Source of the DNA: an uncultured Lachnospiraceae bacterium | GTDB lineage: Bacteria > Bacillota > Clostridia > Lachnospirales > Lachnospiraceae | Reading direction: 5' to 3' | Length of the DNA stretch: 63,032 nt | NCBI GenBank assembly: GCA_964422365.1 | Contig: CAYRAV010000013.1 | Coordinates: 1 to 63,032, forward strand | Part shown: positions 1 through 63,032 of the stretch, piece by piece | Numbering within the stretch: position 1 is the stretch's first letter | Layout of the letters: each line of letters starts with the position of its first letter | Notes under the pieces: generated by a model | Told to the model about the DNA's origin: nothing | Databases searched by the model: none | What the model saw: the letters and a program-made list of their open reading frames with translations, nothing else | Made by a program: the position numbers and the translations under genes

Positions 1-528
1 TTAAAATATAAATATGGAAAGAAGGAAGATATACCATTTATTCAAAAGATTGATGTAGATATTATTTCTAATCATGAGGTACAGGTTAATGTATACGAAA
101 AAAGCATGGTGGCATGCATTAAATATATGGGAGAATATTTATATTTTGATAAAGATGGAATCGTATTGGAGAGTACACAAAAGATGCAAAAAAAGATTCC
201 GGTTATTTCGGGGGTAAAATTTACATCTATGAATTTGAATCAGAAATTAGAAGTAGAAGATGATACAATATTCGACACAATACTAAATATTTCTCAGTTG
301 GTTGGCAGGTACAAACTGAATCTACAAAAAATTGTATTTAATCAAAAGGGGGAGGTGACTTTGGTTACAAAGAAAATTAGAATTTTATTGGGTAAGCAGG
401 ATTCTTATGATGCACAGATTGCGGAATTGTCAAAGATGCTACCCGAAGCAATCAATAGAAAACTAAAAGGAACTTTTGATATGAGGAGTTTTGTAGCGGG
501 ACAAAGACAAGTTATATTAAAGCAATAA
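1..528 (+). CDS. Cell division protein FtsQ/DivIB, C-terminal part; the reading frame is open to the window start
   Basis: The reading frame is open from nt 1 and sits immediately upstream of ftsZ. The C-terminal region is FtsQ/POTRA-like in composition. Confidence 0.5.
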   Translation, partial: LKYKYGKKEDIPFIQKIDVDIISNHEVQVNVYEKSMVACIKYMGEYLYFDKDGIVLESTQKMQKKIPVISGVKFTSMNLNQKLEVEDDTIFDTILNISQLVGRYKLNLQKIVFNQKGEVTLVTKKIRILLGKQDSYDAQIAELSKMLPEAINRKLKGTFDMRSFVAGQRQVILKQ

Positions 529-706
529 ACAAAAAATGAAAAAATACAAAAATAAATAAATAAAATACAATTTTTAGAAAATTCTACTTGATTATTTTGC
601 AGAAAAAATATATTATAGTAGGTAGGACTTATAACGGTCAGAGTAGGAGTATGGCAGTTATGCCGGGATAGAGAGATGAAAGTATTGATTTAAAGGAGGA
701 AGTACC

Positions 707-1948
707 TTGCTTGAAATAAGAACAAACGAAGCTGATTCTGCGGCTAAGATTTTAGTAATCGGAGTAGGTGGGGCAGGGAATAATGCTGTTAATAGAATGA
801 TAGAGGAAAATATTGTAGGTGTAGAATTTATTTGTGTAAATACAGATAAACAACATTTACAGAACTGTAAAGCACCTACATGTGTCCAGATTGGCGAGAA
901 ATTAACAAAAGGGCTAGGTGCAGGAGCACAGCCGGAAGTAGGAGAAAAGGCAGCTGAAGAAAATAGAGAAGAGTTAACAGAGATTATAAAAGGAGCGGAT
1001 ATGGTATTTGTAACCTGTGGTATGGGTGGCGGTACAGGAACCGGAGCCGCACCTGTAGTAGCAGAGATTTCAAAACAATTAGGGATTCTTACTGTTGGAA
1101 TAGTTACAAAACCATTTCGTTTTGAGGCAAAAGCACGTATGAATAATGCAATTAGTGGTATTGAGAAATTAAAAGAAAGAGTAGATACACTGATTGTGAT
1201 TCCAAATGATAAATTGTTAGAAATTGTTGATCGCAGAACAACAATGCCAGATGCGTTACGTAAAGCAGATGAAGTATTACAGCAAGGTGTACAGGGAATT
1301 ACAGATTTGATTAATGTGCCAGGGTTGATTAACCTTGATTTCGCTGATGTGCAGACTGTCATGAAAGATAAAGGAATTGCTCATATCGGTATTGGTGTAG
1401 GAAAAGGTGATGATAAATGTGTAGATGCAGTCAAAGAAGCCATTACCAGCCCATTGCTGGAAACTACAATTGAAGGTGCATCTCATGTTATTATTAATAT
1501 TTCAGGAGACATCAGTTTAATAGAAGCAAATGAAGCAGCTACATATGTTCAAGAACTGGCAGGTGAGACTGCGAATATTATCTTTGGTGCCATGTATGAC
1601 GAAGGAGCACCAGATTCAGCAGTTATTACAGTGATTGCAACTGGTTTGGACGAGCATGCTAAGGAAATGCCAAAATCTTCTTTACTAGGTGGAAAATTAA
1701 ATGCTAACATGAATGGAACAACAACACAGAAAAGGACAGAAGTACCTTTTCAGTCAATTGCAAAACCAGTGCAGACAGCCAGACCACAGCAAAGAGTGAT
1801 GCAGCCACAGGGGCAAGGTACGGTACAGCAGATGCATCCAATAGATCCGATCAATCCTAACCCAACAATTGAAACACCGATTGTTCGGAGAGAACACTCT
1901 GATGCAGGAGGAATAAAAATACCAACCTTTTTACAAAGGAAGAAATAA
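707..1948 (+). CDS. ftsZ: Cell division GTPase FtsZ
   Basis: Contains the tubulin signature [22 protein letters not shown] and the T7 loop. Has a Q/P-rich C-terminal tail. RBS AAGGAGG precedes a TTG start. Confidence 0.95.
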
Positions 1949-1972
1949 TAGTAATTGAATATATAACATAAT

Positions 1973-2017
1973 AAAAACTATCTTAATTGGTGAGGTAATC
2001 CAAGAGATAGTTTTTTG
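1973..2017 (+). terminator. Rho-independent terminator after ftsZ
   Basis: Imperfect hairpin aaactatctt...aagagatagttt followed by a T-run. Confidence 0.5.
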
Positions 2018-2080
2018 TATTTTAAAAAAATAAATTGCAACAATTCAGAAGATGTCATTTGCAAGATACCAGAATATATG

Positions 2081-2130
2081 TAACAGTTCAGCCGTGCAGA
2101 AACAATTGTATCCTATGCACATGGGATGTA
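2081..2130 (+). repeat. Motif-B repeat copy 1 (TAACAGTTCAGCCGTGCAGAAACAATTGT...ATGCACATGGGATG)
   Basis: Roughly 80% identical to 10183-10240 and, as reverse complement, to 45927-45985 and 52376-52407. Confidence 0.7.
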
Positions 2131-2182
2131 GGACGGATTTTGCAGACATTCAAAATAAAAAAGAATGTGGAGATAACAGACA

Positions 2183-2557
2183 ATGGCAGAATCATTATTT
2201 GAAGAACTGGGTGGCAGATATGAAAGGCAGGGTGATTACATAATTCCATGCTTAACTGTACCCACCGAAGAAGAAAAGACGATAGGAATATGGGGGCAGC
2301 GGCACTTGGATTATCTAAAGCAATGTTGTAAAGTTACATACACCAATTTTCTCACAAGCGGCGGGCTCAATGCCTATCTTGCCGACGTTGATAAACAAGC
2401 ACAGGAACGCTTTGAAAGGCTTATAGAGGGCATGAAACAGGTACAAGGCGTAAACGAACAGCTAAAGGCAGAAAATGCCTTAGAATGGACAGGACGGATC
2501 AATAACATAAGGGCTTGTGCTAGGGAGATTGTGGGGAGAGAAATTATTTTTGCCTAG
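2183..2557 (+). CDS. tnpV: TnpV-like protein (Tn4451-family small accessory protein); no cognate recombinase present
   Basis: 124 aa. Motifs LFEELGG-YERQGDY-IPCLT-EEE-IG-WGQRHL-YLK...NFLTSG-LN-YLADVD-QAQERF recall transposon TnpV proteins. Recognised from memory, not searched. Confidence 0.6.
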   Translation: MAESLFEELGGRYERQGDYIIPCLTVPTEEEKTIGIWGQRHLDYLKQCCKVTYTNFLTSGGLNAYLADVDKQAQERFERLIEGMKQVQGVNEQLKAENALEWTGRINNIRACAREIVGREIIFA

Positions 2558-2659
2558 TGGAAATAGTAGGGTGAAATGCTCTGTTATTTTCTCTCGAAAA
2601 CTTGTTGACACGGAAATAAGAATATGATAAACTTGTTTCCGAGGAAAAGAGGTGAAAGG

Positions 2660-3127
2660 ATGGATAACAACATATTAAAACTCTTTGCAGAGTATTTAGA
2701 AAAGCAGGATATGCTCTCAAAATTGACAGAACATGAAAAGCTGCATAGTTATAGTTATTCAGAAATCCACACGATTGTTGCGATTGGTGATTTAGAATTA
2801 CCGAATGTTACTGCTATTGCTGAATATATGCATATGACTAAAGGGGCAATCAGCAAAATTGTCAAAAGACTACAAGCGGCAAAGTTGGTTGAAACTTATC
2901 AAGTAGGTGAAAACAAACAAAAGGTGTTTTATGAATTAAATGCAGCAGGAAAATTCCTGTATAATGAACATGAAAAACGACACAGCCTTTGGATACAGCG
3001 TGACCGAGTATTTCTTGAAAAGTATACATCGGAGCAAATCGAATTTCTTGAAAATTTCATGACAGATTTTAATGGTTATTTAGAAGAGAAGATTATTGAA
3101 TTAGGAGGAAAAAATAATGATGATTGA
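2660..3127 (+). CDS. MarR family transcriptional regulator
   Basis: Winged-HTH pattern (TAIAEYMHMTKGAISKIVKRLQAAKLVE). Start moved to the ATG at 2660, which follows GAGGTGAAAGG. Confidence 0.75.
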   Translation: MDNNILKLFAEYLEKQDMLSKLTEHEKLHSYSYSEIHTIVAIGDLELPNVTAIAEYMHMTKGAISKIVKRLQAAKLVETYQVGENKQKVFYELNAAGKFLYNEHEKRHSLWIQRDRVFLEKYTSEQIEFLENFMTDFNGYLEEKIIELGGKNNDD

Positions 3128-3683
3128 CCTTACACTGAAAATTACGCCTAAGATGGTAGTAGATGCCCAAGGAAATGAAAAGAAAGCATTAGTTGGGCAT
3201 TTAGGTACACACTTTGATGTTATGGATAGGGAGTTCCCTCTTAGCTACATTCGCCGTAATGCTGTTGTATTTGATGTAAGTTCTGTTAAAGATAGGGATA
3301 TTGATGTTAACGATATAGATTTTACTATGATAGATAAAGGAATGTTTGTAGGTTTTTATACAGGTTTTATTGAGTTTTGTGCCTATGGTTCAAAAATGTA
3401 TTTTTCAGAACATCCGCAGCTTTCGCATGAATTGATAGACTTTCTTGTGCAAAAAGAAGTATCAATTATTGGAGTGGATTTTGCAGGAGTAAGGCGTGGC
3501 AAAGAGCATACTATTACAGACCAAAAGTGTGTAGAAAAGGGCGTATTCGTTGTTGAAAATTTATGCAATTTAGAACGAGTGGTAGGAGAAAAAAATTTAG
3601 TCATTAATACGTTTCCTATGAATTATGCGGAAATAACGGGTTTGCCTTGCAGGGTGGTTGCAGAAACAAAAAGTGATTTATAG
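3117..3683 (+). CDS. Cyclase family protein (kynurenine formamidase-like fold)
   Basis: HxGTHxD motif (GHLGTHFDVMD), typical of the cyclase family. Start overlaps the marR stop. Confidence 0.7.
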   Translation: MMIDLTLKITPKMVVDAQGNEKKALVGHLGTHFDVMDREFPLSYIRRNAVVFDVSSVKDRDIDVNDIDFTMIDKGMFVGFYTGFIEFCAYGSKMYFSEHPQLSHELIDFLVQKEVSIIGVDFAGVRRGKEHTITDQKCVEKGVFVVENLCNLERVVGEKNLVINTFPMNYAEITGLPCRVVAETKSDL

Positions 3684-3822
3684 ATGGTTGCAGCATTATA
3701 GAAAATAAGTATTAAAAACTTAAAACTAACAGGAATTAGAAGAACAAATTGAACATTTTTTTAGCCGATAGCGTTTTTGGTGATACTATCGGTTAAAGAA
3801 TTAGTGGATTGTCAACACTTTT

Positions 3823-4655
3823 TTAGACAATTTTTTTAAGGTTATTTTCCCGAAATTGTACTGGTGTTTGATAATTCAACGAAGAATGAATACGATGATG
3901 ATTATACCAGTTTACATAATCCCATAGCTTTAATTTCAATTCTTCCAAGGTATGAAATCTCTCATTCCATATAAATTCCGTCTTTATTATTTTGAATGTG
4001 GCCTCTGCTGCAGCATTATCATACGGACACCCTTTGCGGCTCAGTAAACGTTCCATATCAAATGCCTCCAGCAATTCATCTATTGTCTGATTTTTGAATT
4101 CATTTCCACGGTCCGTATGAAAAATATGGATATCTGATAACTTCCCTTTTATACTCATAAATGCCTGTTTTACAAGTCCTGCCGTTTTATGTTCCCCTGC
4201 ACTGTAGCCTATAATCTCTCTGTTAAAAAGGTCAACAGGTACACATATGTAATTCCATTGTTTCCCAACTCTTACATATGTCAGAACACTTACCACTACA
4301 TTACGATAAGATTGTTCGTTAAACTGGCGGTTAGAACATTTTCCGCCTTAGATTCATTGCATCGGTCTTTCTGTGGTTTAAATTGTGCAGTTGTGTAATT
4401 CGATACCAGTCCCTCCTGTTTCATAATTCGTCCAATTCTACGTCTGGACACCTGTTTTCCTTTCTTTTGCAACTCTTTTTTTATTTTGCGTGTACCGTAA
4501 TTGTTGCGGCTCGCTTTGAAGATGCCTGTGATATCAGATACCAAAGAGGATTCATCAGGTTTCTTTTTGGCTTCATAATAATAAGTGCTTCTGTTTACCT
4601 GCAGGACGCGGCACATTGCTGATACAGAGTATTTGTGGGCATTTGCCTTAATCAC
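3823..4655 (-). pseudogene. IS3-family transposase OrfB (integrase core) split by an internal frameshift near 4296-4330
   Basis: Two consecutive minus-strand ORFs (4296..4655 and 3823..4296) together encode an rve/DDE integrase (HTDRGNEF...YDNAAAE). The break lies inside orfB, not at the programmed orfA/orfB frameshift site. Confidence 0.6.
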
Positions 4656-4657
4656 AT

Positions 4658-4954
4658 TTACTTTCGTCCTAAGATCAGCGCCGCTTGTTTTAAAATGTCA
4701 TTTTCCATTTTGAGCTGCTGATTTTCTCTGCGAAGTTTTATGAGTTCTTCCTGTTCAGGAGTCCGGTTGTCTTTTTCATGAAAAGAACCGGAATTTGCCG
4801 CCTGCTTCACCCATTTATCAAAGACGGATGTGGAAATATCATATTCCCTGCAAATATCGCACCTGCGTTTACCAGAATGATATAAATCTACCAGTTGTTT
4901 TTTGAATTCATCTGTATATTTACGAGGTTTTCTTCTTTGTTTTTGTTCGGTCAT
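4658..4954 (-). CDS. IS3-family transposase OrfA (HTH)
   Basis: 98 aa with a leucine-zipper/HTH region typical of IS3 OrfA (KRRKPRKYTDEFKKQLVDLYHSG). Confidence 0.8.
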   Translation of the reverse strand: MTEQKQRRKPRKYTDEFKKQLVDLYHSGKRRCDICREYDISTSVFDKWVKQAANSGSFHEKDNRTPEQEELIKLRRENQQLKMENDILKQAALILGRK

Positions 4955-5357
4955 ATTTTGTTGCTCCTTTACTTACTTATTTATTTTATAATATATGACC
5001 TTAAAAAATCCGTCCAGTTTATTGTAACCTATCCAAAGGGCATAGGATACAATTGTTTCTATAAGCCGGATGTCCGATATCTTCTAATATAGTCCCATCA
5101 AATAGAAAGGAAAGTATTTTCACTTTGCCCAAGGCATACCAGACAGGTTTAATGCCAGCGGGAATCATCACTTCATGATTATCTAATTATCATTTACAGA
5201 TTGTAATATTCTGTCTAATTATGCAGCAAAATGCAAATCAAAATATAAAAAATCCATCCAAAAAGTGACAAAATAATCGCAAACGATTCAGTATAATATT
5301 AGCAGTTCAGATATAGAAGCTGAGAGTGAAGGAAAAAGGAAAGGCCGGGGGTGAAAG

Positions 5358-6296
5358 TTGCATGTAACTTTATATTTGGATACTTTTTTTGCCATTAATT
5401 TTTTTATGAACATATTAGTACTATTTGCACTGAAAAAAATTTTAAAGCTTTATACAGGATTGTTCAGGATCATGATAGGAAGTATGATAGGAACTATCAT
5501 AATGATAGCCGTTTTTTTTAATACAATGTTTTTGGAATGGCAAAAAGCGGTGGTGTATTATGTATTGCTTTCCATTGTTATGGTAAGGATAGCTTTTGGA
5601 AAAGCAAGTATTCAGGTAATAATAGCAAGGGTATGCTGTATGTATGCTTTAACCTTTGGTGTAGGGGGTTTGGGAAACTTCATCTGCTGCCAGATGTTAC
5701 AAAAAGGAAGAAGAAATTCTTATTTAGGGACAAATCCATTGAAAAGCTCTACAAGCAGGGAAATATGTGACAGTAACAGTAGTATAGGAATAGAAGAAAT
5801 ACTTATATTGGCAGGTGTTATTTTAATACTATTGCCAATAATTTTAAAAGTATCAGAGTACATAAAGCAGGAGTATCTCACAAAATGTAGAGTATCATTA
5901 TATTATGGAGAAAAAAGTATAACAGGGATGGCATTAATTGATACAGGAAATCAATTAAAAGATTGGCTCACCAGTCACCCGGTTACAATCGTGCAAGGAG
6001 ATTTTATTAATAAACTGTTAGAGGAGAATATAAAAAAACAGATAGAGGAATATCAGATAGCAGAATGGGGAAAGAATAAAGAGTTTTTCCACACAAAAGA
6101 GCGGTTAAAGTACATTCCATATCATTCACTTGGAAATGAAAATGGAATGTTGGTTGGAATGTATTTAGACAAAATGACATTATATATAAAAGGTAGAAAA
6201 AAGGAGATTAAGCATCCGTTAATTGGAATTTACGCAGGAAAATTATCAGAAAATCAGGAATATCAGATTATATTGCATCGGGAATTCATAGAATAA
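5358..6296 (+). CDS. spoIIGA: Sporulation sigma-E processing peptidase SpoIIGA
   Basis: Multi-pass membrane N-terminus. Aspartic-protease DTGN motif (ALIDTGNQL). Sits immediately upstream of sigE. Confidence 0.8.
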
Positions 6297-6310
6297 AGAG
6301 GAGGAAAAGC

Positions 6311-7051
6311 ATGTTGTTAAAAGTATCCATACCAAATAAATTTCAATTTAGAATGATACCAGATTTTAGAAGTATGTTCTCTGGTGGAAAAGGGAATATG
6401 CATTATATCGGAGGAGCAGATGTGCTGCCTGCACCATTAGAGGCGGATATTGAAAGTGAATTGATTGAACAGATCGGAACAGAACAGGAACAGGAAGCAA
6501 AGAGCCTGCTGGTAGAACACAATTTAAGATTAGTAGTGTACATAGCAAAGAAATTTGATAATACAGGAGTAGGGGTAGAAGATTTGATTTCAATTGGAAC
6601 TATAGGGCTAATCAAGGCAATTAACACATTTAATCCATGTAAAAATATCAAACTGGCAACCTACGCTTCTAGATGTATCGAAAATGAAATTTTAATGTAT
6701 CTTAGAAGGAATAATAAGACCAAAATGGAAGTATCTATTGATGAACCGTTAAATGTGGATTGGGATGGAAATGAATTATTATTATCGGATATTTTAGGCA
6801 CAGAAGAAGATGTGATTTATAAAAATATTGAAACAGAAGTAAATCGGAAAATGTTAAACAAAGCATTAGAGAAATTGTCAGAAAGAGAACGGATTATTGT
6901 ACAACTGCGTTTTGGATTAAATACAAAGGACGGAAATGAAAGGACACAGAAAGAAGTTGCGGACTTATTAGGCATTTCCCAGTCATATATTTCCAGATTA
7001 GAGAAAAAGATTATCGGACGTTTAAAAAAGGAAATGTTACGTTTAGAATAG
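6311..7051 (+). CDS. sigE: Pro-sigma-E (sporulation sigma factor E)
   Basis: Pro-sequence then YIGG-LP-PL. Sigma-70 regions 2 and 4. RBS AGAGGAGG. Conserved spoIIGA-sigE-sigG order. Confidence 0.9.
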
Positions 7052-7159
7052 AAAAAATAGTTATAATAATCTTTAGTAAGAAAAGTAAAGAGGAGAGTAT
7101 AATTAACAAGAAAAGCGTGAATCCTATTTATAAAGAACAGATAAGATGGAGGTCGAAGG

Positions 7160-7939
7160 ATGGCTCTTTATAAAGTAGAGATTTGTGGAGTGAATACAGC
7201 GAAATTACCATTATTGAAAAATGCGGAAAAAGAACTATTATTCGGTAAAATACTAAAAGGAGACAAAGAAGCAAGGGAAACTTATATTAAGGGAAATTTA
7301 AGACTTGTATTAAGTATTGTTCAGCGTTTTTCAAGCAGTAATGAAAATGTAGATGATTTGTTTCAGATTGGTTGTATAGGATTGATAAAAGCAATAGATA
7401 ATTTTGATGTTACACAAGGAGTAAAATTTTCTACCTATGCAGTACCGATGATTATAGGGGAAATCAGAAGATATTTAAGGGATAATTCAAGTATAAGGGT
7501 AAGCCGGTCTTTGCGGGATATTGCATATAAAGCCATTTATGCCAAAGAGAATTTGATGAAAAAAAACGATAGAGAACCTACTATAGAAGAAATTTCGAAA
7601 GAAGTTGATATTCCAAGTGAAGACATTATATTTGCATTAGATGCTATTCAAAGTCCTGTATCTTTGTATGAACCTGTATATGCAGAAGGAGGAGATACAC
7701 TGTATATTATGGATCAGATCAGTGATAAGAAGAATAAAGAGGAAAAATGGGTGGAAGATATTTCTATTCAGGAGGCATTAAAAAGACTGCCTGAAAGGGA
7801 ACACAATATTATTGAGCTTCGTTTTTTTGAAGGAAAGACACAAATGGAAGTGGCAGAAGAAATACACATTTCTCAGGCACAGGTTTCCAGATTAGAAAAA
7901 AATGCATTAAAGACAATGAAAAATTATTTGTCACAATAA
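7160..7939 (+). CDS. sigG: Sporulation sigma factor G
   Basis: Sigma-70 family regions 2-4. Sits directly after sigE, as in the Bacillus and Clostridium spoIIG-sigG locus. Confidence 0.85.
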   Translation: MALYKVEICGVNTAKLPLLKNAEKELLFGKILKGDKEARETYIKGNLRLVLSIVQRFSSSNENVDDLFQIGCIGLIKAIDNFDVTQGVKFSTYAVPMIIGEIRRYLRDNSSIRVSRSLRDIAYKAIYAKENLMKKNDREPTIEEISKEVDIPSEDIIFALDAIQSPVSLYEPVYAEGGDTLYIMDQISDKKNKEEKWVEDISIQEALKRLPEREHNIIELRFFEGKTQMEVAEEIHISQAQVSRLEKNALKTMKNYLSQ

Positions 7940-8020
7940 ATATAATAGCTGCTGCAGGAAATGGCAGCTGCAATATAGCCCAAACTGTCAGAACGAAAGG
8001 GAAAAGAGAAAACTGAAAAG

Positions 8021-8072
8021 AGGTTGTCAATCTAAAGTGACATAGTGTCATTTTTCGTTGACAACCTTTTTT
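8021..8072 (+). terminator. Rho-independent terminator of sigG
   Basis: 10-bp stem aggttgtcaa/ttgacaacct followed by TTTTTT. Confidence 0.6.
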
Positions 8073-8114
8073 CTGTTTGCTATAATACAAAATATAAAAA
8101 ATGACACTATGTCA
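8038..8114 (+). promoter_or_regulatory. Pair of TGACA-N3-TGTCA palindromes (putative TetR operators) bracketing the promoter
   Basis: tgacatagtgtca at 8038-8050 and tgacactatgtca at 8102-8114. Confidence 0.45.
8058..8086 (+). promoter_or_regulatory. Consensus sigma-A-type promoter (TTGACA-17-TATAAT) for the TetR operon
   Basis: TTGACA at 8058-8063, a 17-nt spacer, then TATAAT at 8081-8086. The -35 hexamer is the 3' arm of the sigG terminator stem. Confidence 0.55.
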
Positions 8115-8136
8115 TTATTTTATTAAGGAGGATAAG

Positions 8137-8766
8137 ATGCCAAAAGTAAATTCAGAGTATTATGAAGAACGTAAAAAATATATTATAGATTGTACCATGA
8201 AAGTTTTATCAAAGAAAACATTAGAACAGGTTAATATGCGGGATATCATAAGAGAGACAGGATTTAGTCAGGGAACAGTATATAATTATTATAAAAATGT
8301 AGATGAAATTATTTCCACTATAATCTGCCAGTATATGAGAGAGATGAAAGCTGCATTGCAAATATGTATAGAGCAGTCAGAAAATTTTCATGATTGTTAT
8401 CATAAGATATGTGATGGCATGATTGCTTTACATCAGCAGAATCCTCAGCTTTTCGAAGCAATGTTGGGAAAAATTTTATATCATGATACAGAGCAGGACA
8501 AGCAGGATATTTTATTTGAAATCTATCAGATAGGAGAAGAATTGAATAGTGCTGTCATTGGATTATTAAAGAACGGGATAAATGATGGTTTCGTCAGAGC
8601 GGATTTGAATCTTTATGTTGTAATCTTTCATCTGTGGTCAGGGATTGCACAGACAATTTTGTTTTCTTATCATAAGCAAAAGTATATTGAGAGTCAGTTT
8701 CATATGACTCGGTATGAATATATGGAACAGGCATTTCATCTTATTATTTGTTCCATTTTGAAATAG
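8137..8766 (+). CDS. TetR/AcrR family transcriptional regulator
   Basis: N-terminal TetR HTH (LEQVNMRDIIRETGFSQGTVYNYYKN). Start moved to the ATG at 8137, which follows AAGGAGG. Confidence 0.85.
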   Translation: MPKVNSEYYEERKKYIIDCTMKVLSKKTLEQVNMRDIIRETGFSQGTVYNYYKNVDEIISTIICQYMREMKAALQICIEQSENFHDCYHKICDGMIALHQQNPQLFEAMLGKILYHDTEQDKQDILFEIYQIGEELNSAVIGLLKNGINDGFVRADLNLYVVIFHLWSGIAQTILFSYHKQKYIESQFHMTRYEYMEQAFHLIICSILK

Positions 8767-8775
8767 GAGGAGAAT

Positions 8776-9528
8776 ATGTTATTTTTATATTTTAGCGGCA
8801 CAGGAAATACACAATTCTGTATGGAATATTTGGCAAAAAAAATGGACGCATCTGCTGCAGTTTATTCTATTGAGGAAGCAAAAGTTTTAGAAGCAATTAA
8901 AATGAATAATGAGATTGTGTTGGGATATCCAATTTATTATAGCAATTTACCTAAGATTTTAAGAGATTTTGTTGTTGAACATGCAGATTTGTGGGAGGGG
9001 AAGGATATTTTTCTTATTGCCACAATGGGGCTTTTTAGTGGAGATGGTGCTGGGGTTATGGCAAGGCTTATGAAGAAGTGTCATGCAAATGTGATTGGTG
9101 GACTGCATTTAAGAATGCCAGATTGTATTTTAGATGTAAAAGTATTAAAGAATACAGACCATCAAAAGCTGGTACAAAGGGCAAAAGAAAAGTTAGATGT
9201 AACAGCTGTATCGTATCAAAAAGGCAGGCTGCCACAGGAAGGACTTAGAATATGGAATCATATTGCTGGCTTATTTGGGCAGCGTCTCTATTTTTATAAT
9301 AAAACAAAGAAGTATACAGACAAATTGAAAATTGATACTGAAAAGTGTATAGGTTGTGGAAAATGTGTTTCTCTTTGCCCAATGCAGAATATTATAGTGG
9401 AACATAAAAAGGCTTTTGCCCATAATAAGTGTACAATGTGTTATCGTTGTATTAATAATTGTCCAAAGCAGGCAATTACACTGATTGGAAAAAAGGTTGT
9501 AGCGGAACCATTTGAAGAGTATTATTAG
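8776..9528 (+). CDS. Flavodoxin-like domain fused to a 4Fe-4S dicluster ferredoxin domain
   Basis: N-terminal flavodoxin-like region (YFSGTGNT). C-terminal CIGCGKCVSLCP and CTMCYRCINNCP cluster motifs. Confidence 0.7.
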   Translation: MLFLYFSGTGNTQFCMEYLAKKMDASAAVYSIEEAKVLEAIKMNNEIVLGYPIYYSNLPKILRDFVVEHADLWEGKDIFLIATMGLFSGDGAGVMARLMKKCHANVIGGLHLRMPDCILDVKVLKNTDHQKLVQRAKEKLDVTAVSYQKGRLPQEGLRIWNHIAGLFGQRLYFYNKTKKYTDKLKIDTEKCIGCGKCVSLCPMQNIIVEHKKAFAHNKCTMCYRCINNCPKQAITLIGKKVVAEPFEEYY

Positions 9529-9530
9529 TA

Positions 9531-9550
9531 GATATTCAAACACGCTCCAG
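9531..9550 (+). repeat. Solo MITE terminal repeat (right-end type)
   Basis: attcaaacacgctcca matches the MITE terminal repeat. Confidence 0.4.
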
Positions 9551-9676
9551 GGTGTATCTGAAAATCAGGCAAACAGCATTTGAATGAGATATGCTGTTTG
9601 CAGTAATAGCTATTCAGACACACACTAAAAATAAGACTGTAAAATGCAAATGTGTTTTAACGGAAAAGAAAAATTC

Positions 9677-10117
9677 TCACAGATAGCATCGAAGTTCTTT
9701 GCACAGTTGTTCCTCGATATCTGACAGCCGGCTGCAAATTTCTTTAGAAACATTATCAGCAGCCTTATATTGGTTTAAATATTTATGAAGAGATTTGATT
9801 CCCATATTGCATCCATCAGTAATTAAATCTGCAACAGCAGAATCACTTCCATCCATACTCATTTTCATGTTTGTTTTCAACCAGGACATTCCTTTTGCCA
9901 TAGGACTAGGGTCTTTTTCCTCGCTGTTATGCTGCAGTAACAGACTGTGGATTTCATTTCCTAATTTTTCGTGATGACTCTTACTTTCTGTTAATAATTT
10001 TTTCATGTTACAATCGCTGATTTTATCCAATACTTCATCAATGGAAGATACTGCCATTTTTGTACCAGCATCACATTCTTTTAGTAAATATACAGTATCA
10101 TTGTTATTATTTATCAT
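9677..10117 (-). CDS. Hypothetical protein (helical, about 146 aa)
   Basis: Start set at the ATG that follows GGAGG. No recognisable motif. Confidence 0.55.
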   Translation of the reverse strand: MINNNNDTVYLLKECDAGTKMAVSSIDEVLDKISDCNMKKLLTESKSHHEKLGNEIHSLLLQHNSEEKDPSPMAKGMSWLKTNMKMSMDGSDSAVADLITDGCNMGIKSLHKYLNQYKAADNVSKEICSRLSDIEEQLCKELRCYL

Positions 10118-10182
10118 AATTATTCCTCCATTTATTTTCATTTACTATTATCAAGTTTGTCCAAATTTAAAAATAATATGAG

Positions 10183-10240
10183 TAACAGTTCAGCCCTGCA
10201 GAAACAATTGTGCAATATGCATGTGGGAGCATGCTCACTA
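10183..10240 (+). repeat. Motif-B repeat copy 2
   Basis: TAACAGTTCAGCCCTGCAGAAACAATTGTGCAATATGCATGTGGGAGCATGCTCAC. Contains an internal imperfect inverted repeat with ccattgtttct at 10251-10265. Confidence 0.7.
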
Positions 10241-10524
10241 AGGGAATATTGTACCATTGTTTCTATAGGATGGACACCTGACTAGAGTATTGACATGGTA
10301 TGAGTGCGTAGTAAAATATAGGAAATGAAAGAAGAATGGATTCGTTTGAAAAACTTTAAGATAAATGATATTATAAATGTAGCAGTGTAGAGATACCATT
10401 TATATATGAATAATTTGTTCAGCCAAATTATAGATTTTTAGTGATAATCATACAGCCAGTAAATGATACTATTTGGGCATACTCGGTTGGATTTGGATAT
10501 ACTGCAATTTATGTTTATTTGGAC

Positions 10525-10700
10525 TAGAGTGTGTTTGAAAATTGCGTTCTATTCATTAATATGCTAAAATACAAAGTAAATTATGTGGAAATCCAACATG
10601 TTTTCATACAATAATCAGAAATTTCCTATAGTTACCATTTCATATAACCGTAGAGATTTTTTATATTTACTGTGCAGTTTTTAATTTACAAATACACTCT
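10525..10700 (+). mobile_element. MITE copy (divergent interior lacking the hairpin)
   Basis: Left terminus TAGAGTGTGTTTGAAAATT. Right terminus ACAAATACACTCTA. Flanked by TA on both sides. Confidence 0.55.
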
Positions 10701-10865
10701 AGCGGACTTTGCTTGTGATAAGTGGATACCATAATGGATGTGTTTTTTGCTGAAAAAATAAGGGTGAATGGTATGGATGAATATATATTTGATAATATAA
10801 CAAAAGAGTTTCTTTTATCCTTTAATGGGATTGTGTAATAGAGAAACAACAATACGGAGGAAGAT

Positions 10866-11678
10866 ATGGTTAAAAGAAGAATAAATAATTTTAGTCTGTC
10901 ACAAATCTGCCAGTCGGGACAGTGTTTTCGCATGATGAAAAAGAACGAGAATAGGTACAGTGTGATTGCGGGTGGATGGTATTTAGAACTTGAGCAGCAG
11001 GAAAAGGAGTGTATTTTTTATTGTGATGAGGATGAGTTTGAAAATTTCTGGAAAGAATATTTTGATTTAGAGGGAAATTATTCAGCTTATATTGAGCAGA
11101 TTAATCCCAAAGATACATATCTGCTCCATGCAGCAGCTTTTGGTTCCGGGATTCGAATTTTACGGCAGGATTTGTGGGAGATGATAGTTTCTTTTTTGAT
11201 TTCGCAACAAAATAATATTATACGGATTAGAAAATGTATCCAAAATATCTGTGAGCATTATGGCGAGCAAAAGGTAAATGTGTGGGGAGAGAAGTATTAT
11301 ACATTTCCAAGTGCGGAATCTTTGGCAGGGTTAGAGGAGGATGCTTTAAAGGAGTGTAATCTGGGTTACCGCAGTAAATATGTAGTCCGTACTTCCAGAA
11401 GCATCGTTTCAGGTGAATTAGATTTAGATGCGGTTCGGGGGATGTCCTATAAGAAAGCTAAGGAAGAGCTGCTGAAGTTATTTGGAGTTGGAGAGAAGGT
11501 AGCAGATTGTATCTGCCTTTTTGCCCTACACCACTTACAGGCGTTTCCTATTGATACCCATATTAGTCAGGCATTGGAAAATCATTATAAGAAAGGATTT
11601 CCGAATCGTAGATACAATGGTTATCAGGGAGTGATGCAGCAGTATATATTTTATTATGAATTGCTTGGAGAGAAGTAG
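10866..11678 (+). CDS. 8-oxoguanine DNA glycosylase / HhH-GPD base-excision repair enzyme (Ogg family)
   Basis: HhH-GPD motif (GVGEKVADCICLFAL-D-FPIDTH) with a catalytic Lys/Asp context. Confidence 0.75.
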   Translation: MVKRRINNFSLSQICQSGQCFRMMKKNENRYSVIAGGWYLELEQQEKECIFYCDEDEFENFWKEYFDLEGNYSAYIEQINPKDTYLLHAAAFGSGIRILRQDLWEMIVSFLISQQNNIIRIRKCIQNICEHYGEQKVNVWGEKYYTFPSAESLAGLEEDALKECNLGYRSKYVVRTSRSIVSGELDLDAVRGMSYKKAKEELLKLFGVGEKVADCICLFALHHLQAFPIDTHISQALENHYKKGFPNRRYNGYQGVMQQYIFYYELLGEK

Positions 11679-11803
11679 AGAATGTTTTCTGTTTGTAAAT
11701 GTCTGGATTTTTTTGGAATATTAAAAGAAGCCGATATTATCCTTATGAATTTATAGCATTTATTAAATAAAGGGGAATCTAAAAACTGCATAGAAATAAG
11801 AAT

Positions 11804-11966
11804 GAGAGGTTTAAGAAAATTCATTGCCCCAATCTGCACGTCCACTTTGCGTGTATATTTGCCCCAAATTCATTCAATGTAGCCCGCTATACCTCATGAA
11901 TTTGGAACAAATCCCCCACAAATTGTGACATACATCTTGTAACAAGCAATTTTCAAACACACTTTG
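11804..11966 (+). mobile_element. MITE copy (degenerate left terminus)
   Basis: Interior cattgccccaatctgcacg...ccaaattcattcaatgtagcccgctatacctcatgaatttgg...gcaattttcaaacacac matches the family consensus. Confidence 0.7.
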
Positions 11967-12012
11967 GTGTACATGAAAAATTTAAAAATCGAATGAAATT
12001 GGAGGAACGAAA

Positions 12013-12603
12013 ATGACTGAGAAAGAGAAAATGTTAAAACAGCTTATGTATGATGCAAATTATGATGAAGAATTAATAAATGATAGAGCAAACTGCAAGG
12101 ATATGTGTTACGACTATAATTTGCTGCGTCCTTCTGAAACTGAAAAGCAGACAGAAGTAATGAAGAAATTATTAGGAAAAACACATGGAGATTTCTGTAT
12201 TGTAGCTCCTTTTTGGTGTGATTATGGTTATAACATTGAAATTGGTGAGAATTTTTTTGCCAATCATAATCTGGTGATTTTAGATGGAGCAAAAGTTACC
12301 TTTGGAAACAATGTATTTGTGGCACCAAATTGTGGATTTCATACAGCTGGGCATCCAATTGATTATGAACGCAGAAATCAGGGATTGGAATATGCATATC
12401 CGATTACAGTTGGTGATAATGTTTGGATTGGTGCGGGGGTGCAGGTTATGCCAGGAGTTACAATAGGAAACAATGTAGTCATTGGCGGTGGAAGTGTTGT
12501 GGTAAAAGATATTCCAGACAATTCGGTAGCTGTTGGTAATCCATGTAAGGTAGTCAGAGTAATTACCGAAGAAGATAAGAAAAGAGATTATGATCGTGAA
12601 TGA
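12013..12603 (+). CDS. Maltose/galactoside O-acetyltransferase (hexapeptide-repeat transferase)
   Basis: Left-handed beta-helix hexapeptide repeats (VWIGAGVQVMPGVTIGNNVVIGGGSVV) and a Maa-like N-terminus. Confidence 0.85.
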   Translation: MTEKEKMLKQLMYDANYDEELINDRANCKDMCYDYNLLRPSETEKQTEVMKKLLGKTHGDFCIVAPFWCDYGYNIEIGENFFANHNLVILDGAKVTFGNNVFVAPNCGFHTAGHPIDYERRNQGLEYAYPITVGDNVWIGAGVQVMPGVTIGNNVVIGGGSVVVKDIPDNSVAVGNPCKVVRVITEEDKKRDYDRE

Positions 12604-12638
12604 AGTTTAAACAATGGATGATGCAGAAGTGGAGATGA

Positions 12639-14009
12639 ATGAAATTGAGTGGCAATGAGATCACAGCAAAGAAACGAAAACAGATGGATATGCTGCATGG
12701 AAAGTTAATGGATAAGCTGTTATTGTTTGCTTTGCCGTTGGCAGCAAGTAGTGTTTTACAGCAATTATTTAATTCTGTGGATGTAGCAGTAGTGGGACAT
12801 TATGCTGAAAGTCAGGCACAGGCTGCGGTAGGATGCAATGGTTCTGTTATCAATTTATTGTTGAATCTTTTTGTAGGAATATCAGTAGGTGCCAATGTAG
12901 TAATTGCTGGCTATATTGGACAGGAGCGAAAAGATAAAGTCAAAGAAACTGTTCACACTGCAATGGTGGTTGCCTTGTTCAGTGGAATTATGCTGTTGTT
13001 TTTGGGAATTTTGATTGCAAGGCCGATTCTCACATGGATGGATACACCAGAAGATGTGATAGAGCAGGCAGTATTATATCTTCAGATTTATTTTGTTGGA
13101 ATGCCTTTTATTATGATTTATAACTTTGGCGCTGCCATTCTTAGAAGTATTGGAGATACCAAAAGACCACTTTACTGTCTGATTATATCAGGAATGGTGA
13201 ATGCAGGATTAAATATGTTTCTTGTTATTGTATTTCACTTAGGAGTAGCAGGAGTTGGCATTGCTACAGTAATATCAAATATCATCAGTGCATCAATAGT
13301 GCTGTATTTTCTGACCCATGAACAGGGAATCATACATCTTTCATTAAAAGAACTTAGTGTCAAAAAAACGGAACTGATAAAGATTTTAAAAATTGGGGTA
13401 CCAGCAGGATTGCAGTCTATGGTATTTTCTGCTGCCAATGTTTTTATTCAAAAGGCATTAAATGGATATGGTTCGGATGCAGTAGCCGGTTCTGCAGTAG
13501 CCCTTAATTTTGAATACTATTCTTATTTTGTGGTGTCAGCATTTGGACAAGCAACCGTCACCTTTACCAGCCAGAACTTTGGTGCAAAACAATATGACCG
13601 CTGTAAAAAGATTTTTAAGCAGACATCATTTATGAGTGTCTTTGTCATAGGGTGTATGAGCATGATTTTCTTATTAGGACAAAGTTTTTTTATCAAATTA
13701 TTTACATCAAAACCAAAAGTGGCAGAATATGCATCTATCCGTATGGTATATCTGCTTACACTATATATTTTGCTTCCGATATACGAAATTGGCGGTGCTG
13801 CCCTTAGGGGAATTGGTTATTCAATGACTCCAGCTATATTGACTATATTTGGAACCTGTATTTTCCGCCTGACATGGGTTTATACAATATGCAAAAGGTA
13901 TACAGGTTTTAAGACTTTATTGTTGGTTTATCCTATTTCATGGGCAATTACGGGTGCAGCTGTGTTAACTGCTTATTTTATGATACGGCGAAAGGTGTTT
14001 GCAAAATGA
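12639..14009 (+). CDS. MATE family efflux transporter
   Basis: 12-TM composition with MATE N-terminal signature (LLFALPLAASSVLQQLFNSVD). The true start may be the ATG at 12687. Confidence 0.85.
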   Translation: MKLSGNEITAKKRKQMDMLHGKLMDKLLLFALPLAASSVLQQLFNSVDVAVVGHYAESQAQAAVGCNGSVINLLLNLFVGISVGANVVIAGYIGQERKDKVKETVHTAMVVALFSGIMLLFLGILIARPILTWMDTPEDVIEQAVLYLQIYFVGMPFIMIYNFGAAILRSIGDTKRPLYCLIISGMVNAGLNMFLVIVFHLGVAGVGIATVISNIISASIVLYFLTHEQGIIHLSLKELSVKKTELIKILKIGVPAGLQSMVFSAANVFIQKALNGYGSDAVAGSAVALNFEYYSYFVVSAFGQATVTFTSQNFGAKQYDRCKKIFKQTSFMSVFVIGCMSMIFLLGQSFFIKLFTSKPKVAEYASIRMVYLLTLYILLPIYEIGGAALRGIGYSMTPAILTIFGTCIFRLTWVYTICKRYTGFKTLLLVYPISWAITGAAVLTAYFMIRRKVFAK

Positions 14010-14039
14010 GAATTGTTTCATGTGAATTGAGAGGATATT

Positions 14040-14807
14040 ATGAATTTACAAATGGATCAGAGAATTGCTGAACAGTATAATAGCAATTCACAAAAAATAC
14101 GTGTTATTACAGAGCATTGGGTGCATAAGAATTTGTTTTGCCCATATTGTGGAAATCAGTATATTAGTCATTTTGAAAATAATAGACCAGTTGCAGACTT
14201 TTATTGCCCTCATTGTTTGGAAGAATATGAACTAAAAAGTAAAAATGGGCCTATTACTGCTAAAATAACTGCTGGTGCATATGCAACAATGATAGAGCGG
14301 ATTGAATCAATTAATCATCCTAATTTTTTCTTTATGCATTATAATAAGTCAGATTTAAGCGTGAAAAATTTTATTATGGTTCCAAAACACTTTTTCTCTA
14401 CAGAAATTATTGAGAAAAGAAAGCCCTTAGCAGATACTGCAAGAAGAGCAGGCTGGGTTGGATGCAATATTGTATTGAAGCAAATTCCAGAAGAAGGGAG
14501 AATCTATATTATTAAAAATGGGATAGAACAACCAATAAAGGATGTTATAGTGAAGGTAAATAAGACAAACTTCATTAGGGATTATAAATTGGATGCCAGA
14601 GGTTGGATTTTAGATGTCCTGAATTGTGTTAATAAAATAGATTCAAGAGATTTTACATTGAAACAGATATATGAATTTGAACAAATGCTTGCAGAAAAGC
14701 ATCCTAAAAATTATCATGTTAAAGATAAGATAAGGCAGCAGCTTCAGATTCTTAGGGATAAAGGAATTATTGAATTTAATGGAAGAGGATGCTATAAGAA
14801 GGTATAG
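14040..14807 (+). CDS. DpnI-type methyl-directed (Type IIM) restriction endonuclease homologue
   Basis: 255 aa. PD-(D/E)xK motif with D53, E64 and K66 (PVADFYCPHCLEEYELK), at the same positions as the DpnI catalytic residues. C-terminal winged-helix region (KIRQQLQILRDKGIIEF). Family identification is from memory. Confidence 0.75.
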   Translation: MNLQMDQRIAEQYNSNSQKIRVITEHWVHKNLFCPYCGNQYISHFENNRPVADFYCPHCLEEYELKSKNGPITAKITAGAYATMIERIESINHPNFFFMHYNKSDLSVKNFIMVPKHFFSTEIIEKRKPLADTARRAGWVGCNIVLKQIPEEGRIYIIKNGIEQPIKDVIVKVNKTNFIRDYKLDARGWILDVLNCVNKIDSRDFTLKQIYEFEQMLAEKHPKNYHVKDKIRQQLQILRDKGIIEFNGRGCYKKV

Positions 14808-14885
14808 TAGTTCTATGTGTTACAATAATTTTTAGTTATAAAAAACAATTCTTGTTGAACCATCAGAAAGTAAAAGGAGAAAAGG

Positions 14886-16208
14886 ATGTATACATTTCTA
14901 AATGTCATATTTGATATAAAGCAAAAATTTTCAACTGTTCTTCCAATTGTTTTGGATGTATTACAGGAAAAGAATTGGGAGAATGAAAGAGTTTTGTTTC
15001 ATTTTGCGGATGTTAATGATGCGGAAACAGAAAGGCGGACAGTACATGCAAAGTTATGTAAGGCATTTCCCCAGATGGTTCCTTATTGGAAAAGCGGATT
15101 AGAGGAACATAAGAGAGTTCATCTAAATTGTGATTGTTATCCGCATCAGTTTAGCTATTTTTCAAATTTTCCAAGTAGAGTGGGTGGAGAATGTGTTTTA
15201 AAAGCCGTGGATAAACAAATTAATAATAACTTGATATTGCAAATTAGCAAGAAGATTCCTAACCCCTATTCTTTGTATGGGGCAGTGATTGTCTTAGATG
15301 GAATTAACTGGAATACAGACAATGACCAGTTGCCAGTTTGGGATTGGCGTTATGATTTGAATGAATATGATACAAAAATAACAGATAATCAGGAACAGGA
15401 ATATGGCATGAACATGTCTTATTATCCAGCATGTTCTGAGTATCAAAATAATAGTATCATTTTATCAAAAGTTTTTGATACAAAACCAGAACTGGAACTT
15501 CGGATCAAATTAACACCATCACATAATCAGATAGAAGTTGAACGAATTGTCAGTGTATTTGCCCAACATTTTGGGACACCCGAAAAGAAATATGTAACTA
15601 TAGTTCCCTCAATTAAAGAGAAAAAAGAGTACTGCCTAAATCAAAATAAGATGAAAGAAATTTATAAAAAATGGAGAACGCAGATGGAAGAAGAATTAAA
15701 TTGTGTTGTACTTCAGATGAAGAATGATTTGGAGGGAATGAGTGAAACACAGAGAAGGAAAAACGTCAGCAGGAAAACAATACAAAAACATTTCCTTGAG
15801 AAAAATGGATTGAAACGTCATAAGATACATCGATGGGATGATCATGGATGGTATAAGATTCTGCCTCATAATTATTGGATGTATGTAGAGATGTATATAC
15901 AACCCAAGCCTCAGGATACAGGATATAAGAATGAAAGCTGGATTGAAGTGGTGTGTTATGGAATGAATTTTGACTTACATGACAGGATAGTAATAAATAA
16001 TTTTGCTAGTCAATTTGGAGATGTTGCTGCAATCATAACATTCGAAAAATTTCAGCGTTTTTTCAATAAGTTTGAGAAAGAGGTTATACCAAAACTGGCA
16101 GAGATTTTTGGGGATACACAATCAGAGTTTTATCAGGAATCATACGAAAGGACATTTCATTTTCATAAATATATGATTCATCTGGAAAAACACAATAATG
16201 TTCTTTGA
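14886..16208 (+). CDS. Hypothetical 440-aa protein with no recognisable domain, adjacent to the DpnI homologue
   Basis: Long ORF with RBS AAAGGAGAAAAGG, 78 bp downstream of the DpnI-like gene on the same strand. Confidence 0.65.
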   Translation: MYTFLNVIFDIKQKFSTVLPIVLDVLQEKNWENERVLFHFADVNDAETERRTVHAKLCKAFPQMVPYWKSGLEEHKRVHLNCDCYPHQFSYFSNFPSRVGGECVLKAVDKQINNNLILQISKKIPNPYSLYGAVIVLDGINWNTDNDQLPVWDWRYDLNEYDTKITDNQEQEYGMNMSYYPACSEYQNNSIILSKVFDTKPELELRIKLTPSHNQIEVERIVSVFAQHFGTPEKKYVTIVPSIKEKKEYCLNQNKMKEIYKKWRTQMEEELNCVVLQMKNDLEGMSETQRRKNVSRKTIQKHFLEKNGLKRHKIHRWDDHGWYKILPHNYWMYVEMYIQPKPQDTGYKNESWIEVVCYGMNFDLHDRIVINNFASQFGDVAAIITFEKFQRFFNKFEKEVIPKLAEIFGDTQSEFYQESYERTFHFHKYMIHLEKHNNVL

Positions 16209-16257
16209 ACGAAATAAGGGAGCATATTGATGTAAAAAAATTGATGGAGGAAAACAA

Positions 16258-16725
16258 ATGAAACTTAAAAATATGTTAGTTGTTGTCAATGACATAGAAA
16301 AATCAAAAGCTTTTTATAAGGAGCTATTTGGTTTAGAGGTAGTTTTAGATTTTGGTGAAAATGTCATTTTAACAGAAGGGCTTGTGTTACAGGAAAAACA
16401 ACTTTGGAAGAAATTTATTGAAAAGGATGTTCGCATTGGAGGAAATGATGCAGAATTGTATTTTGAGGAAAATGATATAGATGCATTTTTGAGAAAACTG
16501 GAGAAAAGCAGTTTTTCTGTAGAATACTTGAATAGATGTATGGAACATGACTGGGGGCAGCGTGTGATACGGATTTATGATTTGGATCAACATATCATTG
16601 AAATTGGTGAGACAATGGAGAGTGTAGCATGCAGGTTTTTAAAGATGGGAATGACAATAGAGCAGGTTGCAGAGAAAACACAGCTGCCATGTGATTTTAT
16701 ATTGTCATTAGAGGCTCACAAATAA
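16258..16725 (+). CDS. VOC (glyoxalase/bleomycin-resistance) family protein
   Basis: Small protein with a beta-alpha-beta-beta-beta module composition and a VVVNDIEKSKAFY start typical of the family. Confidence 0.7.
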   Translation: MKLKNMLVVVNDIEKSKAFYKELFGLEVVLDFGENVILTEGLVLQEKQLWKKFIEKDVRIGGNDAELYFEENDIDAFLRKLEKSSFSVEYLNRCMEHDWGQRVIRIYDLDQHIIEIGETMESVACRFLKMGMTIEQVAEKTQLPCDFILSLEAHK

Positions 16726-16828
16726 GAGTTTGTATTTTGATTAGTTTTTGGTTTTGCAATCAGATAAAAGGTATGATTTTGTGAGAGCAGATTGAAAGAT
16801 AAAATATTAATTTGAGGAGTGAAGGAAA

Positions 16829-17614
16829 ATGTATTTTGAAAAATTATGGCAGTTATTTGCAGGACTTTCGGAAATAACAGCAATTGCGCTTGGAGGTTCA
16901 AGAGCAGGAATGGAATATGATGAAAAATCGGATTATGATCTGTATTTATACTGCACAAGGTTACCAGATGAAAATGTTAGAAGGGCAATTCTTGAAGAAT
17001 CATGCAGTTACATAGAAATTGGAAATGCCTTTTGGGAGTTAGAGGATGACTGTACATTAAAGGATGGAATAGATATAGACATTCTGTATCGCAGTATGGA
17101 TAGCTTTAGAGATGGATTGATTGCTGTAGTAGAACAGGGAACAGCTTATAATGGGTATACAACCTGTATGTGGCATAATCTTTTGAACTGTAAGATTTTA
17201 TATGATAAAAATGGCGAATTGCAAGGTCTGAAGGACAGATTTGATGTTACCTATCCGGCACAGCTTAAGAAAAATATTATAAACCGTAATATGAAGCTTT
17301 TACATGGATATCTGCCTTCTTACGATGCACAGATTAGGAAGGCTGCTTCTCGTAATGATGTAGTGGCAGTGAACCATAGAGTAGCAGCATTTATGGAGTC
17401 CTATTTTGACATTATTTTTGCTTTGAACGAAATGACACATCCGGGAGAAAAAAGAATGGTGGAATTGGCATTGAAGAATGCAAGGAATTTGCCTTCTGGT
17501 TTTGAAAATCATATTGATAAACTATATCATTACTTGTTTATAAAATCAGATGAGGCGATGATAATTTTGGCAGAAATGATTGAAAATCTTGAAGCTGTCA
17601 TATCAATTGAGTGA
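16829..17614 (+). CDS. Nucleotidyltransferase-fold protein (Pol-beta superfamily; ANT(6)/Lnu-like N-terminal motif)
   Basis: GGSRAG-x9-SDYDLYLY (GS...DxD) nucleotidyltransferase signature. Confidence 0.65.
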   Translation: MYFEKLWQLFAGLSEITAIALGGSRAGMEYDEKSDYDLYLYCTRLPDENVRRAILEESCSYIEIGNAFWELEDDCTLKDGIDIDILYRSMDSFRDGLIAVVEQGTAYNGYTTCMWHNLLNCKILYDKNGELQGLKDRFDVTYPAQLKKNIINRNMKLLHGYLPSYDAQIRKAASRNDVVAVNHRVAAFMESYFDIIFALNEMTHPGEKRMVELALKNARNLPSGFENHIDKLYHYLFIKSDEAMIILAEMIENLEAVISIE

Positions 17615-17879
17615 AGAAAATCTGATATTCCACTCGACAATACTTCTCAAAAAAGAAACCTAAGATGGCATAAAGAAATTAGGTGTGCCTAAGGAGAAAA
17701 TTTAAATCTGAAAATATTCAAAAGTCAGGAATATTGTTGGTTCATGAATGGAATGAGTAAATGGAAAATACAAAAAATTACTTTTTATGCAATAAAGAAA
17801 GTGGAAGAAGAAAATGGATATAAAATATAGATAGTGACCTTAAGCTGCTTAAATTATAATTTTAGAAAGAAGTGTAAAC

Positions 17880-18563
17880 ATGCAATATACCATTTTGATT
17901 GTAGAAGATGAAACAGACATCAGTAAACTGTTGACTAAAATTTTGGAAACAGCAGGCTATAAAACAAATCAGGCATTTTCAGGAACAGAAGCAAAGCTCC
18001 TGTTGGAAAAAGAAATACCAGATTTAATTCTATTGGACCTTATGCTTCCAGGAATGGCAGGAGATAAACTGCTGTATGAAATCAGGGAAAACATGAACTG
18101 CAATGTTCCGATATTAGTTCTCTCAGCAAAGAGCTCATTAAATGATAAAGTAGCACTGCTTAATATGGGAGCTGACGATTATATTACAAAGCCCTTTGAA
18201 CCGGAGGAGGTGCTTGCAAGAATTCAGGCAGCTCTTAGACATATGGGCAAGACAGTGAATAACCGTCAAGCATTGTCATATAAAAGACTGAAGCTCTACC
18301 CAGAATCAAGAAAGGTAATCGTAAATGATACAGAGCTTGTATTAACGGCACATGAATATGAGATTCTCTATCTCCTTATGCAGACTCCTGAAAAAGTATA
18401 TTCAAGGGAAAATCTATATGAATTGGTATGGAAGGGTGGATATTATGGTGAAAATAACACGGTCAATGTTCATGTAAGCAATTTAAGGAAAAAGATAAAA
18501 GAAGCTGATCCAACAGAAGAATATATTCAGACTGTATATGGAATTGGATTTAAGCTTCCATGA
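17880..18563 (+). CDS. OmpR-family response regulator
   Basis: Receiver domain (D54 context LLDLMLPGM) plus a winged-helix output domain. Confidence 0.9.
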   Translation: MQYTILIVEDETDISKLLTKILETAGYKTNQAFSGTEAKLLLEKEIPDLILLDLMLPGMAGDKLLYEIRENMNCNVPILVLSAKSSLNDKVALLNMGADDYITKPFEPEEVLARIQAALRHMGKTVNNRQALSYKRLKLYPESRKVIVNDTELVLTAHEYEILYLLMQTPEKVYSRENLYELVWKGGYYGENNTVNVHVSNLRKKIKEADPTEEYIQTVYGIGFKLP

Positions 18564-18661
18564 AATCTTTATGACTTCTTTAAAAGTTTTTTATGACTTA
18601 TTAAAAATGAAAAGGATATAATATGTTTGTCAATAAAAAATTCTTAGAAAGGAAGAAAAAG

Positions 18662-19588
18662 ATGAATGAATATGTCATAGAAACAAAACAGGCCACAAAG
18701 GTTTATGGTCCGGTCCTTGCATTAGACCATGTGGATATCCATGTAAAAAGAGGAAGCATATACGGACTGATTGGAGATAATGGTGCGGGAAAATCCACTC
18801 TTTTAAAATTGCTGGCAGGGCATAGTTTTGCTACATCAGGAGAAATATGCCTGTTTGGCAGATGCAAAGAAAAGGAGTTGGAACGAAGCCGCAGACAGAT
18901 TGGTGCGAGCATTGAACAGCCGGGATTTTTCCCGAATATGACTGTGGAAAAGATGTTGGAATATTATCGTATCCAAAGAGGAATCCCAGAAAAGGGAAAG
19001 GTAGAAGAAATTCTAAAGCTGACGGGTATCTGGGATAAACGAAAAAGCAGATGCAAAGACCTGTCTCTTGGACAAAAACAGAGATTAGGGCTTTCGATTG
19101 CTATGATTGGAGAACCCCAGCTTTTAATATTAGATGAACCGATTAATGGATTAGATCCCAGCGGCATGATGGAACTTAGAAAACTGTTTCGTCGTTTGAA
19201 TGAAGAGAAAAATATCACGATCTTACTTTCTAGTCATATTCTATCAGAATTACAGCAGACAGCCAGTACATTTGGATTTTTAAGCAAGGGACGGCTGATG
19301 GAAGAAATCTCTGCAAAAAAATTATATGAAAAGTGTACAGATTATTTCAATATTACGGTTTCAGAACCAGAGGAATATATGGCACTGTTAGAAGGTAATT
19401 TTCCGGAAGAAGTCTATAAGGTACTTCCGGATAAGAGTATTCAGATTACCAATCCCAAAAGGGAGTCAGAAGTTTATAGCCGCCTTGCAGCAGAACATAA
19501 TATTTATATCAGGGGATTGGAGAAAAAACATGCTTCGTTAGAAGATTATTACATGAAATTGAAAACAGGAGGTCAGGGAATATGTTAA
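18662..19588 (+). CDS. ABC transporter ATP-binding protein
   Basis: Walker A GDNGAGKST, signature LSLGQKQRL, Walker B LLILDEP. Confidence 0.85.
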   Translation: MNEYVIETKQATKVYGPVLALDHVDIHVKRGSIYGLIGDNGAGKSTLLKLLAGHSFATSGEICLFGRCKEKELERSRRQIGASIEQPGFFPNMTVEKMLEYYRIQRGIPEKGKVEEILKLTGIWDKRKSRCKDLSLGQKQRLGLSIAMIGEPQLLILDEPINGLDPSGMMELRKLFRRLNEEKNITILLSSHILSELQQTASTFGFLSKGRLMEEISAKKLYEKCTDYFNITVSEPEEYMALLEGNFPEEVYKVLPDKSIQITNPKRESEVYSRLAAEHNIYIRGLEKKHASLEDYYMKLKTGGQGIC

Positions 19589-20355
19589 ACTATATAAAAA
19601 GCGAATTTTACAGGGTTTTTAATAACATGTGGGTTTATGCCACGGCGGGAATCCTTGCAATGCTCATTCTGTTTGCAAACTTGGTCTTATATTGGTTTCA
19701 AAAGTATACCATCAACTTTCCCTATGGAACAACCTCATATTCCTTTTCCAATATTGTTGCAGAGCCAATGTTATACTGTTACATAGCATTCGTCATTGTT
19801 GCAATTCTCTATGAAGGGGATAAACGTTACGGCAGTCAGAAAAACAGCATTGCCTATGGAATTCCCCGAACAAAAATTTTTGCAGGCAAGTGTATCGTCA
19901 GCTTGTTTACCGCCCTTGCAATCTTATTTGCTGTCATGACCGTTTATATTAGCAGTGCAATGTTATTATTAGAACACAAGGGGCCTGTAGATGTAAAAGA
20001 TATGCTGATGGAAGTTCCGGCAATATCTTTGATTGCAGTTTCGGCCGTAATTTTAAGTGTCATTGTTTTGGAATATTTTGATAAGAGCATTACAGGCATC
20101 ATTATATGTTTTTTTATATTCTCTGTAATACCAAAGGTTCTCTTTTATATGGGAATGAAGATTGATTTTCTTATGAATATTGCCATGTGGCTGCCACATA
20201 ATTTTTTTACTACAGAAATGAATGTTAATATGAGTCAATGCATAACCATATGGGATACGGCAGCAGGAATGGCAAAATGCCTGATTTCCGGTGCGGCAGG
20301 AATTGTTATCTTCAGTATTGCAGGGGTAACACTATTGAGAAAAAAAGATATTTAA
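19582..20355 (+). CDS. ABC-2 type permease (lantibiotic-immunity/Ecs-like)
   Basis: 6-TM hydrophobic protein translationally coupled to the ATPase. Confidence 0.65.
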   Translation: MLNYIKSEFYRVFNNMWVYATAGILAMLILFANLVLYWFQKYTINFPYGTTSYSFSNIVAEPMLYCYIAFVIVAILYEGDKRYGSQKNSIAYGIPRTKIFAGKCIVSLFTALAILFAVMTVYISSAMLLLEHKGPVDVKDMLMEVPAISLIAVSAVILSVIVLEYFDKSITGIIICFFIFSVIPKVLFYMGMKIDFLMNIAMWLPHNFFTTEMNVNMSQCITIWDTAAGMAKCLISGAAGIVIFSIAGVTLLRKKDI

Positions 20356-20377
20356 AAATTGCTTTGGAGGAAGGAAA

Positions 20378-21322
20378 ATGATGTATTGGTTTCTCGTTTC
20401 TGCCATTATAATAGGTGGATATTTTGCACTTCGTTACTTTTTGATAAAGCATGCACTTAGAGAAGTAAACGAGGAACTGCAGGATATATATAAAGACATG
20501 GCACAAAATCAGATTCTTCATTTGCCAATGCCTGACCGGGATTTGGAACGGCTTATGCTTTCTATGAATGCCGCTTTGGAAGAAGTGCGTAAGGAACGCC
20601 AAAGCTATGAGAAACGTGAGAAGGAATTTCAAGAACAGATAGAAAATATCAGCCATGATTTAAGGACACCTTTGACAGTCATCCTGGGTTATATAAGATT
20701 AATGAAGAAATCTAAAAGGGAAAGGGATTTAGGTCAAGATCAGATAGAGTCACTGGAGATCATAGAAAGAAAAGCAAGATCTATGGAAAAATTGGTAACA
20801 CAGTTTTATGCATATTCCCGTCTGAGGGCTCAAGATTGTCAGTTAATCATACATGAGGTGGATGTTTGCAGGATTTTAAGGGAAAGTATCATTGATAATT
20901 ATCAGATTCTGGAAAAGGCACAATTGAAAGTTGACAGCAGGCTGCCGGAGCACCCTGTAATGGTTCAGGCAGAAGCCAGTGCATTAGAGCGGATATTTTC
21001 TAATCTGTTTCAAAATGCTGGACGATATGCAGATAGCTTTCTGGATATTCAGATAAAAGAAAGCGGTGAAAAGACACTTATTACTTTAGTAAATGATACA
21101 GATAAGATTTCCGAAGAAGAAATTTCCCATTTGTTTGACCGCTTTTATGTGCAGGATGATGCCAGGAATCAAGATGGCACAGGATTGGGGCTGACAGTTG
21201 CAAGGTCTTTGGCAGAAGCTATGGATGGTACATTAACGGCTGAGATTGTAAAGGAGCAGCAAAGAAAGAATGGGGTAAAAAATGTTATAATTTGTTTTAA
21301 CTTGTCTTTAAAAAATGTTTAA
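20378..21322 (+). CDS. Sensor histidine kinase (intramembrane-sensing type)
   Basis: Short TM N-terminus. HisKA H-box ISHDLRTPLTVILGY. HATPase_c N/G boxes. Confidence 0.85.
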   Translation: MMYWFLVSAIIIGGYFALRYFLIKHALREVNEELQDIYKDMAQNQILHLPMPDRDLERLMLSMNAALEEVRKERQSYEKREKEFQEQIENISHDLRTPLTVILGYIRLMKKSKRERDLGQDQIESLEIIERKARSMEKLVTQFYAYSRLRAQDCQLIIHEVDVCRILRESIIDNYQILEKAQLKVDSRLPEHPVMVQAEASALERIFSNLFQNAGRYADSFLDIQIKESGEKTLITLVNDTDKISEEEISHLFDRFYVQDDARNQDGTGLGLTVARSLAEAMDGTLTAEIVKEQQRKNGVKNVIICFNLSLKNV

Positions 21323-21377
21323 ATGGAAAAACATTAAAATAATAAATGAAATAAATCAATGAAAAGGAGAAATTACA

Positions 21378-21782
21378 ATGAATGTGAATGAATTTAACCA
21401 AATATTCCCTTTGGGAGAAAAAAATGAAGCCTATGCAAAGTTCTTTGTCGGACAGAGTTATCTGAATATGCTGACAACAGAGAGGGTAGGCATTGCCAAT
21501 GTGACCTTTGAGCCGGGATGCCGGAATAACTGGCATATCCATCACAAGGGAGGCCAGATTCTTTTGTGCACTGCCGGACGCGGTTATTATCAGGAATGGG
21601 GAAAGCCGGCACAGGAGATGAAGCCGGGAGATGTAATCAACATACCACCTGAAGTCAAACATTGGCATGGTGCTGCCCCGGATAGCTGGTTTTCCCATCT
21701 GGCAGTTGAAGTTCCTGCAGAGGATGGTTCCAACGAATGGCTGGAGCCGGTGGATGATGAAACATATAAAACATTGAAATAA
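21378..21782 (+). CDS. Cupin domain protein
   Basis: Cupin motifs with conserved His (NWHIHHKGGQILLCTAG...PPEVKHWHGA). Confidence 0.8.
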   Translation: MNVNEFNQIFPLGEKNEAYAKFFVGQSYLNMLTTERVGIANVTFEPGCRNNWHIHHKGGQILLCTAGRGYYQEWGKPAQEMKPGDVINIPPEVKHWHGAAPDSWFSHLAVEVPAEDGSNEWLEPVDDETYKTLK

Positions 21783-21813
21783 TTCAGAATAGGAGAACAA
21801 GGAGGACAAACAA

Positions 21814-22983
21814 ATGTTAGGAAATTTTGCTTATTGTAATCCGACCAAATTATATTTTGGTGAGGATTCTTTGCAGTATTTGAATACAGAGCTGCCAAAG
21901 TATGGAAAGAATATTGTGTTAGTGTATGGTGGAGGCTCGATTAAGAAAAACGGCATCTATGATGAGGTGTTAGAAATACTTAGGTCAAATGGTAAAAATG
22001 TTGCAGAGATTTCCGGAGTTATGCCAAACCCTACCCTTGAAAAATTATATGAGGGTGTAGAGATTGCAAGAAATCATAAAGTGGATTTGCTTTTAGCGGT
22101 GGGTGGAGGTTCTGTCTGTGATTATGCAAAAGCAGTGTCTGTATCAGTTTATTGTGATGAGGATCCATGGGAAAAATATTATCTGAAATTTGAGGAACCA
22201 GACTGTGAAATCATTCCAGTGGGCTGTGTGCTTACCATGGTTGGAACTGGTTCAGAGATGAATGCAGGAGCTGTGATTACCAATCATGAGAGCAGGATGA
22301 AGATTGGCCATGTGTTTGCGGATGAGAACATTATGCCAAAGTTTTCTATCTTGAATCCGAAGTATACACTGACACTTCCTCATTATCAGATGATTTCAGG
22401 AATCTATGATATTTTCAATCATATTTGTGAACAGTACTTCTCTGGAGAGGACGATAATACAAGTGATTATATCAGCGAGGGACTGATGAAGTCTTTGATT
22501 TATTCCAGTAGGATTGCTAATAAAAATGACCAGGATTATGAGGCGAGAAGCAACATTATGTGGACTGCCACTTGGGCACTCAATACCCTTGTGGCAAAGG
22601 GAAAATCCACGGACTGGATGGTTCATATGCTTGGCCAGGCGGTAGGTGCCCATACAGATGCGACGCATGGCATGACACTGTCTGCGGTTTCCCTGCCGTA
22701 CTACCGATATATTATGCCTTATGGACTGGCAAAATTTAAGAGATTTGCAGTGAATGTCTGGGAAGTGGATGCAAATGGCAAGACCGATGAGCAGGCTGCA
22801 TTGGAAGGACTCGCAGCTATGGAAAGCTGGATGAAGGAACTTGGACTTGTAATGAATTTGACAGAGCTTGGAGCAACGGTGGACATGATAGAAGACATTG
22901 CTGATTCTACGATTGTTCTGGATGGAGGCTATAAGGTATTAGAGCGGGAGGAAATTACAGCTATTTTGAGAGAGAGTTTATAA
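21814..22983 (+). CDS. Iron-containing (group III) alcohol dehydrogenase
   Basis: Fe-ADH signatures (GGGSxxD, NAD-binding GGGS, metal-binding His). Confidence 0.9.
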   Translation: MLGNFAYCNPTKLYFGEDSLQYLNTELPKYGKNIVLVYGGGSIKKNGIYDEVLEILRSNGKNVAEISGVMPNPTLEKLYEGVEIARNHKVDLLLAVGGGSVCDYAKAVSVSVYCDEDPWEKYYLKFEEPDCEIIPVGCVLTMVGTGSEMNAGAVITNHESRMKIGHVFADENIMPKFSILNPKYTLTLPHYQMISGIYDIFNHICEQYFSGEDDNTSDYISEGLMKSLIYSSRIANKNDQDYEARSNIMWTATWALNTLVAKGKSTDWMVHMLGQAVGAHTDATHGMTLSAVSLPYYRYIMPYGLAKFKRFAVNVWEVDANGKTDEQAALEGLAAMESWMKELGLVMNLTELGATVDMIEDIADSTIVLDGGYKVLEREEITAILRESL

Positions 22984-23129
22984 TTTTGTCAAAAATTACA
23001 CTATTTTATAGCCAAAGTAATAAATATATATTATTAAGGGGCAATTTCTTTTGTGGGGATTGCTTCTTACTATGTTTATTCCCACAGAGGATTGATTTAG
23101 AGAAAAACTGTAATGATTTTATGATGTAT

Positions 23130-23292
23130 TAGAGCGTGTTTGAAAATTTGCTGCCACAGTCTGCCAGTTTCATTTTGTGGTATATTAGCCTCCAATTTAA
23201 TCAATACAGTCCGCTGTACCTCATAAATTTGCGATAAATTCCTGCAAATTGTGACATATATCTTTCGGAAGGCAATTTTCAAACACACTCTG
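23130..23292 (+). mobile_element. MITE copy
   Basis: TAGAGCGTGTTTGAAAATT...GGCAATTTTCAAACACACTC. Confidence 0.8.
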
Positions 23293-23334
23293 GCAGGAAT
23301 AAAATTTACAAAGGCAGAAAAATTTAGAAGGGAG

Positions 23335-24447
23335 ATGAAAGTTGTGGTTTCAAAAAAATTATTACAATTTTTAGGTTCTGGAACTGATTTTGCAGACTTA
23401 GGAAATGAAGAGTTTGTAATTAAAAACGAAATATATGGAAAAGAGATAGGGAAAGCAATTCATAATGGTGATATGCTTAACTTTTCATGTGAGTTAAGTA
23501 ATAACTTGGAAAACATGGATTTGTACAAGGCATGTGTAGTTTCTAATTTTATTGGTTTTGTGTGCGAAAAAACAGGAGATACATGTGCTGGTAAAAATCT
23601 AATAGTGTTGTTGGTAAAAGCATGCAGGCTGGTAGAAAAGTTCTTTAGTTATTTTACCAAAGAAGACGGAGAAGTAGATATGCCTGAAAATGCCAATTTT
23701 GAAGAGATTTTTAAAGAAAATAGAGAGTGTGTATGTGCGTACTATGGGTTTAATACACTGTGTGTATCAGCTATGGCATTTCTTGCCAGGGATAATGAAT
23801 GTCGGGAATATCTGAGAACGTTCGATATAGCCGAAACACTTTCTTTTCTTACTGAAGAAACACCTGTAACGGAATATATGAAGTCAGTATACTATGTAAA
23901 TAGAATTTATGTTACATGCAGCCGGCTTCCTTTGCTGGTGCTTGATACAGAGAAAAGGCAAGGTTTTATAGCAGAAGCAAATGATTTGGATAATTGTTTT
24001 CATATGATTTTTCTATTAGAAGAAGAATTGTATAAAAATTATGGCAGGGAATGTAGTATGCAAAATTACCAGAGTGATGAGGATTTATCTGCAGCAGCAC
24101 ATGGAGAATATCCTAAATGTGGTAATCAATCATATACCACATTTTTTACAGAATTTAATTATGGAGTATATATCTGGGAGCAGCAAAATAAACACAAGGA
24201 TGATGTTAATTTTAATGATAAGTTAAGTTTTCTGATATGGGGTGAGATGTCTCCTATTCATATTCCTAAGTTAGGGGAGTATCATGTAGTTATGCTTCAA
24301 AGGGGTGGACCGTCAAGAAGTTTTTCAGCAGGATTTTTATTTGTAGGTCACACTGCATTAAAACCATATGTGAAGATTGAGCGAAGTTTAAGTAAGCAGG
24401 AGTATGACGAGTGGGAAAGGAAATTGGATTCGCTGCAAGAGGAATAA
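23335..24447 (+). CDS. Hypothetical Cys-rich protein (about 371 aa)
   Basis: ORF with RBS AGAAGGGAG. Start moved out of the MITE to the ATG at 23335. Confidence 0.55.
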   Translation: MKVVVSKKLLQFLGSGTDFADLGNEEFVIKNEIYGKEIGKAIHNGDMLNFSCELSNNLENMDLYKACVVSNFIGFVCEKTGDTCAGKNLIVLLVKACRLVEKFFSYFTKEDGEVDMPENANFEEIFKENRECVCAYYGFNTLCVSAMAFLARDNECREYLRTFDIAETLSFLTEETPVTEYMKSVYYVNRIYVTCSRLPLLVLDTEKRQGFIAEANDLDNCFHMIFLLEEELYKNYGRECSMQNYQSDEDLSAAAHGEYPKCGNQSYTTFFTEFNYGVYIWEQQNKHKDDVNFNDKLSFLIWGEMSPIHIPKLGEYHVVMLQRGGPSRSFSAGFLFVGHTALKPYVKIERSLSKQEYDEWERKLDSLQEE

Positions 24448-24960
24448 ACTGATATATGTATTGTATTTAAAGAAACGAATGGAAGGAGTTGTTGTATTTA
24501 ATTTTAATGTAACAGCTTCTTTTTGGAGTGTAATAGAGAAAATTTTGTGGTGGAAAAAGAGAGATGATATAATTTAATTATAGAGAAAGGAAAACAAAGA
24601 CAATGCAGCAATTTGACTTATATTTTAGACAGCCGAGGTGTTCAAAAAGCACCATTTTGGAAATGTGCAGCATTTGGATTGGCATGTATTTTACAGGAAT
24701 ATGAAGTATATGAAAAACTGGCTTGTGAGAGAAGTTTTGACATGTCTAAATTTTTGAAGAAGACAATGGAAAGATTTTGGAGAACAGTTTCTACAGGTTA
24801 TTCCATAGAGGAGAAATACATACTTGCCATAGAGGAGAGTTTTTTTAAACCGCAAAATGTCTGGTAAGAGTGTACAAAAGAGGGATAGAGCCATTTTACT
24901 AGAAACAGTAAATGCAGTTTATCTTGAGGATTAGAGATTCTATTGATGAAATAAAAAGGA

Positions 24961-25674
24961 ATGAAAAGAGGGATGATTATGATAATTTTTTGGATAGTAG
25001 CAATTTTGTTTAGTATCATTGTTTTATTCTGGATATGCAGAAAGGCTTTTTTCTTAACTGATAGAAATGTGAATAAAACAGATAAAGAAGATATTGAAAT
25101 AAATAACGGTTTGATAAATAAAGAGGATAGGATCACTATTACAGAAGATGATTTTGAACGGATGAAGGTTCCGGATAAAATTGTAATAGATGATACAGTA
25201 ATTGAGAAAGTGGATATTAATTTTGAAACAATACAGAAACTACAACAGCATTTATATGTTGGAGATTATGAGCGTATTGAGATTACAAATTTTGGTTATA
25301 TGGTACATAAAAAGAAAAAATATCTGTCACATGAGAATTCTTTAGTATTTCAGTGTGAAGACGGAAAAGTGCTTATGCGTTATTTTGATGGGGAGAAACT
25401 GAATGTGAATACCTTTTTTGCAAACAGAAACAATGCAGGAAGTATGCCAAGCGAACAGATACCAATAGTAACATTTAGAGGAAGGGAAGAGTCGGAACAA
25501 TATATACTATATGACAGAAGGAAGTTAGTAAGTATTTTTCTGGAATTATTGTATACAGGAAATATAGTGTATGAAATAGATGTAAATACAATGGATAGCG
25601 GGTATTTTAGTACACGGTATTTTTCAAATAAGAATGCTTATTTGAAGATGAAAAATGAAGTCGGAGAATTTTAA
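24961..25674 (+). CDS. Hypothetical membrane-anchored protein
   Basis: N-terminal TM helix (IIFWIVAILFSIIVLFWI). Confidence 0.5.
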   Translation: MKRGMIMIIFWIVAILFSIIVLFWICRKAFFLTDRNVNKTDKEDIEINNGLINKEDRITITEDDFERMKVPDKIVIDDTVIEKVDINFETIQKLQQHLYVGDYERIEITNFGYMVHKKKKYLSHENSLVFQCEDGKVLMRYFDGEKLNVNTFFANRNNAGSMPSEQIPIVTFRGREESEQYILYDRRKLVSIFLELLYTGNIVYEIDVNTMDSGYFSTRYFSNKNAYLKMKNEVGEF

Positions 25675-25943
25675 CTGTAACAATAATTTAGTAGGTAATT
25701 GCAAAACTCCAGGTAACCTTAATTTTATTTGTATAAATATTTACAAAGTAAATAGAGTTTCCCAATTGCCTAAATAAATTAGAATAAAAAGGATGGGAAA
25801 CGACCAAAGGCAAATCAGCTTATGACAGAGTTGTTGACAGATGAATTTGCCGCCCAAAACCAACTTTAGTAAATTGTGAAGAGTAAGTTAGTTGTGAATG
25901 GTTATAATAATTACAAAAATATTAGAAAAGGAGAAGATTTATT

Positions 25944-26498
25944 ATGAAAAAATTTAAATTTTTGCCGTTGTTGGTTGCTGTATTATCTATATTTGCTCTT
26001 GCAGGCTGCAATAGTGGACATGGCAGTAGAGAAGCAGAACTGGAGGAAAAGATTGAAAAATTGGAGAAACAAATTGCTAATCTTGAGGAAAAGGCAGTAA
26101 CTCCTTCTGCTGGTAGTTCTAATGATGCAAGTTCTGCTGAACAAACAGCCGATGTAAATACAGCCGATGTAAATACAACTGTGCCAGATACTGGCACGAG
26201 TACTGATACTGTTGAAGCTCTTAGCAAAGATGTGGAGGAAATAACAGCAAAGATTGATTCTGCTGTACCATCCCAAAAAGAAGAGGAAAAGAAACAGGAA
26301 TTTTTCGAACTTAAAAGAGAGTTGGATTCAGTGGAAGAACGTGTTGATGCTTATGATGATTACATTGAATCCCAAAAAGAGAACGACAATCTGTCCTATG
26401 AAGACTATAAAAATCAAGAACAGTTACTAGAGAAACTAGAAGATAAGTTAGATAGATCAGAGGATATATTAGAGAGAACCTTTGAAATTTATGATTGA
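25944..26498 (+). CDS. Lipoprotein (coiled-coil, acidic)
   Basis: Signal peptide with lipobox LAGC. Contains a 15-bp tandem duplication at 26146-26175. Confidence 0.7.
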   Translation: MKKFKFLPLLVAVLSIFALAGCNSGHGSREAELEEKIEKLEKQIANLEEKAVTPSAGSSNDASSAEQTADVNTADVNTTVPDTGTSTDTVEALSKDVEEITAKIDSAVPSQKEEEKKQEFFELKRELDSVEERVDAYDDYIESQKENDNLSYEDYKNQEQLLEKLEDKLDRSEDILERTFEIYD

Positions 26499-26702
26499 TA
26501 AAACTGTAACATATATTGTAGCAGAACTGAATAGTAACAGGCTGTAATATAAATATAAAACAAGCCGATATATAATATGGACTGTTGTCATAAAAAATAT
26601 TATGGTGGCAAATAGTGTGGAAAGCCTGCTTTCTAAACAAATCGGGATGCTTGTAACAGCAAATGAAAGGAATTGTCGCAATATTCAGGGAGGCACAATT
26701 TT

Positions 26703-29600
26703 ATGACAGAAAGAAGAGAAGAATCAAAAAACGAAGTAGAAAGAGAATCGGATCATGAAATAAAAAAAGAAACCAAAAAGAGAGCAAAAAAACAACCTAA
26801 AAAAAAGAAAGGATTTTTTAGTATAGTATGGAAAATTTTTAGGGGAATATTCCGCTTTATAAGAAGAATTTTTCATATTCTATGTTTTTGTCTGCTTTTG
26901 CTGGTTATAGCCGGAGTTATATTATTTTCAAAAGTGAAACCTATATATGATGAGGTATGTTCAGAAGCATATGACAAGCTGGCACAAGTCAAAGACACAG
27001 ATTTTAGGATGTTGTCAAATACTGTAATTTATGATAAGAATAATAAAAAGATAGGTGAAATTAAAGTCGGGAATTATATTTATGATGACATATCAGATAT
27101 ATCCTTATATATTCAGAATGGGTATATTGCATCAGAAGATAAACGTTTTAAAACCCATTGTGGGATTGATATACAAGCACTTGCAAGAGCTGGGATTTCA
27201 TTAGTGAAAAACAAAGGGAAGATTACCCAGGGAGGAAGTACAATTACACAGCAGGTCGTAAAAAATTGTATGTTGACACAAGAAAGAACGTTTTCCCGAA
27301 AATTTGTGGAAATAGCAATTGCACCACAGATTGAAAAGAAATATAGCAAAACGAAAATTATGGAATATTATTGTAATACAAACTATTATGGTAATTCTCG
27401 TTATGGAGTTGAGTCTGCTTGCAGGTACTATTTCGGGAAAAAGGCAAAAGATGTAACAATTGCTGAAGCTGCAATGTTATGTGGAATAAGCAACAGTCCT
27501 AATAAGTACAATCCTGTAGTGGATATGGAATTGGCAACGCAGAAAAAAGAACAGGTTTTACAGCAAATGCATGAACAGGAATACATTACAGAGCAGGAAT
27601 ATCAAGAAGCATTGAAACAGAAGATAAAGATAGTACAAAATTCAGATGATGGTTTGAAAAATGAAAATTATCTTGTAAGTTATGCAATATCCTGTGCAGC
27701 ACAGGAGTTAATGAAAGAAGATGGTTTTCAGTTTCAATATGTTTTTGACACATATGAGGAAGAACAAAAATATTTGAAAAAATACAGCAAAAGTTACAAT
27801 GAAAAATGCAGTCTTATACGTGGAGGGGGATATTGCATATATACTTCATTTGATACATCTGTACAGAAGAAACTGCAGAAATCTGTTTCAGAATGTCTTA
27901 AGGTATATACAGAGAAAGATAAGAAAACAAAGAAATATAAATTACAGGGTGCATCAGTCTGCATCGATAATAAGACAGGCTATATCATTGCGATTGTGGG
28001 TGGAAGGAACAAAAATGATGAATTTAATAGAGCTTTTTTAAGTAAGAGACAGCCGGGTTCTACAATAAAACCGCTTCTCGATTATGGGCCGGCAGTTGAT
28101 ATAGGTGCCGTAAATCCATCTTCTATTGTATCGGATTCTAAAATTGAAGGTTCTTATTCTCCTACAAACTATGGCGGGGGATATAGAGGCGATGTTTTTG
28201 TTAGAGAAGCACTTGCAAGATCTCTTAATACAGTTGCATACCGCCTGTTCAAAATGACAGGCAACAAGAAGGCATTAGCTTATCTTGGAGCAATGCATTT
28301 TTCATCATTGTCATCTGTGGATTCTGACATTGATGCTGTGGCATTAGGCGGGTTTACAAATGGTGTTAAGGTAGTCGATATGGCAAAAGGATATTATACC
28401 ATTGAAAATGATGGAAAATATTCTGAGAGAACCTGTATACGAAAGATTGATTTTCAAGATAAAGGAACTGTATATAAGGATCAGGAATTTGAGGAAACAT
28501 TGCAGGAAGTTTATTCTGAGGATACAGCATTTATGCTTCGTGATATGATGCAGGGAGCATTTGAAGAACCATATGGAACTGCACATGGGAAAAATACAGA
28601 GAGTCAGATTTATGCGGGAAAGACCGGAACGACTAATGAATACAAAGATGCATGGTTTTGTGGATTTAGTGCTTATTATACTACAGCAGTATGGGTGGGA
28701 TGTGATACACCAGAAACTATGCAGGGAATGACCGGAAGTTCGAAGCCTTTAGAAATTTGGTATGACTTTATGGAAAAGATGCATGAAAAAAAGAAAAAGA
28801 AGGATTTCAATATTCCGGATACCATAGCTTTATGTAAAGTGAAAAAAGGTGTATATTCTAATACAAATAAGTTAAAACAGCTAGATAAAAATGAAAGAGC
28901 GTATACACAGAGAAGTTCAGGATATGAATATTATTCTAAAACACTATATATGGCAGAAAAGGAATACAATAAGGAAACAAAGTTAAAAGAAAAGATAAAT
29001 AAGGCAGAAACTGCTGTTGCTGCATTTATGGGTTATACAATTCTCACTGCGGAGAATGCTATTAATCTTGAGGATAATTATCAAACAGTCATTGATCTGA
29101 TAGATGCAGTAGGTGACAGCTATAGTACAGCAGAACTTTCACAAAAGGTAAAAAAACGTTATGACAAGCTGTCTGCAATCGTAGAGGAGAGTTGGAAAGA
29201 TGCGATTTCTGAATACTATAAAGATCAGGCAGAAAAAGAAACGAAACAGTCACAGATAGATGCAGATAATGGCAAGACAGCAGCATTAGAATATCTAAAG
29301 GCAAATAGAATAAATAAAGTGAATTGGTATATTACAGCACTAAATAATAGAAATTACTATAATGAAGTGTCAAAGGTACTGATAGAAGATGGAAAACATG
29401 CACTAGAAAGATGTTATGGATATGCAGAATATGATTCCCTGAAAACCAGTTTGGAATCTGCAGTGAAAAGAGTACAAAAGCTTCCAGAAGCACCAGAAAC
29501 AAATCAGATACCAAAAACAGAGGAAGATGATGACGATTCTTACCAGAATTCCTATGATACGGATGAAAATGGTAATGCATCAGATCATGATGTAGGGTAG
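26703..29600 (+). CDS. Class A penicillin-binding protein (PBP1A-type) with an approximately 250-aa C-terminal extension
   Basis: GT51 motifs (EDKRF, GGSTITQQ) and transpeptidase motifs (STIKP, SxN, KTG). Start moved to the ATG at 26703, which follows AGGGAGG. Confidence 0.9.
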   Translation: MTERREESKNEVERESDHEIKKETKKRAKKQPKKKKGFFSIVWKIFRGIFRFIRRIFHILCFCLLLLVIAGVILFSKVKPIYDEVCSEAYDKLAQVKDTDFRMLSNTVIYDKNNKKIGEIKVGNYIYDDISDISLYIQNGYIASEDKRFKTHCGIDIQALARAGISLVKNKGKITQGGSTITQQVVKNCMLTQERTFSRKFVEIAIAPQIEKKYSKTKIMEYYCNTNYYGNSRYGVESACRYYFGKKAKDVTIAEAAMLCGISNSPNKYNPVVDMELATQKKEQVLQQMHEQEYITEQEYQEALKQKIKIVQNSDDGLKNENYLVSYAISCAAQELMKEDGFQFQYVFDTYEEEQKYLKKYSKSYNEKCSLIRGGGYCIYTSFDTSVQKKLQKSVSECLKVYTEKDKKTKKYKLQGASVCIDNKTGYIIAIVGGRNKNDEFNRAFLSKRQPGSTIKPLLDYGPAVDIGAVNPSSIVSDSKIEGSYSPTNYGGGYRGDVFVREALARSLNTVAYRLFKMTGNKKALAYLGAMHFSSLSSVDSDIDAVALGGFTNGVKVVDMAKGYYTIENDGKYSERTCIRKIDFQDKGTVYKDQEFEETLQEVYSEDTAFMLRDMMQGAFEEPYGTAHGKNTESQIYAGKTGTTNEYKDAWFCGFSAYYTTAVWVGCDTPETMQGMTGSSKPLEIWYDFMEKMHEKKKKKDFNIPDTIALCKVKKGVYSNTNKLKQLDKNERAYTQRSSGYEYYSKTLYMAEKEYNKETKLKEKINKAETAVAAFMGYTILTAENAINLEDNYQTVIDLIDAVGDSYSTAELSQKVKKRYDKLSAIVEESWKDAISEYYKDQAEKETKQSQIDADNGKTAALEYLKANRINKVNWYITALNNRNYYNEVSKVLIEDGKHALERCYGYAEYDSLKTSLESAVKRVQKLPEAPETNQIPKTEEDDDDSYQNSYDTDENGNASDHDVG

Positions 29601-29838
29601 ATAATATTTTAAGAAAAAAATTGTAAAGAACACAAACAAAATAGCCAACTGATGCAGATATTTTTCATAAGTAGGTATATTTTGGTGTTTGGCGAGTATG
29701 TATCTTTTAAACAGTATGTGCATGAATAATAGCGTATCACTGTATCAATGGCAGATTGCCAAGGTGTCTGAAAAATGTTTTTAAAAGATGTGCGAAAAGA
29801 CATTATATTAGTAAAATATAGAAGTGAGGTATTCTATC

Positions 29839-31554
29839 ATGAGAGATAGATGGAATTCATTAATAACAGAAGGTTTAAAAATAATGTGGGTATCTTTTGC
29901 CTTTCTGAGTATTGTGATTTGGCTGCCACAAACGGACCGTTTGATTAGTAAGGACTATTCACTAGTGTCAAAACATATTACTCTTGATGAAAACTGGGAT
30001 ATTATGATTAACAATTCTGCTTATCACAATGTTTCATTAAATGATTTTTGTTTTGGAATATTGAATAAAGGTGATACGGTTTGCATGCAGAGAGTGCTGC
30101 CTGAGGATTGGGATATAACAGAGGGAGCATTGCGTTTTGGTATAAGGCAGACTGCTGTCAAAATGTATATTGATGATAAAATGATATATGAATATGGTTA
30201 TGACAGGCTATATCATAATAAAACAATTGGTTCAGGTCTTCAGTTCATTAACTTTCTTGATGAATATAAAGGAAAGACATTAAAGATTGAATTATCTTTG
30301 TCAGAAAATCGAGCTTTTACCAAGCTTGATTCTATTAGAATTTATGAATGGGAAAATGCATACAGGTCGTTGTTGACAGAAAATAGAATTCCTATGTTTC
30401 TAGGAAGCTTTTTAGTTATTTTTGGGCTTTCAACTATCATGATCACTATGTTTGCAATAGCATTTTCTCGAAAATTTGTGAGATTGTTTTGTATTTCAGC
30501 GTTTTCCGTATGTGTGGGATTGTGGACATTATGCTATCATAATGTTATTTTAGCCTATTCGATTCCGCTATATTCAAAATCACTGATTGAATATATGACT
30601 CTTTATCTGGCACCAGTACCACTTATCGTTTACATGCATGAAAATGTAAAGAATCTGAAAAGTAAGATTTTAAGAGTACTATATTGGGTACTTTTTGCAG
30701 TTCAGTTGATATTTGATATGATAATATTATCATTACATACAATGGATATTGTTCATTGTGCAGCGGCACTAAAATATATGCACATGATCATTATCTGTCA
30801 TTTAATATATTTTATGGTAGTGCTGGTCATAAACTTAAAATTCAGTCAATTAACTAACCGTCTTTATTTAATTGGGATGTTAATTGTTGCAGTCTGCATT
30901 GGATATGAGCTGGCTGCTTATCGTGGTAATAGGTATTTTGGCAATTCATTACTGGCATTAAAAGGAGTTTCTTCAATTGGTGTGATGATATTTATTTTTA
31001 TTCTGATTATCACATTTTATATTAATCTGACAGAGAAGATGATGCAGGAAGCGGAACGGAATTCGTTGATAAAAAGTGCATATACAGATGAATTGACGCA
31101 GTTATACAATCGCCGTTACTGTTCAGAATATATGAAAAAATTAAACAAAGAGAAGCATTCAAATTATACTGTTATTTGTTTTGACTTGAATAATTTAAAG
31201 ATAATAAATGATACATATGGACATGCTAAAGGAGATATTTTAATTAAGAGTGCTGCTAAGGTAATCTCAAAATCATTTGAAAAACAAGGTATTGTTGGAA
31301 GAATGGGAGGAGATGAATTTATTGCTATTTTAAAAACTTCGCATAAGAAAGAAATAGATCTCTTAATAACACAGTTTCTACACAATATAGTTAAAATGAA
31401 CAAGGAAGTGACTGAGTTGAATATATCGATTGCCTATGGCTATGCTGTAAGTAACGAAATAAATGAGAATAATATAGAAAAAATATACCAAATAGCGGAT
31501 GATCGCATGTATGAAAATAAGAAACAATTTAAAGCACAAAGAAATAATCAATAA
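29839..31554 (+). CDS. Membrane sensor diguanylate cyclase (GGDEF)
   Basis: Multi-TM N-terminus. C-terminal GGDEF domain with RMGGDEF. Confidence 0.85.
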   Translation: MRDRWNSLITEGLKIMWVSFAFLSIVIWLPQTDRLISKDYSLVSKHITLDENWDIMINNSAYHNVSLNDFCFGILNKGDTVCMQRVLPEDWDITEGALRFGIRQTAVKMYIDDKMIYEYGYDRLYHNKTIGSGLQFINFLDEYKGKTLKIELSLSENRAFTKLDSIRIYEWENAYRSLLTENRIPMFLGSFLVIFGLSTIMITMFAIAFSRKFVRLFCISAFSVCVGLWTLCYHNVILAYSIPLYSKSLIEYMTLYLAPVPLIVYMHENVKNLKSKILRVLYWVLFAVQLIFDMIILSLHTMDIVHCAAALKYMHMIIICHLIYFMVVLVINLKFSQLTNRLYLIGMLIVAVCIGYELAAYRGNRYFGNSLLALKGVSSIGVMIFIFILIITFYINLTEKMMQEAERNSLIKSAYTDELTQLYNRRYCSEYMKKLNKEKHSNYTVICFDLNNLKIINDTYGHAKGDILIKSAAKVISKSFEKQGIVGRMGGDEFIAILKTSHKKEIDLLITQFLHNIVKMNKEVTELNISIAYGYAVSNEINENNIEKIYQIADDRMYENKKQFKAQRNNQ

Positions 31555-31765
31555 ACAATGTGGTTGATACACATTTGATAAAAATATAAGAAAAAGCACC
31601 TACGGTTTTGATATGCCCCTTGTCAGGTAGACAAGATAAATAGCACTTCTGTAGATGCTTTTTTCTTATGAGCGGTTATGAAAATTTTTTACCCCATTTA
31701 AGGATTATTTAACATTTTCTCTGTTATTCTAAAAACACAAAATGGAAAGGAGAAAAAGAGATATG

Positions 31766-34120
31766 TATCTCAATATATTAAAAAAAGACCTAAAACGCAA
31801 GAAGACTATGAATGTCATATTATTGTTGTTTATTGTGCTTGCGGTAACCTTTATCGCAGGAGGTGTCAGCAATTTAACTTCCATTGCAACAGCAATAGAG
31901 AAATATGTTGAAGTGTCAGAACTTGCAGATTATGAAGTGTTTTTAGCAACAAAAGAAAATGCGGATAAAATGGAGCAGTTTATCACAGAGCATAATAATG
32001 TTACAGCTTCAAAGTTAAGCAAACAACTGATGTTTTCCAGACAAGAAGTGGAATTGAATAATATGGAAATTTCTTATGCTAATACTATTTTAGCAGTAAG
32101 TGTAGAAGAAGCTACAATTCAATTTTTTGATAAGAATAATCAAAAAATTGAATCCATACCAAAAGGAGAAGTTTATCTTTCGCCAATTTTCATGAGGGAA
32201 ATAGAAGGAAAAATAGGAGATAAAATTACGATACATAGTGGAGAATTTTCCATGGACTTTACCATCACAGGTGTTTCAAAGGACATTGCATGCGGTTCGG
32301 CAATGATTGGAATGACACGATTACTAGTAAATCAGGAAGATTTTCAGAAACTAATTGATAGTGAAGAAATGCCATATGTATACGAATATGGACTAATAGT
32401 AAATGATATAGAACAGTTTCAGAAAGATATAGATCAGGCATGTATTTCTACTTTGTTTAACTTTGATCAGAGTATGGCAAAAATGATGTATATAATGGAT
32501 ATGGTTATAGCAGCAGTGCTTATGCTGGTCAGTTTATGTCTTATCGTGATTTCCATACTTGTTTTAAAATTTACCATTAAATTTACCATTGATGAAGAAT
32601 TCAGAGAAATTGGTGTTATGAAGGCAATTGGAATAGGAACAAGTAATATTAGGAAAATTTATCTGATAAAATATTTGATAATTTCAGTTACAGGAAGCAC
32701 CATTGGTTTTTGGCTTAGCGTTCCGTTAAAAAAAATATTGCTGCAGCAAACAATGGAAAATATCGTAATGCAAACCAATGGTAGTTTAATATTAGAGTTA
32801 GTATGCAGTATTGCAGTGGCAGTTTTGATTGTATTAGAAAGCTGGAGAGCAACAGGAAAGATAAAAAGAATGAAACCAATTGAAGCAATCCGAAATGGTG
32901 CCACAGGTGAGAGATTTAAGAGAAAGGGACTATTTTCGTTAAGAAGGTTAAAGGTAAGACCAATTGTTTTTATGGCTGTTAATGATATTTCAAGTAAGTG
33001 GAAGCAGTTTTTGATTCTATTTTTTACATTTGTTGTGGGGATTCTATTAGTAATTATGCCAATCAATACCATCAATACATTACAGTCTGATGAATTGATT
33101 ACATGGTTTAGTATGACAAAAAGTGATGTCTGTATGACAAAGGAGCAGCTCTTTAATGGCGGGACAACTAAAAATGATATTACCAGACAGTTAGATGAAA
33201 TCAAAGATACATTACAAAAAAATAATATGGAGGCAGATGTTCATCAGGAAATCATGTTTCGTTTTACTGCTTCTTATAAGAAAAATATCTGTGCTTCCAT
33301 AGCATTTCAGGGATTAGGGGATATTAGTACTATTGATTATGTATATATGGATGGAAACGCACCGCAACAGAAAAATGAAGTGGCAGTTACACATATTATA
33401 GCCAAAAAGTTAGATGCAAATATTGGAGATACAATAAAAATTTATAATGGAAAGGAAGAAAGAGAATATATTATTACTGCAATTTATCAAAGTATGAACA
33501 ATTTAGGAGAGGGAATCCGCTTTTCTGAAAAAGAAGAACTTATTTATGAAATGGCAGTTGGAACATTTGCATTACAGATTGACTTTACAGAGCATATAGA
33601 GAAATCAGATTTGATAGAAAGAATAAAGCAAGTAGAAAGATTATTTCCAGAGTATAAGGTACAAACTGCAGGTAAATATCTAGATGAAATGATGGGCGGA
33701 ATTTCAAATCAGATTGAAGGTGTCAAGCAATTGATTCTTTTTATTGTAATTGTTGTTAATATTTTAGTTGTGGTTTTGACGGAGAAAACATTACTTACAA
33801 AGGAAAAAGGAGAAATTGGGTTGTTAAAAGCAGTTGGTTTTGGAAATTTTTCATTAATTGGATGGCAGGTGCTGCGAATTGGTTTTATCCTTTTGGGGGC
33901 TGTTATAGCAGGCACATTGTTGTCAACATCATTTTCAAAGGTAACTGTTGGATATGTATTTCAAATGATGGGGAGCGCCAGCATTACATTTAAGGTTCAT
34001 TTGCTGGAAGTATATGTATGTTATCCATTGTTTGTATTTATAGTAACCGTGATTGCAAGTTTGTTAGAAGCGTTGTCAATAAAAAAGATCTCGGCGTTAG
34101 AAACAAGTAATATTGAATAA
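31766..34120 (+). CDS. FtsX-family ABC permease with large extracytoplasmic domain (BceB/MacB-like)
   Basis: About 785 aa, roughly 10 TM helices with two FtsX modules. Followed by a MacB-type ATPase. Confidence 0.8.
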   Translation, partial: YLNILKKDLKRKKTMNVILLLFIVLAVTFIAGGVSNLTSIATAIEKYVEVSELADYEVFLATKENADKMEQFITEHNNVTASKLSKQLMFSRQEVELNNMEISYANTILAVSVEEATIQFFDKNNQKIESIPKGEVYLSPIFMREIEGKIGDKITIHSGEFSMDFTITGVSKDIACGSAMIGMTRLLVNQEDFQKLIDSEEMPYVYEYGLIVNDIEQFQKDIDQACISTLFNFDQSMAKMMYIMDMVIAAVLMLVSLCLIVISILVLKFTIKFTIDEEFREIGVMKAIGIGTSNIRKIYLIKYLIISVTGSTIGFWLSVPLKKILLQQTMENIVMQTNGSLILELVCSIAVAVLIVLESWRATGKIKRMKPIEAIRNGATGERFKRKGLFSLRRLKVRPIVFMAVNDISSKWKQFLILFFTFVVGILLVIMPINTINTLQSDELITWFSMTKSDVCMTKEQLFNGGTTKNDITRQLDEIKDTLQKNNMEADVHQEIMFRFTASYKKNICASIAFQGLGDISTIDYVYMDGNAPQQKNEVAVTHIIAKKLDANIGDTIKIYNGKEEREYIITAIYQSMNNLGEGIRFSEKEELIYEMAVGTFALQIDFTEHIEKSDLIERIKQVERLFPEYKVQTAGKYLDEMMGGISNQIEGVKQLILFIVIVVNILVVVLTEKTLLTKEKGEIGLLKAVGFGNFSLIGWQVLRIGFILLGAVIAGTLLSTSFSKVTVGYVFQMMGSASITFKVHLLEVYVCYPLFVFIVTVIASLLEALSIKKISALETSNIE

Positions 34121-34241
34121 AGGCAGATGAGTGTGTGAAAAGCATGTTAAGAAGTAGTTAAGCTAAAACCCCTGCATCGAGTATAGGGATTCAAACCATG
34201 TGAGGCTGACCGATAAAAAAGCAAAATTGGAGGAATAAAAA

Positions 34242-35006
34242 ATGGCAGAAGTATTAAAAATAGAAAATTTGTGTAAAACATATATTGTCAACAAACGTCA
34301 GAATAATGTATTAAAAAATGTAAATTTTACAGTAAATGAAGGAGATATGATTGCAATTATGGGGCCATCTGGTTCTGGAAAGTCTACATTATTATATTCT
34401 GTTTCAGGTATGGATACCATTACAACAGGAAAAGTTTCCTTTTTTGGAAAAAGTATAGAAAATATGTCAGAAAAAGAGCTTGCTATACTTCGGTTAGATG
34501 ATATGGGGTTTATTTTTCAGCAAATGTATATGATGAAAAATCTTACCATTCTTGATAATATTATTCTTCCGGCCTGCCAGTCAAAGAAACATAAAGAGAG
34601 CAGGAAAGAAACAGAAAAAAGAGGCTTAGAGCTGATGCATAAACTTGAAATTGAAACAATTGCGGATAATGACATTACAGAAGTTTCAGGAGGTCAGTTG
34701 CAGCGTGCTTGTATCTGCCGCAGTATGATTAACAAACCCAAAATTATTTTTGCAGATGAGCCAACAGGGGCACTCAATCATGTTGCATCAGAAGAAGTGA
34801 TGGAGGAACTTTGCAAAATTAACAAAGAAGGGACAACTATTATACTTGTTACCCATGATGTGAAGGTAGCAGCAAAATGCAAAAAAGTGTTATATATTGT
34901 TGATGGAAATATTAAAGGAGAGTATAATTTAGAAGAAAGTGCTGATAAGGATATTAAGAAAAAAGAACGTGAATTAAATAATTGGCTTGTAGATATGGGC
35001 TGGTAA
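34242..35006 (+). CDS. ABC transporter ATP-binding protein (MacB/BceA type)
   Basis: Walker A GPSGSGKST, signature SGGQLQR, Walker B IIFADEPTGALN. Confidence 0.9.
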   Translation: MAEVLKIENLCKTYIVNKRQNNVLKNVNFTVNEGDMIAIMGPSGSGKSTLLYSVSGMDTITTGKVSFFGKSIENMSEKELAILRLDDMGFIFQQMYMMKNLTILDNIILPACQSKKHKESRKETEKRGLELMHKLEIETIADNDITEVSGGQLQRACICRSMINKPKIIFADEPTGALNHVASEEVMEELCKINKEGTTIILVTHDVKVAAKCKKVLYIVDGNIKGEYNLEESADKDIKKKERELNNWLVDMGW

Positions 35007-35081
35007 AATGGTTTTTGATTTTCCATATAAAAGATGGCAAATGAGGTTTAATAATATGACAGACGGCAGGCAGGTGGTAAA

Positions 35082-35744
35082 ATGACAGATATTTTAATTG
35101 TGGAAGATAATAGAGAATTAGGAGAACTCCTTCATGATTTTCTTTGTGCAAAAGGTTATCAGACAGCCATTGCAAAAAGTGGTGAGGAAGCAGTCCGGCA
35201 GACGGCCAGGGAACAAATAAAATTAGTGATTTTAGACATTATGCTTCCAGGAATAGATGGTTTTGCTGTGTGCAAAAAACTGCGGGAACAAGGGAACTTT
35301 CCAATTATCATTGTAAGTGCAAAAACAGAAAAAGATGATAAACTAAACGGGCTGTTACTTGGGGCGGATGATTATATAGAAAAACCGTATGACATTGATC
35401 TTTTAATGGCAAAGATAGATGGTATATTCAAACGAAGATATCATACAAATTTCATTGTAACAGGAAAACTAAAAATAGACAAAGTAAAACGTCTGGTATA
35501 CAAACAGGATGTGCTGCTGGAACTTCGTGCAAAAGAATTTGATTTATTACTTTTATTAGTGGAGAACCAGGGAAAAGTACTACAAAAAGATGAAATTTTT
35601 AATACTATTTGGGGGTTTGACAGTGAGTCAGAACCCCAGACGGTAACAGTGCATATGAAATGGCTGCGGGAAAAAATTGAAGAAGACCCAAAACATCCAA
35701 AGCACATCCTTACAGTATGGGGAATTGGGTATCGGTTTGAGTAA
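35082..35744 (+). CDS. OmpR-family response regulator
   Basis: Receiver domain plus a winged-helix output domain. Confidence 0.9.
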   Translation: MTDILIVEDNRELGELLHDFLCAKGYQTAIAKSGEEAVRQTAREQIKLVILDIMLPGIDGFAVCKKLREQGNFPIIIVSAKTEKDDKLNGLLLGADDYIEKPYDIDLLMAKIDGIFKRRYHTNFIVTGKLKIDKVKRLVYKQDVLLELRAKEFDLLLLLVENQGKVLQKDEIFNTIWGFDSESEPQTVTVHMKWLREKIEEDPKHPKHILTVWGIGYRFE

Positions 35745-35791
35745 GTTGTTTTTGTTTAATGGCACTAAAAATTATATAAAGAGGATAATAA

Positions 35792-35995
35792 ATGAATATT
35801 GAAATTGAAAAAAGATTTGTGAAAGATTATATTATAAAAAGTAGAAGAGATAGAATTTATTATGAATTGTCCAATAAGAAGAAAAGGAAAAAGGCAATAG
35901 CAGGATTTTGTCATAATGCAGTTGATTATTTAGAGGAATGTAAGATAAAATCTCAAGGGACAAATATTAAACAAGATACACTTTGGTATCAGTGA
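35792..35995 (+). CDS. Small basic hypothetical protein (67 aa) between the response regulator and kinase genes
   Basis: RBS AAGAGGA. Conserved operon position. Confidence 0.35.
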   Translation: MNIEIEKRFVKDYIIKSRRDRIYYELSNKKKRKKAIAGFCHNAVDYLEECKIKSQGTNIKQDTLWYQ

Positions 35996-36008
35996 AAAGA
36001 GAGATGGT

Positions 36009-37334
36009 ATGAAATCTTTTAATAGAATTTTTATGGTTATATTTATAGGTATGGTGTTTTTTATATTAGGAATGAATTATTTGTTAATGCATTTATCTAA
36101 TGGTGATAGGGGAATCAGGGAATATAGAGTGGAAATTAACAGATTATGTGGTGATATTGCAGAACATGGATGGGAAAATATTGATCTTTCAAAATGTCGT
36201 TATGTCACAGCTGTAATAAAAGATATGTCAAAAACAGATATAAGTGAGGAAAAAGATATAAAAAAAAGGACAGTAGAGGGAAATGGCATAGAAAAAGAGA
36301 GGATAAGGGAACAGGATTTTATTGCAGCAGGAGATAGTGATTACCTTCTAAAGGAAATTGAGGGCACATATTATCGTTTTGAATATGAAATGGATACTGA
36401 AAAAGTTAATCAGGCAGTGTTCATTATAGTGAATTTTGTATTTGCGATGCTTCTTCTTTTCGTAATTGTGTTTATGTTATTTATAAAATTCAAAATAGTA
36501 AATCCATTTTTAAAATTACGAGAAGTTCCTTTTGAATTATCCAAAGGAAATCTTACCATGCCTGTTAAGGAAAATAAAAACCGTTTTTTTGGCCGTTTTG
36601 TGTGGGGAATGAATTTGCTTCGGGAAAACTTAGAACAGCAGAAACAGAGAGAACTGGCACTTCAAAAAGAGAAAAAGACAATGATTTTATCAATCTCCCA
36701 TGATATCAAAACACCTCTTTCAGCTATTAAACTTTATGCAAAGGCATTGTTAAAAGGGTTGTATCAGGACAAAGAAAAACAGTTACAAATTGCAGAAAGT
36801 ATCAATCAAAAGGCTGATGAGATAGAACGGTATGTTAGCGATATTATCAAAGCAGAAAGGGAAAACTTTTTGGAGCTGCCAGTGGATAATAGAGAATTTT
36901 ATTTGTCACAGGTTTTGAAACCAGTGAAAGAATTTTATGACGATAAGCTGGCATATTTAAATACAGATTTTTACATGGCAGATTATACAGATTGTTTTAT
37001 TAATGGGGATGTAGAACGCAGTATAGAAGTGTTACAGAATGTTATGGAAAATGCAATTAAGTATGGGGATGGCAATCATATTTGTATTGAAAATGAACAG
37101 GAGGAGGATTGTGTATTAATTACAATAAAAAATAGCGGCTGCACTTTAAATGAAACAGAAGAGCCACATATTTTTGATGCTTTCTGGAGAGGACAGAATG
37201 CGGAAAGGGCAGCAGGAAATGGATTGGGACTCTATATTTGCAAAGAACTTATGCATAAAATGGATGGGGAGATATTTTCAAAAATTGAGGGTGAAAATAT
37301 ATGTGTGACAGTGGTATTTCGAATGGTTTCATAA
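36009..37334 (+). CDS. Sensor histidine kinase
   Basis: Two TM helices. H-box ISHDIKTPLSAI. HATPase_c domain. Confidence 0.85.
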   Translation: MKSFNRIFMVIFIGMVFFILGMNYLLMHLSNGDRGIREYRVEINRLCGDIAEHGWENIDLSKCRYVTAVIKDMSKTDISEEKDIKKRTVEGNGIEKERIREQDFIAAGDSDYLLKEIEGTYYRFEYEMDTEKVNQAVFIIVNFVFAMLLLFVIVFMLFIKFKIVNPFLKLREVPFELSKGNLTMPVKENKNRFFGRFVWGMNLLRENLEQQKQRELALQKEKKTMILSISHDIKTPLSAIKLYAKALLKGLYQDKEKQLQIAESINQKADEIERYVSDIIKAERENFLELPVDNREFYLSQVLKPVKEFYDDKLAYLNTDFYMADYTDCFINGDVERSIEVLQNVMENAIKYGDGNHICIENEQEEDCVLITIKNSGCTLNETEEPHIFDAFWRGQNAERAAGNGLGLYICKELMHKMDGEIFSKIEGENICVTVVFRMVS

Positions 37335-38123
37335 TTGCTGTTTTTTATAAATAGAATAATATAATGAAAAACGTTTATCCGTCTGCTGAGGAAAATTTTT
37401 ACGATAATTTGTGACAATCTCTTTGTCAATATCACCAATAATCAGCTTTTCGATGCTGGTTTCTTTTGTAATCAGGGTTCCATAGGGATCATAAATACCA
37501 CTGCCTCCATTATAAATCAGACCGTTGCCCTCTCCAACACGATTTACGCCAACAACATAGCATTGATTTTCAATGGCTCTTGCTTTTAATAATGTCTGAA
37601 AATGTTCCATTCTTGGCTGCGGCCAGTTGGCAATGACAATGAGTAATTCACTTTTGGCAGAACATATCTGAAATAATTCCGGAAATCTTAAGTCATAACA
37701 AATAAAGGTACTAATATGATAATCTTTCAGGGTACATTGCCCTAATGTATCGCCGCCCTGATAATAGATGCTTTCTTCGCCAAAAGAAAAAGGGTGGATT
37801 TTAGCATAATGAATAAGAATTCTGCCATGATCTACTAAAACCAGCCGGTTGAAAGTTTTTGTATATTGGTTTTGAACATAACCAAAAACAATGGACATCT
37901 GGTATTTTACAGAATTTTCTTTAAAAAAGTCAATAGTATCAGAATGTTCCAATAGTTCACCTATTTTATCTGTATTCATAGAAAATCCAGTTAATGTCAT
38001 CTCAGGAAATATTAATAGGTCTACATTATGATTTCTAGCTTCTCTTAGCATTTGTTCGCATTTTTTCTGATTTTGTTTCTTTTCTTCCCAAATAATATCC
38101 AATTGTCCTAATCCAATTCTCAT
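37329..38123 (-). CDS. Carbon-nitrogen hydrolase family protein
   Basis: Nitrilase-superfamily E-K-C context (FPEMTLTGF...ICYDLRFPE). Confidence 0.8.
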   Translation of the reverse strand: MRIGLGQLDIIWEEKKQNQKKCEQMLREARNHNVDLLIFPEMTLTGFSMNTDKIGELLEHSDTIDFFKENSVKYQMSIVFGYVQNQYTKTFNRLVLVDHGRILIHYAKIHPFSFGEESIYYQGGDTLGQCTLKDYHISTFICYDLRFPELFQICSAKSELLIVIANWPQPRMEHFQTLLKARAIENQCYVVGVNRVGEGNGLIYNGGSGIYDPYGTLITKETSIEKLIIGDIDKEIVTNYRKNFPQQTDKRFSLYYSIYKKQQL

Positions 38124-38290
38124 ACAAAATCCTCCTTGTATTATAATAGAATTATTTTGAATTGTTTACATTTATAAGGCAAATACCTGACAATAGAGAG
38201 CTTGTTTTATTGCATGATTCAGAATAATTGTTAAATTATAACAAAAAATAAAACTTCTTCCAATTCCTTTATTTCCAAACACACAGATGG

Positions 38291-38316
38291 GGCAATGAAT
38301 TTCCAAACACACTCTA
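38291..38316 (-). repeat. Solo MITE terminal repeat
   Basis: ggcaatgaatttccaaacacactcta. Confidence 0.45.
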
Positions 38317-38555
38317 GTTCAGGATAGTTACAATTTTACGATAAAAACTCATAAATGGGAAGTATAAAATGACAAATTGTATAATTACACTTGTGTGCAG
38401 GCTGTGTTTTGTGGTATAATTGGTAATAGAAATATATCATTTCTTACCAGATACAGTTCCTAGTATAACGTTTTTGAAATAGTTGGACTGTATAGATACT
38501 GTATTTTCAAGCGTTTTCCGCAAAATAGAGTCCAGTTAATTAGTGAACGTTGTAC

Positions 38556-38906
38556 TAAAGCATGTTTGAAAATTAAAAATTGTACAAAAAATACCAAAAA
38601 TGTCTGTGATAATAGAGTGAGAATCATAGGAAATTCCCCATTATTGTATGAATGTAGGTTTGATTTTCACATAATTTATGCAATTTTTTGGCATATTGAT
38701 TGTTACAAGATGTATGTCACAATTTGTGGGGGATTTGTTCCAAATTCATGAGGTGTAGCAGGCTGCATTGAAGCAATTTGGAGCAAATATTCATCTTTAT
38801 CGGACGAAGTCCAGAGCATCCTGAATGGGCATGAATTGTGATATGCCTGGATAGGTACGCAAAGTGAGATATGCAGATTGGGCAATGAATGATCAAACAT
38901 GCTATT
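38556..38906 (-). mobile_element. MITE copy in reverse orientation carrying a roughly 120-bp internal insertion
   Basis: Reverse-complement consensus (ttgttacaagatgtatgtcacaatttgtggggga...ccaaattcatgagg...gcaatgaatgatcaaacatgc). Confidence 0.65.
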
Positions 38907-38968
38907 TTATAATTGTAAAAAAATTTTCCGTAGGTTTAAAAATAGAAGATGGAAAGGTCGCTGATACT

Positions 38969-39466
38969 ATGGAGGATAGAAAAAAAGTAGATAGCATTAA
39001 TGGTAATAAAAAAGGAAATGACAAGAAATTAATGCTCCTTAAAGACAAGCCGATAATTTGTGAAAAGTGTCATGACAAATTATATTTTATTGGTGGTGGA
39101 AGGTATAAGTGCAATTCTTGTGGTTATGAAGTATTAGATGATTTTGGCAAAGTGAAAGAGTTTCTGGAAGAAAACGGACCATCACCAAGTATAATAATAT
39201 CAGAAAAGACAGGGGTTAGAAGAGATGTGATAGAGTTATTTTTAGAGAAAGGAAGACTAGAAATACCTGAGGGTTCTGATTATTATATAAAATGTGCAAA
39301 ATGTGGATGTAGTATCCGGTATGGCAGATTTTGTCCGGATTGTACACAGAAACTTGCAGGTGGAATTAAAGTATTTTTTAATGAGGATATGGGAGAAAAA
39401 CCAAAGAGTGAAAAAAAATTAAATATGTCAGGAAAAATGTATTTTTTGGAACGAAATGATAAATAA
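38969..39466 (+). CDS. Zinc-ribbon protein (two CxxC...CxxC pairs), YvyF-like
   Basis: CEKCHDK...CNSCGYE and CAKCGC...CPDCTQK. Start is uncertain, either 38948 or 38969. Confidence 0.55.
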   Translation: MEDRKKVDSINGNKKGNDKKLMLLKDKPIICEKCHDKLYFIGGGRYKCNSCGYEVLDDFGKVKEFLEENGPSPSIIISEKTGVRRDVIELFLEKGRLEIPEGSDYYIKCAKCGCSIRYGRFCPDCTQKLAGGIKVFFNEDMGEKPKSEKKLNMSGKMYFLERNDK

Positions 39467-39486
39467 GAAATAAGTTGCAATAGAAT

Positions 39487-41130
39487 TTGAGAGGAAAAGG
39501 AGGAAAATATTTGACTACAAGCTTATTACTATTTTCAAGTATTATTATTGCCTGTATTGTCTGTAATAAAATTTTCAGCAAGCTGGGTATACCAATGTTA
39601 TTGGCATTTATATTATTAGGAATGTTTTTTGGTTCGGATGGGGTGGTAAAGATTGCCTTTGATGATTACAGTGCAGCAGAACAGATTAGTTCTGTTGCAT
39701 TGATTTTTATTATGTTTTATGGAGGCTTTGGAACCAAATGGAAATCGGCAAAAAAGGTTGCAGCGAAATCTATTTTATTATCTACAGCCGGGGTTGTGTT
39801 AACAGCAGGGCTTACAGGTCTGTTTTGTCATTATGTCTTACACATCACATTGTTGGAAAGTTTTCTGATTGGTGCAGTCATTAGTTCTACTGATGCTGCT
39901 TCTGTGTTTTCTATATTACGTTCAAAACACCTTAATTTAAAATATAATACGGCACCTATGCTGGAAGTGGAGAGTGGTAGTAATGATCCATGTGCCTATA
40001 TGCTGACCGTAATTATCCTTACAATTATGGGAGGAAATATTAGTGGTGTAGAAATTGTAAAGACGATTTTTTCACAAGTCTTTTTTGGAGTTCTTTTGGG
40101 AATAGGAATTGCCCTTGTTACAATAGAAATTTTGAAAAAATTCCGGTTTACTGGTGCCGGTTTTGATGATGTATTTGTGTTGGCAGTGGCTGTTCTATCT
40201 TATGCACTTCCAATGGCAATAGGAGGAAATGGATATTTAAGTACTTACATTTGCGGAGTTATTTTAGGAAATAGTAAAATTAAAAAGAAAATTTCTCTTG
40301 TACATTTTTTTGATGGGATAACAGGATTAATGCAGATGTTGTTGTTTTTTTTGCTGGGGCTGCTTTCATTCCCATCACAGTTTCCAAAAGTGGTATTGCC
40401 TGCACTGCTCATATCAATATTTTTAACATTTATAGCAAGACCGGCAGCAGTATTTTTAATTTTATCTCCATTTCGCAGTAAACTAAATCAACAAATTTTA
40501 GTGTCATGGTCAGGACTTAGAGGTGCAGCATCAATAGTGTTTGCTACAATGGCAATGATTAGTCCAATCAATGTGGAGATAGATATTTTTAATATTACAT
40601 TTATGATTGTGTTATTTTCTATTTTATTGCAAGGTTCACTGATACCTCTTGCAGCCAAAAAATTAGATATGATAGACAATGATGCAGATGTTATGAAAAC
40701 ATTTACGGATTATGTGGATGAAGTGCCGGTGCGTTTTATTCAGTTTAGGATAGTTGAGGAGCATCCTTGGAGTGAACAAGCAGTAAAAGATATTTTGCTG
40801 CCGCCAGATACAATACTTGTATTATTGCTACGAATGAAAGAGAAAATTGTACCAAATGGAAACACTGTACTTTTACCAGGAGATATTCTGATTTTAAGTG
40901 CAAAGGCACCAGGGAAAATAGAGGGGGTAAGCCTTACTGAAAAACAGATTGAAAAAGGAGATGGATGGGAGGGAAAGACCATTTCAAGGCTTCCAAAAGA
41001 AGAAACAGCAGATATGTTAATTATTATGATTAAGAGAGATGACAAAACGATTATACCAAATGGAGATACGATATTACGGGAAAATGATGTACTGGTAATT
41101 AATTATATAGGGGAAACAGAGGATGAATAA
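39487..41130 (+). CDS. K+/H+ (cation:proton) antiporter, NhaP2/CPA1 type, with C-terminal RCK/TrkA-C domains
   Basis: 12-13 TM core followed by two TrkA_C-like beta-rich domains. The true start may be the TTG at 39511, which follows AAGGAGG. Confidence 0.8.
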   Translation: MRGKGGKYLTTSLLLFSSIIIACIVCNKIFSKLGIPMLLAFILLGMFFGSDGVVKIAFDDYSAAEQISSVALIFIMFYGGFGTKWKSAKKVAAKSILLSTAGVVLTAGLTGLFCHYVLHITLLESFLIGAVISSTDAASVFSILRSKHLNLKYNTAPMLEVESGSNDPCAYMLTVIILTIMGGNISGVEIVKTIFSQVFFGVLLGIGIALVTIEILKKFRFTGAGFDDVFVLAVAVLSYALPMAIGGNGYLSTYICGVILGNSKIKKKISLVHFFDGITGLMQMLLFFLLGLLSFPSQFPKVVLPALLISIFLTFIARPAAVFLILSPFRSKLNQQILVSWSGLRGAASIVFATMAMISPINVEIDIFNITFMIVLFSILLQGSLIPLAAKKLDMIDNDADVMKTFTDYVDEVPVRFIQFRIVEEHPWSEQAVKDILLPPDTILVLLLRMKEKIVPNGNTVLLPGDILILSAKAPGKIEGVSLTEKQIEKGDGWEGKTISRLPKEETADMLIIMIKRDDKTIIPNGDTILRENDVLVINYIGETEDE

Positions 41131-41376
41131 TGTTCTATAAAATATTGTAACTATTCAGGAGATGATATTCACAAAGTGACAGAATATCCATGTTTACTAA
41201 AATATTATAGCTGTCATTTTGTTCATGATGCTGTTACCGGCTATGAAGCCATATGTGCAAATTATACTTTATGAGTCGGCTCCCATGTACCATTTGCACG
41301 TATGACTTTACACTTTCTAAACAATTACAAAATATTGAAAAATACAGAATAATAGATAACACGAAAAGGAGAATGT

Positions 41377-43686
41377 ATGAGGCCGCAAGAGATACTTAAG
41401 AAATATTATGGATATGATTCTTTTAGAGAGGGACAGGAAGAATTGATTTTCAGTGTACTAAAAGGAAGGGATGCATTTGGTATCATGCCTACAGGGGCAG
41501 GGAAATCGGTCTGTTATCAGGTACCTGCTCTTGCAATGGAGGGGATTACTATTGTGATTTCGCCATTGATTTCATTAATGAAGGATCAGGTAACATTTTT
41601 GAATCAGGCGGGAATTCATGCAGCATATATTAACAGTTCCCTTACCATAGGCCAGAGCAGAAAGGCATTAGAATATGCAAAGCAGGGAAGATATAAAATT
41701 ATCTATGTAGCACCAGAGCGGTTAGAAACAGAGTCATTTTGTGATTTTGCATTGAATGAAAACATAAAAATTTCTATGGTAGCAGTAGATGAAGCACATT
41801 GTATTTCACAATGGGGACAGGATTTTAGACCGAGTTATTTAAAAATTGTAGAGTTTATTGATAAATTTAGAAAAAGACCTGTTGTATGTGCATTTACAGC
41901 AACAGCAACAGAGGCGGTGAAAGAAGATGTTATGTGTATTTTGAAATTAAATCAGCCTAAAGTTGTCACAACAGGTTTTGACAGGAAAAATTTATATTAT
42001 GAGGTGCGCAGGACAAAACAAAAAGATGCAGAAATATTGGACTATGTGATGGAACACAAGGATATAAGCGGTATTATTTATTGTGCTACAAGAAAAAATG
42101 TAGAGGCAGTATATGAGATGTTGTTACAAAAAGGTCTGCCTGTTACAAAATATCATGCAGGATTGTCAGATGGAGAACGAAGGCAAAATCAAGAGGATTT
42201 TATTTATGATACATCACCCATTATGGTTGCCACCAATGCATTTGGAATGGGTATTGATAAATCAAATGTAAGATATGTGCTTCATTACAATATGCCCAAA
42301 AACATTGACAGTTTGTATCAGGAAATGGGAAGGTGTTCGAGAGATGGAGAGAGAGGGGAATGTATTCTTTTCTATTCTCCACAGGATGTCATGATACAAA
42401 AATATATGATTGAAAATGGAACAACAGATACAGCAGAAATTTCCTATGAGGACCAGCAGCTTATCAAAGAACGTGATTTAGAGCGGCTGCAGAAAGTGTC
42501 ATATTATTGTGTGACAAAAAACTGCCTGCATAATTATATTTTAAATTATTTTGGTGAGTATGATAATGACAATTGTGATAATTGCAGTAATTGTCTCAAT
42601 GAGTTTGAGGAAGTGGACATTACAGAAGAATGTAGAATTATTATCGAAAGTATTGCTTCCTGCCGTCAGAGATATGGAATGAATGTTTATATTAGTTTAT
42701 TACAAGGCAGAAAAAATGCAAAATTAGTTTATGGATTAGATAGTAATCCCTATTTTGGAAAATTAGCAGACAATAGTGAGGAACATTTAAAGCAGATGAT
42801 CAATCATTTATTAATTGAGAATTATCTGTATCTGACCAATGATAAATATACATTAGTAAAGATAAGCCGAAGTGCCGATGAAATTTTAAGAGGACAGTCT
42901 AAGGTAACATTGAAGTGTGCAAAAGAAGAACCAGAAAAAGCAGAAATACAATCAGATGCATCTGATACAAAAAGAAGTTCTCCAAATAGAAAAGTACCAC
43001 TATCGGAGATTCTCACAAGTAAAGGACTGGATTTATTTGATGAATTAAAATTGTTAAGAACTGAAATTGCACGAGAAGAAGCAGTACCTCCCTATATTGT
43101 ATTTAGTGATAAGACATTAATTGATATGTGTATAAGATTGCCATTTCACAAAGATGAAATGTTAAATGTTTCAGGGGTAGGTGAACATAAATTTGAAAAA
43201 TATGGACTTCGTTTTTTGGCAGCTATACATAAAAAAACTGGTGGAAAAAAAATAGAGACAGCTTATATGACAGTAGAAGAAAAAGATAGGTATACTGCAA
43301 TTGAAAAAAGGAAGAAAGCAGCAAAAACTGATTTTATTATGACAGAAGAAATCGAAACAAAGATACAATACACAGATAAAGCAACCATCAGCGAATTGGT
43401 AGAACAAATTAATGAATTAAGAAACAAAGATTCCATGAAGCGTCTTGTTATTAAAGATGTGACTGGTTTTCTCATAGAGGACGGGTATATAGAAGAAAAA
43501 ATCAAACCTGGTTTCCGTTATTATGAAAAAAGGGTGACAGAAAAAGGGATTGCACTTGGATTTTTGGAAGAAGTAAGAATAAGTGACAAGGGAAATGAAT
43601 ATGTCCAGTTATCTTGTAAGGAAGCTGCACAAAGGTTTATTGTAGAGTGTGTTATAAAGGAGAAGATATCAAAGCACTTAAAATAA
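41377..43686 (+). CDS. recQ: ATP-dependent DNA helicase RecQ (with C-terminal extension)
   Basis: DEAH helicase motifs (MPTGAGKS, DEAHCISQWG), a RecQ Zn-binding/RQC region and an HRDC-like region. Confidence 0.9.
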   Translation: MRPQEILKKYYGYDSFREGQEELIFSVLKGRDAFGIMPTGAGKSVCYQVPALAMEGITIVISPLISLMKDQVTFLNQAGIHAAYINSSLTIGQSRKALEYAKQGRYKIIYVAPERLETESFCDFALNENIKISMVAVDEAHCISQWGQDFRPSYLKIVEFIDKFRKRPVVCAFTATATEAVKEDVMCILKLNQPKVVTTGFDRKNLYYEVRRTKQKDAEILDYVMEHKDISGIIYCATRKNVEAVYEMLLQKGLPVTKYHAGLSDGERRQNQEDFIYDTSPIMVATNAFGMGIDKSNVRYVLHYNMPKNIDSLYQEMGRCSRDGERGECILFYSPQDVMIQKYMIENGTTDTAEISYEDQQLIKERDLERLQKVSYYCVTKNCLHNYILNYFGEYDNDNCDNCSNCLNEFEEVDITEECRIIIESIASCRQRYGMNVYISLLQGRKNAKLVYGLDSNPYFGKLADNSEEHLKQMINHLLIENYLYLTNDKYTLVKISRSADEILRGQSKVTLKCAKEEPEKAEIQSDASDTKRSSPNRKVPLSEILTSKGLDLFDELKLLRTEIAREEAVPPYIVFSDKTLIDMCIRLPFHKDEMLNVSGVGEHKFEKYGLRFLAAIHKKTGGKKIETAYMTVEEKDRYTAIEKRKKAAKTDFIMTEEIETKIQYTDKATISELVEQINELRNKDSMKRLVIKDVTGFLIEDGYIEEKIKPGFRYYEKRVTEKGIALGFLEEVRISDKGNEYVQLSCKEAAQRFIVECVIKEKISKHLK

Positions 43687-43905
43687 AAATGAAGAAACAA
43701 TAGAATTGTTGAGAAAGCTGCAGTTTTATTTGCAAAATGCTACATAAGACAAAAAATAGTCAATAGTAAAATTAGTCAAAATCTGTTGAAAATTGTCAAA
43801 TTGCATGATAGAATAAAAAGAGTCAGAGGAGTTCATTAAAATAATATGAGAATCAAGCAATTGCGAAACTCTATTTGCATTATGGATATTTGTGTAAATT
43901 GATAT

Positions 43906-43920
43906 TAGAGCGTGTTTGCA
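43906..43920 (+). repeat. Solo MITE terminal repeat (left-end type)
   Basis: tagagcgtgtttgca. Confidence 0.4.
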
Positions 43921-43989
43921 CAAATAAAAGTCAGGTTACTTAGAGTTTCGCAATTGTCTAAGTATAAGAATAAGAAGGAGGTATATCAA

Positions 43990-45696
43990 ATGAAAATGAA
44001 AGGGAAGATTGTATTAAGTATTGTGCTGCCGATTTTAATTTTGAGTATCATATTAAGTTCTTTATCCTATTATGAAATGTATAAAATTGCATTAGATGAG
44101 GTAAAAGCTTCATTGAAGACATCTGCACTTATGATAAAAGAAGCATATGAACTTAAAATTGAAGGTCCATATCATCAAAAAGAGGATGGTACTTATTGGA
44201 AAGGTGATACATTAAATATTTCTGAGAGTGCAAGTATTGTAGATAATATTGAACAGGATGGAGAGATGGCAGCATCGTTCATTTTTGGAAAAGTTCGTGT
44301 TATGACTAGTATTAAGGATGAGAAGGGAAACAGAATTGTAGGGACAGAGATAGATGAAAGTATTTATGAAAAACTGCAAAATGGTGAAAATGTTTTTGTA
44401 GAAAACTTAAAGATACAAGAGAATGTTTATGAGGCTTTTTATATGCCGGTTTATCAGGAAAATTCAGATACAGAGATTATTGGTTCTATATTTGTGGCAA
44501 AAAATTCAAAAAATCTGACTGCTGGTGTCAATAGGGCAATACTGATGCTGATAGCTGTTATTATATTGATAGTGTTAATAAGCATTTTTGTTGGCTGGGT
44601 TTTGGTTATGAAGATTATTAATGTATTACATAAAGGAATGGATATGGTTGAAAATGTATCTACAGGGAATCTAGTAACACAATTAGAAAATAAATATCTA
44701 GTGAGAAAAGATGAGGCAGGACAGATTTCTAGAGCAATTAACCGATTGAGAGAGAAACTTCAAAAAATTTTTGCTTCTATTTTTGAGAATGGCAATCAGT
44801 TATTAGAGAATTCTAGTGCTGTAAGTGAAGTAGCGAAACATACTTCAATAACAGTAGAACAAGTAGAAAAGGCGGTTCAAGAGATTGCAAAGAGTGCTGT
44901 TTCACAGGCAGAGAAAACACAAAAAGCATCAGAGCAGATAGCAATTATGGGTGAAAAGATTACAGAAACTGCACATGAGGTAGAGAGATTAAATAAAAAT
45001 GCAAAAGAGATGAAACATGCCAGTGATGAAGCGATGCAGACTATGGAAGATTTAAGTGATATTAATGAAAAGGCAAAAGAGGCAATTCATATTATCTATA
45101 ATCAAACCAATACAACAAATGATTCGGCAGTGAAGATTAAGGAAGCTACCAATCTGATTACATCAATTGCAGAGGAAACAAATCTGTTATCTCTAAATGC
45201 AAGCATTGAAGCAGCAAGGGCAGGAGAGCAAGGAAAAGGTTTTTCAGTGGTAGCAGCACAGATTCAAAATTTGGCAGAGCAGTCTAATGAATCAGCACAA
45301 AGAATTGAAAAAATCATTCTATCATTGTTAGAAGATTCCGGAAATGCGGTAAAAACAATGGATGAAGTAAAAATGATTATGGATAGTCAAAGTGCAAAAT
45401 TAACAAAAACTTCGGAAACTTTTGCCCAGGTAAAACAGGGAATTGACCATTCTATAAATGGAATTGCAAATATATCAGAACAAGCAGAAAGTTTAGAGCA
45501 GGTAACAGAAAGTGTAGTAGATATTGCTGAGAGTTTATCAGATATTGCACAGCGTAATGCATCAAATGCTGAGGAAACTTCTGCGGCAACAGCTGAAGTT
45601 TCAACAACAGTGGAAACATTGTCTGATACAGCAAAACAATTGAAGGAAATTGCACAACAATTAGAACAAAGCATTAGCATATTTGAAATTAGTTAG
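43990..45696 (+). CDS. Methyl-accepting chemotaxis protein
   Basis: TM, Cache-like ectodomain, HAMP domain and the conserved MCP signalling domain ([24 protein letters not shown]). Confidence 0.85.
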
Positions 45697-45926
45697 AAGC
45701 TGTAGAAAAATAATTGATGCAAATTGTGCAGCATATTTCTTTGAGGGGTAGGTCAAAAAACATAGGCGCAGCGGGTTGGGGTGAGGCTTTTTGAATTGTG
45801 CAATCAGAGAAATAGACAAGCCAAGATGTGTCAGTTATTTTCCTGCAGATTCTTAGAGTATATAACAGCATAAAAAATGGTATAGGCAGTAAAGATGCTT
45901 ATGTCATTTTTTTGATTCAGGTATGT

Positions 45927-45985
45927 GAGCAAGCTCCTATGTGCATATTGCATAATTGTTTCCATATGTCTGAACTGTTACTGAC
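45927..45985 (-). repeat. Motif-B repeat copy 3 (reverse orientation)
   Basis: gtgagcaagctcctatgtgcatattgcataattgtttccatatgtctgaactgtta is the reverse complement of the copy-2 consensus. Confidence 0.7.
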
Positions 45986-46066
45986 AGAATGGAAAATATT
46001 TCTACATATCTTGACGTATTATATATTATCCATTACAATAAAAAGAATAGAAAGGGGGGAAAATTT

Positions 46067-46651
46067 ATGAATAAAGGAAGAATGAAAATATCATTCAACT
46101 CACCTGTTATTTTGGGCTTTTCTGGAATATGTCTAGTGGCATTAGTCTTAAATTTTCTGACAAGGGGATTTGCCAATAACTTATTATTTAGTGTCTATCG
46201 TTCTTCGCTTTTAAGTCCATTTACTTATTTTAGATTGATAGGACATATTTTTGGACATGCTAGCTGGTCGCATTTTATCGGAAATATGACATTGATTTTA
46301 GTATTAGGACCATTATTAGAAGAAAAATATGGCTCAGCTAATACTGCCTGTGTGATTTTCTTTACAGGGCTTATTACAGGGTTTGTACATTTTATGTTTT
46401 TTCCACATATACAACTGCTAGGTGCCAGTGGCGTGGTATTTGCATTTATTCTGCTATCTTCCTTTACAAGTATGAAGGAGGGAGAGATACCATTAACTTT
46501 GATTCTTGTAACACTGATTTATATTGGTGGCGAAGTTTATGATGGAATTTTTGTCAGAGATAATATATCAAATTTGACTCATATTTTAGGAGGTGGAGTA
46601 GGTGCAGGATTTGGATATATGATGAATGTATATCAGAGAAAGGAAATTTAG
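46067..46651 (+). CDS. Rhomboid family intramembrane serine protease
   Basis: GASGVVFAF (GxSG) and a conserved His in the last TM helix. Confidence 0.8.
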   Translation: MNKGRMKISFNSPVILGFSGICLVALVLNFLTRGFANNLLFSVYRSSLLSPFTYFRLIGHIFGHASWSHFIGNMTLILVLGPLLEEKYGSANTACVIFFTGLITGFVHFMFFPHIQLLGASGVVFAFILLSSFTSMKEGEIPLTLILVTLIYIGGEVYDGIFVRDNISNLTHILGGGVGAGFGYMMNVYQRKEI

Positions 46652-46709
46652 AAAACAAGTTTTAATACAATTTTCATTTGTTTTAGAGTTGTTTTTGTTT
46701 TATAAGAAG

Positions 46710-47639
46710 TTATTTTAACAGATTCAGAAAATTTTGATTTCCAATCACACGAATCATAGGTCCAAAGGATAGTATCTCAATCAGTAATTCTGTTTCTGCA
46801 CCTTTATTATAATAGATGAAACATTCATAAGTGTTTTCATCTATTTTTTTTGTATTTTTTTCATAGTTGGAAAACTGCAGCATAGTACGCTCCAGGGCAT
46901 TTCGTTCGTTTTTGATAATAAGGTGTACTGGTTCTTTGTAGTAGGAATGTTTGATTAATCGGTTAATATTAGGACGCTTTTTCTCGTATTTATCCAGTAG
47001 AGTAACAGTTTCAATCCGGTCTAGATTAACAGTTTCGATTCTGGGTGACTTATTATGCCGGTTTTCTAAGGAGAGCAGGCGGAATTTATTATTTTTCATG
47101 GAATATTCTAATCTGCATGGAATATACCAGTGACGGATTCTGTTTCCCGCTCTGGAATGATATAAAATATCTACATGTTGTTTATTTTTAATTGCAGTAA
47201 CAAGTGTGCGGAAATTATGTATGTATGCAGGGTTAGAAAAATCATCTTTATCTGAAAAACGGTCATAGTAGTAAAAATTTTCTGGTGTCCATAGTGGTAT
47301 CACATCCACAAATAGTTCCATAAGAAACTGAACTTGCTCTTTATCAAGAAACAATTGTATTTTCTCATCGAAAAGAATTGATTTTAAAAAAGAAGTCTGC
47401 AAAGAAGTCAGTGGTACGTAAAAATCACTATTGATTTTAGAAAGAAAAACAGTATCTTCTTTCTTTAATAGATTCCATTCTCCGCTTATTAATTTTGGAA
47501 CAATAAACAATGCACTTTCTTCATACCCTAAGTTTTGCATATAGGTATATAAATCTTTTTGTGTGGCATATTTTCGTGTATCAAGTATAGATTTTAATAC
47601 TTGATAGTAGCAGTTGTATAGTTCTGAAAATAATTTCAT
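46710..47639 (-). CDS. WYL-domain transcriptional regulator (second gene of a tandem pair)
   Basis: WYL-type motif RIRHWYIPCRLEY...FRLLSLE...VNLDRIETV. Start set at the ATG after GGAGG. Confidence 0.55.
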   Translation of the reverse strand: MKLFSELYNCYYQVLKSILDTRKYATQKDLYTYMQNLGYEESALFIVPKLISGEWNLLKKEDTVFLSKINSDFYVPLTSLQTSFLKSILFDEKIQLFLDKEQVQFLMELFVDVIPLWTPENFYYYDRFSDKDDFSNPAYIHNFRTLVTAIKNKQHVDILYHSRAGNRIRHWYIPCRLEYSMKNNKFRLLSLENRHNKSPRIETVNLDRIETVTLLDKYEKKRPNINRLIKHSYYKEPVHLIIKNERNALERTMLQFSNYEKNTKKIDENTYECFIYYNKGAETELLIEILSFGPMIRVIGNQNFLNLLK

Positions 47640-47683
47640 ATGATTACCTCCTAGAATATGCATTTTTTGATAAAATGGAGTTG

Positions 47684-48916
47684 TTAAACATGATACATCT
47701 GATACATTGTTTCTAAATCATGTTCAATACGTGCTTTCAAATTAGAATGTTCTGTTTCAATATCAATGATTCGTCCAATAAAAGAACGAATCCACGGTGC
47801 CATTTCGATTGCATCGAATACATCTTTTTCATAGATAAACACATTTTCTGCAATTTTTGTAATTGTACCATTTTTTCCTTCCCGTTGTAAACGGTTCAAG
47901 ATGTATTGTTCTGATTCTTCGTTAATGGATAGGGTTAATTTCACATGTTGTATGTAACTGCGATTATCGCTTTGAAAAGAAACACCCCATGCCTTGTTGC
48001 GGTTACGGTTTAGTTTTTCTAAAATTGTATCAAAATCAGTACAGTGTTCTAGTAAATTTACTTCCTTAATATAATCTAACCGAATGCAGAAGAAACGTTT
48101 AGGCTGCTCATAATACAGACAAAGGAAACGGCGTCCGGTTTTTGTACTAATGAAAATTTGAAGAGGAATACAGCAAGTGACTTGTTTTCTGCTGTTTTTG
48201 CTGCTTTTGATTGTTATTTCAATCCGTTGCTTTTTTCGCAGGGCCGTTAAAATGGAGAGTAATATTTCGTCTTCTAATGTATGTACAAAAAAGCTGTGTT
48301 TCACACGAAAAAGTCTGTTTTCTTCTGATATGGTATCTAAAATAGTGTTTCCTAAAAAGCCTACTGGTGCAGATAACTGATAAAATTTTAGGGCATCTGC
48401 CAGGGCAGGGCATTTTGAAAGTGTTTCTTTAAAAGAAGAATTCTTATAATAAATGATTTTGTGTCCTTGTTTTTCCTTATGAAGTAATCCTTCGTTTTCA
48501 TATTCATTACATTTTCGCCTTACCATTTGTGTCTCAAAAAGAACACCATATTCATTTAAAATGCTGTCTGTAAGTTCTTCCACTGTTTTTCCTTCCGTTG
48601 TGTTTAGATAATCCAAAAGAAAAAAGTGGAGCATAATATCATTGTCTGTAAAACTTTTGGTTTTCCATACATTATAAAGCGGATTGGTATCTAAAAGGTT
48701 ACTGTCAATGGCAAGAGAAATATTTTTTCCATTACTTGTGTAATCTTTTTTAATAAATTTTGAAAGCCAGCTTTCAATCCGCCTCCGTTCATTATCATAA
48801 GTACGAGGACTTTTTTCTTTAAATTCGCCTCTGGTTTTAAAGCCATATACGAAAAAGTCACGAACATATTCGCGGCTTTTAGAGAAAGATTTGATCAGTT
48901 CTTTAAATTCAGACAT
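47684..48916 (-). CDS. WYL-domain transcriptional regulator (first gene of a tandem pair)
   Basis: WYL-type motif RRFLCLYYEQPKRFFCIRLDYIKEV. RBS AAGGAGG. Confidence 0.55.
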   Translation of the reverse strand: MSEFKELIKSFSKSREYVRDFFVYGFKTRGEFKEKSPRTYDNERRRIESWLSKFIKKDYTSNGKNISLAIDSNLLDTNPLYNVWKTKSFTDNDIMLHFFLLDYLNTTEGKTVEELTDSILNEYGVLFETQMVRRKCNEYENEGLLHKEKQGHKIIYYKNSSFKETLSKCPALADALKFYQLSAPVGFLGNTILDTISEENRLFRVKHSFFVHTLEDEILLSILTALRKKQRIEITIKSSKNSRKQVTCCIPLQIFISTKTGRRFLCLYYEQPKRFFCIRLDYIKEVNLLEHCTDFDTILEKLNRNRNKAWGVSFQSDNRSYIQHVKLTLSINEESEQYILNRLQREGKNGTITKIAENVFIYEKDVFDAIEMAPWIRSFIGRIIDIETEHSNLKARIEHDLETMYQMYHV

Positions 48917-49025
48917 GTGGATAAAAACCTCCTTTCAGGTGCAGAAATGGTTTGAAACTATATCTATCATAGCACATTTTAGAATTTTATAAAAGTATTG
49001 TAATTTTTTCATATTGTAACCAGAT

Positions 49026-49188
49026 TGGAGTGTGTTTGGAAATTCACTGCCATAATCTGCACCCTCTGCTTTGTGTGTATATTTGCCCAAATTCATTCAA
49101 TCCAGCCTGCTGCACATCATGAATCTAGAGTGAATCCCCACAAATTGTGACACACATTTTGTAACAAGCAATTTTTCAACACGCTTTA
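49026..49188 (+). mobile_element. MITE copy
   Basis: TGGAGTGTGTTTGGAAATTC...GCAATTTTTCAACACGCTTTA. Confidence 0.75.
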
Positions 49189-49296
49189 GAATTTATAGTT
49201 CGCAACTTTTTTGAAATGATAAATTTTCCATTTCAAGGTATGATAACAACATCACAGATCAACAGTTTCAGACATGAAAAATGTGTTATAGAAAGG

Positions 49297-50538
49297 ATGA
49301 GGGAGATGTTTGTAGTAGCAAATGAAAATACAAAGGTTCCAATGAAAATATGGCTAAGCGGGGCAGACAAAATAGAAGAAAGCTGTTTGGAACAGGCATA
49401 TCATTTAGCAAATCTTCCATTTGTACATAAGTGGGTGTGTTTAATGCCTGATACCCATACAGGAAAAGGAATGCCTATTGGAGGTGTTATTGCAGCAAAA
49501 GATGTGATTATTCCAAATGCAGTGGGTTCTGATATTGGATGCGGCATGGTATTTGCAGCAACTAACATAAAAGCAGCAGATATCAAAGAAATTCAGACAG
49601 GCAATGGAACCATGATACAATCAATGGTTGGCAATATCATGCGTTCTGTGCCAATTGGAGTAAATAAATTTAAAACGAAGCAGGAATCAGCAGTTTTAGC
49701 CAAAGCAGCAGAGGAGATGGAGAAATACAACGAAAATAAAGAGCTGATTCATTTAATAGAAGAAGCATATTATCAGGTAGGAACACTTGGAGGCGGAAAT
49801 CATTTTATTGAATTGCAGGAAGATGAGGAAGGATATTTGTGTGTTATGATTCATTCGGGAAGCCGTCACCTTGGAAAGGAAATCTGTGATTATTTTCACG
49901 ATAAGGCAAGAGCATTAAATATACAATGGCACAGCAGTGTGCTGGAAGAATACAGGCTTGCGTTTTTACCTGTAAACACAAAAGAAGGAAAGGAATATAT
50001 TAACTGGATGAATCTGGCACTTGATTACGCAGAAGAAAATAGAGCACATATGTTAGAAAGTGTTTGCAGGATTGTAAAGGAGCAGATTGAGAAACAGATA
50101 GATGTTACAGTAGAATTTACAGATCACATCAACTGTCATCACAATTATGCGGCATTAGAAAATCATTATGGAGAGAATGTATGGGTGCACCGAAAAGGGG
50201 CGACCAGAGCAAGGGAAGGGGAAAGAGCAGTTATTCCTGGTGCAATGGGTTCCTATAGTTATGTAGTGGAAGGCAAAGGTAATCCAATGACTTTTTGTTC
50301 CTCTTCTCATGGAGCAGGAAGAAATTATTCCAGAAGCGGGGCGAAGGCAAATTTTTCTGTAGAAAAAGTCATGGTAGATTTGAAAGAACAAGGTGTTGTT
50401 CTTGGAAAAAGAAATAAAAATGATGTAGCAGAAGAATGTAGATTTGCCTACAAAGATATTGATGAAGTAATGGAACAGCAAAAAGATCTGGTTACACCAA
50501 TCAGAAAATTAAAAACAGTTGGTGTGGTAAAAGGATAA
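49297..50538 (+). CDS. rtcB: RNA 3'-phosphate/2',3'-cyclic phosphate ligase RtcB
   Basis: RtcB signatures: DTHTGKGMPIGG, GSDIGCGM, GGGNHFIE, HSGSRHLG, NCHHNYA, HRKGAT, SSSHGAGR. Confidence 0.9.
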   Translation: MREMFVVANENTKVPMKIWLSGADKIEESCLEQAYHLANLPFVHKWVCLMPDTHTGKGMPIGGVIAAKDVIIPNAVGSDIGCGMVFAATNIKAADIKEIQTGNGTMIQSMVGNIMRSVPIGVNKFKTKQESAVLAKAAEEMEKYNENKELIHLIEEAYYQVGTLGGGNHFIELQEDEEGYLCVMIHSGSRHLGKEICDYFHDKARALNIQWHSSVLEEYRLAFLPVNTKEGKEYINWMNLALDYAEENRAHMLESVCRIVKEQIEKQIDVTVEFTDHINCHHNYAALENHYGENVWVHRKGATRAREGERAVIPGAMGSYSYVVEGKGNPMTFCSSSHGAGRNYSRSGAKANFSVEKVMVDLKEQGVVLGKRNKNDVAEECRFAYKDIDEVMEQQKDLVTPIRKLKTVGVVKG

Positions 50539-50702
50539 TGCTGGTAACCTGCAAAAGGCAGGATTATCATAGATGAAAGGTTATACTATACATGAGTATG
50601 ACAGAAAATCTGTTGCTCTGTGGTGCCGGCATAATTATGCATGGTATACCGTATAACGTTTCTTTGCACTATTTTGGATATAGCTGCAAAATATAACGTG
50701 GT

Positions 50703-50812
50703 GTCAGTGGTTCAAATCCACTACGGAATTTTCCGTTAGCTCAGCTGGGTAGAGCACCACTGGTAGCCGGAATACGGCAGATGGTTCGAATCCATCAATC
50801 AAAGTACCTGCC
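50703..50812 (+). ncRNA. tRNA-like element with tRNA modules in permuted order (not a canonical tRNA)
   Basis: A T-arm-like hairpin agtggttcaaatccact plus acggaa, then ttccgt plus D-arm gctcagctgggtagagc, a short hairpin gccggaatacggc and a second T-arm gatggttcgaatccatc. No foldable anticodon arm and no CCA. Confidence 0.3.
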
Positions 50813-51141
50813 ACGTACTTTAATCTCATAAATGTAGAATTATCTTTTTGTAGGTGCATGCAGCTGTCTTGCAGTTACATTGCAATTTATAATATTGCTT
50901 GTAAAAATGGGGATACCGTATTCAACTTATTGTATGACATAAAAGAAATCACAGGATTCTGTAAGAGTTTTATTGTTACAGAATCAAGTTGCCGCCAATG
51001 CAGATTTTATTTGTATAAGGCAGCAGGTTTCGGACGCCTTGTACATTAAGCAATCCTTAACCAATTTTCCGCAATATGATAAAAACAAAAGGATAATTCT
51101 ATATGAAACACAGAGCATATGAAAAATATGGGGGAATTTTA

Positions 51142-52251
51142 ATGAAAATGATAGTAATAAAAGAAAAACAGGCAGGATATGTAATAAAAAATGGCATATT
51201 TGTGAAAATGATTACAGCAGGAAAATATTTCTATCCAAAGGCACTAGGATATGAAGTTATAATAGAAGAAATGCTAGGAGAAACAGAGGGCATAGAGCTG
51301 CCATATGAAGTGCTGATAAAAGACAAAAAATATAAAGAATCTGTTATTCGTTTTCAAATACCAGATGGTTCGATTGGATTAATTTATGTAAATGGGATAT
51401 TGAGAACATTTGCAACAAGAAAAGAATACATATTTTGGAATGTATATGAAACTTATGACATAAAACTTATTTCTATGGAAGAAACAGAAATAAACAAGAC
51501 AATAACAAAACAGATGCTTTCTGTTATTCCAAGAACGTATTATACTCAAATATGTGTGGAAGAAGGGGAAACAGGATTATTGTATTACAACAATATTCTA
51601 CAGCGACAGTTAGAACCTGGTATTTATTACTTTTGGAATTACAAAGTAGCTGTTACTTATAGAATTGTAAGCCTTAAGTTGAATGAACTTAATATAATTG
51701 GACAGGAAATTTTAACAAAAGATAAGATAGGAATTAGAATGAATGTAGTATGCTCCTATAAAATCACAGATGCAGTGGGAGTGGCATGCCAGATTACAGA
51801 TCTGGCAAAACAATTGTATTCCTATATCCAGTTAGTAATCAGGGAGTTAGTTGGAAATTATAAATTAGATGAAATATTAGAGCAGAAAAGTAAAATTTCG
51901 GAAGAAATATATGAGAAGCTGAAGAAAAGAGAAACAGAACTTTATGTAGAATTTCTTTCATCAGGAATAAAGGACATTATCTTACCGGGAGAAATAAGAG
52001 ATATTATGAATACTGTACTAGTTGCAGAAAAAACTGCTCAGGCAAATGTTATTACAAGAAGAGAAGAGGTTGCATCTACCCGGTCTTTACTTAATACTGC
52101 AAAATTGATGGAGGAAAATAAAACATTATATAAATTAAAAGAATTAGAATATCTCGAAAAAATCTGCACGAAGGTAGGAGAAATATCTGTGAATGGAAAT
52201 GCAGGACTAATTGAACAATTAAGTATGTTAATAGGAGACAGACAACCATAA
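51142..52251 (+). CDS. SPFH/band-7 (slipin/flotillin-like) domain protein
   Basis: SPFH core followed by a coiled-coil (ILPGEIRDIMNTVLVAEKTAQANVITRREE). Confidence 0.7.
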   Translation: MKMIVIKEKQAGYVIKNGIFVKMITAGKYFYPKALGYEVIIEEMLGETEGIELPYEVLIKDKKYKESVIRFQIPDGSIGLIYVNGILRTFATRKEYIFWNVYETYDIKLISMEETEINKTITKQMLSVIPRTYYTQICVEEGETGLLYYNNILQRQLEPGIYYFWNYKVAVTYRIVSLKLNELNIIGQEILTKDKIGIRMNVVCSYKITDAVGVACQITDLAKQLYSYIQLVIRELVGNYKLDEILEQKSKISEEIYEKLKKRETELYVEFLSSGIKDIILPGEIRDIMNTVLVAEKTAQANVITRREEVASTRSLLNTAKLMEENKTLYKLKELEYLEKICTKVGEISVNGNAGLIEQLSMLIGDRQP

Positions 52252-52370
52252 AATGCTTGTTACAAGATGTGCATCACAATTTGTGGGGGGATTTGGTCCA
52301 AATTCATGAGGCATAACAGGTTATATTGAATGAATTTGAATCAAATATCTGCACAAAGTGGGGCATACAT
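52251..52370 (-). mobile_element. Truncated MITE copy in reverse orientation
   Basis: gcttgttacaagatgtgcatcacaatttgtgggggg...ccaaattcatgagg. Begins at the last base of the SPFH stop codon. Confidence 0.55.
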
Positions 52371-52375
52371 CTTGT

Positions 52376-52407
52376 ACAATTGTTTCTGCATGGCTGAATT
52401 GTTACAT
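52376..52407 (-). repeat. Motif-B repeat copy 4 (short, reverse orientation), fused to the truncated MITE
   Basis: acaattgtttctgcatggctgaattgttacat is the reverse complement of TGTAACAGTTCAGCCGTGCAGAAACAATTGT. Confidence 0.55.
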
Positions 52408-52433
52408 ACAGTTTGAAAAGAATCAAATAGTAC

Positions 52434-52462
52434 TTGACAATTTATATGAAATTATATAATAT
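52434..52462 (+). promoter_or_regulatory. Sigma-A-type promoter (TTGACA-17-TAATAT) for the GDSL hydrolase gene
   Basis: TTGACA at 52434-52439, a 17-nt spacer, then TAATAT. Confidence 0.45.
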
Positions 52463-52504
52463 ATAAAACATATAGAAATAATATGAATTAAAGGAGAGGG
52501 TGCT

Positions 52505-53173
52505 ATGGGTTCGGTGAAAAATATATTATGTTATGGAGATTCTAATACATATGGATATCGTCCTGATGGAATGGGCAGATATGGAATTGATATAAGATGG
52601 ACAGGAATTTTACAAAAAAAATTGGGAATAGGGTATAAGATTTTTGAAGCAGGATGCTGTGGACGAACTACAGTGCTGGATGATCCTTACAGACCATACA
52701 AAAATGGAAAAGATTTTTTACTGCCTACTTTAGAGATAGCAGGTCCGGTTGATTTACTTGTACTGATGCTGGGAACAAATGATTGTAAAAGTGTATATGG
52801 GCAGACAGCAGAGCAAATCGGTTCAGGTATCAGTGAGTTGTTAGAGCTTATAAAAAACAATCCAAAGTTTAATTTGGGAACTATACCAGAAATTTTATTA
52901 ATATCCCCGCTTCATTTGAAAGATTCTGTTTGGAAAGAAAAATTTGATTTGGACTTTAATGCAAATTCAGTACAAGTCTCTAAAAAGTTAAAAGAAGTTT
53001 ATCAAAATATTGCAAAAAAAGAAAAATGCTATTTTCTGGCAGCATCTGATATTGCAGAAGCAAGTATGACAGATGGAGAGCATTTGGATGAAACAGGGCA
53101 TAAAAAGATAGCAGAATCATTGGAAAGAAAAATAAGAATTATTTTTAAGGAAAAGCAGTATAAAGCAGCATAA
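52505..53173 (+). CDS. SGNH/GDSL family hydrolase
   Basis: Block I GDSNT (CYGDSNTYG), block III, and a DxxH C-terminal context. Confidence 0.85.
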   Translation: MGSVKNILCYGDSNTYGYRPDGMGRYGIDIRWTGILQKKLGIGYKIFEAGCCGRTTVLDDPYRPYKNGKDFLLPTLEIAGPVDLLVLMLGTNDCKSVYGQTAEQIGSGISELLELIKNNPKFNLGTIPEILLISPLHLKDSVWKEKFDLDFNANSVQVSKKLKEVYQNIAKKEKCYFLAASDIAEASMTDGEHLDETGHKKIAESLERKIRIIFKEKQYKAA

Positions 53174-53333
53174 AAAAGGATAGTTATGAAGCAAGCAAAC
53201 GGGTTGCTGATGGTTTGGATATATGTTATACTATTATAGCTATAAAATATAAAGGGTTTTCTTATTTAGCAGCAATCAGCAGAAAGATAGAAAAACATAT
53301 TATAATAATCAAGAGAAACAGGATATGATAAAA

Positions 53334-53370
53334 AGAAACTCTTAGCATATGAACTAAGGGTTTCTTTTTA
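53334..53370. terminator. Bidirectional rho-independent terminator between convergent genes
   Basis: 12-bp stem agaaactcttag/ctaagggtttct with an 8-nt loop, flanked by A/T runs. Confidence 0.55.
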
Positions 53371-53392
53371 TAGATAGAATGGAATTGTATTG

Positions 53393-53851
53393 TTATTTAC
53401 GAAAACGTTTGGAGCGTATTTTAAGAAATTCGATGATGTCTTCCTGATCAGCATTAGGCAGATTCTGAAAATAGAATATCAATTCTTTTTCTTTTTTGTT
53501 TAAAAATTTTAGTTTTTTATTGTTATCAGGATTGCTTGTATATGCTAAAAACTCTGTCAATTCATCATTAAGATAGGCAGAATTAGAATGTGTAATTTGA
53601 TAATATTCTTCTGCAACTACATTTGTTGTAATGATGTAGCAAAGCAATTCATCAGGAGGAATGGAATATAGTCTGGCAATTTTATATAAAATGGATGCAC
53701 TTGGTGAATTTCTCCCAGTTTCATAATGAGAATATGCCTGACGGGAAATATCAAGATAAGAAGCCAGGTACTCCTGATTGTATCCATGTAGATTTCGAAG
53801 TTTTCTTAAGCGTTGCTGTAATGTTTCCTTATTATTGGTATCCTTACTCAT
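53393..53851 (-). CDS. XRE-family HTH transcriptional regulator
   Basis: HTH (LRNLHGYNQEYLASYLDISRQAYSHYE). Start set at MSKDT, which follows GGAGG. The ORF track's 5' extension to 54232 is rejected. Confidence 0.75.
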   Translation of the reverse strand: MSKDTNNKETLQQRLRKLRNLHGYNQEYLASYLDISRQAYSHYETGRNSPSASILYKIARLYSIPPDELLCYIITTNVVAEEYYQITHSNSAYLNDELTEFLAYTSNPDNNKKLKFLNKKEKELIFYFQNLPNADQEDIIEFLKIRSKRFRK

Positions 53852-54091
53852 GATAGCCTCCTTATATTTGTTATTATAGGTAGAAAAGAAACCAGATAGG
53901 ATAGAAATGATAGCAATTGCAAAACGATTAAATATAACAGATAGCGGATAGAGGCATAAAGTGCTATGAATGATTGGAAGCAGATCGAAGAGTAGAACAT
54001 TGATTTTTCTGTCAGTTTTTTGAAAAAGAGTAGAGAAAAAGCGATAAGAAGGTTTTATAAGGTCAGAAGAAAAATAGAAGAAAGGGAAAAT

Positions 54092-54158
54092 TATGCAAAC
54101 ACATATCTTTTTTGTGTTTGTACCTATCAAAAATAAACAGGTTTGTGCTTGATAGGGT
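54092..54158 (+). repeat. About 67-bp sequence, direct-repeat partner of 54966-55035
   Basis: tatgcaaacacatatcttttttgtgtttgtacctatcaaaaataaacaggtttgtgcttgatagg. Contains the perfect inverted repeat caaacaca-N10-tgtgtttg and cctatcaa-N19-ttgatagg. Confidence 0.5.
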
Positions 54159-54169
54159 TGGTGCAAATA

Positions 54170-54952
54170 ATGACAGAATTGGAAAAATATTATAATAAAT
54201 TTAATGAGGAAAAACGTCTTAATAGTAGACATGGAAGAGTGGAATACTTAACTTCTATGAAATACATTCATCAATATTTAGATGATATGGAAGAGCCTAA
54301 AGTGCTCGATGTTGGTGCTGGAACCGGAAGGTACTCAGTTCAATTAGCGAATGAGGGATATGATGTAACAGCAATAGAATTGGTAAAGTATAACCTGGGT
54401 ATTTTAAAAGCAAAAAGTAGTTCAGTGAAAGCTTATCAGGGAACTGCTTTAAATTTAAAAAGATTTAGCAACAATTCTTTTGATATGGTATTAGTATTTG
54501 GTCCAATGTACCATTTGTATACATTTGAAGAAAAATTAAAAGCATTACAAGAGTCAAAGAGAGTTACAAAGACAGGGGGGATTATTCTGGTTGCGTACTG
54601 CATGAATGAGTATAGTATATTAACCTATGGCTTTAAAGAAAATAATATAAAAGATTGTATAGAGAAAAAGAAGGTTACAGAAGATTTTCATGTACTGGCA
54701 AAACCAGAAGATTTGTACGATTATGTAAGGCTGGAAGATATTGACAGATTAGATAAAGCGGTAAACTTACAGAGGTTGAAAATCATTTCAGCAGATGGTC
54801 CGGCAAATTATATGCGTCCTGCTTTAAAAGCTATGGATGAAGAAACTTTTGAATTGTTCATGAAATATCATTTATGTACTTGTGAAAGAATGGATATGAT
54901 GGGGGCAGGTGCACATACAGTTGATATTTTAAAGAAAATAGAAGAAGCGTGA
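54170..54952 (+). CDS. Class I SAM-dependent methyltransferase (small-molecule type)
   Basis: Motif I VLDVGAGTGRYS, and a post-I acidic residue context. Confidence 0.8.
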   Translation: MTELEKYYNKFNEEKRLNSRHGRVEYLTSMKYIHQYLDDMEEPKVLDVGAGTGRYSVQLANEGYDVTAIELVKYNLGILKAKSSSVKAYQGTALNLKRFSNNSFDMVLVFGPMYHLYTFEEKLKALQESKRVTKTGGIILVAYCMNEYSILTYGFKENNIKDCIEKKKVTEDFHVLAKPEDLYDYVRLEDIDRLDKAVNLQRLKIISADGPANYMRPALKAMDEETFELFMKYHLCTCERMDMMGAGAHTVDILKKIEEA

Positions 54953-54965
54953 AAGAAAATGAAAC

Positions 54966-55035
54966 AATATGCAAACATATATTTTTATCTTTTGTGTCTG
55001 CATCTGTCAAATTTAAACGGACTTGTATTTCTATC
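54966..55035 (+). repeat. Second copy of the 54092-54158 sequence (about 70% identity)
   Basis: tatgcaaacatatatttttatcttttgtgtctgcatctgtcaaatttaaacggacttgtatttctatc. Confidence 0.5.
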
Positions 55036-55103
55036 TTTGGAAACAGCAGTCAATCAATAGATACAAATAATGAATATCAAATAAGAAAGAGCATGGTATA
55101 TGT

Positions 55104-55329
55104 TAGAGCGTGTTTGAAAATTCATTGCCACAATCTGAACGCTCCAATTTGTGTACCCATCCGGACATACCGAAATCCATGCCTATTCAGGCTGGCGGAC
55201 TTTGTTCAATAAGGTATGGATATTTGTTCCAAAATCATTCAATGCAGCCCGCTGCATCTCATGAATTTGGAACAATCCCCACAAATTGTGACGCACATCT
55301 TTTAACAAGCAATTTTCAAACACGCTCTA
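55104..55329 (+). mobile_element. MITE copy (long variant with a roughly 65-bp internal module)
   Basis: Perfect 19-bp terminal inverted repeats TAGAGCGTGTTTGAAAATT/AATTTTCAAACACGCTCTA with TA flanks. Confidence 0.85.
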
Positions 55330-55354
55330 GGATACCATGCTCTTTATGGAATAA

Positions 55355-56131
55355 TTAACGTATAGAAACATAAACTGAATTCTGCAAAGAACCACATGTT
55401 GCTGTGACAAGTACTGAACCACGGGATTTTGCATGTAATTTTCCGGTCTTTTTAGTAATAGAAGCAACTTTGGAATTGTTAACAGACCAAGTAACAGCTT
55501 TATTAATATTGTATCGCTTTATTTTGAATTGATATGTTTGCCCTGGTCTCATCAAAACAGTAGCCTGACGGAAAACAAGATATGCATTGATTACAGTTAC
55601 TTTTGTTTTCTTTTTATATTTTTTGCCATTTACAGAAATTTTAGTAACGATTGTTGTAGTTCCGGCTTTTTTTGCAGCCATTTTTCCATTAGAATTAATT
55701 TTTACAATGGATGGTTTTTTGGATGTAAAAGTTTTTTTGACTTTAGTAGAGTTATTTTTAACTGTGACTTTGAGCAGTTTTTTTTCATTTGGATAGAGGG
55801 AAGCTTTTTTAGGAACAGAAATAGATAAAGCAGCAGGTGTTGTCGGAGTGATAGAGGAACCAGATGCAGGAGTAGTGCTAATAGAGGAACCAGAGGTGAC
55901 ATTCGTGTCAATTGCAGCACCAGATGTGGTATTGGTGTCGATTGCAGAAGAACTGCCCGATATAGAATAAACTATAGTATTTGGAAGTATGTCAATATTT
56001 GCAGAGGAACAAGTGGGCATGTCCTTATCATAAGTGGCAAGGACTGTAACAGTATTGTTAGGAATATAGGCAACCGTACACACAGAAACCATGGCGGCAG
56101 CTAATAATTTTTTGAATTTAAAATAAAACAT
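55355..56131 (-). CDS. Secreted bacterial Ig-like (Big_2) domain protein
   Basis: Signal peptide, a Ser/Thr-rich linker and a C-terminal Big_2-like domain. Start set at the ATG after AAGGAAGG. Confidence 0.65.
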   Translation of the reverse strand: MFYFKFKKLLAAAMVSVCTVAYIPNNTVTVLATYDKDMPTCSSANIDILPNTIVYSISGSSSAIDTNTTSGAAIDTNVTSGSSISTTPASGSSITPTTPAALSISVPKKASLYPNEKKLLKVTVKNNSTKVKKTFTSKKPSIVKINSNGKMAAKKAGTTTIVTKISVNGKKYKKKTKVTVINAYLVFRQATVLMRPGQTYQFKIKRYNINKAVTWSVNNSKVASITKKTGKLHAKSRGSVLVTATCGSLQNSVYVSIR

Positions 56132-56632
56132 ACTATCAACCTTCCTTTCATTAATTCTGGAAATATCGTGAAAAATAAAAATTTTCATGATTTTCACATA
56201 GTATCAATAATTGTAAGTTTTCATATAATAACGTGTAACATTATATCGATAAAAGGGGAGAAAGTCAAGAAAGTAGTGAAAAAGATTGAAAAACCGGCAG
56301 AATAGTAACCTAAAATATTACAATTTTTCTTTAATTTTCCAGAATATGTACTTTGAACAAAAAATCTGTTAATTAACAGTTAAATTACTTATTCTGGCTG
56401 TTTGATTTATAGAAAAAGTTGTGTAATCTGCCTTTAATAAACAAGATTGTATGTACAGAGTATTCAATTATTTGTATATGGTTAAACCATAACTAAAAAA
56501 TAAATAAAGCAGAAATATTTACAATGCTAAAAACTTGACGTATAATATATGTGGGACTCAATTTCGAAAGAAATAAGAAACCATGATAAAATTAAAATTT
56601 AGATTGAAAAACAAGGAAAGGTTGGAGAGCAT

Positions 56633-56860
56633 ATGAAAAGAATTGAATTATCACCATATGGAGTAAGAATTGTAAAAGAGGCATTTAGCGATTACAGTCT
56701 AACAGAACTGAAGTATATGTGTGTGGATCCAGATGGAGAAAACTATAAAGTGGGTTTTTCTGTAGTTGCGGGAAATCGTCTGAAATTAAATGATGGAACA
56801 GATACAGTTGTTATTTCAGGGAATAAGATGGCAGAGATTTTATTTCAACTGCTAGATTAG
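56633..56860 (+). CDS. Small hypothetical protein (75 aa)
   Basis: RBS AAGGAAAGG. Confidence 0.45.
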   Translation: MKRIELSPYGVRIVKEAFSDYSLTELKYMCVDPDGENYKVGFSVVAGNRLKLNDGTDTVVISGNKMAEILFQLLD

Positions 56861-56877
56861 AAGTTACATAATACTCC

Positions 56878-57056
56878 TGTCAAATGCTGCCACAATTTAT
56901 GTCATTTGGGCTGGCAGACTTTGTTCAATAAAGTATGGTGTTGGCCTAAATTCATTTCGTGCAGTCCGTTGCACCTCATGAATTTGGAACAAATTTTTCA
57001 CAAATTGTCATACTCATCTTGTAACAAGTAATTTTCAAACATGTCAGGTGTATATG
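56878..57056 (+). mobile_element. MITE copy (5'-degenerate; contains the same internal module as 55104)
   Basis: tgccacaatttatg...ctggcagactttgttcaataaagtatgg...ccgttgcacctcatgaatttgg...gtaattttcaaacatgtc. Confidence 0.65.
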
Positions 57057-57514
57057 GAACTGTAATAAATTTAAAGAAGATATTGTAATAAAATGCTGTA
57101 GTATTAACAATCAAAATTGCGAATACCATAGCATTTTATTATTTCTATAAGAAAGTCCGATGTCTGACATGAACAATTCTTGATAATATAGAAAGATTGC
57201 TTTCTATATGTATGTTTCGGTCAATCCATAACTTTTTTGTTAAAAATATATCTTTTGGTAAATAATACTTATTTGGTATACCTGGTTGGGCATACCATGG
57301 TTCATGTTCATTTGGGATGACAGACTTTATCTAATAATGGATACCATAATAGGTATACTCATACTGGAAAATAAGGTTGAATGACAAGAATGAACTGTAA
57401 TTTTTTGTTTAAAAAAACTAAAATGGGGGGTAGTGTTTTTAATCATTCTTTGATATAATAAGTAATGTTACGTAAAAATGTGTTAAGAGTATATAGATGC
57501 AAGGAGAATCGGTC

Positions 57515-58672
57515 ATGAAAGAAAAACAAAAGAAATCTGTTTTGAGCTATGATATAGAAGAATTAATAAAAAAAGGAGAGGATTTGGCGGAAAATACAGA
57601 AAAATCTGAAGATTCGGTAATATATGCATTAAGCTGCTATTCGGTGGAAGATTTAAAAGACATTGCAAAACAACATGGGCTGAAGGGGTATTCAAAGTTA
57701 AAGAAAAAGGAACTTATGAGTGCAGTGGTTGGCTGTATTTTGGATGAGAATATTGCAAAAGAGTATTTTATGAATGCTAAAGAAAGAGAATATGATTTTT
57801 TTGATAGATTGTACAGTGGGAAATTAGAAAATGAGACAATTGGTGCAGCACAGTATTTGTACTGGATAGATGGAGGTTATCTTTTTATTCAGGATGATGT
57901 GAATATCACGATATTAAAAGAGACAAAAGCACTATATAAAAAAATTAATACAAAAGCTTTTCAAAAAAAGAGAAAGAATTTTAGAATGGTTTCAGATTAT
58001 TTGCTGGCATGTAAAAATTTATATGGCATCTTTTCTATAGAGAAATTTTTAGAGATTTATAATGGACAGAATGAAGATAAGATAAATAAGAGAACTGTAT
58101 TTGATGTGTTTCAGTCAATGTCAGAGGGTAATGATGGTTTGATATTGCAAGATGATATTTTTATTGAAAGTTCCTTGATTGAGTATAAAGAATATGAGAC
58201 ACTGAAAAATCAACAAGGCGACAAACCTTTTTATATTCCAGAGCAAAAAGTGTTTCTACAATATGCAGATGATGCATATATGGAACATAATCCACAATTT
58301 GAAGTTTTAAAGAGATATCTTATAAGGAAGAAAAAAGTAGAGGAGAAATTTGCAGTTCAATTGTGCACAGTTATCCGGGAAGATTTTATTGTAGGTATTC
58401 CGTTGCAAGATGTGGTTGCACATTTTGATGAGGCAGAAATTACATGGACTAGTGAAAAGCAGTTTGATGAAATGCTGGAAATTTTGGTAAAATGCTATAA
58501 TAATACAAGAATGATAGGTAATCGTGGATACACCCCAAATGAAATCGCTGCGTTTCATCAAAGTGAGCCTGCAATGCAGCGCAATACATTACAGGGAGGC
58601 AGTAAAATATATCCAAATGACAAATGTCCATGTGGAAGCGGGAAAAAGTATAAACATTGTTGTGGAAAATAA
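57515..58672 (+). CDS. SEC-C metal-binding motif protein (YecA-like C-terminus)
   Basis: C-terminal CPCGSGKKYKHCCG. Start set at the ATG after AAGGAGAA. Confidence 0.65.
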   Translation: MKEKQKKSVLSYDIEELIKKGEDLAENTEKSEDSVIYALSCYSVEDLKDIAKQHGLKGYSKLKKKELMSAVVGCILDENIAKEYFMNAKEREYDFFDRLYSGKLENETIGAAQYLYWIDGGYLFIQDDVNITILKETKALYKKINTKAFQKKRKNFRMVSDYLLACKNLYGIFSIEKFLEIYNGQNEDKINKRTVFDVFQSMSEGNDGLILQDDIFIESSLIEYKEYETLKNQQGDKPFYIPEQKVFLQYADDAYMEHNPQFEVLKRYLIRKKKVEEKFAVQLCTVIREDFIVGIPLQDVVAHFDEAEITWTSEKQFDEMLEILVKCYNNTRMIGNRGYTPNEIAAFHQSEPAMQRNTLQGGSKIYPNDKCPCGSGKKYKHCCGK

Positions 58673-59054
58673 GACTGTTGCAGAAGGCAGATGGTGCAAT
58701 ATATCATTATGGTTTATTGCACCTTTGTCTGATGTACAGTCTTTTTGTATAAAATGCATGTTTTGGAAAATATATCCAGTTGTGCCATACTTTTATTTCC
58801 TATGAGAAAACAAATTGCTTTGTATGTGGCTGGCAAAGCAGAAATGCTTGTATTTCTATTGATAACTACCACAAGGGTTAAAAGGGGCTGCCACATTAAA
58901 ATCAAATGATACCATATATCGTTTATAGATAAAATATCAATAACTATATATAGTACCATTTTGACTTAATGCGACAGTCCCATTTGACTTTTAAAGAAAG
59001 TATGGTAGAATTATTGAAAAGCGCATAAGATTTCACAAAGAAAAGGGGATGGGT

Positions 59055-59324
59055 ATGGCAGAAAAAGATTTTGAGGAAGCATTTGAGGAAGTGTATCGGA
59101 TCAATGCAGTTGGCAGAGGTGGCAGCACAGCACATCAAATATATGAAGATATTAGAACAATAAAAATGTTTTATTTAAAAAAAGTTATAGAAGAGTATTG
59201 TTTAGAGGAAAAGGAATATGACAGAGTTGAAATTGTTGAAGATTCAGAAAAATTAAAATATCAGGTTCTGTTGGATGGAAAAGAAGTATGGCAGTTTCGC
59301 ATAAAAATTAGAAATCAAAGATAA
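59055..59324 (+). CDS. Small hypothetical protein
   Basis: ORF with RBS AAAGGGGATGGG. Confidence 0.4.
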   Translation: MAEKDFEEAFEEVYRINAVGRGGSTAHQIYEDIRTIKMFYLKKVIEEYCLEEKEYDRVEIVEDSEKLKYQVLLDGKEVWQFRIKIRNQR

Positions 59325-59346
59325 GAAAGCAGCAGGTAGAAATAGT

Positions 59347-59778
59347 ATGAAAATAGTTTATCAAAAAGCAAGGAAAGAAGATGCACAAGTTCTTGCTAAA
59401 ATGACAGAAGAATTAGTAGGAAATAATTCCGATTTAAAAAAGCTGGAAGATACTTTAGAAATGCTTTTTGAAAAAGAAGAATATTATATAGTAACAGCGC
59501 ATTGTAATGGAAAAGTAGTTGGCATGAGTCAGGGAATCATCTGCCATGATATTTGCGAAGATTGTAGAAATTTTCTTGTAATTGAGAATGTATATGTTCA
59601 AGAAGAATACAGAGGACAGCATGTTGCAGAAGGAATTTTTGAAGAATTGGAAAATTGGGGCAGGACACATAATTGTTACTATGCAATTTTGGTTTCTGAA
59701 AATAAGAGGGAACGGGCACATAGCTTTTATCAAAAGATAGGATATAAAAAAGAAGGTGGATTTAGAAAATATTTATGA
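59347..59778 (+). CDS. GNAT family N-acetyltransferase
   Basis: Acetyl-CoA-binding motif A-like region (RGQHVAEGIFEELENW). Confidence 0.75.
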   Translation: MKIVYQKARKEDAQVLAKMTEELVGNNSDLKKLEDTLEMLFEKEEYYIVTAHCNGKVVGMSQGIICHDICEDCRNFLVIENVYVQEEYRGQHVAEGIFEELENWGRTHNCYYAILVSENKRERAHSFYQKIGYKKEGGFRKYL

Positions 59779-60542
59779 ATACAGTATTTATTAGTGGAGC
59801 ATCTTCGGGAATCGGAGAGGCATTAGCAGAAGAATTTGCAAAACATAACTACCGATTGGTATTAACAGCAAGAAATAAGGACAAGTTGATACGGATAAAA
59901 AGGAATTTGGAAATAAAATACCAAGTCAGGGTAATTGTATTTGCCGCTGATATTTCAAAAAAAGAAGAGAGAATAGTATTGTGTGAAGAAATGAAGAAAA
60001 GAAGGCTTGTAATTGATGTGGCAGTAAACAATGCTGGAATTGGATTAAGTGGAAGTTTTTTAGAGCAATCGGAAGAAAAATTACAAGAAATGATGAGATT
60101 GAATATGGAAACACTTACAATGCTTACAAAATTTTTTTGGAAGGATATGAAAAAAAGAAGAAAAGGAAAAATCATTAATATAGCTTCTACAGGTGCTTAT
60201 CATCCAGGACCATATACAGCTGTATATTATGCAACAAAGGCATATGTACTTTCTTTTACAGAGGCGGCTGCAAGAGAGGGAAAACGTGACAATGTACAGA
60301 TAACAGCGGTCTGTCCTGGAGCTGTGAAGACACAGTTTGCAAAATGTGCAGGACGCAGAAATAATGCTTTAGCAGATACACCTCAAAAGGTAGCAGAACA
60401 CATCTATAAAAAAGCAGTAATCGGACAACAAAAAACTGTTTTCATTGGTCTAAAATATTGCATATGGATAAGATTCCCAAGAAGGATTGCATCGTTCTTA
60501 ATAGAGAGACAACAAAGAAGGTTATTGATAAATGATAACTAG
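59775..60542 (+). CDS. SDR family oxidoreductase; its TAG stop codon is supplied by the MITE terminus
   Basis: TGxxxGIG (SGASSGIGEAL), NNAG, YxxxK (YYATK). Stop TAG at 60540-60542 is the first 3 nt of a MITE terminal repeat. Confidence 0.85.
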   Translation: MNTVFISGASSGIGEALAEEFAKHNYRLVLTARNKDKLIRIKRNLEIKYQVRVIVFAADISKKEERIVLCEEMKKRRLVIDVAVNNAGIGLSGSFLEQSEEKLQEMMRLNMETLTMLTKFFWKDMKKRRKGKIINIASTGAYHPGPYTAVYYATKAYVLSFTEAAAREGKRDNVQITAVCPGAVKTQFAKCAGRRNNALADTPQKVAEHIYKKAVIGQQKTVFIGLKYCIWIRFPRRIASFLIERQQRRLLINDN

Positions 60543-60650
60543 AGCGTGTTTGAAAATTCATTGCTACAATCTGCATGTCCTGCTTTGCGTGTATATTTAC
60601 CCCAAATTCTCCACAGATTATGATGTACATCTTGTAAAAAGCAATTTCAG
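60540..60650 (+). mobile_element. Truncated MITE copy (left terminal repeat intact, hairpin and right end missing)
   Basis: TAGAGCGTGTTTGAAAATTCATTGCTACAATCTGCA...gtacatcttgtaaaaagcaattt. Confidence 0.7.
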
Positions 60651-60742
60651 TTATGTTCTATGTGGGAAGAAAACTACAGTGATTTGAGTTTTTTGAATGT
60701 TCTGGGAAATCGTTTCAGATAACAATTAAAGCAGGATAAGAG

Positions 60743-60931
60743 GTGGTTTTGGTGGAAAATAGTTTAGTAGAGGACAAAATAAGCGAAATATTTGACGAAA
60801 AAGCAAAAGAAAAAATTTTGGAAAGAAAAGTGACACCACAAAAAATAGTATGTCCTGAATGTGGAGGAATCACCATCGAAGGGTTAGATTTCTGCCATAA
60901 GTGCGGAGGTGTGGAGGTTACAGGAATATAA
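60743..60931 (+). CDS. Small zinc-ribbon protein (62 aa)
   Basis: CPECGG...CHKCGG. GTG start after AGGATAAGAGG. Confidence 0.4.
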   Translation: MVLVENSLVEDKISEIFDEKAKEKILERKVTPQKIVCPECGGITIEGLDFCHKCGGVEVTGI

Positions 60932-61090
60932 GAGTAAAATAAAAATAGAAAAAAGGAAAATAAGCAAACACATAGTATTACTTTTGATATCTGTACCTAC
61001 CAAATATAAGTGAGTTTATAATTAAATAGACTGATTAGCAGGCCTAAGTTTGAGTGAGTATGGAATAAAGATGAACTAGGAGGAGATAAA

Positions 61091-62281
61091 ATGATTGCAA
61101 GAGGAATGTTGAAATATGTAGAAAATAGTTCTGTTATTAGAGCTATGTTTGAAGAAGGAAAGAAAATGGCTGCAATATATGGTGCAGAAAATGTTTATGA
61201 TTTTAGTTTGGGAAATCCCAGTGTAGAGCCGCCAAAAGCAGTAAAAGAAACAATTGTTTCTCTATTAGAAGAAGAAAAGCCTAATGTGTTACATGGATAT
61301 ATGAATAACTCAGGTTACGAAGAAGTAAGAACGGCTATTGCAGAATCTATTAATAAAAAGCATGATACTAATCTTAATGAAGATAATATTTTAATGACTG
61401 TTGGTGCAGCAGGAGGATTGAATGTAATTTTAAAAACGTTATTAGATCCAGAGGATGAAGTGATTGTATTTGCCCCCTTCTTTGGGGAATACGTGAATTA
61501 TGTAGCAAATTTTTCAGGAAAAGTGGTGATTGTACCAGCAAATACAGAAGATTTCCAGATTAATCTGGCCGCTTTTGCCAATTCCATTACATCAAAAACA
61601 AAAGCTGTAATTATAAATAATCCAAATAACCCTACAGGAGTAGTGTATTCTGAATATACCATTATGGCTTTGTCAGAAATTTTATATAAAAAACAGCATG
61701 AATATGGAACTTCTATTTACCTAATTTCAGATGAACCATATAGGGAATTGGTGTATGATGGAGTAGAAGTTCCATATCTTGTAAAGTATTATGACAATAC
61801 GATTATCGGTTATTCATATAGTAAGTCATTGTCCCTGCCAGGAGAGAGAATTGGCTATCTTGTGATGCCATCTTCGTTAGATGATTATAAAAATATTATT
61901 GCAGCTGCTAATGTGGCGAATCGGATTCTGGGTTTTGTCAATGCACCTTCTCTCATGCAGAAAGTTGTCGCACAATGCTTAAATGAAGAAGTGGATATAG
62001 AAGCCTATAATAAAAACAGAGAGTTATTGTATACAGAACTCACAAAATATGGATATGAATGTGTCAAGCCGCAAGGAGCATTTTACTTGTTTGTAAAAGC
62101 ATTAGAAGAAGATGACCATATTTTTGCAGAAAAGGCGAAAAAACATAATCTGCTTCTTGTTCCAGGAAGCTCATTCTATTGTAGTGGATATGTAAGAATT
62201 TCATATTGTGTGGATTATGATATGATGAAACGTTCCCTGCCAGCATTCAAGGCACTGGCACAGGAATATAAGAAAAATTAG
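61091..62281 (+). CDS. Pyridoxal-phosphate-dependent aminotransferase (class I/II, aspartate aminotransferase fold)
   Basis: PLP-lysine context YSYSKSLSLPGERIGY. RBS AGGAGG. Confidence 0.85.
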   Translation: MIARGMLKYVENSSVIRAMFEEGKKMAAIYGAENVYDFSLGNPSVEPPKAVKETIVSLLEEEKPNVLHGYMNNSGYEEVRTAIAESINKKHDTNLNEDNILMTVGAAGGLNVILKTLLDPEDEVIVFAPFFGEYVNYVANFSGKVVIVPANTEDFQINLAAFANSITSKTKAVIINNPNNPTGVVYSEYTIMALSEILYKKQHEYGTSIYLISDEPYRELVYDGVEVPYLVKYYDNTIIGYSYSKSLSLPGERIGYLVMPSSLDDYKNIIAAANVANRILGFVNAPSLMQKVVAQCLNEEVDIEAYNKNRELLYTELTKYGYECVKPQGAFYLFVKALEEDDHIFAEKAKKHNLLLVPGSSFYCSGYVRISYCVDYDMMKRSLPAFKALAQEYKKN

Positions 62282-62322
62282 CTTAATATTGACAAAATTT
62301 TTTAGGTTGTTTAGAGATGCTT

Positions 62323-62487
62323 TAGAGCGTGTTTGAAAATTTATTATCACAATCTGCACACCTTCATTTTGCACGGATATTAGGTCCAAATTCATTCAAT
62401 GCAGCCCGCTGCACCTCATGAAATTGGACCTAATATCCCACAAATTGTAACACACATCTTGAACAAGCAATTTTCAAACACGATCAA
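62323..62487 (+). mobile_element. MITE copy
   Basis: TAGAGCGTGTTTGAAAATT...hairpin ccaaattcattcaatgcagcccgctgcacctcatgaaattgg...GCAATTTTCAAACACGATCA. Confidence 0.8.
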
Positions 62488-62646
62488 GGACGTTTCAGTA
62501 CAATATGTCTTGTGGGGATAAGTAAATTGAATGAGGAGCTGTCACAGAATAGCTTTTTATTTTAATTTATCTTTTGTCAAAATTCAAAGTTATTTCATGA
62601 CAACTTCTAAGTGGAAAAACAACAGAAAAGAGAGGAAAGAGGAAAG

Positions 62647-63032
62647 ATGAGAGCTTGGGAAAAAAATATACGTAAAGTAGTACCATATGTTCCAGGAGAG
62701 CAGCCTAACCTGCCAAATATGATTAAGTTGAACACAAATGAAAATCCATATCCGCCCGCACCTGCTGTGAAAAAAGCACAGATGGACTTTGAAACAGAGC
62801 AGTTAAGATTATATCCAGATCCAACATCACATGTTTTGACAGATACATTAGCAAATTATTATAGAGTGAACAAAAATCAGATATTTGTTGGTGTAGGTTC
62901 AGATGATGTTCTGGCAGTGGCATTTATGACATTTTTTAATTCAAATAATCCAATTTTATTTCCAGATATTACATACTCATTTTATGATGTTTGGGCAAAT
63001 TTATTTCATATTCCATTTGAAAGACCAAAACT
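62647..63032 (+). CDS. Histidinol-phosphate/class II PLP aminotransferase (HisC-like); the reading frame is open to the window end
   Basis: N-terminus IKLNTNENPYPP is typical of the HisC/CobD family. The ORF is open to the end of the window. RBS AGAGGAAAGAGG. Confidence 0.7.
   Translation, partial: MRAWEKNIRKVVPYVPGEQPNLPNMIKLNTNENPYPPAPAVKKAQMDFETEQLRLYPDPTSHVLTDTLANYYRVNKNQIFVGVGSDDVLAVAFMTFFNSNNPILFPDITYSFYDVWANLFHIPFERPK

Follow-up and report, generated by a model that had tools for sequence, protein, structure and literature searches.

The repeat referred to here as motif B is very probably the left end of a miniature inverted-repeat transposable element (MITE) that carries no gene, and its four copies in the window, a 63,032-nt stretch of DNA from an uncultured Lachnospiraceae bacterium, would be immobile remnants of such elements. 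These repeats most likely stem from an ordinary decayed MITE and would be the debris of transposition; they are probably neither a regulatory signal nor an RNA gene. In an annotation of the window, the four repeats would accordingly be entered as debris rather than as the signal of a regulon, a gene for an RNA, or island borders. The evidence for paired terminal inverted repeats (TIRs) and target duplications (TSDs) comes from related complete copies; the window copies keep left ends only.

Four copies of motif B had been predicted in the window, and their existence, positions, and strands were borne out, the number of matches being far above chance. Searching with the 29-nt core TAACAGTTCAGCCSTGCAGAAACAATTGT and allowing up to three mismatches, we obtained matches at 2081, 10183, and 52376 (minus strand), compared with none in 100 shuffles; a looser core pattern additionally picked up 45954 to 45977 on the minus strand. 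In the repeat search, identity was 83% between copies 1 and 2 (54 nt) and between copies 2 and 3 (58 nt), 88% between copies 2 and 4 (42 nt) and between copies 1 and 4 (41 nt), and 77% between copies 1 and 3 (47 nt). The measured range of 77 to 88% agrees with the 75 to 95% claimed earlier.

A profile built from the 187-nt MAG copies described below was run against the whole window with nhmmer. It matched the four sites and positions 5034 to 5080 only, and at the four sites the match always began at model position 1. Copy 1 is in two parts: the left part (2080 to 2126, plus strand; model approximately 1 to 50; E value 3.9e-8) comprises the left TIR GTAACAGTTCAGCC together with the first hairpin's 5′ arm, and the right part (5034 to 5080, plus strand; model 57 to 103; E value 3.1e-5) comprises the 3′ arm of that hairpin, followed by a GC-rich stretch. 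Copy 2 (10182 to 10283, plus strand; model 1 to 102; E value 7.4e-24) has the left TIR and the whole first hairpin, with a stem at approximately 10188 to 10275, and is without the right half and the right TIR. Copy 3 (45981 to 45925, minus strand; model 1 to 57; E value 4e-7) retains the left TIR, the 5′ arm of the hairpin, and the loop, and copy 4 (52405 to 52365, minus strand; model 1 to 41, solid to about 34; E value 1.7e-8) retains the left TIR and the start of the hairpin arm. The predicted sites were therefore correct, with the first base lying one position earlier than proposed, at a G, and the resulting tip GTAACAG is present in all four copies. Likewise, the predicted unit of about 55 nt describes the core correctly, but copy 2 is about 102 nt long and not 58 nt, because an inverted arm at 10240 to 10274 closes a long hairpin.

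The right end of the element had no match anywhere in the window, either with the 187-nt profile or in a further search, and the window copies hold the left TIR only. Copies 1 and 2 lie on the plus strand and copies 3 and 4 on the minus strand, so that their left ends face each other. The neighboring genes are those named in the original prediction (FtsZ, TnpV, OGG, MCP, rhomboid, and SPFH), and copy 4 does adjoin a fragment of the other repeat family of the window, which corresponds to groups D1, D2, and D4 in the repeat search. This internal “MITE A” fragment (52250 to 52358, minus strand) is without its own tips, abuts copy 4, and aligns locally with the MITE A copy at 55085 to 55345 with a score of 138.

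Complete relatives were found elsewhere. A scan that covered one genome per species yielded 24 loci, 22 of them in a single MAG, CAZDPE01 (uncultured Lachnospiraceae); the family was seen in few genomes. A lack of further copies, which had been named beforehand as the mark of a local duplication, is not what we found, as CAZDPE01 holds at least 22 copies. The motif-B sequence of the MAG copies is 80 to 97% identical, their flanks are unrelated to one another, and similarity begins exactly at (G)TAACAG, the tip GTAACAG being present in 18 of the 22. Thirteen of these copies point outwards at a distance of about 26 nt from the end of a contig, the signature of an assembly-breaking repeat. Complete MAG copies are 187 nt long, except for one palindromic mini-version of 101 nt (L020). 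The complete copies are bounded by perfect 16-nt TIRs, GTAACAGTTCAGCCAT and ATGGCTGAACTGTTAC, and five of the seven complete MAG copies (L011, L015, L017, L020, and L026) are flanked by perfect 8-bp TSDs, while that of L027 matches at 6 of 8 positions. In viral contigs, elements that share these TIRs are likewise flanked by perfect 8-bp TSDs (L046/L056, L051, and L113) or by TSDs with 7 of 8 matches (L042/L044 and L048).

The elements are 80 to 260 nt in size and without genes. In the complete element, a long hairpin with the loop GAGCTTGC lies beside the left end; a short stem rich in GC follows, and then another hairpin between ACATGA and GAATG. Open reading frames across the L017 copy (4310 to 4582, minus strand, and 4345 to 4539, plus strand) continue beyond the element on both strands and have no gene-like features. 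No transposase gene adjoins any of the copies. The window and the MAG loci have essentially no other DNA in common, which fits a mobile element. When the 187-nt element was compared with plasmids by blastn, no match was found, and a scan of JGI metagenomes gave three matches, attributable to chance only. The complete relatives thus combine the traits of a MITE: TIRs at both ends, a TSD, a small noncoding body, and many dispersed copies with unrelated flanks. Among the three options listed earlier, “remnant ends of another mobile element” is the one supported, since the same sequence is elsewhere the left terminus of this TIR-bounded, TSD-flanked, multicopy 187-nt element; a small RNA is not supported for the window copies, although the likeness of complete relatives to the Rfam Clostridiales-1 family leaves that option some substance.

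Copies 1 and 2 had been thought to bracket an 8-kb segment running from tnpV to sigG. This view had to be abandoned: copy 1 resumes at 5034 to 5080, a part overlooked in the prediction, and therefore only the tnpV-marR-cyclase-IS3 block inside copy 1 (2127 to 5033) is foreign. The 2.9-kb block, which is not part of the motif-B family, is the sole recently acquired DNA near ftsZ and spoIIGA, and spoIIGA, sigE, and sigG follow it in native order. Its Pfam domains are TnpV, MarR, Cyclase, HTH_Tnp_1, HTH_21, and rve, and it includes an IS3-type insertion sequence (approximately 3805 to 5035) with a split orfB, the inverted repeats of which (TGGAT...) were recognized by eye. The block sits within the hairpin loop of copy 1, with about 11 nt of the loop missing at the junction. 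The inverted repeat 2098 to 2127/5031 to 5060 is 90% complementary, and the halves of copy 1, once joined, form a perfect 22-bp stem (−37 kcal/mol). TnpV modules on Enterococcus, Campylobacter, and Salmonella plasmids show 87% identity, with similarity beginning exactly at the junction at 2124 to 2126. No uninterrupted copy 1 was found in same-species metagenome contigs, all of which carry the 2.9-kb block. An 11-nt inverted repeat, GGACGGATTTT (2131 to 2141/5005 to 5015), was considered as a remnant of a second IS3 end and rejected, since chance alone should produce about one match of this kind per 3 kb.

According to the mechanism that we propose, a DDE transposase acting in trans, most likely of the ISBst12 group of the IS66 family, would have bound both ends and inserted the element into AT-rich intergenic DNA by means of a staggered 8-bp cut. 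The window copies, left-end pieces of 41 to about 103 nt, have no right end and would therefore no longer be mobile. The 2.9-kb mobile block would later have split copy 1, and copy 4 is joined to a piece of the MITE A family. The scattered sites and mixed orientations would then be a record of past insertions and not of a common function, and any effect that the copies have today would be a by-product, such as a stable hairpin formed when transcription reads through copy 2.

That all four copies keep the left end is not significant at n = 4 (two-sided P of approximately 0.125). In copy 1 as in copy 2, similarity ceases at model positions 102 to 103; their downstream sequences are unrelated, and no sequence shared downstream of the copies rose above shuffles. 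Such a coinciding breakpoint is unexpected for two independent random truncations and counts against the reading as decayed MITEs. This breakpoint is also where the first palindromic module ends, a module that occurs on its own as the 101-nt L020 copy. We considered copies 1 and 2 as complete mini-elements of 101 to 103 nt with a degenerate right repeat and rejected this, as there is no target duplication (3/8 and 2/8 matches).

We weighed the decayed-MITE reading against several alternatives. An operator or protein-binding site of a regulon comprising the spoIIGA, ogg, rhomboid, and lipase genes would be in keeping with the intergenic position of all copies, with the half-palindrome GAAACAATTGT in the motif, and with the presence of promoter-like sites of divergent genes 30 nt downstream of the ends of copies 3 and 4. 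However, orientation and distance to the gene are inconsistent across copies, the conserved stretch of 40 to 100 nt is far longer than an operator, and in another genome the same sequence occupies 22 unrelated loci with target duplications, leaving this explanation very improbable. The promoter-like sites, TTGACG-17-TACAAT at 46011 to 46039 (rhomboid gene) and TTGACA-17-TAATAT at 52434 to 52462 (GDSL-lipase gene), fall just beyond the outer tips of copies 3 (30 nt away) and 4, and no promoter was found inside the motif. The motif copies contained neither promoter hexamers nor terminators; a simple promoter had been dismissed earlier as well.

Even less probable is the idea that inverted pairs (copies 2 and 3 or copies 1 and 4) are the ends of a composite transposon or island, or that copies 1 and 2 mark the borders of a mobile segment of 8 kb. 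The facing left ends on opposite strands would suit such an arrangement, but the 8-bp flanks mismatch for every pairing, the enclosed DNA holds the core genes spoIIGA, sigE, sigG, and murJ, the foreign DNA is confined to the interior of copy 1, and same-species metagenome contigs have an identical layout; the idea was rejected on the flanks and the core genes. A local duplication or chance likeness with no wider family could be read from the presence of only four copies per 63 kb and from the metagenomes and plasmids without matches. We give it next to no credence, as none of the 100 shuffles reached the observed matches and a genome otherwise sharing no DNA with the window holds so many copies at such high identity; the MAG copies, their unrelated flanks, and the profile matches refute it.

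A further alternative is that the copies encode, wholly or in part, a structured small RNA (sRNA) of the Clostridiales-1 type acting in the host cell. The Clostridiales-1 RNA motif (Rfam RF01699; Weinberg et al. 2010, PMC2864571) is a candidate orphan “sRNA” that is frequent in Clostridia of the human gut. Complete relatives can be aligned with RF01699 over the full length (L049, 38.3 bits, E value 2.6e-7; L017, 22.2 bits; L026, 16.8 bits) and share with it a GUGCUUGCAC loop and the ACAUGA/GAAUGU boxes. In addition, the hairpin pairing covaries, and copy 2 (RNA fold −36.3 kcal/mol) folds better on the plus strand (z of −3.3) than on the minus strand (z of −1.07). Yet all relatives fall below the RF01699 gathering score of 48, and the window copies gave no RF01699 match and just hairpin noise against miRNA families; an Rfam scan of the whole window at the gathering score had no match, nor did RF01699 around copy 2 at E values up to 1. 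The window copies keep at most the first stem, wobble pairs favor different strands in different copies, and the TIRs and TSDs show spread as DNA. For the window copies, which are truncated, without promoter or terminator, and without a match to RF01699, we rejected the sRNA reading, and we regard it as distinctly unlikely.

In the first hairpin, six pairs are altered on both sides, compared with 1.8 ± 0.9 in shuffles; a count of six was reached in 0 of 500 shuffles, and slid controls did not exceed three. These compensatory changes suggest a constraint beyond passive decay and count against plain debris. Because the core, a GCUUGC-loop hairpin plus an ACAUGA/GAAUGU-framed stem, is common to mobile lineages with different TIRs and TSD lengths (8 versus 7 bp) and is kept by compensatory changes, it may be a functional module rather than filler, perhaps an RNA or single-stranded DNA fold working with the mobilizing enzyme. 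The role would be akin to that of the bridge RNAs of IS110 or the omega RNAs of IS605, and we consider it unlikely. If it were true, binding or transcription of the retained left-end hairpins of the window would still be conceivable. The stem framed by ACAUGA/GAAUGU could form tandem G-A pairs.

RF01699 and the complete relatives have in common an outer stem formed from both ends, a long first hairpin with the loop (U)GCUUGC(A), and an ACAUGA ... GAAUGU stem, and both are multicopy in gut Firmicutes. Set against the four-stem plan of RF01699, each complete relative has the outer stem, hairpin 1 with its loop, and the boxed stem and is without one hairpin: the last is absent in L049 and the middle one in the 187-nt type. 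Of these parts, the window copies have no more than hairpin 1 and the outer stem's 5′ strand. In the flanked RF01699 alignment (PMC2864571), five copies of one genome are bounded by the inverted repeats GATGTCAGGGTCAAAAGG and CTTTTGACCCCAACATC and have 7-bp flank repeats, perfect in three of the five, so that the RF01699 family also looks mobile. The termini differ, GATGTC/TGATAC in RF01699 in place of GTAACAGTTCAGCC, as does the target duplication (7 bp versus 8 bp), and nhmmer with five canonical Clostridiales-1 sequences matched none of the motif-B elements. The TIR-bounded, TSD-flanked elements would be linked to RF01699 by a distant resemblance below threshold (38 versus 48 bits), which is modestly interesting. 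Since 2010, RF01699 has been catalogued as a structured RNA of no known function, very common in the human gut, and we found no description of it as a mobile family in the literature searched. Should the whole family be mobile, the orphan “sRNA” would have to be reannotated as a MITE superfamily, and its covariation would need an explanation based on transposition.

As to the enzyme that would have moved the motif-B elements, IS66 inverted repeats begin with GTAAGCG and are associated with 8-bp direct repeats (PMC11946415), and ISDge4 of Deinococcus geothermalis, a member of the ISBst12 group, has the TIR GTAACTGCTCAGCA and an 8-bp direct repeat (PMC12898284). The motif-B family resembles IS66 in its inverted repeats starting with GTAA and its 8-bp target duplication, and GTAACAGTTCAGCC is identical to the ISDge4 repeat at 11 of 14 positions. 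Unlike IS66 and ISBst12 elements, those of the motif-B family are only 80 to 260 nt long and have no transposase gene. The GTAAC tip, together with the 8-bp duplication, makes an IS66/ISBst12-type transposase acting in trans the most likely source of mobility, a link drawn only from the sequence of the ends and the length of the duplication. Neither the window nor the MAG loci nor the viral contigs fetched yielded an IS66-type transposase beside or between motif-B ends: the window open reading frames tested had no IS66 domain, and those beside truncated MAG copies were ordinary genes. TIR pairs 2.2 to 3.0 kb apart in viral contigs were rejected as an autonomous partner, as open reading frames cross them and they have no duplications. 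A literature search for the TIR string returned nothing relevant.

The Correia/NEMIS elements of Neisseria and RUP of Streptococcus pneumoniae, which are classical bacterial MITEs, are like the motif-B family in being short, noncoding, intergenic, and present in many copies, with inverted-repeat ends, a target duplication, and stable hairpins, and in often being decayed or nested. They are not known to be related to it in sequence, and the length of the duplication differs, since Correia elements duplicate TA. The motif-B family is further unlike the classical MITEs in that its internal structure is kept by compensatory changes and is common to lineages with other termini.

Motif B, an intergenic repeat with four copies in the window, proved to be real when its sites were re-read and its core was searched for with mismatches. 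The 29-nt core occurs with at most two mismatches at three sites, against none in 100 shuffles, and the fourth site was recovered with a looser pattern. A repeat search of the window gave pairwise identities of 77 to 88% among the copies and also revealed inverted partners of the inner part of motif B at 5036-5070 and 10240-10274, which the original prediction had missed, although it had the copies themselves.

When a set comprising one genome for each bacterial species was scanned for TAACARTTCAGNNNTNNNGAAACAATT, 24 loci matched, 22 of them in a single uncultured Lachnospiraceae genome (MAG CAZDPE01). In thirteen of these 22, the motif faced outwards towards a contig end about 26 nt away, an effect of a multicopy repeat on short-read assembly. 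The extracted loci had unrelated left flanks, near-identical sequence began at (G)TAACAG, and in internal MAG copies the end was the reverse complement of the start. The full unit is 187 nt long (GTAACAGTTCAGCCAT ... ATGGCTGAACTGTTAC), and the 8 bases on either side of the element were identical at loci L011, L015, L017, L020, and L026 and agreed at six of eight positions at L027. The copy at L020 (2143-2243) is a 101-nt mini-version, an almost perfect palindrome whose ends are both of the left type. A perfect duplication, AATTTTGT, flanks it, and this copy shows that the first module can be inserted by itself. When viral contigs were scanned with 16-nt and 14-nt end sequences, we found further small elements of 80 to 260 nt with the same ends and different interiors; their 8-bp duplications were perfect at L046/L056, L051, and L113 and matched at 7/8 positions at L042/L044 and L048. 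Inverted-repeat ends, a target duplication, small size, the lack of a gene, and many dispersed copies thus identify the element as a MITE. A genuine copy with a truncated right end was also present at L024 (CAVJLN010000046.1, labelled Bacteroidaceae), a contig that may be mis-binned, since it also holds a ribosomal protein L10 leader (RF00557, 69 bits) of a type known from Firmicutes. All window copies fit the scan pattern, yet no match came from a window-like genome; the window's species seems to be missing from the one-genome-per-species set, and proteins identical to the window's were found only in ENA/Logan metagenome assemblies (e.g., SHAF22-1 samples).

Six 187-nt copies were used to build a profile, which matched the window only at the four motif B sites and at 5034-5080. 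Copy 2 (10182-10283, plus strand) aligned with model positions 1-102 (E = 7e-24), while copy 1 aligned in two parts, 2080-2129 (plus strand, model 1-50, E = 3.9e-8) and 5034-5080 (plus strand, model 57-103, E = 3.1e-5). Copies 3 (45981-45925, model 1-57, E = 4e-7) and 4 (52405-52365, model 1-41, E = 1.7e-8) are on the minus strand. The right half of the element had no profile match anywhere in the window, and a mismatch-tolerant search of the window for the terminal repeat returned these four left ends only. All four copies retain only the left end and have lost the ability to transpose, and the earlier suggestion of a mobile-element remnant was correct: they derive from a multicopy element with terminal inverted repeats and target-site duplications. 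Sequences downstream of the window copies are mutually unrelated, and the window shares essentially no further DNA with the MAG loci; the element is 80 to 97% identical between otherwise dissimilar genomes, as expected for mobile DNA. In both copies 1 and 2, similarity to the model ends at 102-103, though the downstream sequences differ. The first palindromic module ends at this position as well, and the two copies may descend from a short, L020-like form with a degenerate right end. We found no target duplication at this boundary in either copy and no matching 8-bp flanks for any pairing of window copies. Directly after the similarity of copy 2 ends, at 10290-10317, there is a promoter-like site close to consensus (TTGACA-16-TAAAAT, 11/12) that points towards the window's other repeat family and ogg. 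The divergent genes next to copies 3 and 4 have promoter-like sites 30 nt downstream of the outer tips, and the region just upstream of promoters is a usual place for insertions of the MITE sort. Copy 4, as originally described, is joined to a MITE fragment, here an internal piece of the other, more abundant repeat family, which is presumably the earlier "MITE". Members of this second family are about 240 nt long, with a central palindrome and long inverted ends containing TAGAGCGTGTTTGAAAATT, and lie at 11800-11975, 23111-23300, 38537-38800, 49015-49200, 52250-52358, 55085-55345, 56900-57060, 60529-60650, and 62304-62480. At 55085-55345, the inverted repeat reaches outwards to AAAGAGCATGGTAT / ATACCATGCTCTTT.

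Copies 1 and 2 had been described as bracketing an 8-kb segment. The matching arm of copy 1 is 2.9 kb downstream; when 2073-2126 and 5034-5090 are joined, a perfect stem of 22 bp forms again, in which the hairpin loop lacks about 11 nt. Between the halves are genes for TnpV, a MarR regulator, and a cyclase, followed by an IS3-type element with a split orfB. In megablast comparisons with plasmids, similarity to the TnpV module starts at 2124-2126, exactly where MITE similarity stops; the module (2124-2557) is 87% identical to modules on Enterococcus, Ligilactobacillus, Campylobacter, Salmonella, and Monoglobus plasmids, and similarity stops at the end of tnpV, so that marR and the cyclase gene are outside the common module. 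Because of this shared boundary, the foreign DNA comprises only 2127-5033, nested inside copy 1, and copies 1 and 2 are not the borders of a mobile segment. The block was present in all same-species metagenome contigs examined. The IS3-type insertion sequence (3805-5035) has imperfect 37-nt inverted repeats starting with TGGAT (23/37, by eye) and nonmatching flanking triplets (TAG versus AAG); it is probably defective, since orfB is divided into an HTH_21 ORF (4296-4655) and an rve ORF (3823-4296). After the block, spoIIGA, sigE, and sigG come in their usual order. Upstream of spoIIGA, at about 5266-5298, GTGACA, a 21-nt spacer, and TATAAT remain intact beyond the MITE remnant and inserted block; read by eye, this looks like a spoIIG-type promoter, which we take to resemble the long-spacer, Spo0A-dependent spoIIG promoter of Bacillus.

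Copy 2 (10182-10283) is a unit of roughly 102 nt that folds into a hairpin (-36.3 kcal/mol, z -3.3). We aligned eight distinct sequences, comprising five related variants, one viral-contig copy, and window copies 1 and 2, in which a 30-pair stem was 84% paired. Six stem pairs had changed on both sides (e.g., CAA/TTG to TCC/GGA in copy 1 and CA/TG to TG/CA in L052), compared with 1.8 ± 0.9 in shuffles (0/500 as high) and at most three in slid controls. A long hairpin also directly follows the left end in L048, L045, and L049, which have the same ends and unalignable interiors. Given this excess and the kept placement, stem pairing is maintained, through selection or palindrome-templated repair. 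The alignment does not distinguish RNA-level from DNA-level constraint, because the strand favored at wobble and A-C positions differs from copy to copy. For the window copies, the small-RNA and protein-binding-site options found no support. Motif B contains no promoter hexamers or terminator, and an Rfam scan of these copies gave no match to the orphan structured-RNA family Clostridiales-1 (RF01699). As a genomic feature, motif B is a decayed MITE of an ordinary sort and adds one more member to a known kind of element.

The ends, duplication length, copy number, and noncoding nature of the element are directly observed. There is perhaps an even chance that an IS66/ISBst12-type transposase, supplied in trans, would move it, given the GTAA-type ends and 8-bp repeats of such systems. 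IS66-family inverted repeats begin GTAAGCG and have 8-bp direct repeats (PMC11946415), and for ISDge4, a member of the single-ORF ISBst12 group, the direct repeat is likewise 8 bp long and the inverted repeat is GTAACTGCTCAGCA (PMC12898284), identical to the element end GTAACAGTTCAGCC at 11 of 14 positions. No IS66 domain was detected among the window ORFs tested, and no IS66-type transposase lies beside the truncated copies. Long terminal inverted repeat pairs considered as an autonomous partner were rejected as chance matches.

In permissive Rfam scans, RF01699 aligned end to end with the complete relatives L017 (22.2 bits, E = 0.006), L026 (16.8 bits, E = 0.15), and L049 (172 nt; 38.3 bits, E = 5e-5 in 41.6 kb and 2.6e-7 locally), all under the gathering score of 48. 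Since unrelated miRNA models also give long hairpins about 20 to 26 bits, L049 alone is convincing on score. Its terminal repeats make the model's outer stem (ACAGUUC/GAACUGU), and its loop GUGCUUGCAC and boxes AACAUGA and GAAUGUU equal the RF01699 consensus exactly. A search on nucleotide sequence only with five canonical members found none of the motif B-type elements. In view of the low scores, this empty search, and the unmatched window copies, we do not file motif B as an RF01699 member and regard it instead as part of a divergent relative. In the published flanked alignment, five near-identical Clostridiales-1 copies from one genome are bounded by the imperfect inverted repeats GATGTCAGGGTCAAAAGG / CTTTTGACCCCAACATC (Weinberg et al. 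2010, PMC2864571). The RF01699 copies examined, from supplementary file 76 of that paper, are those of NZ_ABOU02 contigs 31, 35, 46, 49, 53, and others. Three of the five copies have perfect 7-bp flank repeats (AATTTAA, AATTAAA, and TTTATAA) and two match at 5/7, while other members have repeats of 6/8 and 9/9. Some canonical copies carry an extra 3' hairpin (GTTGGGGGCTTTTGACCCCAAC) beyond the Rfam model, and this hairpin forms the true right end. With such inverted-repeat bounds and flank repeats in roughly ten sequences read by eye, the orphan family RF01699 itself is somewhat more likely than not a MITE family, and a link between it and elements bearing terminal inverted repeats and target-site duplications adds modest interest to motif B.

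Follow-up and report, generated by a model that had tools for sequence, protein, structure and literature searches.

The dense intergenic repeats found in a 63,032-nt stretch of DNA from an uncultured Lachnospiraceae bacterium (GCA_964422365.1, CAYRAV010000013.1; the whole stretch is referred to below as the window) are very probably non-autonomous miniature inverted-repeat transposable elements (MITEs) that borrow their terminal inverted repeats from a small IS5-family insertion sequence (IS) of Lachnospiraceae-type Clostridia, judging from the ends that the two have in common. The kind of element, a MITE with an identified parent, is ordinary, while its hairpin is unusually well conserved. 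Recognizing the family accounts for the dense intergenic repeats and spurious small ORFs of this uncultured, sporulating Clostridium-type genome, corrects the family of the mobilizing enzyme from IS630 to IS5, and defines a repeat common to many gut Lachnospiraceae genera that breaks assemblies and could confuse annotation and binning.

Over the whole window, the repeat of ~164 nt is represented by nine long copies; there is also a different type of element, at 10525, as well as several remnants of ends (Table 1). Allowing up to 3 mismatches, the 19-nt end TAGAGCGTGTTTGAAAATT has 15 matches in the window where 0.08 are expected, a count reached in 0 of 100 shuffles. The original prediction holds in that the family is non-coding, has many copies and is delimited by inverted repeats, each end of the element carrying TA. 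Inverted end pairs lie at 10525/10701, 23130/23292, 49026/49188, 55104/55329 and 62323/62487, and a profile search located copies at 11815-11965, 23130-23291, 38557-38903(-), 49027-49188, 52250-52376(-), 55104-55329, 56941-57043, 60540-60647 and 62323-62485. The conserved hairpin and interior block previously noted were also recovered, as a direct-repeat finder placed both the central hairpin block and the 'cacaaattgtgac...' block in 8 copies. Elements measure 163-226 nt (348 nt for the composite), lack transposase coding capacity and contain only spurious short ORFs. The copies in this genome are 61-75% identical to one another, and many are truncated, recombined or altered by indels; the family in this genome is old. 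No Rfam family matched the window at gathering thresholds, and permissive thresholds returned only chance matches far below threshold, mostly to plant microRNA-precursor hairpins.

Table 1. Copies and remnants of the repeat family in the window.
Feature	Position	Strand	Remarks
Solo terminal repeat, 3 mismatches	9531..9549	-	3 nt past stop of ORF 8776..9528
Degenerate short element, ~80 nt, end-like sequence each side	9548..9627	.	Weak profile match, E 0.3
Second element type, 177 nt	10525..10701	-	Terminal repeats as in 164-nt type
164-nt-type copy, left end degenerate	11804..11966	+	Profile score 125.8
164-nt-type copy, full length 163 nt	23130..23292	+	Left end perfect, right 2 mismatches
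Remnant: terminal repeat, 14 nt and partial direct repeat copy	38270..38316	-	
Composite copy	38556..38903	-	164-nt-type body and 64-nt module
13-nt remnant of terminal repeat (TAGAGCGTGTTTG)	43906..43918	+	Start of chemotaxis-receptor ORF
164-nt-type copy, full length 163 nt	49026..49188	+	3 mismatches per end; between divergent genes
Copy without either terminal repeat	52250..52376	-	Profile positions 26-150
Best preserved copy, 226 nt	55104..55329	+	Both ends perfect; 64-nt internal module at ~55154-55217
Copy without left end	56878..57043	+	64-nt module, then central hairpin and right arm; right end degenerate
Copy with perfect left end	60540..60647	+	Central hairpin deleted, right end lost
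164-nt-type copy, full length 165 nt	62323..62487	+	Left end perfect, right 2 mismatches

Several of the structural differences between copies were as described earlier. The module of about 65 bp assigned to the 55104 and 56878 copies measures ~64 nt and is also present in the 38556 copy, the 60540 copy does lack the central hairpin, and the insert of about 120 bp in the 38556 copy corresponds to an extra segment of ~135 nt at one end, where the right end has been replaced by part of a 10525-type element with its own terminal repeat (38556-38574). The 10525 element itself, formerly taken for a divergent copy, is a different element type, which has in common with the IS the ends and, beyond the repeat, another ~19 bases at the left end, but lacks the 164-nt body; its 10701 side retains ~38 nt of the autonomous IS left end (the repeat plus AAAAACTGCACA...), and its flanks read C before the TA on one side and G after the TA on the other. 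End sequence is present at each of the three positions called as solo repeats, though not always as a simple solo end: the repeat at 9531 abuts the ~80-nt element at 9548..9627, which resembles the 38-107-nt short forms of other genomes, the one at 38291 belongs to a longer remnant (38270-38316), and only 13 nt of the end persist at 43906. The statement that all copies are intergenic holds nearly throughout, although several copies abut the ends of mechanically listed ORFs or extend into them, with overlaps of 2-40 nt. Among these, the 52250..52376 copy overlaps the stop of ORF 51103..52251 and lies next to another repeat motif at 52376-52405. Convergent genes flank the 55104 copy, which occupies the loop formed by a 13-bp inverted repeat (AAGAGCATGGTAT/ATACCATGCTCTT).

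Identical 19-nt ends bound insertion sequences of 882-886 bp in other stretches (L116 1412-2293, L121 334-1219, L117 and L118), with perfect TAGAGCGTGTTTGAAAATT / AATTTTCAAACACGCTCTA ends in L116 and L121 and 1-3 mismatches in L117 and L118. Solo ends elsewhere lead directly into the transposase N-terminus (L096, L073, L101) or C-terminus (L055, L071). The IS product is a DDE transposase of 253-255 aa that matches Pfam DUF4096, DDE_Tnp_1 and DDE_Tnp_1_2, and scores 275.3, 275.9 and 289.1 bits against NCBIfam NF033580 transpos_IS5_3 (cutoff 110 bits), covering positions 2-258 of 258; its named homologues are each an 'IS5 family transposase', from Coprococcus, Enterocloster and Blautia. From these protein matches, the partner transposase clearly belongs to the IS5 family. 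Members of this family are ~0.8-1.5 kb in size, and their terminal inverted repeats start with GA or GG. With the TA set aside, the IS termini read GAGCG..., and GAG termini are found among tabulated IS5-family ends (PMC4596501). The left end of the IS can be aligned over ~38 nt with the 10525 element, and likewise with the 38556 copy at one of its ends. The 164-nt type has only its ends in common with the IS and an interior with no similarity to it, so that its link to the transposase runs through the 19-nt ends alone. No full-length IS is present in this window. In a plasmid collection, only distant ISLpl3-family and other IS5 genes match the partner IS, at a DNA identity of ~70-77% over 12-19% of the partner's length. 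Lactobacilli carry ISLpl3-like elements (transpos_IS5_3) that likewise encode one DDE transposase with a DUF4096 N-terminus and have GAG termini.

The search for an autonomous partner that had been proposed therefore did yield an element with matching ends, but one of the IS5 rather than the IS630 family. The original prediction had suggested an IS630/Tc1-mariner origin for the family; on such an account, an IS630-type transposase would duplicate TA at CTAG-like sites, and the model implied is RUP of Streptococcus pneumoniae, a Firmicute MITE with TA duplication that is associated with IS630-Spn1, and whose partner is thus of the IS630 family whereas that of the present family is IS5. TA at both ends together with C/T-TA-A/G flanks, as seen here, would indeed also result from IS630-type transposition, as with the pneumococcal RUP. 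However, every coding element found with these ends is an IS5-family element that passes NF033580, no IS630 model is among the NCBIfam or Pfam matches of the transposase, and the termini start with GAG after the TA, like IS5-family ends (PMC4596501). An IS630 origin is consequently very improbable.

At the ends, TA is present in 173 of 180 cases, and the next base outward is C or T in 168 of the 180 (C 110, T 58) against a background pyrimidine content of ~48%. While TA does border the intact ends, as claimed, it forms the outermost two bases of the 19-nt repeat and does not lie outside it. In two cases (L117 1396-1431 and L038 5805-5840), abutting element pairs share a single TA. Flanks and abutting copies, the only basis used for this reading, point to probable TA duplication at Y-TA-R sites. 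Small IS5 subgroups produce 2-4 bp duplications at TA-containing targets according to the ISfinder subgroup rules, and C/T-TA-A/G flanks are likewise compatible with small IS5-family members; the TA flanks therefore fail to discriminate between IS5 and IS630. A base-precise empty site was found neither in the metagenome collection, which lacks the empty site predicted for the 55104 copy, nor in the strains, all of which have this copy if they carry its flanking gene, nor in the sister-species spacers, which are too diverged for alignment to the occupied sites. Insertions often fall on stop codons because A or G follows the TA of the target, and the first G of the element rebuilds a TAG stop after such an insertion, so that the stop codon is preserved. 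In the 60540 copy, the opening triplet of the element, TAG, serves as the stop codon of ORF 59775..60542.

The family extends well beyond this contig: at least 112 stretches with the element occur in other genomes from many Lachnospiraceae genera, many of them at contig ends, and many contig breaks fall within the element. Among the 69 pairs of ends, 43 span 160-169 nt, and deletion forms of 38-107 nt were found as well. The suggested comparison of strains gave no polymorphism, as the copies are fixed among the near-identical strains sampled, with the same copies in every one; differences appeared at a greater distance. In two sister species (79-82% protein identity), syntenic spacers measure 24-104 nt as against 218-567 nt in the window, and the four orthologous sites of the 55104, 56878, 60540 and 62323 copies are element-free. 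The family thus comprises multiple dispersed copies in varied contexts (tandem, convergent and divergent gene pairs, with varying genomic neighbours), differs in presence and absence between related genomes, and is short and non-coding with terminal repeats that match an autonomous element, as is expected of MITEs. Sequence conservation across genera and a mostly intergenic location could also be reconciled with non-mobile DNA, be it a regulatory or leader sequence conserved between genes, or a REP-like element served by a different, tyrosine-type enzyme. The ends identical to those of a DDE-type IS, the varying neighbours and gene-pair orientations, the empty sister-species sites and the many contig breaks within the element all argue against this explanation, which we regard as scarcely tenable.

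For the IS5-derived MITE, we propose that transposase supplied in trans from a full-length IS would bind the two GAGCGTGTTTGAAAATT ends of a miniature copy, excise or copy the miniature element, and insert it at the TA within a C/T-TA-A/G site, with duplication of the TA on insertion. An effect of the hairpin would then filter which insertions and orientations survive.

Across 41 copies, the element pairs end to end as a rod of 54 pairs in which 96.4% of pair cells are paired. RNAalifold predicts these 54 pairs at -58.8 kcal/mol for the strand that begins with the terminal repeat followed by GCTTTCTG..., compared with 36 pairs at -26.7 kcal/mol for the opposite strand; folding energies per copy are -94.4 versus -65.3 kcal/mol, with the first strand more stable in every one of the 41 copies. 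One example in the window, the 62323 copy, folds as a rod with z = -9.1. Both-side (compensatory) changes affect 32 pairs as against 15.2 +/- 2.0 in shuffles, none of 500 of which reach the observed number, and at most 17 in slid controls. G-U cells number 305 and A-C cells 35, with G-U in the majority at seven pair positions and A-C at none. The stem of the terminal repeat is symmetric (8 G-U, 9 A-C), as a double-stranded DNA site bound by protein should be. These compensatory changes and the strand asymmetry, for which purely selfish DNA would have no need, hint at an additional constraint on the element.

One explanation for this pattern is that the family is both mobile DNA and a functional structured RNA, with the rod selected at the RNA level on one strand and spread by transposition; it could serve as a substrate for a double-strand-specific RNase, as a transcript stabilizer or barrier, or as an independently transcribed antisense RNA. 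In addition to the difference in folding between strands and the covarying pairs, this explanation is favoured by the confinement of the G-U excess to the non-repeat part and by an orientation bias in tandem gene contexts (16:2 and 18:6). Against it, the strand that folds better mostly runs antisense to neighbouring genes, the copies show no associated promoter or terminator consensus, and Rfam gives no match. The copies are, moreover, related by descent, so that cell counts overstate independent events, and at positions with a Watson-Crick majority the excess of G-U over A-C (16 to 8, p = 0.15) is not significant alone. A transition from a G-U pair yields a Watson-Crick pair without selection, just as template-switch ('quasipalindrome') mutation makes compensatory changes in inverted repeats without it. 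We therefore consider a selected RNA role rather doubtful. The more specific proposal, that the 164-nt body is a strand-specific rod RNA module spread by an IS5-family transposase, with its pairing under selection, its action directed at the genes beside it (as an antisense transcript, say, or a target of a double-strand RNase) and its orientation filtered accordingly, appears unlikely.

Alternatively, the structure could be explained at the DNA level only, by a near-perfect foldback origin and restoration of pairing through intrastrand templated repair, along with purging of those orientations in which the stronger hairpin would lie in mRNA or on the lagging-strand template. Consistent with this, the whole element is palindromic, including the non-repeat body, and the strand that folds less well shares its direction with the genes and probably, because GC skew is positive all through the window, with replication. 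Templated repair yields Watson-Crick pairs, though, and leaves it unexplained that one strand has seven conserved G-U positions and the other none; a DNA-level account is possible but not the expected outcome.

For the MITE as identified here, a secondary role through an effect of the hairpin on neighbouring transcripts or on replication seems likely. The most likely analogy is with the Correia elements of Neisseria and ERIC/IRU of enterobacteria, which are TA-flanked, inverted-repeat-bounded repeats of ~100-160 nt that lie between genes and are co-transcribed with them, and whose hairpins have an orientation-dependent effect on mRNA processing or stability; the hairpin of the present family may function similarly. 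To our knowledge, these elements have no sequence relationship to the present family, and their transposases are unknown or different. If its hairpin did act at the RNA level, the family would offer a convenient natural system for studying, in abundant gut anaerobes, how operon expression comes to be rewired by mobile hairpins. Among Firmicutes, bcr1 of the Bacillus cereus group is a ~155-nt MITE-like repeat for which a conserved RNA structure is predicted, supported by compensatory changes. It differs from the present family in its ends, host and target duplication (TTTAT), and we know of no parent IS with matching ends for it.

In their origin, the closest parallels are IS5-family-derived MITEs such as BrickBuilt/MITEPgRS of Porphyromonas gingivalis and ATR of Neisseria meningitidis, the parent of which is ISNme1 (PMC4596501). 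Like these, whose terminal repeats match resident IS5-family elements, the present elements are short and non-coding, with GAG termini, ends that match an IS5-family element and no transposase remnant (type II MITE), while sequence, length and host, here Clostridia, are different. BrickBuilt has a minisatellite and inconsistent duplications, whereas the element described here is a single rod of ~164 nt with a consistent TA flank.

The repeat family is real, as the original prediction held: with up to 3 mismatches, the 19-nt end TAGAGCGTGTTTGAAAATT matches the window 15 times against 0.08 expected, and 9 long copies align to a consensus of about 165 nt. Inverted pairs of ends lie 163-226 nt apart at 10525/10701, 23130/23292, 49026/49188, 55104/55329 and 62323/62487, and a repeat finder recovered the central hairpin block in 8 copies and the 'cacaaattgtgac' block likewise in 8. 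The family is an old one in decay in this genome: its full-length copies in the window share 65-75% identity with one another (61-73% over the interior), no more than with copies from other genera, and ends are mismatched or missing in most of them, the 55104 copy (copies are named by start coordinate) alone having retained both intact.

Alignment of the long copies also bore out much of the internal variation that had been described, including an inserted module (64 nt, in 3 copies), an extra segment in the composite 38556 copy (about 135 nt, foreign and at one end) and a hairpin deletion in the 60540 copy. However, the 10525 element, taken earlier for a divergent copy of the main repeat, belongs to a different element type. 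Of the supposed solo ends, that at 43906 is an end remnant but only 13 nt long, while that at 9531 is present but adjoins an additional degenerate short element.

Table. Members of the repeat family located with a profile built from 41 copies, neighbouring repeats, and complete insertion sequences (IS) on contigs outside the window (L-numbers)
Feature	Location	Strand	Details
Weaker remnant	9527-9627		profile search
164-nt-type copy	11815-11965		profile search
164-nt-type copy	23130-23291		profile search
Weaker remnant	38279-38316		profile search
Composite copy	38557-38903	(-)	profile search
Weaker remnant	43906-43922		profile search
164-nt-type copy	49027-49188		profile search
Repeat-less MITE copy	52250-52376	(-)	profile search
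MITE copy, two perfect ends	55104-55329		profile search
MITE copy	56941-57043		profile search
MITE copy, hairpin deleted	60540-60647		profile search
164-nt-type copy	62323-62485		profile search
Separate ~45-54-nt motif (ATATGTAACAGTTCAGCCnTGCAGAAACAATTGT...TATGCA..TGGGA)	2073-2126, 10175-10228, 52376-52405(-)		3 copies, none expected by chance
64-nt module (..CATACC..CATGCC.ATTCAGGCTGGCGGACTTTGTTCAATAAGGTATGG)	55154-55217, 56880-56940, 38792-38856(-)		
Complete IS	L116 1412-2293		882 bp; perfect TAGAGCGTGTTTGAAAATT ... AATTTTCAAACACGCTCTA ends
Complete IS	L121 334-1219		886 bp; perfect TAGAGCGTGTTTGAAAATT ... AATTTTCAAACACGCTCTA ends
Complete IS	L117, L118		ends with 1-3 mismatches

An autonomous partner with matching ends had been proposed from the IS630/Tc1-mariner group; such a partner exists, but it is an IS5-family element. 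Among the 112 loci listed, no pairs of ends were found 300-4000 nt apart, and the partner was traced by following solo ends into transposase ORFs, searching for proteins with a composite query and looking up the contigs. In L096, L073 and L101, a solo end leads through a short leader into an ORF starting MTRRYELTDQEW that matches Pfam DUF4096 (E = 3e-31), the N-terminal domain of IS4/IS5 transposases, and solo ends in L055 and L071 adjoin a transposase C-terminus, ...RRIATRYDKLAYTYMGFVCLASILIWIK. With the composite query, proteins encoded by a single ORF (253-255 aa; 72-87% identity) were retrieved, whose named relatives in Coprococcus, Enterocloster and Blautia are annotated as IS5 family transposases. 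A two-ORF transposase with an A7G frameshift, considered on the basis of the decayed L073 copy, was rejected because intact relatives are single ORFs of this length. The transposases comprise DUF4096, DDE_Tnp_1 and DDE_Tnp_1_2 domains and score 275-289 bits along the whole of NCBIfam NF033580 (transpos_IS5_3), whose cutoff is 110, whereas no IS630 model was matched among the NCBIfam and Pfam results; we therefore assign the partner to the IS5 family and find the IS630/Tc1-mariner origin unsupported. No copy of this IS lies within the window. The 164-nt type has the 19-nt ends alone in common with it. Its left end aligns over about 38 nt (the repeat plus AAAAAnTGnACAAAAnATA) with the 10525 element and with the odd end of the 38556 copy, making these two the closer derivatives of this IS.

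The reading of the repeat as a MITE with TA at its ends is supported, although the TA forms the outermost two bases of the 19-mer rather than lying outside it. In a set of 180 ends whose 17-nt core had no more than 1 mismatch, TA stands immediately outside the core in 173; one base further out, C occurs 110 times, T 58, A 6 and G 6, giving the pattern C/T-TA-[element]-TA-A/G on both sides. The element proper starts GAG, like other IS5-family ends (PMC4596501). A 3-bp or 4-bp duplication (TAG, CTA or CTAG) was rejected because the base outside TA varies (non-C in 39% of the 180 ends, with T at 32% and A and G at about 3% each) while the inner G/C is constant. Moreover, abutting elements overlap by exactly one TA (...CACGCTC TA GAGCGTG...; L117 1396-1431 and L038 5805-5840), as insertion into the flanking TA of a resident copy would give, so that resident copies are a preferred C-TA target for new insertions. 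From these junctions we infer, with good support, that TA would be duplicated on insertion.

The same target preference accounts for a coincidence with stop codons. In 6 copies (window 60540, L025, L048, L057 (6321), L080 and L090), the upstream ORF stops on the terminal TA+G of the element itself, the TAG at 60540-60542 ending a dehydrogenase ORF; where a TAA or TAG stop supplies the target TA, a stop is regenerated and the protein therefore remains intact. Apparent insertions inside genes in L030 and L074 were artefacts of upstream ORF extension. A 13-bp inverted repeat (AAGAGCATGGTAT ... ATACCATGCTCTT; 55087-55103 and 55330-55343) between a convergent gene pair carries the 55104 copy in its loop, as if the element had inserted at the TA of a terminator-like hairpin shared by the two genes.

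Presence/absence differences, anticipated for individual copies, were seen between species but not among strains sharing the flanking genes: each strain with these flanking proteins either has the copies or has contigs broken within them. In two sister species (79-82% protein identity), the spacers are 24-104 nt long, compared with 218-567 nt in the window with the 55104, 56878, 60540 and 62323 copies. The copies are absent from these spacers and are therefore lineage-specific insertions in the window, though the spacers are too diverged to be aligned and so yield no base-precise empty site. The predicted unoccupied 55104 site had 0 exact matches in the metagenome collection, and a candidate empty site in L044/L082, from an all-against-all comparison of the fetched loci, was a rearranged truncated copy. 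The sister-species contig L122 has family copies of its own (15934-16091, 20765-20866 and 6912-6957) at positions that are unoccupied in the window or beyond its extent, and the family has therefore been active independently in both lineages.

Folding of the element, proposed from its internal hairpin, is far better than that of shuffles (z = -9.1 and -8.8 for single copies) and differs between strands. In 41 copies from many genomes, the strand first read has a consensus of 36 pairs and -26.7 kcal/mol, while its complement forms an end-to-end rod of 54 pairs and -58.8 kcal/mol; per copy, the energies are -94.4 versus -65.3 kcal/mol, with the same strand stabler in 41/41. On the rod strand, standard pairs occupy 96.4% of pair cells and the covariation score is 0.324 versus 0.157. 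Among these copies, which have common ancestry, both sides have changed in 32 pairs, as opposed to 15.2 +/- 2.0 in column shuffles (0/500 reach 32) and 17 at most with partners slid. A pairing constraint on the rod is well supported.

The strand asymmetry is due to G-U pairs, the rod strand having 305 G-U against 35 A-C cells and a G-U majority at 7 pair positions against 0 for A-C. The repeat stem is symmetric (8 G-U, 9 A-C) and the interior asymmetric (86 G-U versus 24 A-C cells at Watson-Crick-majority positions), the interior count by position being 16 versus 8 only, which alone is not significant. A transition from a G-U pair always yields a Watson-Crick pair, and template-switch mutation can repair palindromes without selection; given these processes and the shared ancestry, the data are only suggestive of strand or RNA specificity in this constraint. 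In L058 (7362-7525) and L087 (5033-5196), the left arm reads CCAGATGCGCG instead of CCATCTGCACG with a matching change in the right arm (ACGCGTATCTG), so that several changes occur together as a block and the helix is preserved.

For copies between co-directional genes, based on crude ORF calls, the weaker-folding strand is in the mRNA sense 16:2 among 47 curated copies and 18:6 among 68 profile matches (p = 0.023). This bias fits purging of the strong rod from transcripts or from the lagging-strand template, the two being undistinguished. Promoter and terminator consensus sequences were no more frequent than in shuffles, and none was regularly associated with the copies.

Further copies, predicted to exist beyond the window, occur in at least 112 stretches elsewhere (exact scan, one genome per species). 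Nearly all the matches listed are in Lachnospiraceae, among them Acetatifactor, Blautia, Otoolea, Robinsoniella, Fusicatenibacter, Eisenbergiella, Hungatella, Dorea, Enterocloster and Faecalicatena, and many are within 30-110 nt of a contig end, as expected of an assembly-breaking repeat. Inverted end pairs among these listed matches span 160-169 nt in 43/69, mostly exactly 164; shorter forms with deletions (38-107 nt) occur as well, as do a few longer ones. Isolated exact 19-mer matches in Acidobacteriota, Phototrophicaceae and Verrucomicrobiae MAGs (L005, L046 and L076), with a weak 168-nt end pair in L046 (1 and 4 mismatches), are probably chance, contamination or binning errors. The viral and plasmid collections show no vehicle of spread, with 2 matches on viral contigs and only distant IS5 matches on plasmids. 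Full-text literature searches turned up no description of the family. Rfam, which lacks a model of it, gave no relevant match at gathering or permissive thresholds.

In its workings the element resembles other bacterial MITEs. Its nearest functional analogies would be repeats such as Correia elements, ERIC and bcr1, which lie between genes, are flanked by TA, form hairpins and affect RNA according to their orientation. What makes this family of interest is its breadth across gut Lachnospiraceae and the unusually strong, strand-asymmetric covariation of its rod. By its ends, it groups with the IS5-family-derived MITEs BrickBuilt/MITEPgRS of P. gingivalis and ATR of N. meningitidis (PMC4596501).

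Other repeats neighbour the MITE copies. The 64-nt module has the same insertion point in the three MITE copies and forms its own side hairpin; it may represent a further small mobile repeat that entered the MITE, or else a longer ancestral form. An isolated stretch at 57288-57343 is about 68% similar to it, and 'GCGGACTTTG' is also present after the 10525 element. The separate ~45-54-nt motif may, judging by sequence, be either a regulatory site or one end of a sister family that has diverged. Its minus-strand copy directly adjoins the repeat-less MITE copy, and its 'GCAGAAACAATTG' bears a loose likeness to the MITE end 'GTTTGAAAATTG'.

The window has about 33% G+C with positive GC skew all along, and proteins identical to its own were on metagenome contigs only. 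Among named RecQ homologues the nearest, from a 'Clostridiales bacterium' MAG, has 58% identity, and the organism is accordingly taken to be uncultured. It encodes the adjacent sporulation sigma factors sigE (6311-7051) and sigG (7160-7939), identifying the host as a sporulating Firmicute, and the paralogy of these genes explains a 69-nt direct repeat (6940-7008 / 7834-7902) that has no relation to the MITE.

Follow-up and report, generated by a model that had tools for sequence, protein, structure and literature searches.

A DpnI-family restriction endonuclease gene and its probably coincidental neighbor, a rare orphan gene encoding a 440-residue protein

The window analyzed here is the whole 63,032-nucleotide (63-kb) stretch of DNA. 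Its forward strand carries two adjacent open reading frames that were assigned in a preliminary description to a DpnI-like endonuclease and a protein of 440 residues. Both were re-found as ATG ORFs on the + strand, with the coordinates and the 78-bp gap that had been claimed. The features of the locus are as follows.

12639..14009, + strand: MATE efflux transporter, 456 aa (Pfam MatE, 2.4e-50)
14040..14807, + strand: DpnI-family Type IIM (Gm6ATC-dependent) restriction endonuclease by sequence, 255 aa, ATG start (Pfam, PADLOC, PDB)
14040..14579, + strand: N-terminal PD-(D/E)XK catalytic domain, aa 1–180 (PF06044, residue mapping onto R.DpnI)
14592..14801, + strand: C-terminal winged-helix m6A-sensing domain, aa 185–254 (PF17726, residue mapping)
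14808..14885, + strand: 78-bp spacer with the AAAGGAG ribosome-binding site of the 440-aa gene (sequence, terminator scan, alignment with L010 and L013)
14886..16208, + strand: 440-aa protein, ATG start, from an unnamed orphan family that is rare and of Clostridia type
15309..15311, + strand: codon of Trp142 (TGG) in the 440-aa gene, a TGA stop in the conspecific contig L009
16258..16725, + strand: VOC/glyoxalase-bleomycin-resistance-like protein, 155 aa (Pfam Glyoxalase_2, 2.9e-34)

Pfam matches also support the flanking genes as originally named, including, besides the VOC gene, a downstream gene for a Pol-beta/DUF4037 nucleotidyltransferase-fold protein. The DpnI and 440-aa ORFs are each preceded by a good Shine-Dalgarno sequence, and no terminator-like site is predicted in the spacer at 14808–14885; thus, the two genes may well be co-transcribed. 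Their co-orientation carries little information, since nearly all genes in the window are co-oriented and separated by short gaps. A search of the window for the boundaries of a mobile element revealed no tRNA, no Rfam match, and only repeats at chance level. When the MATE gene was used as an anchor for an orthologous locus in relatives, no synteny was found at ≤71% identity.

By sequence, the ORF at 14040–14807 is an ordinary, textbook Type IIM endonuclease of the DpnI family. Residues 1–180 align with positions 1–181 of the 183 in the Pfam DpnI profile (PF06044; 1.7e-81, 272.7 bits, cut-off 26.7). Residues 185–254 cover positions 1–70 of the 70 in DpnI_C (PF17726; E 1.6e-33, 115.1 bits, cut-off 23), in agreement with the winged-helix-like tail noticed earlier. 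The PADLOC mREase_II profile is matched over positions 1–254 of 256 (6.9e-108, 357.9 bits), while the match to the R.DpnI structures (PDB 4esj/4kyw; 2.4e-90) extends end to end with 52% identity.

The roles of the PD-(D/E)XK catalytic residues and the structural zinc site have been described for R.DpnI (PMC3424567), as have the GATC readout and methyl pocket of its catalytic domain and residues K229/R231 of its winged helix (PMC4117772). All four catalytic residues (E25, D53, E64 and K66) are identical in the window protein, with the same numbering; the peptide PVADFYCPHCLEEYELK places D53, E64 and K66 at the exact catalytic positions of R.DpnI, as expected of the triad first proposed for this ORF. 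Both CXXC motifs of the Cys4 zinc site (C34/C37 and C56/C59) are kept. Residues N48, R126, L129, R135, W138 and G140 of R.DpnI correspond to identical residues at positions 48, 127, 130, 136, 139 and 141 of the window protein, where N48 and R127 are the GATC readers and L130, R136, W139 and G141 line the methyl pocket, R136 also being grouped with the readers. In the winged helix, K230/R232 are the equivalents of K229/R231. The family assignment therefore holds in profile, structure-sequence and residue-level tests, and we infer that the enzyme would cut GATC sites only when methylated. Conceptually, this homologue is nothing new, as the family is abundant in gut Firmicutes (>7,800 clusters). 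The mechanism of DpnI has already been solved structurally.

No methyltransferase gene adjoins the DpnI gene, whose neighbors are the MATE, 440-aa and VOC genes, in line with the earlier reading of the locus. Motif IV of N6/N4-methyltransferases, (D/N/S)PP(Y/F/W), is absent from all window ORFs of at least 100 aa, a weak test that covers 63 kb only. The closest non-conspecific relatives of the window DpnI, encoded on gut metagenome contigs (L010–L015), show ∼79% identity to it and are identical at all functional residues. Their surroundings (GmrSD, HEPN, Mob_Pre, rve) place them in defence islands or in mobilisable elements. Where the window has a MATE transporter upstream of DpnI, these relatives have a 306-aa beta-class PF01555 methyltransferase that ends 4 bp upstream of DpnI. 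DpnI is translationally coupled in these relatives to the beta-class methyltransferase, which has an atypical DHPW motif. The pairing is a paradox, given that the enzyme depends on methylation, and may be worth examining separately.

The 440-aa protein was said to have no recognizable domain, and this was borne out across Pfam, NCBIfam, PADLOC, PHROGs and PDB sequences, where neither the single sequence nor the 47-member profiles gave a match. No Pfam match was obtained for any of the 47 family members (0/47), no family among the PADLOC-DB defence HMMs was hit at E≤0.1, and a profile search of a 5.8-billion-protein database with the family added no names or domains. The family forms 7 clusters, compared to >7,800 for the DpnI family. 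The modeled protein appears to be soluble, with alpha+beta sandwich domains linked by a 40-residue helix. This very rare and confidently modeled family is without relatives in sequence or structure. In the 47-member alignment, the conserved residues are mostly structural, no catalytic motif is present, and W142 is kept in 96% of the sequences. The protein is most likely a non-enzymatic, soluble protein of a binding or immunity type.

The neighbors of the family loci are heterogeneous, and carriage of the family by phages or plasmids was not found. A conserved small upstream partner was considered and rejected, the candidate ORFs (149–165 aa in L001, L002 and L008) being mutually non-homologous. 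Other conserved neighbors across the family loci are shared only among closely related Clostridium loci, and none is universal.

Comparison with the relatives of DpnI defines the position of the 440-aa gene. DNA homology to L010 covers DpnI (14034–14782) and the VOC gene (16247–16688; 75% identical in DNA and 74% in protein to the VOC gene downstream of DpnI in L010) and nothing in between; it ends at the DpnI stop codon and is back at the VOC ribosome-binding site. Thus, the 440-aa gene occupies a variable slot. The 5′ edge of the 78-bp spacer is where homology to both L010 and L013 ends, and the VOC gene, where homology to L010 restarts, forms the 3′ edge of the slot. The place 3′ of DpnI is taken in the relatives by an opposite-strand HTH gene or by HipA_C and HIRAN genes, whereas it is held by the 440-aa gene in the window.

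Within the species, gene order at the locus is fixed across all contigs, and DpnI is present at the site in 8/8 of them, with no alternative cassette. Changes in the 440-aa gene are all non-synonymous. The strain represented by L009 has a premature stop at W142 of the 440-aa gene and an intact DpnI. The W142-stop products (P0183 and P0184) are found in 3 contigs each and are known from metagenome assemblies only. The idea that conspecific variation clusters in the segment containing DpnI and the 440-aa gene was unconvincing, as the 12 sites at which L009 differs from the window are spread over 14249–17790, intergenic DNA included.

The preliminary description proposed that the 440-aa protein could be an accessory or partner in a methylation-dependent defence locus, a link that repeated pairing of the two genes elsewhere could support. 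No such pairing was seen: DpnI is encoded within 10 kb of none of the 19 other loci of the 440-aa family (∼10 independent contexts), and the family is present at none of the 6 non-conspecific DpnI loci. The 440-aa gene would thus be a chance neighbor, since its rare family adjoins DpnI nowhere else. Together with the homology break in L010, which falls exactly at gene boundaries, and the W142 stop alongside an intact DpnI, these counts leave the proposed partnership unsupported. The preliminary description had named, as grounds for refutation, a common housekeeping family lacking co-occurrence with restriction genes. Such co-occurrence is essentially absent, but the family is a rare one and not a common housekeeping family. 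We are highly confident in the combined reading that the first ORF is a DpnI-family endonuclease and that its adjacency to the 440-aa gene is coincidental.

In the preferred reading, the window DpnI would be a solitary Type IIM endonuclease, probably a monomer by homology to R.DpnI. Its zinc-stabilised PD-(D/E)XK domain and its winged-helix domain would each read fully methylated Gm6ATC, with a blunt cut made within the site. A host without Dam methylation could thereby destroy incoming phage or plasmid DNA replicated in Dam+ bacteria. No cognate methyltransferase would be needed in such a host, and this lineage is presumed to be Dam-negative. The 440-aa ORF would be an unrelated, dispensable, lineage-specific gene in the variable slot, and any co-transcription with DpnI would be incidental.

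If the two genes are unrelated, the 440-aa protein could be an orphan immunity protein that binds and neutralizes a polymorphic (contact-dependent or secreted) toxin. We regard this as possible but rather unlikely. Distant family members (Clostridium mobile, Desnuesiella, Clostridium MAGs) are encoded within extended runs of small ORFs that all point the same way, among them genes for immunity-type proteins of the Tdi1_C/GAD-like and SMI1_KNR4 (SUKH) kinds. The family gene of L023 follows a SUKH gene at a distance of 13 bp. The missing catalytic motif and the exclusively non-synonymous changes within the species point in the same direction. However, the arrays represent two contexts (L019/L020/L025/L026 and L023), which include neither the window copy nor the closer homologues. 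The genes beside these closer homologues include those for a beta-galactosidase, a HAD hydrolase, a solute-binding protein and an Hsp70/J-protein pair, and no toxin gene lies beside the window copy or most of these homologues. A length of 440 aa is also large for an immunity protein. Profile-profile comparison showed no kinship to the neighboring SUKH or Tdi1-like proteins, and homology to them was rejected (hhalign probabilities of 0.1% and 8% over 9 columns).

A second alternative leaves the molecular function of DpnI as it is and addresses its biological role; it can stand beside the preferred explanation. The window DpnI may represent one of the alternating states of a DpnI/DpnII-like GATC cassette system, or a Neisseria-type "Dam-replacing" gene, that shapes gene flow between Dam+ and Dam− bacteria and is not primarily anti-phage. 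GATC is strongly depleted in the window (59 observed, 159 expected, ratio 0.37) and equally so at the conspecific locus L027, a pattern consistent with long-standing exposure of the lineage to enzymes that cleave unmethylated GATC, but GC-only palindromes are also depleted in the window. Pfam calls the family "Dam-replacing", and homologues of 44% identity are found on Neisseria chromosomes. The pneumococcal DpnI, DpnII and DpnIII cassettes are syntenic alternatives (PMC4471560); in contrast, the site holds DpnI in every conspecific contig, and no synteny in relatives reveals another occupant. We consider this role improbable.

Less probable still is the view that the slot 3′ of DpnI is a cargo slot for defence- or toxin-type genes, taken up in the relatives by a HipA-like kinase with HIRAN or by an HTH regulator, and that the 440-aa protein is the first member seen of a defence or immunity family that is new and has a novel structure. 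In this one lineage, the protein could then cooperate with DpnI or work in parallel to it. The slot might attract defence genes, because the slots of the relatives hold HipA_C/HIRAN and one 440-aa homologue adjoins an Uma2 gene (PD-(D/E)XK fold, matching the PADLOC candidate PDC-S03).

We find it very hard to credit the 440-aa protein as a DpnI accessory specific to this lineage (a regulator, specificity modulator, antitoxin-like inhibitor or second effector) in a novel two-gene methylation-dependent defence module: the terminator-free 78-bp gap between co-oriented genes, the toxin- or defence-type cargo in the relatives' slots, and the second gene that the pneumococcal dpnI locus likewise has (dpnD, described as a "protein of unknown function"; PMC4471560) are consistent with it, but co-orientation is uninformative here, no PADLOC match was obtained for the protein, R.DpnI acts alone as a monomer (PMC3424567), and the comparative counts, the homology break and the W142 stop all argue against it. 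As gene order is fixed in the conspecific contigs, the comparative data by themselves would still allow a functional link restricted to this lineage. The combination of DpnI with a partner is in all likelihood an accident of gene order and does not merit further pursuit as a candidate for a new defence system. The useful outcome of this analysis is thus a negative one.

Among known systems, the SUKH/SMI1-KNR4, Tdi1 and CdiI immunity proteins have no detectable sequence relationship to the 440-aa protein, which is much larger and multi-domain, has no adjacent toxin gene, and is encoded in the window outside the immunity-gene arrays. The Neisseria Dam-replacing protein (drp, NmeBII-type) belongs to the same Pfam family as the window DpnI, with 44% identity over the full length. 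Neisseria drp-type homologues of DpnI occupy the dam locus, whereas no comparable dam-replacement context is visible at the window DpnI. R.DpnI of Streptococcus pneumoniae has 254 aa, compared to 255 aa for the window enzyme, which is known here from its sequence and belongs to another locus in another host, probably a member of the gut Clostridia or a Lachnospiraceae-like organism. The second gene at the window locus, which encodes 440 aa, is not dpnD-like in size, the dpnD product being much smaller. The two endonucleases share the same two-domain architecture, and both are encoded with no adjacent methyltransferase.

The two ORFs and their 78-bp gap agree exactly in coordinates, strand and lengths with the preliminary description, and its flanking MATE, VOC and nucleotidyltransferase-fold genes are confirmed by Pfam matches. 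The features of the locus are as follows.

3823-4954, − strand: IS3-type transposase, split into several ORFs (rve, HTH_21 and HTH_Tnp_1 as annotated on the conspecific contig L027:1-915)
12639-14009: MATE transporter, upstream of DpnI
14040-14807, + strand: DpnI ORF, 255 aa (ORF call)
Between the two ORFs: 78-bp spacer with a strong ribosome-binding site (AAAGGAG) for the 440-aa gene
14886-16208, + strand: ORF of the 440-aa protein (ORF call)
16258-16725: VOC/glyoxalase protein, downstream of the 440-aa gene
16829-17614: Pol-beta/DUF4037 nucleotidyltransferase-fold protein, downstream of VOC

A terminator scan detected no terminator-like hairpin in the 78-bp spacer. Nearly all genes of the 63-kb window share the + strand and are closely spaced, and the GC skew is strongly positive throughout; the co-orientation of DpnI and the 440-aa gene is thus uninformative on its own. 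GC content is 31.2% for DpnI and 33.2% for the 440-aa gene, both near the window mean (33.7%). No tRNAs, Rfam families or convincing flanking repeats were found, and a MATE-anchored search for an orthologous locus revealed no synteny in relatives at 71% identity or below. At the transposase, ∼9 kb upstream of DpnI, the GC skew is locally reversed. The region around DpnI (12013-21322) resembles a xenobiotic/antibiotic tolerance patchwork, with a Mac/hexapeptide acetyltransferase, MATE efflux, VOC (bleomycin-resistance-like) and Pol-beta/DUF4037 nucleotidyltransferase genes, as well as a module of response regulator, ABC ATPase, permease and histidine kinase.

The 255-aa protein matches the Pfam families DpnI (PF06044; residues 1-180, E = 1.7e-81) and DpnI_C (PF17726; residues 185-254, 1.6e-33), the PADLOC model for Type II methyl-directed restriction enzymes (along its full length, 6.9e-108), and the crystallised S. 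pneumoniae R.DpnI (PDB 4esj/4kyw; 52% identity, 2.4e-90). Residue roles follow the two structural papers (PMC3424567, PMC4117772), with positions transferred to the window protein. The catalytic residues E25, D53, E64 and K66 and the zinc ligands C34, C37, C56 and C59 are identical, as are, in R.DpnI numbering, the GATC readers (N48, R126 and R135), the methyl-pocket residues (L129, W138 and G140) and the winged-helix residues K229 and R231. The sole difference at the positions checked is D78A, where R.DpnI uses the main-chain carbonyl. By every criterion testable from sequence, this protein is a bona fide DpnI, as had been proposed. By analogy with R.DpnI, this nuclease would act as a monomer, each of its two domains independently sensing fully methylated Gm6ATC, and would cut within that site.

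As previously noted, no methyltransferase gene adjoins DpnI, and motif IV of N6/N4-methyltransferases is absent from all window ORFs of at least 100 aa, although this is a weak test. GATC is depleted in the window (59 observed versus 159 expected, ratio 0.37) and in the conspecific contig L027 (19 versus 57). Ratios for most other A/T-containing 4-bp palindromes in the window are 0.83-0.95 (CTAG, 0.58); GC-only palindromes have low ratios too, on small counts. The depletion is compatible with restriction having been directed at GATC over a long time, and suggests that a lineage now carrying a methyl-GATC-dependent enzyme has long been under selection against GATC. It has no bearing on whether DpnI and the 440-aa gene are paired.

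A different arrangement is seen in five metagenome loci with close DpnI relatives (L010-L014), where a 306-aa beta-class methyltransferase (PF01555; L010:5076-5996, L013:5076-5996) ends 4 bp upstream of a DpnI with all functional residues intact. Its motif I is FAGSG and its motif IV an atypical DHPW, rather than (D/S)PP(Y/F); in the PDB it is closest to CcrM, DpnA and an N4-cytosine methyltransferase, at only ∼1e-7. A methyltransferase beside a methyl-dependent nuclease is paradoxical.

The 440-aa protein is a genuine orphan, in line with the earlier view that it has no recognisable domain. Searches of Pfam, NCBIfam, PADLOC, PHROGs and PDB sequences gave no match. When 5.8 billion proteins were searched by word index, just 6 other clusters emerged, at 36-41% identity; among 1.84 billion representatives, an exhaustive HMMER profile search gave 59 proteins, 17 of them below 1e-30. 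None of the 47 full-length members has a Pfam match, a PDB search with the 47-member profile returned nothing, a final profile search added no new names or domains, and no copies were found in phage and plasmid collections. The protein is soluble, judging from a maximum 19-residue Kyte-Doolittle average of 1.28, and the family-wide conserved residues (F38, P62, Y67, P125, D138, W142, G230 and F362) are mostly structural. The AlphaFold model, based on a 47-sequence alignment, is confident (pLDDT 86.7, pTM 0.88) and predicts alpha+beta sandwich domains joined by a ∼40-residue helix (243-283), with no significant Foldseek match in the PDB. This very rare family, with its confidently predicted, unmatched fold, is mildly interesting in itself.

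The preliminary description proposed that the 440-aa protein could be a partner or accessory of DpnI. Four independent lines of evidence (the 440-aa loci, the DpnI loci, the slot between the genes, and dispensability) indicate that the two are not a pair. Outside the window, the 440-aa family was sampled at 19 loci, representing ∼10 independent contexts, from Lachnospiraceae and Hungatella MAGs, Hungatella effluvii, Clostridium mobile, Desnuesiella massiliensis, Anaerocolumna jejuensis, a Paenibacillaceae MAG and others; tblastn found DpnI within 10 kb of none of them. The neighbours are mixed: beta-galactosidase, HAD hydrolase, solute-binding protein, pseudouridine synthase, Cache sensor, an Hsp70 and J-domain pair, ABC exporters, Macro, GNAT and DUF2716. 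VOC homologues lie <4 kb away at two loci (L019 and L025). At another (L001), the homologue is followed after 198 bp by a Uma2-family gene of PD-(D/E)XK fold (L001:11533-12042), which matches PDC-S03, a candidate defence protein in PADLOC (4.5e-33). This is the only nuclease-adjacent context besides the window, and 2 of ∼11 are too few to mean anything.

The DpnI family comprises >7,800 clusters. In its closest non-conspecific relatives (∼79% identity), DpnI is followed by an opposite-strand HTH gene, or by HipA_C and HIRAN, and the 440-aa family is absent from these loci. DNA homology between the window and L010 covers DpnI (14034-14782, 77%) and the VOC gene (16247-16688, 75%; protein, 74%), with nothing between them: similarity stops at the DpnI stop codon and restarts at the VOC ribosome-binding site. 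This places the 440-aa gene in a variable slot flanked by two conserved genes.

Within the species, the order MATE-DpnI-440-VOC is kept in all 8 conspecific contigs. In one of them (L009:1283-1285 region), TGA replaces TGG of the invariant Trp142 (window 15309-15311), truncating two thirds of the 440-aa protein, while the DpnI ORF keeps its full 255 aa, altered by one missense and one synonymous substitution. Each of the truncated products is found on 3 contigs. W142stop beside an intact DpnI is evidence that the 440-aa gene is dispensable. The other changes are V294I and I299M in L009, and I259F, common to L009, L027-L029 and L032. All four changes in the 440-aa gene, W142stop included, are non-synonymous or nonsense, with none synonymous; these small numbers are compatible with weak constraint. 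The flanking genes are identical in DNA apart from 3 intergenic changes at 17631-17790.

Other roles for the 440-aa protein were considered. At L006 and L007, a homologue follows, after 16 bp, an Hsp70 gene and the gene of a 1066-aa protein that weakly matches a J-domain, in an operon-like arrangement (L006:1835-8132, L007:562-6859); neither upstream protein has a PADLOC match. This adjacency could hint at a chaperone-linked role. The DpnI relative at L013:1-12768 is on an apparent mobilisable element, with a Mob_Pre relaxase, TnpV and an IS (rve) upstream and a HipA_C kinase, HIRAN, HicB antitoxin and Cas3-like helicase downstream, an arrangement showing that in other lineages DpnI moves together with defence and toxin-antitoxin cargo. 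An improbable reading is that the slot downstream of DpnI collects defence or toxin cargo, with the 440-aa protein as a new protein of defence or immunity. Most closer homologues of the 440-aa protein lie outside the immunity-type (SUKH, Tdi1) arrays in which some distant members sit. Kinship with the neighbouring SUKH or Tdi1 proteins was rejected, as profile-profile comparison revealed no relationship.

The natural comparison is with the pneumococcal dpnC/dpnD module (PMC4471560). Recurrent co-occurrence, the defining feature of such a module, was tested here and is absent from the loci sampled, and an analogous module of DpnI plus partner is thus not supported. R.DpnI works alone (PMC3424567), and the DpnI described here is an ordinary addition to a well-understood family.

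Follow-up and report, generated by a model that had tools for sequence, protein, structure and literature searches.

The Salmonella rsr-yrlBA-rtcBA operon, which tRNA halves induce via RtcR (PMC7790460, PMC10159003), associates an RtcB ligase with a co-transcribed, tRNA-mimicking non-coding RNA under a dedicated, divergent and ligand-sensing regulator (PMC7790460, PMC4201824, PMC10159003). A comparable arrangement is predicted in an uncultured Lachnospiraceae bacterium, in a stretch of 63,032 nucleotides which was analyzed as a whole (hereafter the window). However, the CARF/AAA+ sigma-54 activator of Salmonella gives way here to a sigma-70-type wHTH-WYL pair, rtcA is missing, the RNA has twice the length and no GNCGAAN0-1G Rsr site, and the window contains a stomatin-like gene and no Ro-like gene, the Ro60-like vWA protein being matched only in sister loci.

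Regarding the regulators, the closest described systems are PafBC, an actinobacterial WYL heterodimer which activates the DNA-damage response, and DriD from Caulobacter, CapW and BrxR, which share with the present proteins a three-domain architecture and, as proposed here, ligand-dependent control of operons for stress or defence, exerted at a site beside the regulated promoter. Unlike the present pair, the latter three are single-gene homodimers controlling SOS-independent damage genes, CBASS or BREX; ssDNA is the known ligand of DriD and CapW, and none is known to be linked to RtcB. WYL transcription factors have also been proposed as sensors of cyclic-ended RNA regulating RNA-repair pathways (PMC9503650).

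A conserved pair of WYL regulators

46710..47639, minus strand: WYL-B, predicted wHTH-WYL-WCX transcription factor, 309 aa (PADLOC WYL HMM and Foldseek)
47684..48916, minus strand: WYL-A, predicted wHTH-WYL-WCX transcription factor, 410 aa (PADLOC WYL HMM and Foldseek)

A first, sequence-only reading of the window had described two tandem WYL-type genes separated by 44 nt, each with its own ribosome-binding site, and this organization was verified (GGAGG before 48916 for WYL-A; AGGAGG, 7 nt before 47639, for WYL-B). The PADLOC WYL HMM matches residues 210-404 of WYL-A (E 2e-8) and 140-314 of WYL-B (E 5e-9), whereas Pfam alone is weak, with a match under the cutoff for WYL-B (Pfam WYL, E 0.018) and none for WYL-A. 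AF2 models of WYL-B (pLDDT 85) and WYL-A (pLDDT 68, hence moderately confident, residues 1-90 being modelled poorly) retrieved in Foldseek, over the full length of both proteins, DriD (1.3e-11 and 3.7e-10, respectively), PafBC (2e-10 and 4e-9), CapW and BrxR among the best matches. Both WYL and wHTH domains are thus detected in each protein and, at the level of predicted structure, it is confirmed that the two genes encode full-length wHTH-WYL-WCX transcription factors. According to their structure descriptions, the best-matching solved WYL transcription factors bind ssDNA and not RNA. In the window, a premature TAA makes the WYL-B gene 9 codons shorter than those of its closest relatives, so that the last 9 residues are missing.

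The likeness to PafB/PafC, already advanced from the sequence, gained Rosetta-stone support. WYL-A has 2092 homologues. About 10 of the best 150 cluster representatives reach 728-855 aa, and the two of them that were checked, P0247 and P0252, are natural A-B fusions; WYL-B aligns to the former with 39% identity (E 3e-66) and to the latter with 36% (E 1e-58). Like PafBC, the system thus combines two tandem paralogous wHTH-WYL-WCX proteins, natural single-chain fusions, matching folds and a non-palindromic candidate DNA site replacing or overlapping the -35 element. In contrast, sequence-profile searches connect neither WYL-A nor WYL-B to PafB, PafC or DriD, the motif differs, the host belongs to the Bacillota, the putative targets are RNA-repair and RNP genes instead of recA and DNA-repair genes, and WYL-A possesses an extra N-terminal region. 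This region, of about 90 residues, is highly conserved and its fold is uncertain.

In 80 Lachnospiraceae genome loci picked through WYL-A, WYL-B adjoins WYL-A in 74 and rtcB lies upstream of the pair, in divergent orientation, in 51, so that the divergent arrangement first noticed in a single genome proves to be conserved. RtcR, noted earlier as absent, was not detected here either: Pfam scans of 25 ORFs of the window, among them all those with 440 aa or more, revealed neither a sigma-54 nor a CARF protein.

A near-invariant motif at the rtcB promoter

49069..49185, no strand assigned: MITE-like intergenic repeat between the WYL-A gene and the motif (blastn repeat copies)
49197..49220, plus strand: 24-nt form AGTTCGCAACTTTTTTGAAATGAT, candidate operator of the WYL pair, overlapping the rtcB promoter at its -35 position
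49199-49220, plus strand: asymmetric 22-nt motif TTCGCAACTTTTTTGAAATGAT, near-invariant across loci
49239..49244, plus strand: predicted rtcB promoter -10 box TATGAT (promoter scan, ATGATA-17-TATGAT)
49297..50538, plus strand: rtcB, RNA 3'-phosphate/5'-OH ligase, 413 aa (Pfam RtcB over the full length, E 3.9e-113)
50545..50566, plus strand: hairpin directly after the rtcB stop, with no T-run

The rtcB product, in whose translation an SSSHGAGR motif is visible, is 72-79% identical in relatives; an alternative ATG at 49216 falls inside the predicted promoter. The hairpin behind rtcB, with a hairpin at the same place in close relatives, is possibly a processing or stability element, and a terminator scan called none on the plus strand between rtcB and the next gene. 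Upstream, the MITE reported in the sequence-only reading is substantiated by at least four other copies in the window (11845-11953, 55229-55326, 38695-38790 and 62386-62474; about 85% identity by blastn), and the motif is 284 nt away from the WYL-A start, versus 30-165 nt in most relatives.

The shared operator motif that this reading had envisaged has a strong candidate in the 22-nt site located before rtcB. It occurs once in the window, where chance alone predicts 0 occurrences, and is present in 73 of the 80 genome loci and near-invariant among 119 distinct instances, of which 58 have a TATAAT-like box beginning 40 nt past the motif start and 16 have it at 45 nt. When all metagenome contigs were scanned for an exact 20-mer, the motif was recovered in 71 of them, nearly always directly upstream, and on the same strand, of rtcB, of a tRNA-like RNA with a DUF2828 gene, or of the RNA described below with an SPFH gene. 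When targets are split, each possesses its own motif copy (loci L015, L030, L036 and L035), and where rtcB lies 2-5 kb away from the regulators, as in L001 and L102, the motif is found with rtcB. Judging from these contexts, the motif tracks the target genes (rtcB, the RNA and the Ro-like gene) and not the regulator genes. By guilt by association, the WYL pair is the factor that probably binds it.

A tRNA-mimicking RNA and its associated genes

50580-50797, plus strand: conserved structured RNA, ~215 nt (nhmmer profile, alignment, covariation)
50580..50657, plus strand: 5' domain, with a closing helix (50580-85/50652-57) enclosing two hairpins
50594-50618 and 50623-50647, plus strand: hairpins of the 5' domain, joined by conserved GGCGG-type linkers
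50697..50760, plus strand: permuted tRNA-like domain, with a stem (CGTGGTG/CACCAC) enclosing the next three elements
50706-50722, plus strand: T-arm 1
50723-50736, plus strand: closed acceptor-like hairpin
50739-50755, plus strand: D-arm
50766-50778, plus strand: anticodon-arm-like hairpin with a 7-nt loop (alignment)
50780-50796, plus strand: T-arm 2, a second T-arm (alignment)
51103..52251, plus strand: stomatin-like SPFH protein, 382 aa (Pfam Band_7, E 1.3e-24)

The segment of about 110 nt with D-arm and T-arm modules initially placed 3' of rtcB was correctly recognized but too short: it represents the 3' half of a previously undescribed RNA of about 215 nt. Across the alignment, its 62 proposed pairs are 95.7% paired versus 35-45% in slid controls, and 35 of them show compensatory (double) changes; the covariation score is 0.321 versus 0.05-0.10 and the minimum free energy z-score is -3.4. 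In the 5' domain, helices 1-5 are 95-99.6% paired with compensatory changes in 19 pairs (RNAalifold, pair counts), and such changes are also seen in the T-arm, the acceptor hairpin and the enclosing stem of the permuted domain. Pairing in T-arm 2 reaches 100%, 2 of its pairs covarying, and the anticodon-like hairpin, partly misaligned and 74% paired, has 4. U8, A14, G15, G18/19, A21, the T-loop and a C48-equivalent at 50705 are invariant in the permuted domain.

This RNA is, on its predicted fold, a YrlA-like (Y-RNA-like) structured RNA. As in YrlA (Rfam RF02553), a T-arm, a closed acceptor-like hairpin and a D-arm follow each other in permuted order, an enclosing stem takes the place of the anticodon stem, and the nucleotides of the tRNA tertiary contacts are conserved. 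However, the Rfam YrlA match (positions 27-81; 33.8 bits, E 5e-5) falls below the gathering score of 69, neither the Rsr-binding motif nor an adjacent rsr is found, and the present RNA has three extra parts, namely a three-way junction in its 5' domain, a hairpin resembling an anticodon arm and a second T-arm. That the segment is a decayed tRNA gene or the functionless remnant of a repeat is hardly credible. An active MITE family in the genome, an Rfam tRNA score of 22.9 (under 29) and the failure of ARAGORN to find a tRNA at the element speak for it, but the 215 nt are conserved among genomes whose proteins are only 55-65% identical, no second copy was found in the window, and neither 35 covarying pairs nor a permuted module order is expected of decay; on the covariation evidence this possibility was rejected.

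Although the RNA lies directly downstream of rtcB, as first described, its tighter tie is to the SPFH gene. The nhmmer profile recovered the full-length RNA at 28 genome loci and on 16 metagenome contigs, and RNA and SPFH co-occur in 28/28 loci, the RNA upstream on the same strand. The SPFH protein matches PDB stomatin (E 1e-11 to 6e-13), its N-terminal 150 residues having no profile match and no hydrophobic segment. In sister loci, a non-permuted tRNA-like RNA and a gene for a Ro-like DUF2828/vWA protein are found upstream of rtcB, this gene being preceded by one or two tRNA-like RNAs. The protein shares 33-35% identity, over 94% of its length, with phage and mycobacteriophage proteins annotated as Ro-like RNA-binding (DUF2828 + vWA) and likewise encoded beside a tRNA-like RNA. 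In contrast to these, the sister-loci gene shares with rtcB an operon placed under the WYL motif, and it is chromosomal: viral contigs contain no match to the motif. The window itself contains no DUF2828/vWA gene.

Proposed regulon and competing explanations

With a probability of about 0.6, we favor the view that the whole locus is a chromosomal Lachnospiraceae RNA-repair and Y-RNA-like regulon under a WYL pair in place of RtcR. WYL-A and WYL-B would share a transcript and function jointly as a heterodimer of the PafBC type, recognizing the asymmetric 22-24-nt site, at a promoter with a -10 box and devoid of a proper -35. The ligand of their WYL domains may be a nucleic acid, most plausibly damaged RNA in the form of fragments or ends, and the ligand-bound dimer would turn on the transcription unit formed by rtcB, the RNA and the SPFH gene. 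RtcB would then reseal broken RNAs, while the RNA, presumably cut out of the transcript and folded as predicted above, would work with the stomatin-like protein as the tRNA-like RNA of sister loci would with the Ro60-like protein. The regulon of RNA repair under WYL control outlined in the sequence-only reading is thus supported by the domains, the conserved arrangement and the motif, with binding, sign and ligand keeping the status of proposals.

CapW and BrxR, among the fold matches, are repressors; therefore, either sign of regulation is possible. A repressor sitting on the rtcB -35 region and freed upon ligand binding, although rather doubtful, would suit the overlap between the motif and the sole -35-like hexamer (ATGATA), and conflict-system WYL one-component transcription factors have been described as negative regulators by the Aravind group (PMC9503650). 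Yet the best fold matches, DriD and PafBC, are activators, and the promoter, with a -35 matching at only 3/6 positions and no clean extended -10, would be weak without an activator. Moreover, the motif center lies about 42 nt before the predicted start site, and class II activators classically bind around -42. It is quite improbable that another factor binds the motif, or that it is a promoter element of an alternative sigma factor, the WYL pair being a mere neighbor with other targets. The pair does occur without targets or motif nearby in 9/80 loci, and some motif contigs (e.g., L095, L114 and L151) have no WYL gene within the fetched flank. However, WYL-A and WYL-B are the sole regulators conserved beside the motif, WYL-A being divergent in at least 45 of the 71 contigs found through the motif alone; an asymmetric site suits a two-subunit wHTH factor, and the distances to the -10 box (18 nt from the motif end, 22 nt from TTGAAA) fit no standard -35/-10 geometry.

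As for the RNA, neither a terminator nor a promoter belonging to it can be seen, and therefore it could act in cis, as a leader or processing module in the SPFH mRNA, for instance a tRNA mimic recruiting RNase P/Z or setting translation, with no free RNA produced. This is unlikely, even if the element precedes SPFH in all 28 loci, no terminator was called between them, several contigs lacking rtcB (L109, L136, L100, L104 and L122) place it directly between the motif promoter and SPFH, and the tRNA-like RNA of sister loci also lies within the 5' leader of the DUF2828 gene. Indeed, it ends about 300 nt before the SPFH start codon, the sequence in between being poorly conserved, its tRNA-like core keeps the invariant nucleotides of the tertiary contacts that characterize YrlA and other stable tRNA mimics, and YrlA RNAs, co-transcribed with protein genes, accumulate as free RNAs (PMC4201824).

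Under the favored reading of a WYL-controlled regulon, the locus appears to be the Gram-positive equivalent of the Ro/Y-RNA/RtcB RNA-repair operon known from Salmonella, relying on another sensor.

Paired WYL regulators beside rtcB

The protein-coding part of the locus comprises two regulator genes, separated by a 44-nt spacer and both divergent from rtcB, and a gene for an SPFH protein:

46710..47639, minus strand: WYL-B gene, 309 aa, strong ribosome-binding site
47684..48916, minus strand: WYL-A gene, 410 aa, strong ribosome-binding site
49297..50538, plus strand: rtcB, Pfam RtcB E 3.9e-113
51103..52251, plus strand: gene for an SPFH/stomatin-like protein, downstream of rtcB

The sequence-only reading had assigned a WYL domain to the products of both regulator genes, and profile searches detect it in each of them, although Pfam by itself is insufficient. 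Indeed, the PADLOC WYL model PDLC01652 matches WYL-A (E 2e-8) and WYL-B (E 5e-9) and covers in both the WYL domain and the C-terminal extension, while the Pfam WYL profile gives 15.5 bits for WYL-B, below its 21.8-bit cutoff, and no match to WYL-A; NCBIfam yielded nothing useful on the two regulators. The AlphaFold models (pLDDT 68 for WYL-A and 85 for WYL-B) both contain helix-helix-helix-strand-strand modules, and Foldseek aligns them over their full length (336-354 columns) with DriD, PafBC, CapW and BrxR (E 1e-11 to 1e-6), no other match being significant. On these two independent lines of evidence, the PADLOC model and the full-length matches, WYL-A and WYL-B are both wHTH-WYL-WCX transcription factors. 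WYL-A has about 90 extra N-terminal residues, which are the most conserved part of its family and are poorly modelled. Regarding WYL-B, it stops 9 codons early, with TAA in the window versus GAA in close relatives (46683-46712, minus strand), and the in-frame continuation past this stop still reads ...KQKQL*; either this strain lacks the last 9 residues of the C-terminal helix or the difference reflects a sequencing variant.

The tandem arrangement proved to be conserved across genomes. When one genome per species was scanned, WYL-A relatives turned up in 434 genomes, and among the best 80 loci, which were analysed here, WYL-B directly follows WYL-A on the same strand in 74 (74 of the 77 where the contig permits). 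Moreover, 1.84 billion cluster representatives were searched exhaustively, which gave 1250 relatives; among the best 150, about 10 have lengths of 728-855 aa. Two of these long proteins were checked directly and are A-B fusions, aligning to WYL-B over residues 456-787 (P0247; 39% identity, E 3e-66) and 405-720 (P0252; 36% identity, E 1e-58), while 8 other representatives (746-855 aa) are candidates by length only. Tandem genes and fusions are the very situation of PafB/PafC and fused PafBC, and by this analogy they provide good indirect evidence that WYL-A and WYL-B operate as one factor. The likeness of the pair to PafB/PafC, suspected from the sequence alone, is hence borne out by the natural fusions and the fold match; it is a kinship by fold only, with no detectable sequence similarity, the WYL-A and WYL-B family profiles finding no WYL protein among PDB sequences at E up to 10. 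Even between WYL-A and WYL-B, hhalign gives a weak alignment (E 0.28) limited to the WYL region. PafBC also acts on DNA-damage genes through the RecA-NDp motif, which differs from the motif found here, TTCGCAACTTTTTTGAAATGAT, whereas the genes linked to the present pair are rtcB, tRNA-like RNAs and those for Ro-like and SPFH proteins.

The genes that surround the locus are those of an ordinary chromosome (ftsZ, class A PBP, recQ, two-component systems and spoIIGA), and its homologues come almost all from Lachnospiraceae, with Lachnospiraceae bacterium COE1, 3-1 and JLR.KK009, Petralouisia muris and Roseburia sp. 1XD42-69 as examples of cultivable carriers. Canonical RtcR (CARF plus sigma-54 AAA+) had been considered absent from the window, and none was found when 25 window ORFs, all those of 440 aa or more among them, were searched against Pfam. 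RtcA was likewise not found in the window, where rtcB is followed by an RNA and the SPFH gene, and the conserved neighbours across the 80 loci include no RtcA-like cluster. RtcB is thus common to this locus and to the Rtc operon (rtcR/rtcBA), whereas RtcR, RtcA and the sigma-54 promoter of RtcR systems were not found here, the rtcB promoter having a sigma-70-type -10 box. In five loci (L005, L009, L016, L052, L054), the WYL pair occurs without rtcB, DUF2828, SPFH or motif in the fetched flanks, so regulators and targets are unlinked in some genomes.

The candidate operator and the rtcB promoter

A near-invariant motif, (AG)TTCGCAACTTTTTTGAAATGAT, emerged when the divergent intergenic regions were aligned, and it offers a candidate, predicted from sequence, for the shared operator sought at the rtcB/WYL promoter region. 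The elements of this region are as follows:

49069-49185: MITE-like repeat between the WYL-A gene and the motif
49197/49199-49220: the motif (AG)TTCGCAACTTTTTTGAAATGAT
49239-49244, plus strand: -10 box TATGAT of the rtcB promoter, window copy

The motif is unique in the window, where none is expected by chance, and 73 of the 80 loci contain it when up to 3 mismatches are allowed. Across 119 distinct instances it is almost invariant, while the neighbouring proteins are only 55-65% identical. A TATAAT-like box begins 40 nt after the motif start in 58 of these instances and 45 nt after it in 16; no hexamer resembles a -35 other than the 3' end of the motif itself, ATGAT(A/T), with 3 of 6 positions matching, and from the centre of the motif to the predicted start site downstream there are about 42 nt. 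Since the motif is non-palindromic, it would suit a factor that combines two unlike wHTH subunits. A palindrome, TTGAAATG-N10-CATTTCAA (49211-49236), overlaps its 3' half, but its presence is limited to the window and a few close relatives, and it was rejected as the operator for this lack of conservation. An rtcB start at 49216 (440-aa ORF) was also rejected because its ATG falls within the conserved promoter.

An unbiased scan of all metagenome contigs with an exact 20-mer of the motif retrieved 71 contigs. In nearly all of them the motif immediately precedes, on the same strand, rtcB, a tRNA-like RNA with DUF2828 or an RNA with SPFH, and WYL-A lies divergently beside it in at least 45; 3-4 of the 71 (L115, L124, L140) resemble chance matches. 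No match was obtained in viral contigs. Where targets are dispersed, they carry their own copies of the motif (two each in L015, L030 and L036, three in L035), and in L001 and L102 it stays with rtcB, 2-5 kb from the regulators; by its distribution, therefore, the motif belongs to the regulated genes, as expected of an operator.

With its MITE-like insert, the window has its WYL-A gene 284 nt from the motif versus the usual 30-165 nt, and a related insert is present in L053. The insert belongs to an intergenic repeat family of about 100 nt (MITE- or REP-like, copies about 85% identical to one another) with at least 4 further copies in the window, at 11845-11953, 55229-55326, 38695-38790 (minus strand) and 62386-62474, and with partial copies at 52254-52288, 56999-57035 and 60546-60598.

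A permuted tRNA-mimic RNA and its counterpart in sister loci

Directly downstream of rtcB, the tRNA D-arm and T-arm modules noticed from the sequence alone stand, while the extent of about 110 nt proposed for them does not: a profile search recovers an element of about 215 nt, at 50580-50797 in the window, at full length in 28 genome loci and 16 metagenome contigs (E 1e-35 to 1e-61). Its parts are:

50580-85 with 50652-57: helix that closes the 5' domain
50594-50618: 5'-domain hairpin 1
50623-50647: 5'-domain hairpin 2
between the 5' domain and the tRNA-like domain: variable hairpin region
50697-703 with 50755-60: enclosing stem of the tRNA-like domain
50706-22: T-arm 1
50723-36: closed acceptor-like hairpin
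50739-55: D-arm
50766-78: anticodon-arm-like hairpin with a 7-nt loop
50780-96: T-arm 2

The fold is supported by covariation in 35 distinct sequences. RNAalifold proposes 43 pairs, 26 of them with compensatory changes, and a model of 62 pairs is 95.7% paired versus 35-45% with slid partners, with double changes in 35 pairs and a covariation score of 0.321 versus 0.05-0.10. The window copy alone folds to the same shape (z = -3.4). The nucleotides of the tRNA tertiary contacts (U8, A14, G15, G18/19, A21, the T-loop and the C48-equivalent at 50705) are invariant, and a candidate long-range CCAT/ATGG pairing of the 5' domain with the region after the D-arm is 100% compatible, with zero double changes.

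This element is not a tRNA, as it scores 22.9 against the Rfam tRNA threshold of 29 with its acceptor unpaired, and ARAGORN finds no tRNA in the window; Rfam at gathering thresholds gives nothing in the window either. With relaxed thresholds, 50702-50755 matches positions 27-81 of YrlA, the Rfam family of bacterial Y-RNA-like RNAs (RF02553; 33.8 bits, E 5e-5), whose core is a permuted tRNA-like structure of T-arm, closed acceptor-like hairpin and D-arm (PMC4201824). The permuted tRNA-like domain, with helices that covary here, is thus common to both RNAs, but only 55 of 114 model positions are matched and the score lies below the gathering score of 69. In addition, YrlA has a Ro/Rsr-binding motif, GNCGAAN0-1G, near its 5' end (PMC4201824), which occurs in 1 of the 35 aligned RNAs and is missing from the window copy, and YrlA is encoded within about 4 kb of the Ro60/Rsr gene on the same strand. 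On these comparisons, the 215-nt RNA is best described as YrlA-like and not as a member of the YrlA family.

As neither a terminator nor a separate promoter was found between rtcB and the RNA, the latter is probably co-transcribed with rtcB and then processed. In L109, L136, L100, L104 and L122, the motif promoter drives the RNA directly. The hairpin at 50545-50566, directly 3' of the rtcB stop and devoid of a T-run, has a counterpart at the same place in close relatives and may be a processing site releasing the RNA. The spacer from the RNA to the SPFH gene (about 50800-51100) contains several hairpins and a block conserved in relatives at about 50905-50925, AAAATGGGGATACCGTA, and could be the leader of the SPFH mRNA. 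Divergent permuted-RNA variants with the motif promoter directly upstream and SPFH next were seen in L100 (3064-3600), L104 and L122, as well as in L096 (1755-2385), L088 and L111, and because of them the permuted family extends beyond the 35 aligned sequences.

Two architectures emerge among the 80 loci. The 215-nt RNA is found in 28, all with SPFH (28/28) and none with DUF2828 (0/28), and strict co-occurrence is the only basis for a putative partnership of the RNA with the stomatin-like protein. The N-terminal 150 residues of this protein have no profile match and no hydrophobic segment, so that it is probably cytosolic. In another 32 loci, a protein of 504-567 aa with DUF2828 and DUF7788 (vWA) is encoded, usually immediately upstream of rtcB; neither a DUF2828 nor a Ro-like gene was detected by tblastn in the 63-kb window. 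Over 94% of its length, the DUF2828/vWA protein shares 33-35% identity with proteins of mycobacteriophages and other phages that bear the annotation 'Ro-like RNA binding protein' or 'Ro sixty-related'. Since the DUF2828 profile gave no Ro60 match among PDB sequences, its Ro-like label reflects this phage homology, and the phage homologues are themselves Ro-like by annotation only.

In these sister loci, one or two tRNA-like RNAs of about 110 nt and of non-permuted order begin about 65-80 nt after the motif, and so sit between the motif promoter and the DUF2828/vWA gene, with rtcB next:

L019, 5521-5774, minus strand: sister-locus tRNA-like RNA
L012, 5215-5327, minus strand: sister-locus tRNA-like RNA
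L030, 8325-8437, plus strand: sister-locus tRNA-like RNA
about 40 further loci: sister-locus tRNA-like RNAs

They score 30-50 bits with the Rfam tRNA model, are not called by ARAGORN and are absent from Rfam as a family; their acceptor and T stems covary, and a hairpin of conserved sequence, AGGTCTTGNCAAAGACCT, plus TTAACAGCAA takes the place of the anticodon arm. The Salmonella rsr-yrlBA-rtcBA operon, with its Ro-like gene, tRNA-like RNA and rtcB, is a close analogue of these loci. By comparison, the window represents the variant where the Ro-like protein and its RNA give way to a stomatin-like protein and a larger permuted RNA. In L040 (1775-2115, minus strand), the Clostridiales-1 RNA (RF01699; 97 and 69 bits) occurs as two tandem copies at a distance of a few kb from the WYL locus.

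Possible sensing mechanism and significance

Taken together, the comparison of loci shows a conserved module consisting of a predicted two-protein WYL factor, a dedicated promoter-proximal site and, as its putative targets, rtcB, a tRNA-mimic RNA and a stomatin-like or Ro-like protein. The WYL pair would bind the candidate site in heterodimeric form and, once its WYL domains have bound a nucleic acid that signals RNA damage, would activate the promoter, which lacks a -35 element. Three points favour activation, namely that the closest folds are those of DriD and PafBC, that the -35 is poor and that the centre of the site is near -42; repression in the style of CapW or BrxR, which are also among the fold matches, is a live but less likely alternative. 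Regarding the ligand, solved WYL relatives bind ssDNA, and sequence searches yielded no alignment of either protein to the ligand-contacting residues of the solved structures. The signal for RtcR is tRNA halves that end in cyclic phosphates (PMC7790460, PMC10159003), and statements of the Aravind group in PMC9503650 link WYL transcription factors in general to RNA-repair pathways; the RtcR analogy and these comparative-genomics statements point to RNA ends as a possible WYL ligand.

In a joint reading, to which we give a probability of about 15%, the WYL pair would sense damaged RNA and not ssDNA, with its own tRNA-mimic as part of the sensor. The anticodon-like hairpin of this RNA would be a bait for anticodon nucleases or ribotoxins, the cleaved bait or its 2',3'-cyclic-phosphate ends would be the WYL ligand, and RtcB would reseal both the bait and cellular tRNAs. 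In the same reading, the RNA and the stomatin-like protein would form a new ribonucleoprotein replacing Ro60-Y RNA in RNA surveillance in abundant gut Lachnospiraceae.

To our knowledge, RtcB operons are widespread, but how they are controlled is understood only in the case of enterobacterial RtcR. Our search of the literature on WYL with RtcB or RNA repair, on DUF2828 and on YrlA found no description of a WYL/RtcB/tRNA-mimic system; the 2016 survey of Burroughs and Aravind (NAR 44:8525) may show related WYL/RtcB neighbourhoods. Hence, several features appear to be new, namely a paired and fused WYL factor outside Actinobacteria, a defined candidate operator, a well-supported 215-nt RNA family without Rfam entry and the alternation of stomatin-like and Ro-like partner proteins. 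A different class of sensor (WYL), a precisely defined candidate operator and a compact target set are thus set out in major bacteria of the human and animal gut. The locus opens the questions of what WYL domains sense beyond DNA damage and phage defence, of PafBC-style heterodimers outside Actinobacteria and of the purpose of bacterial Y-RNA-like tRNA mimics. Finally, it presents two mutually exclusive RNP solutions beside RtcB, in which a linear tRNA-like RNA goes with a Ro-like DUF2828/vWA protein and a permuted tRNA-like RNA with a stomatin-like protein.
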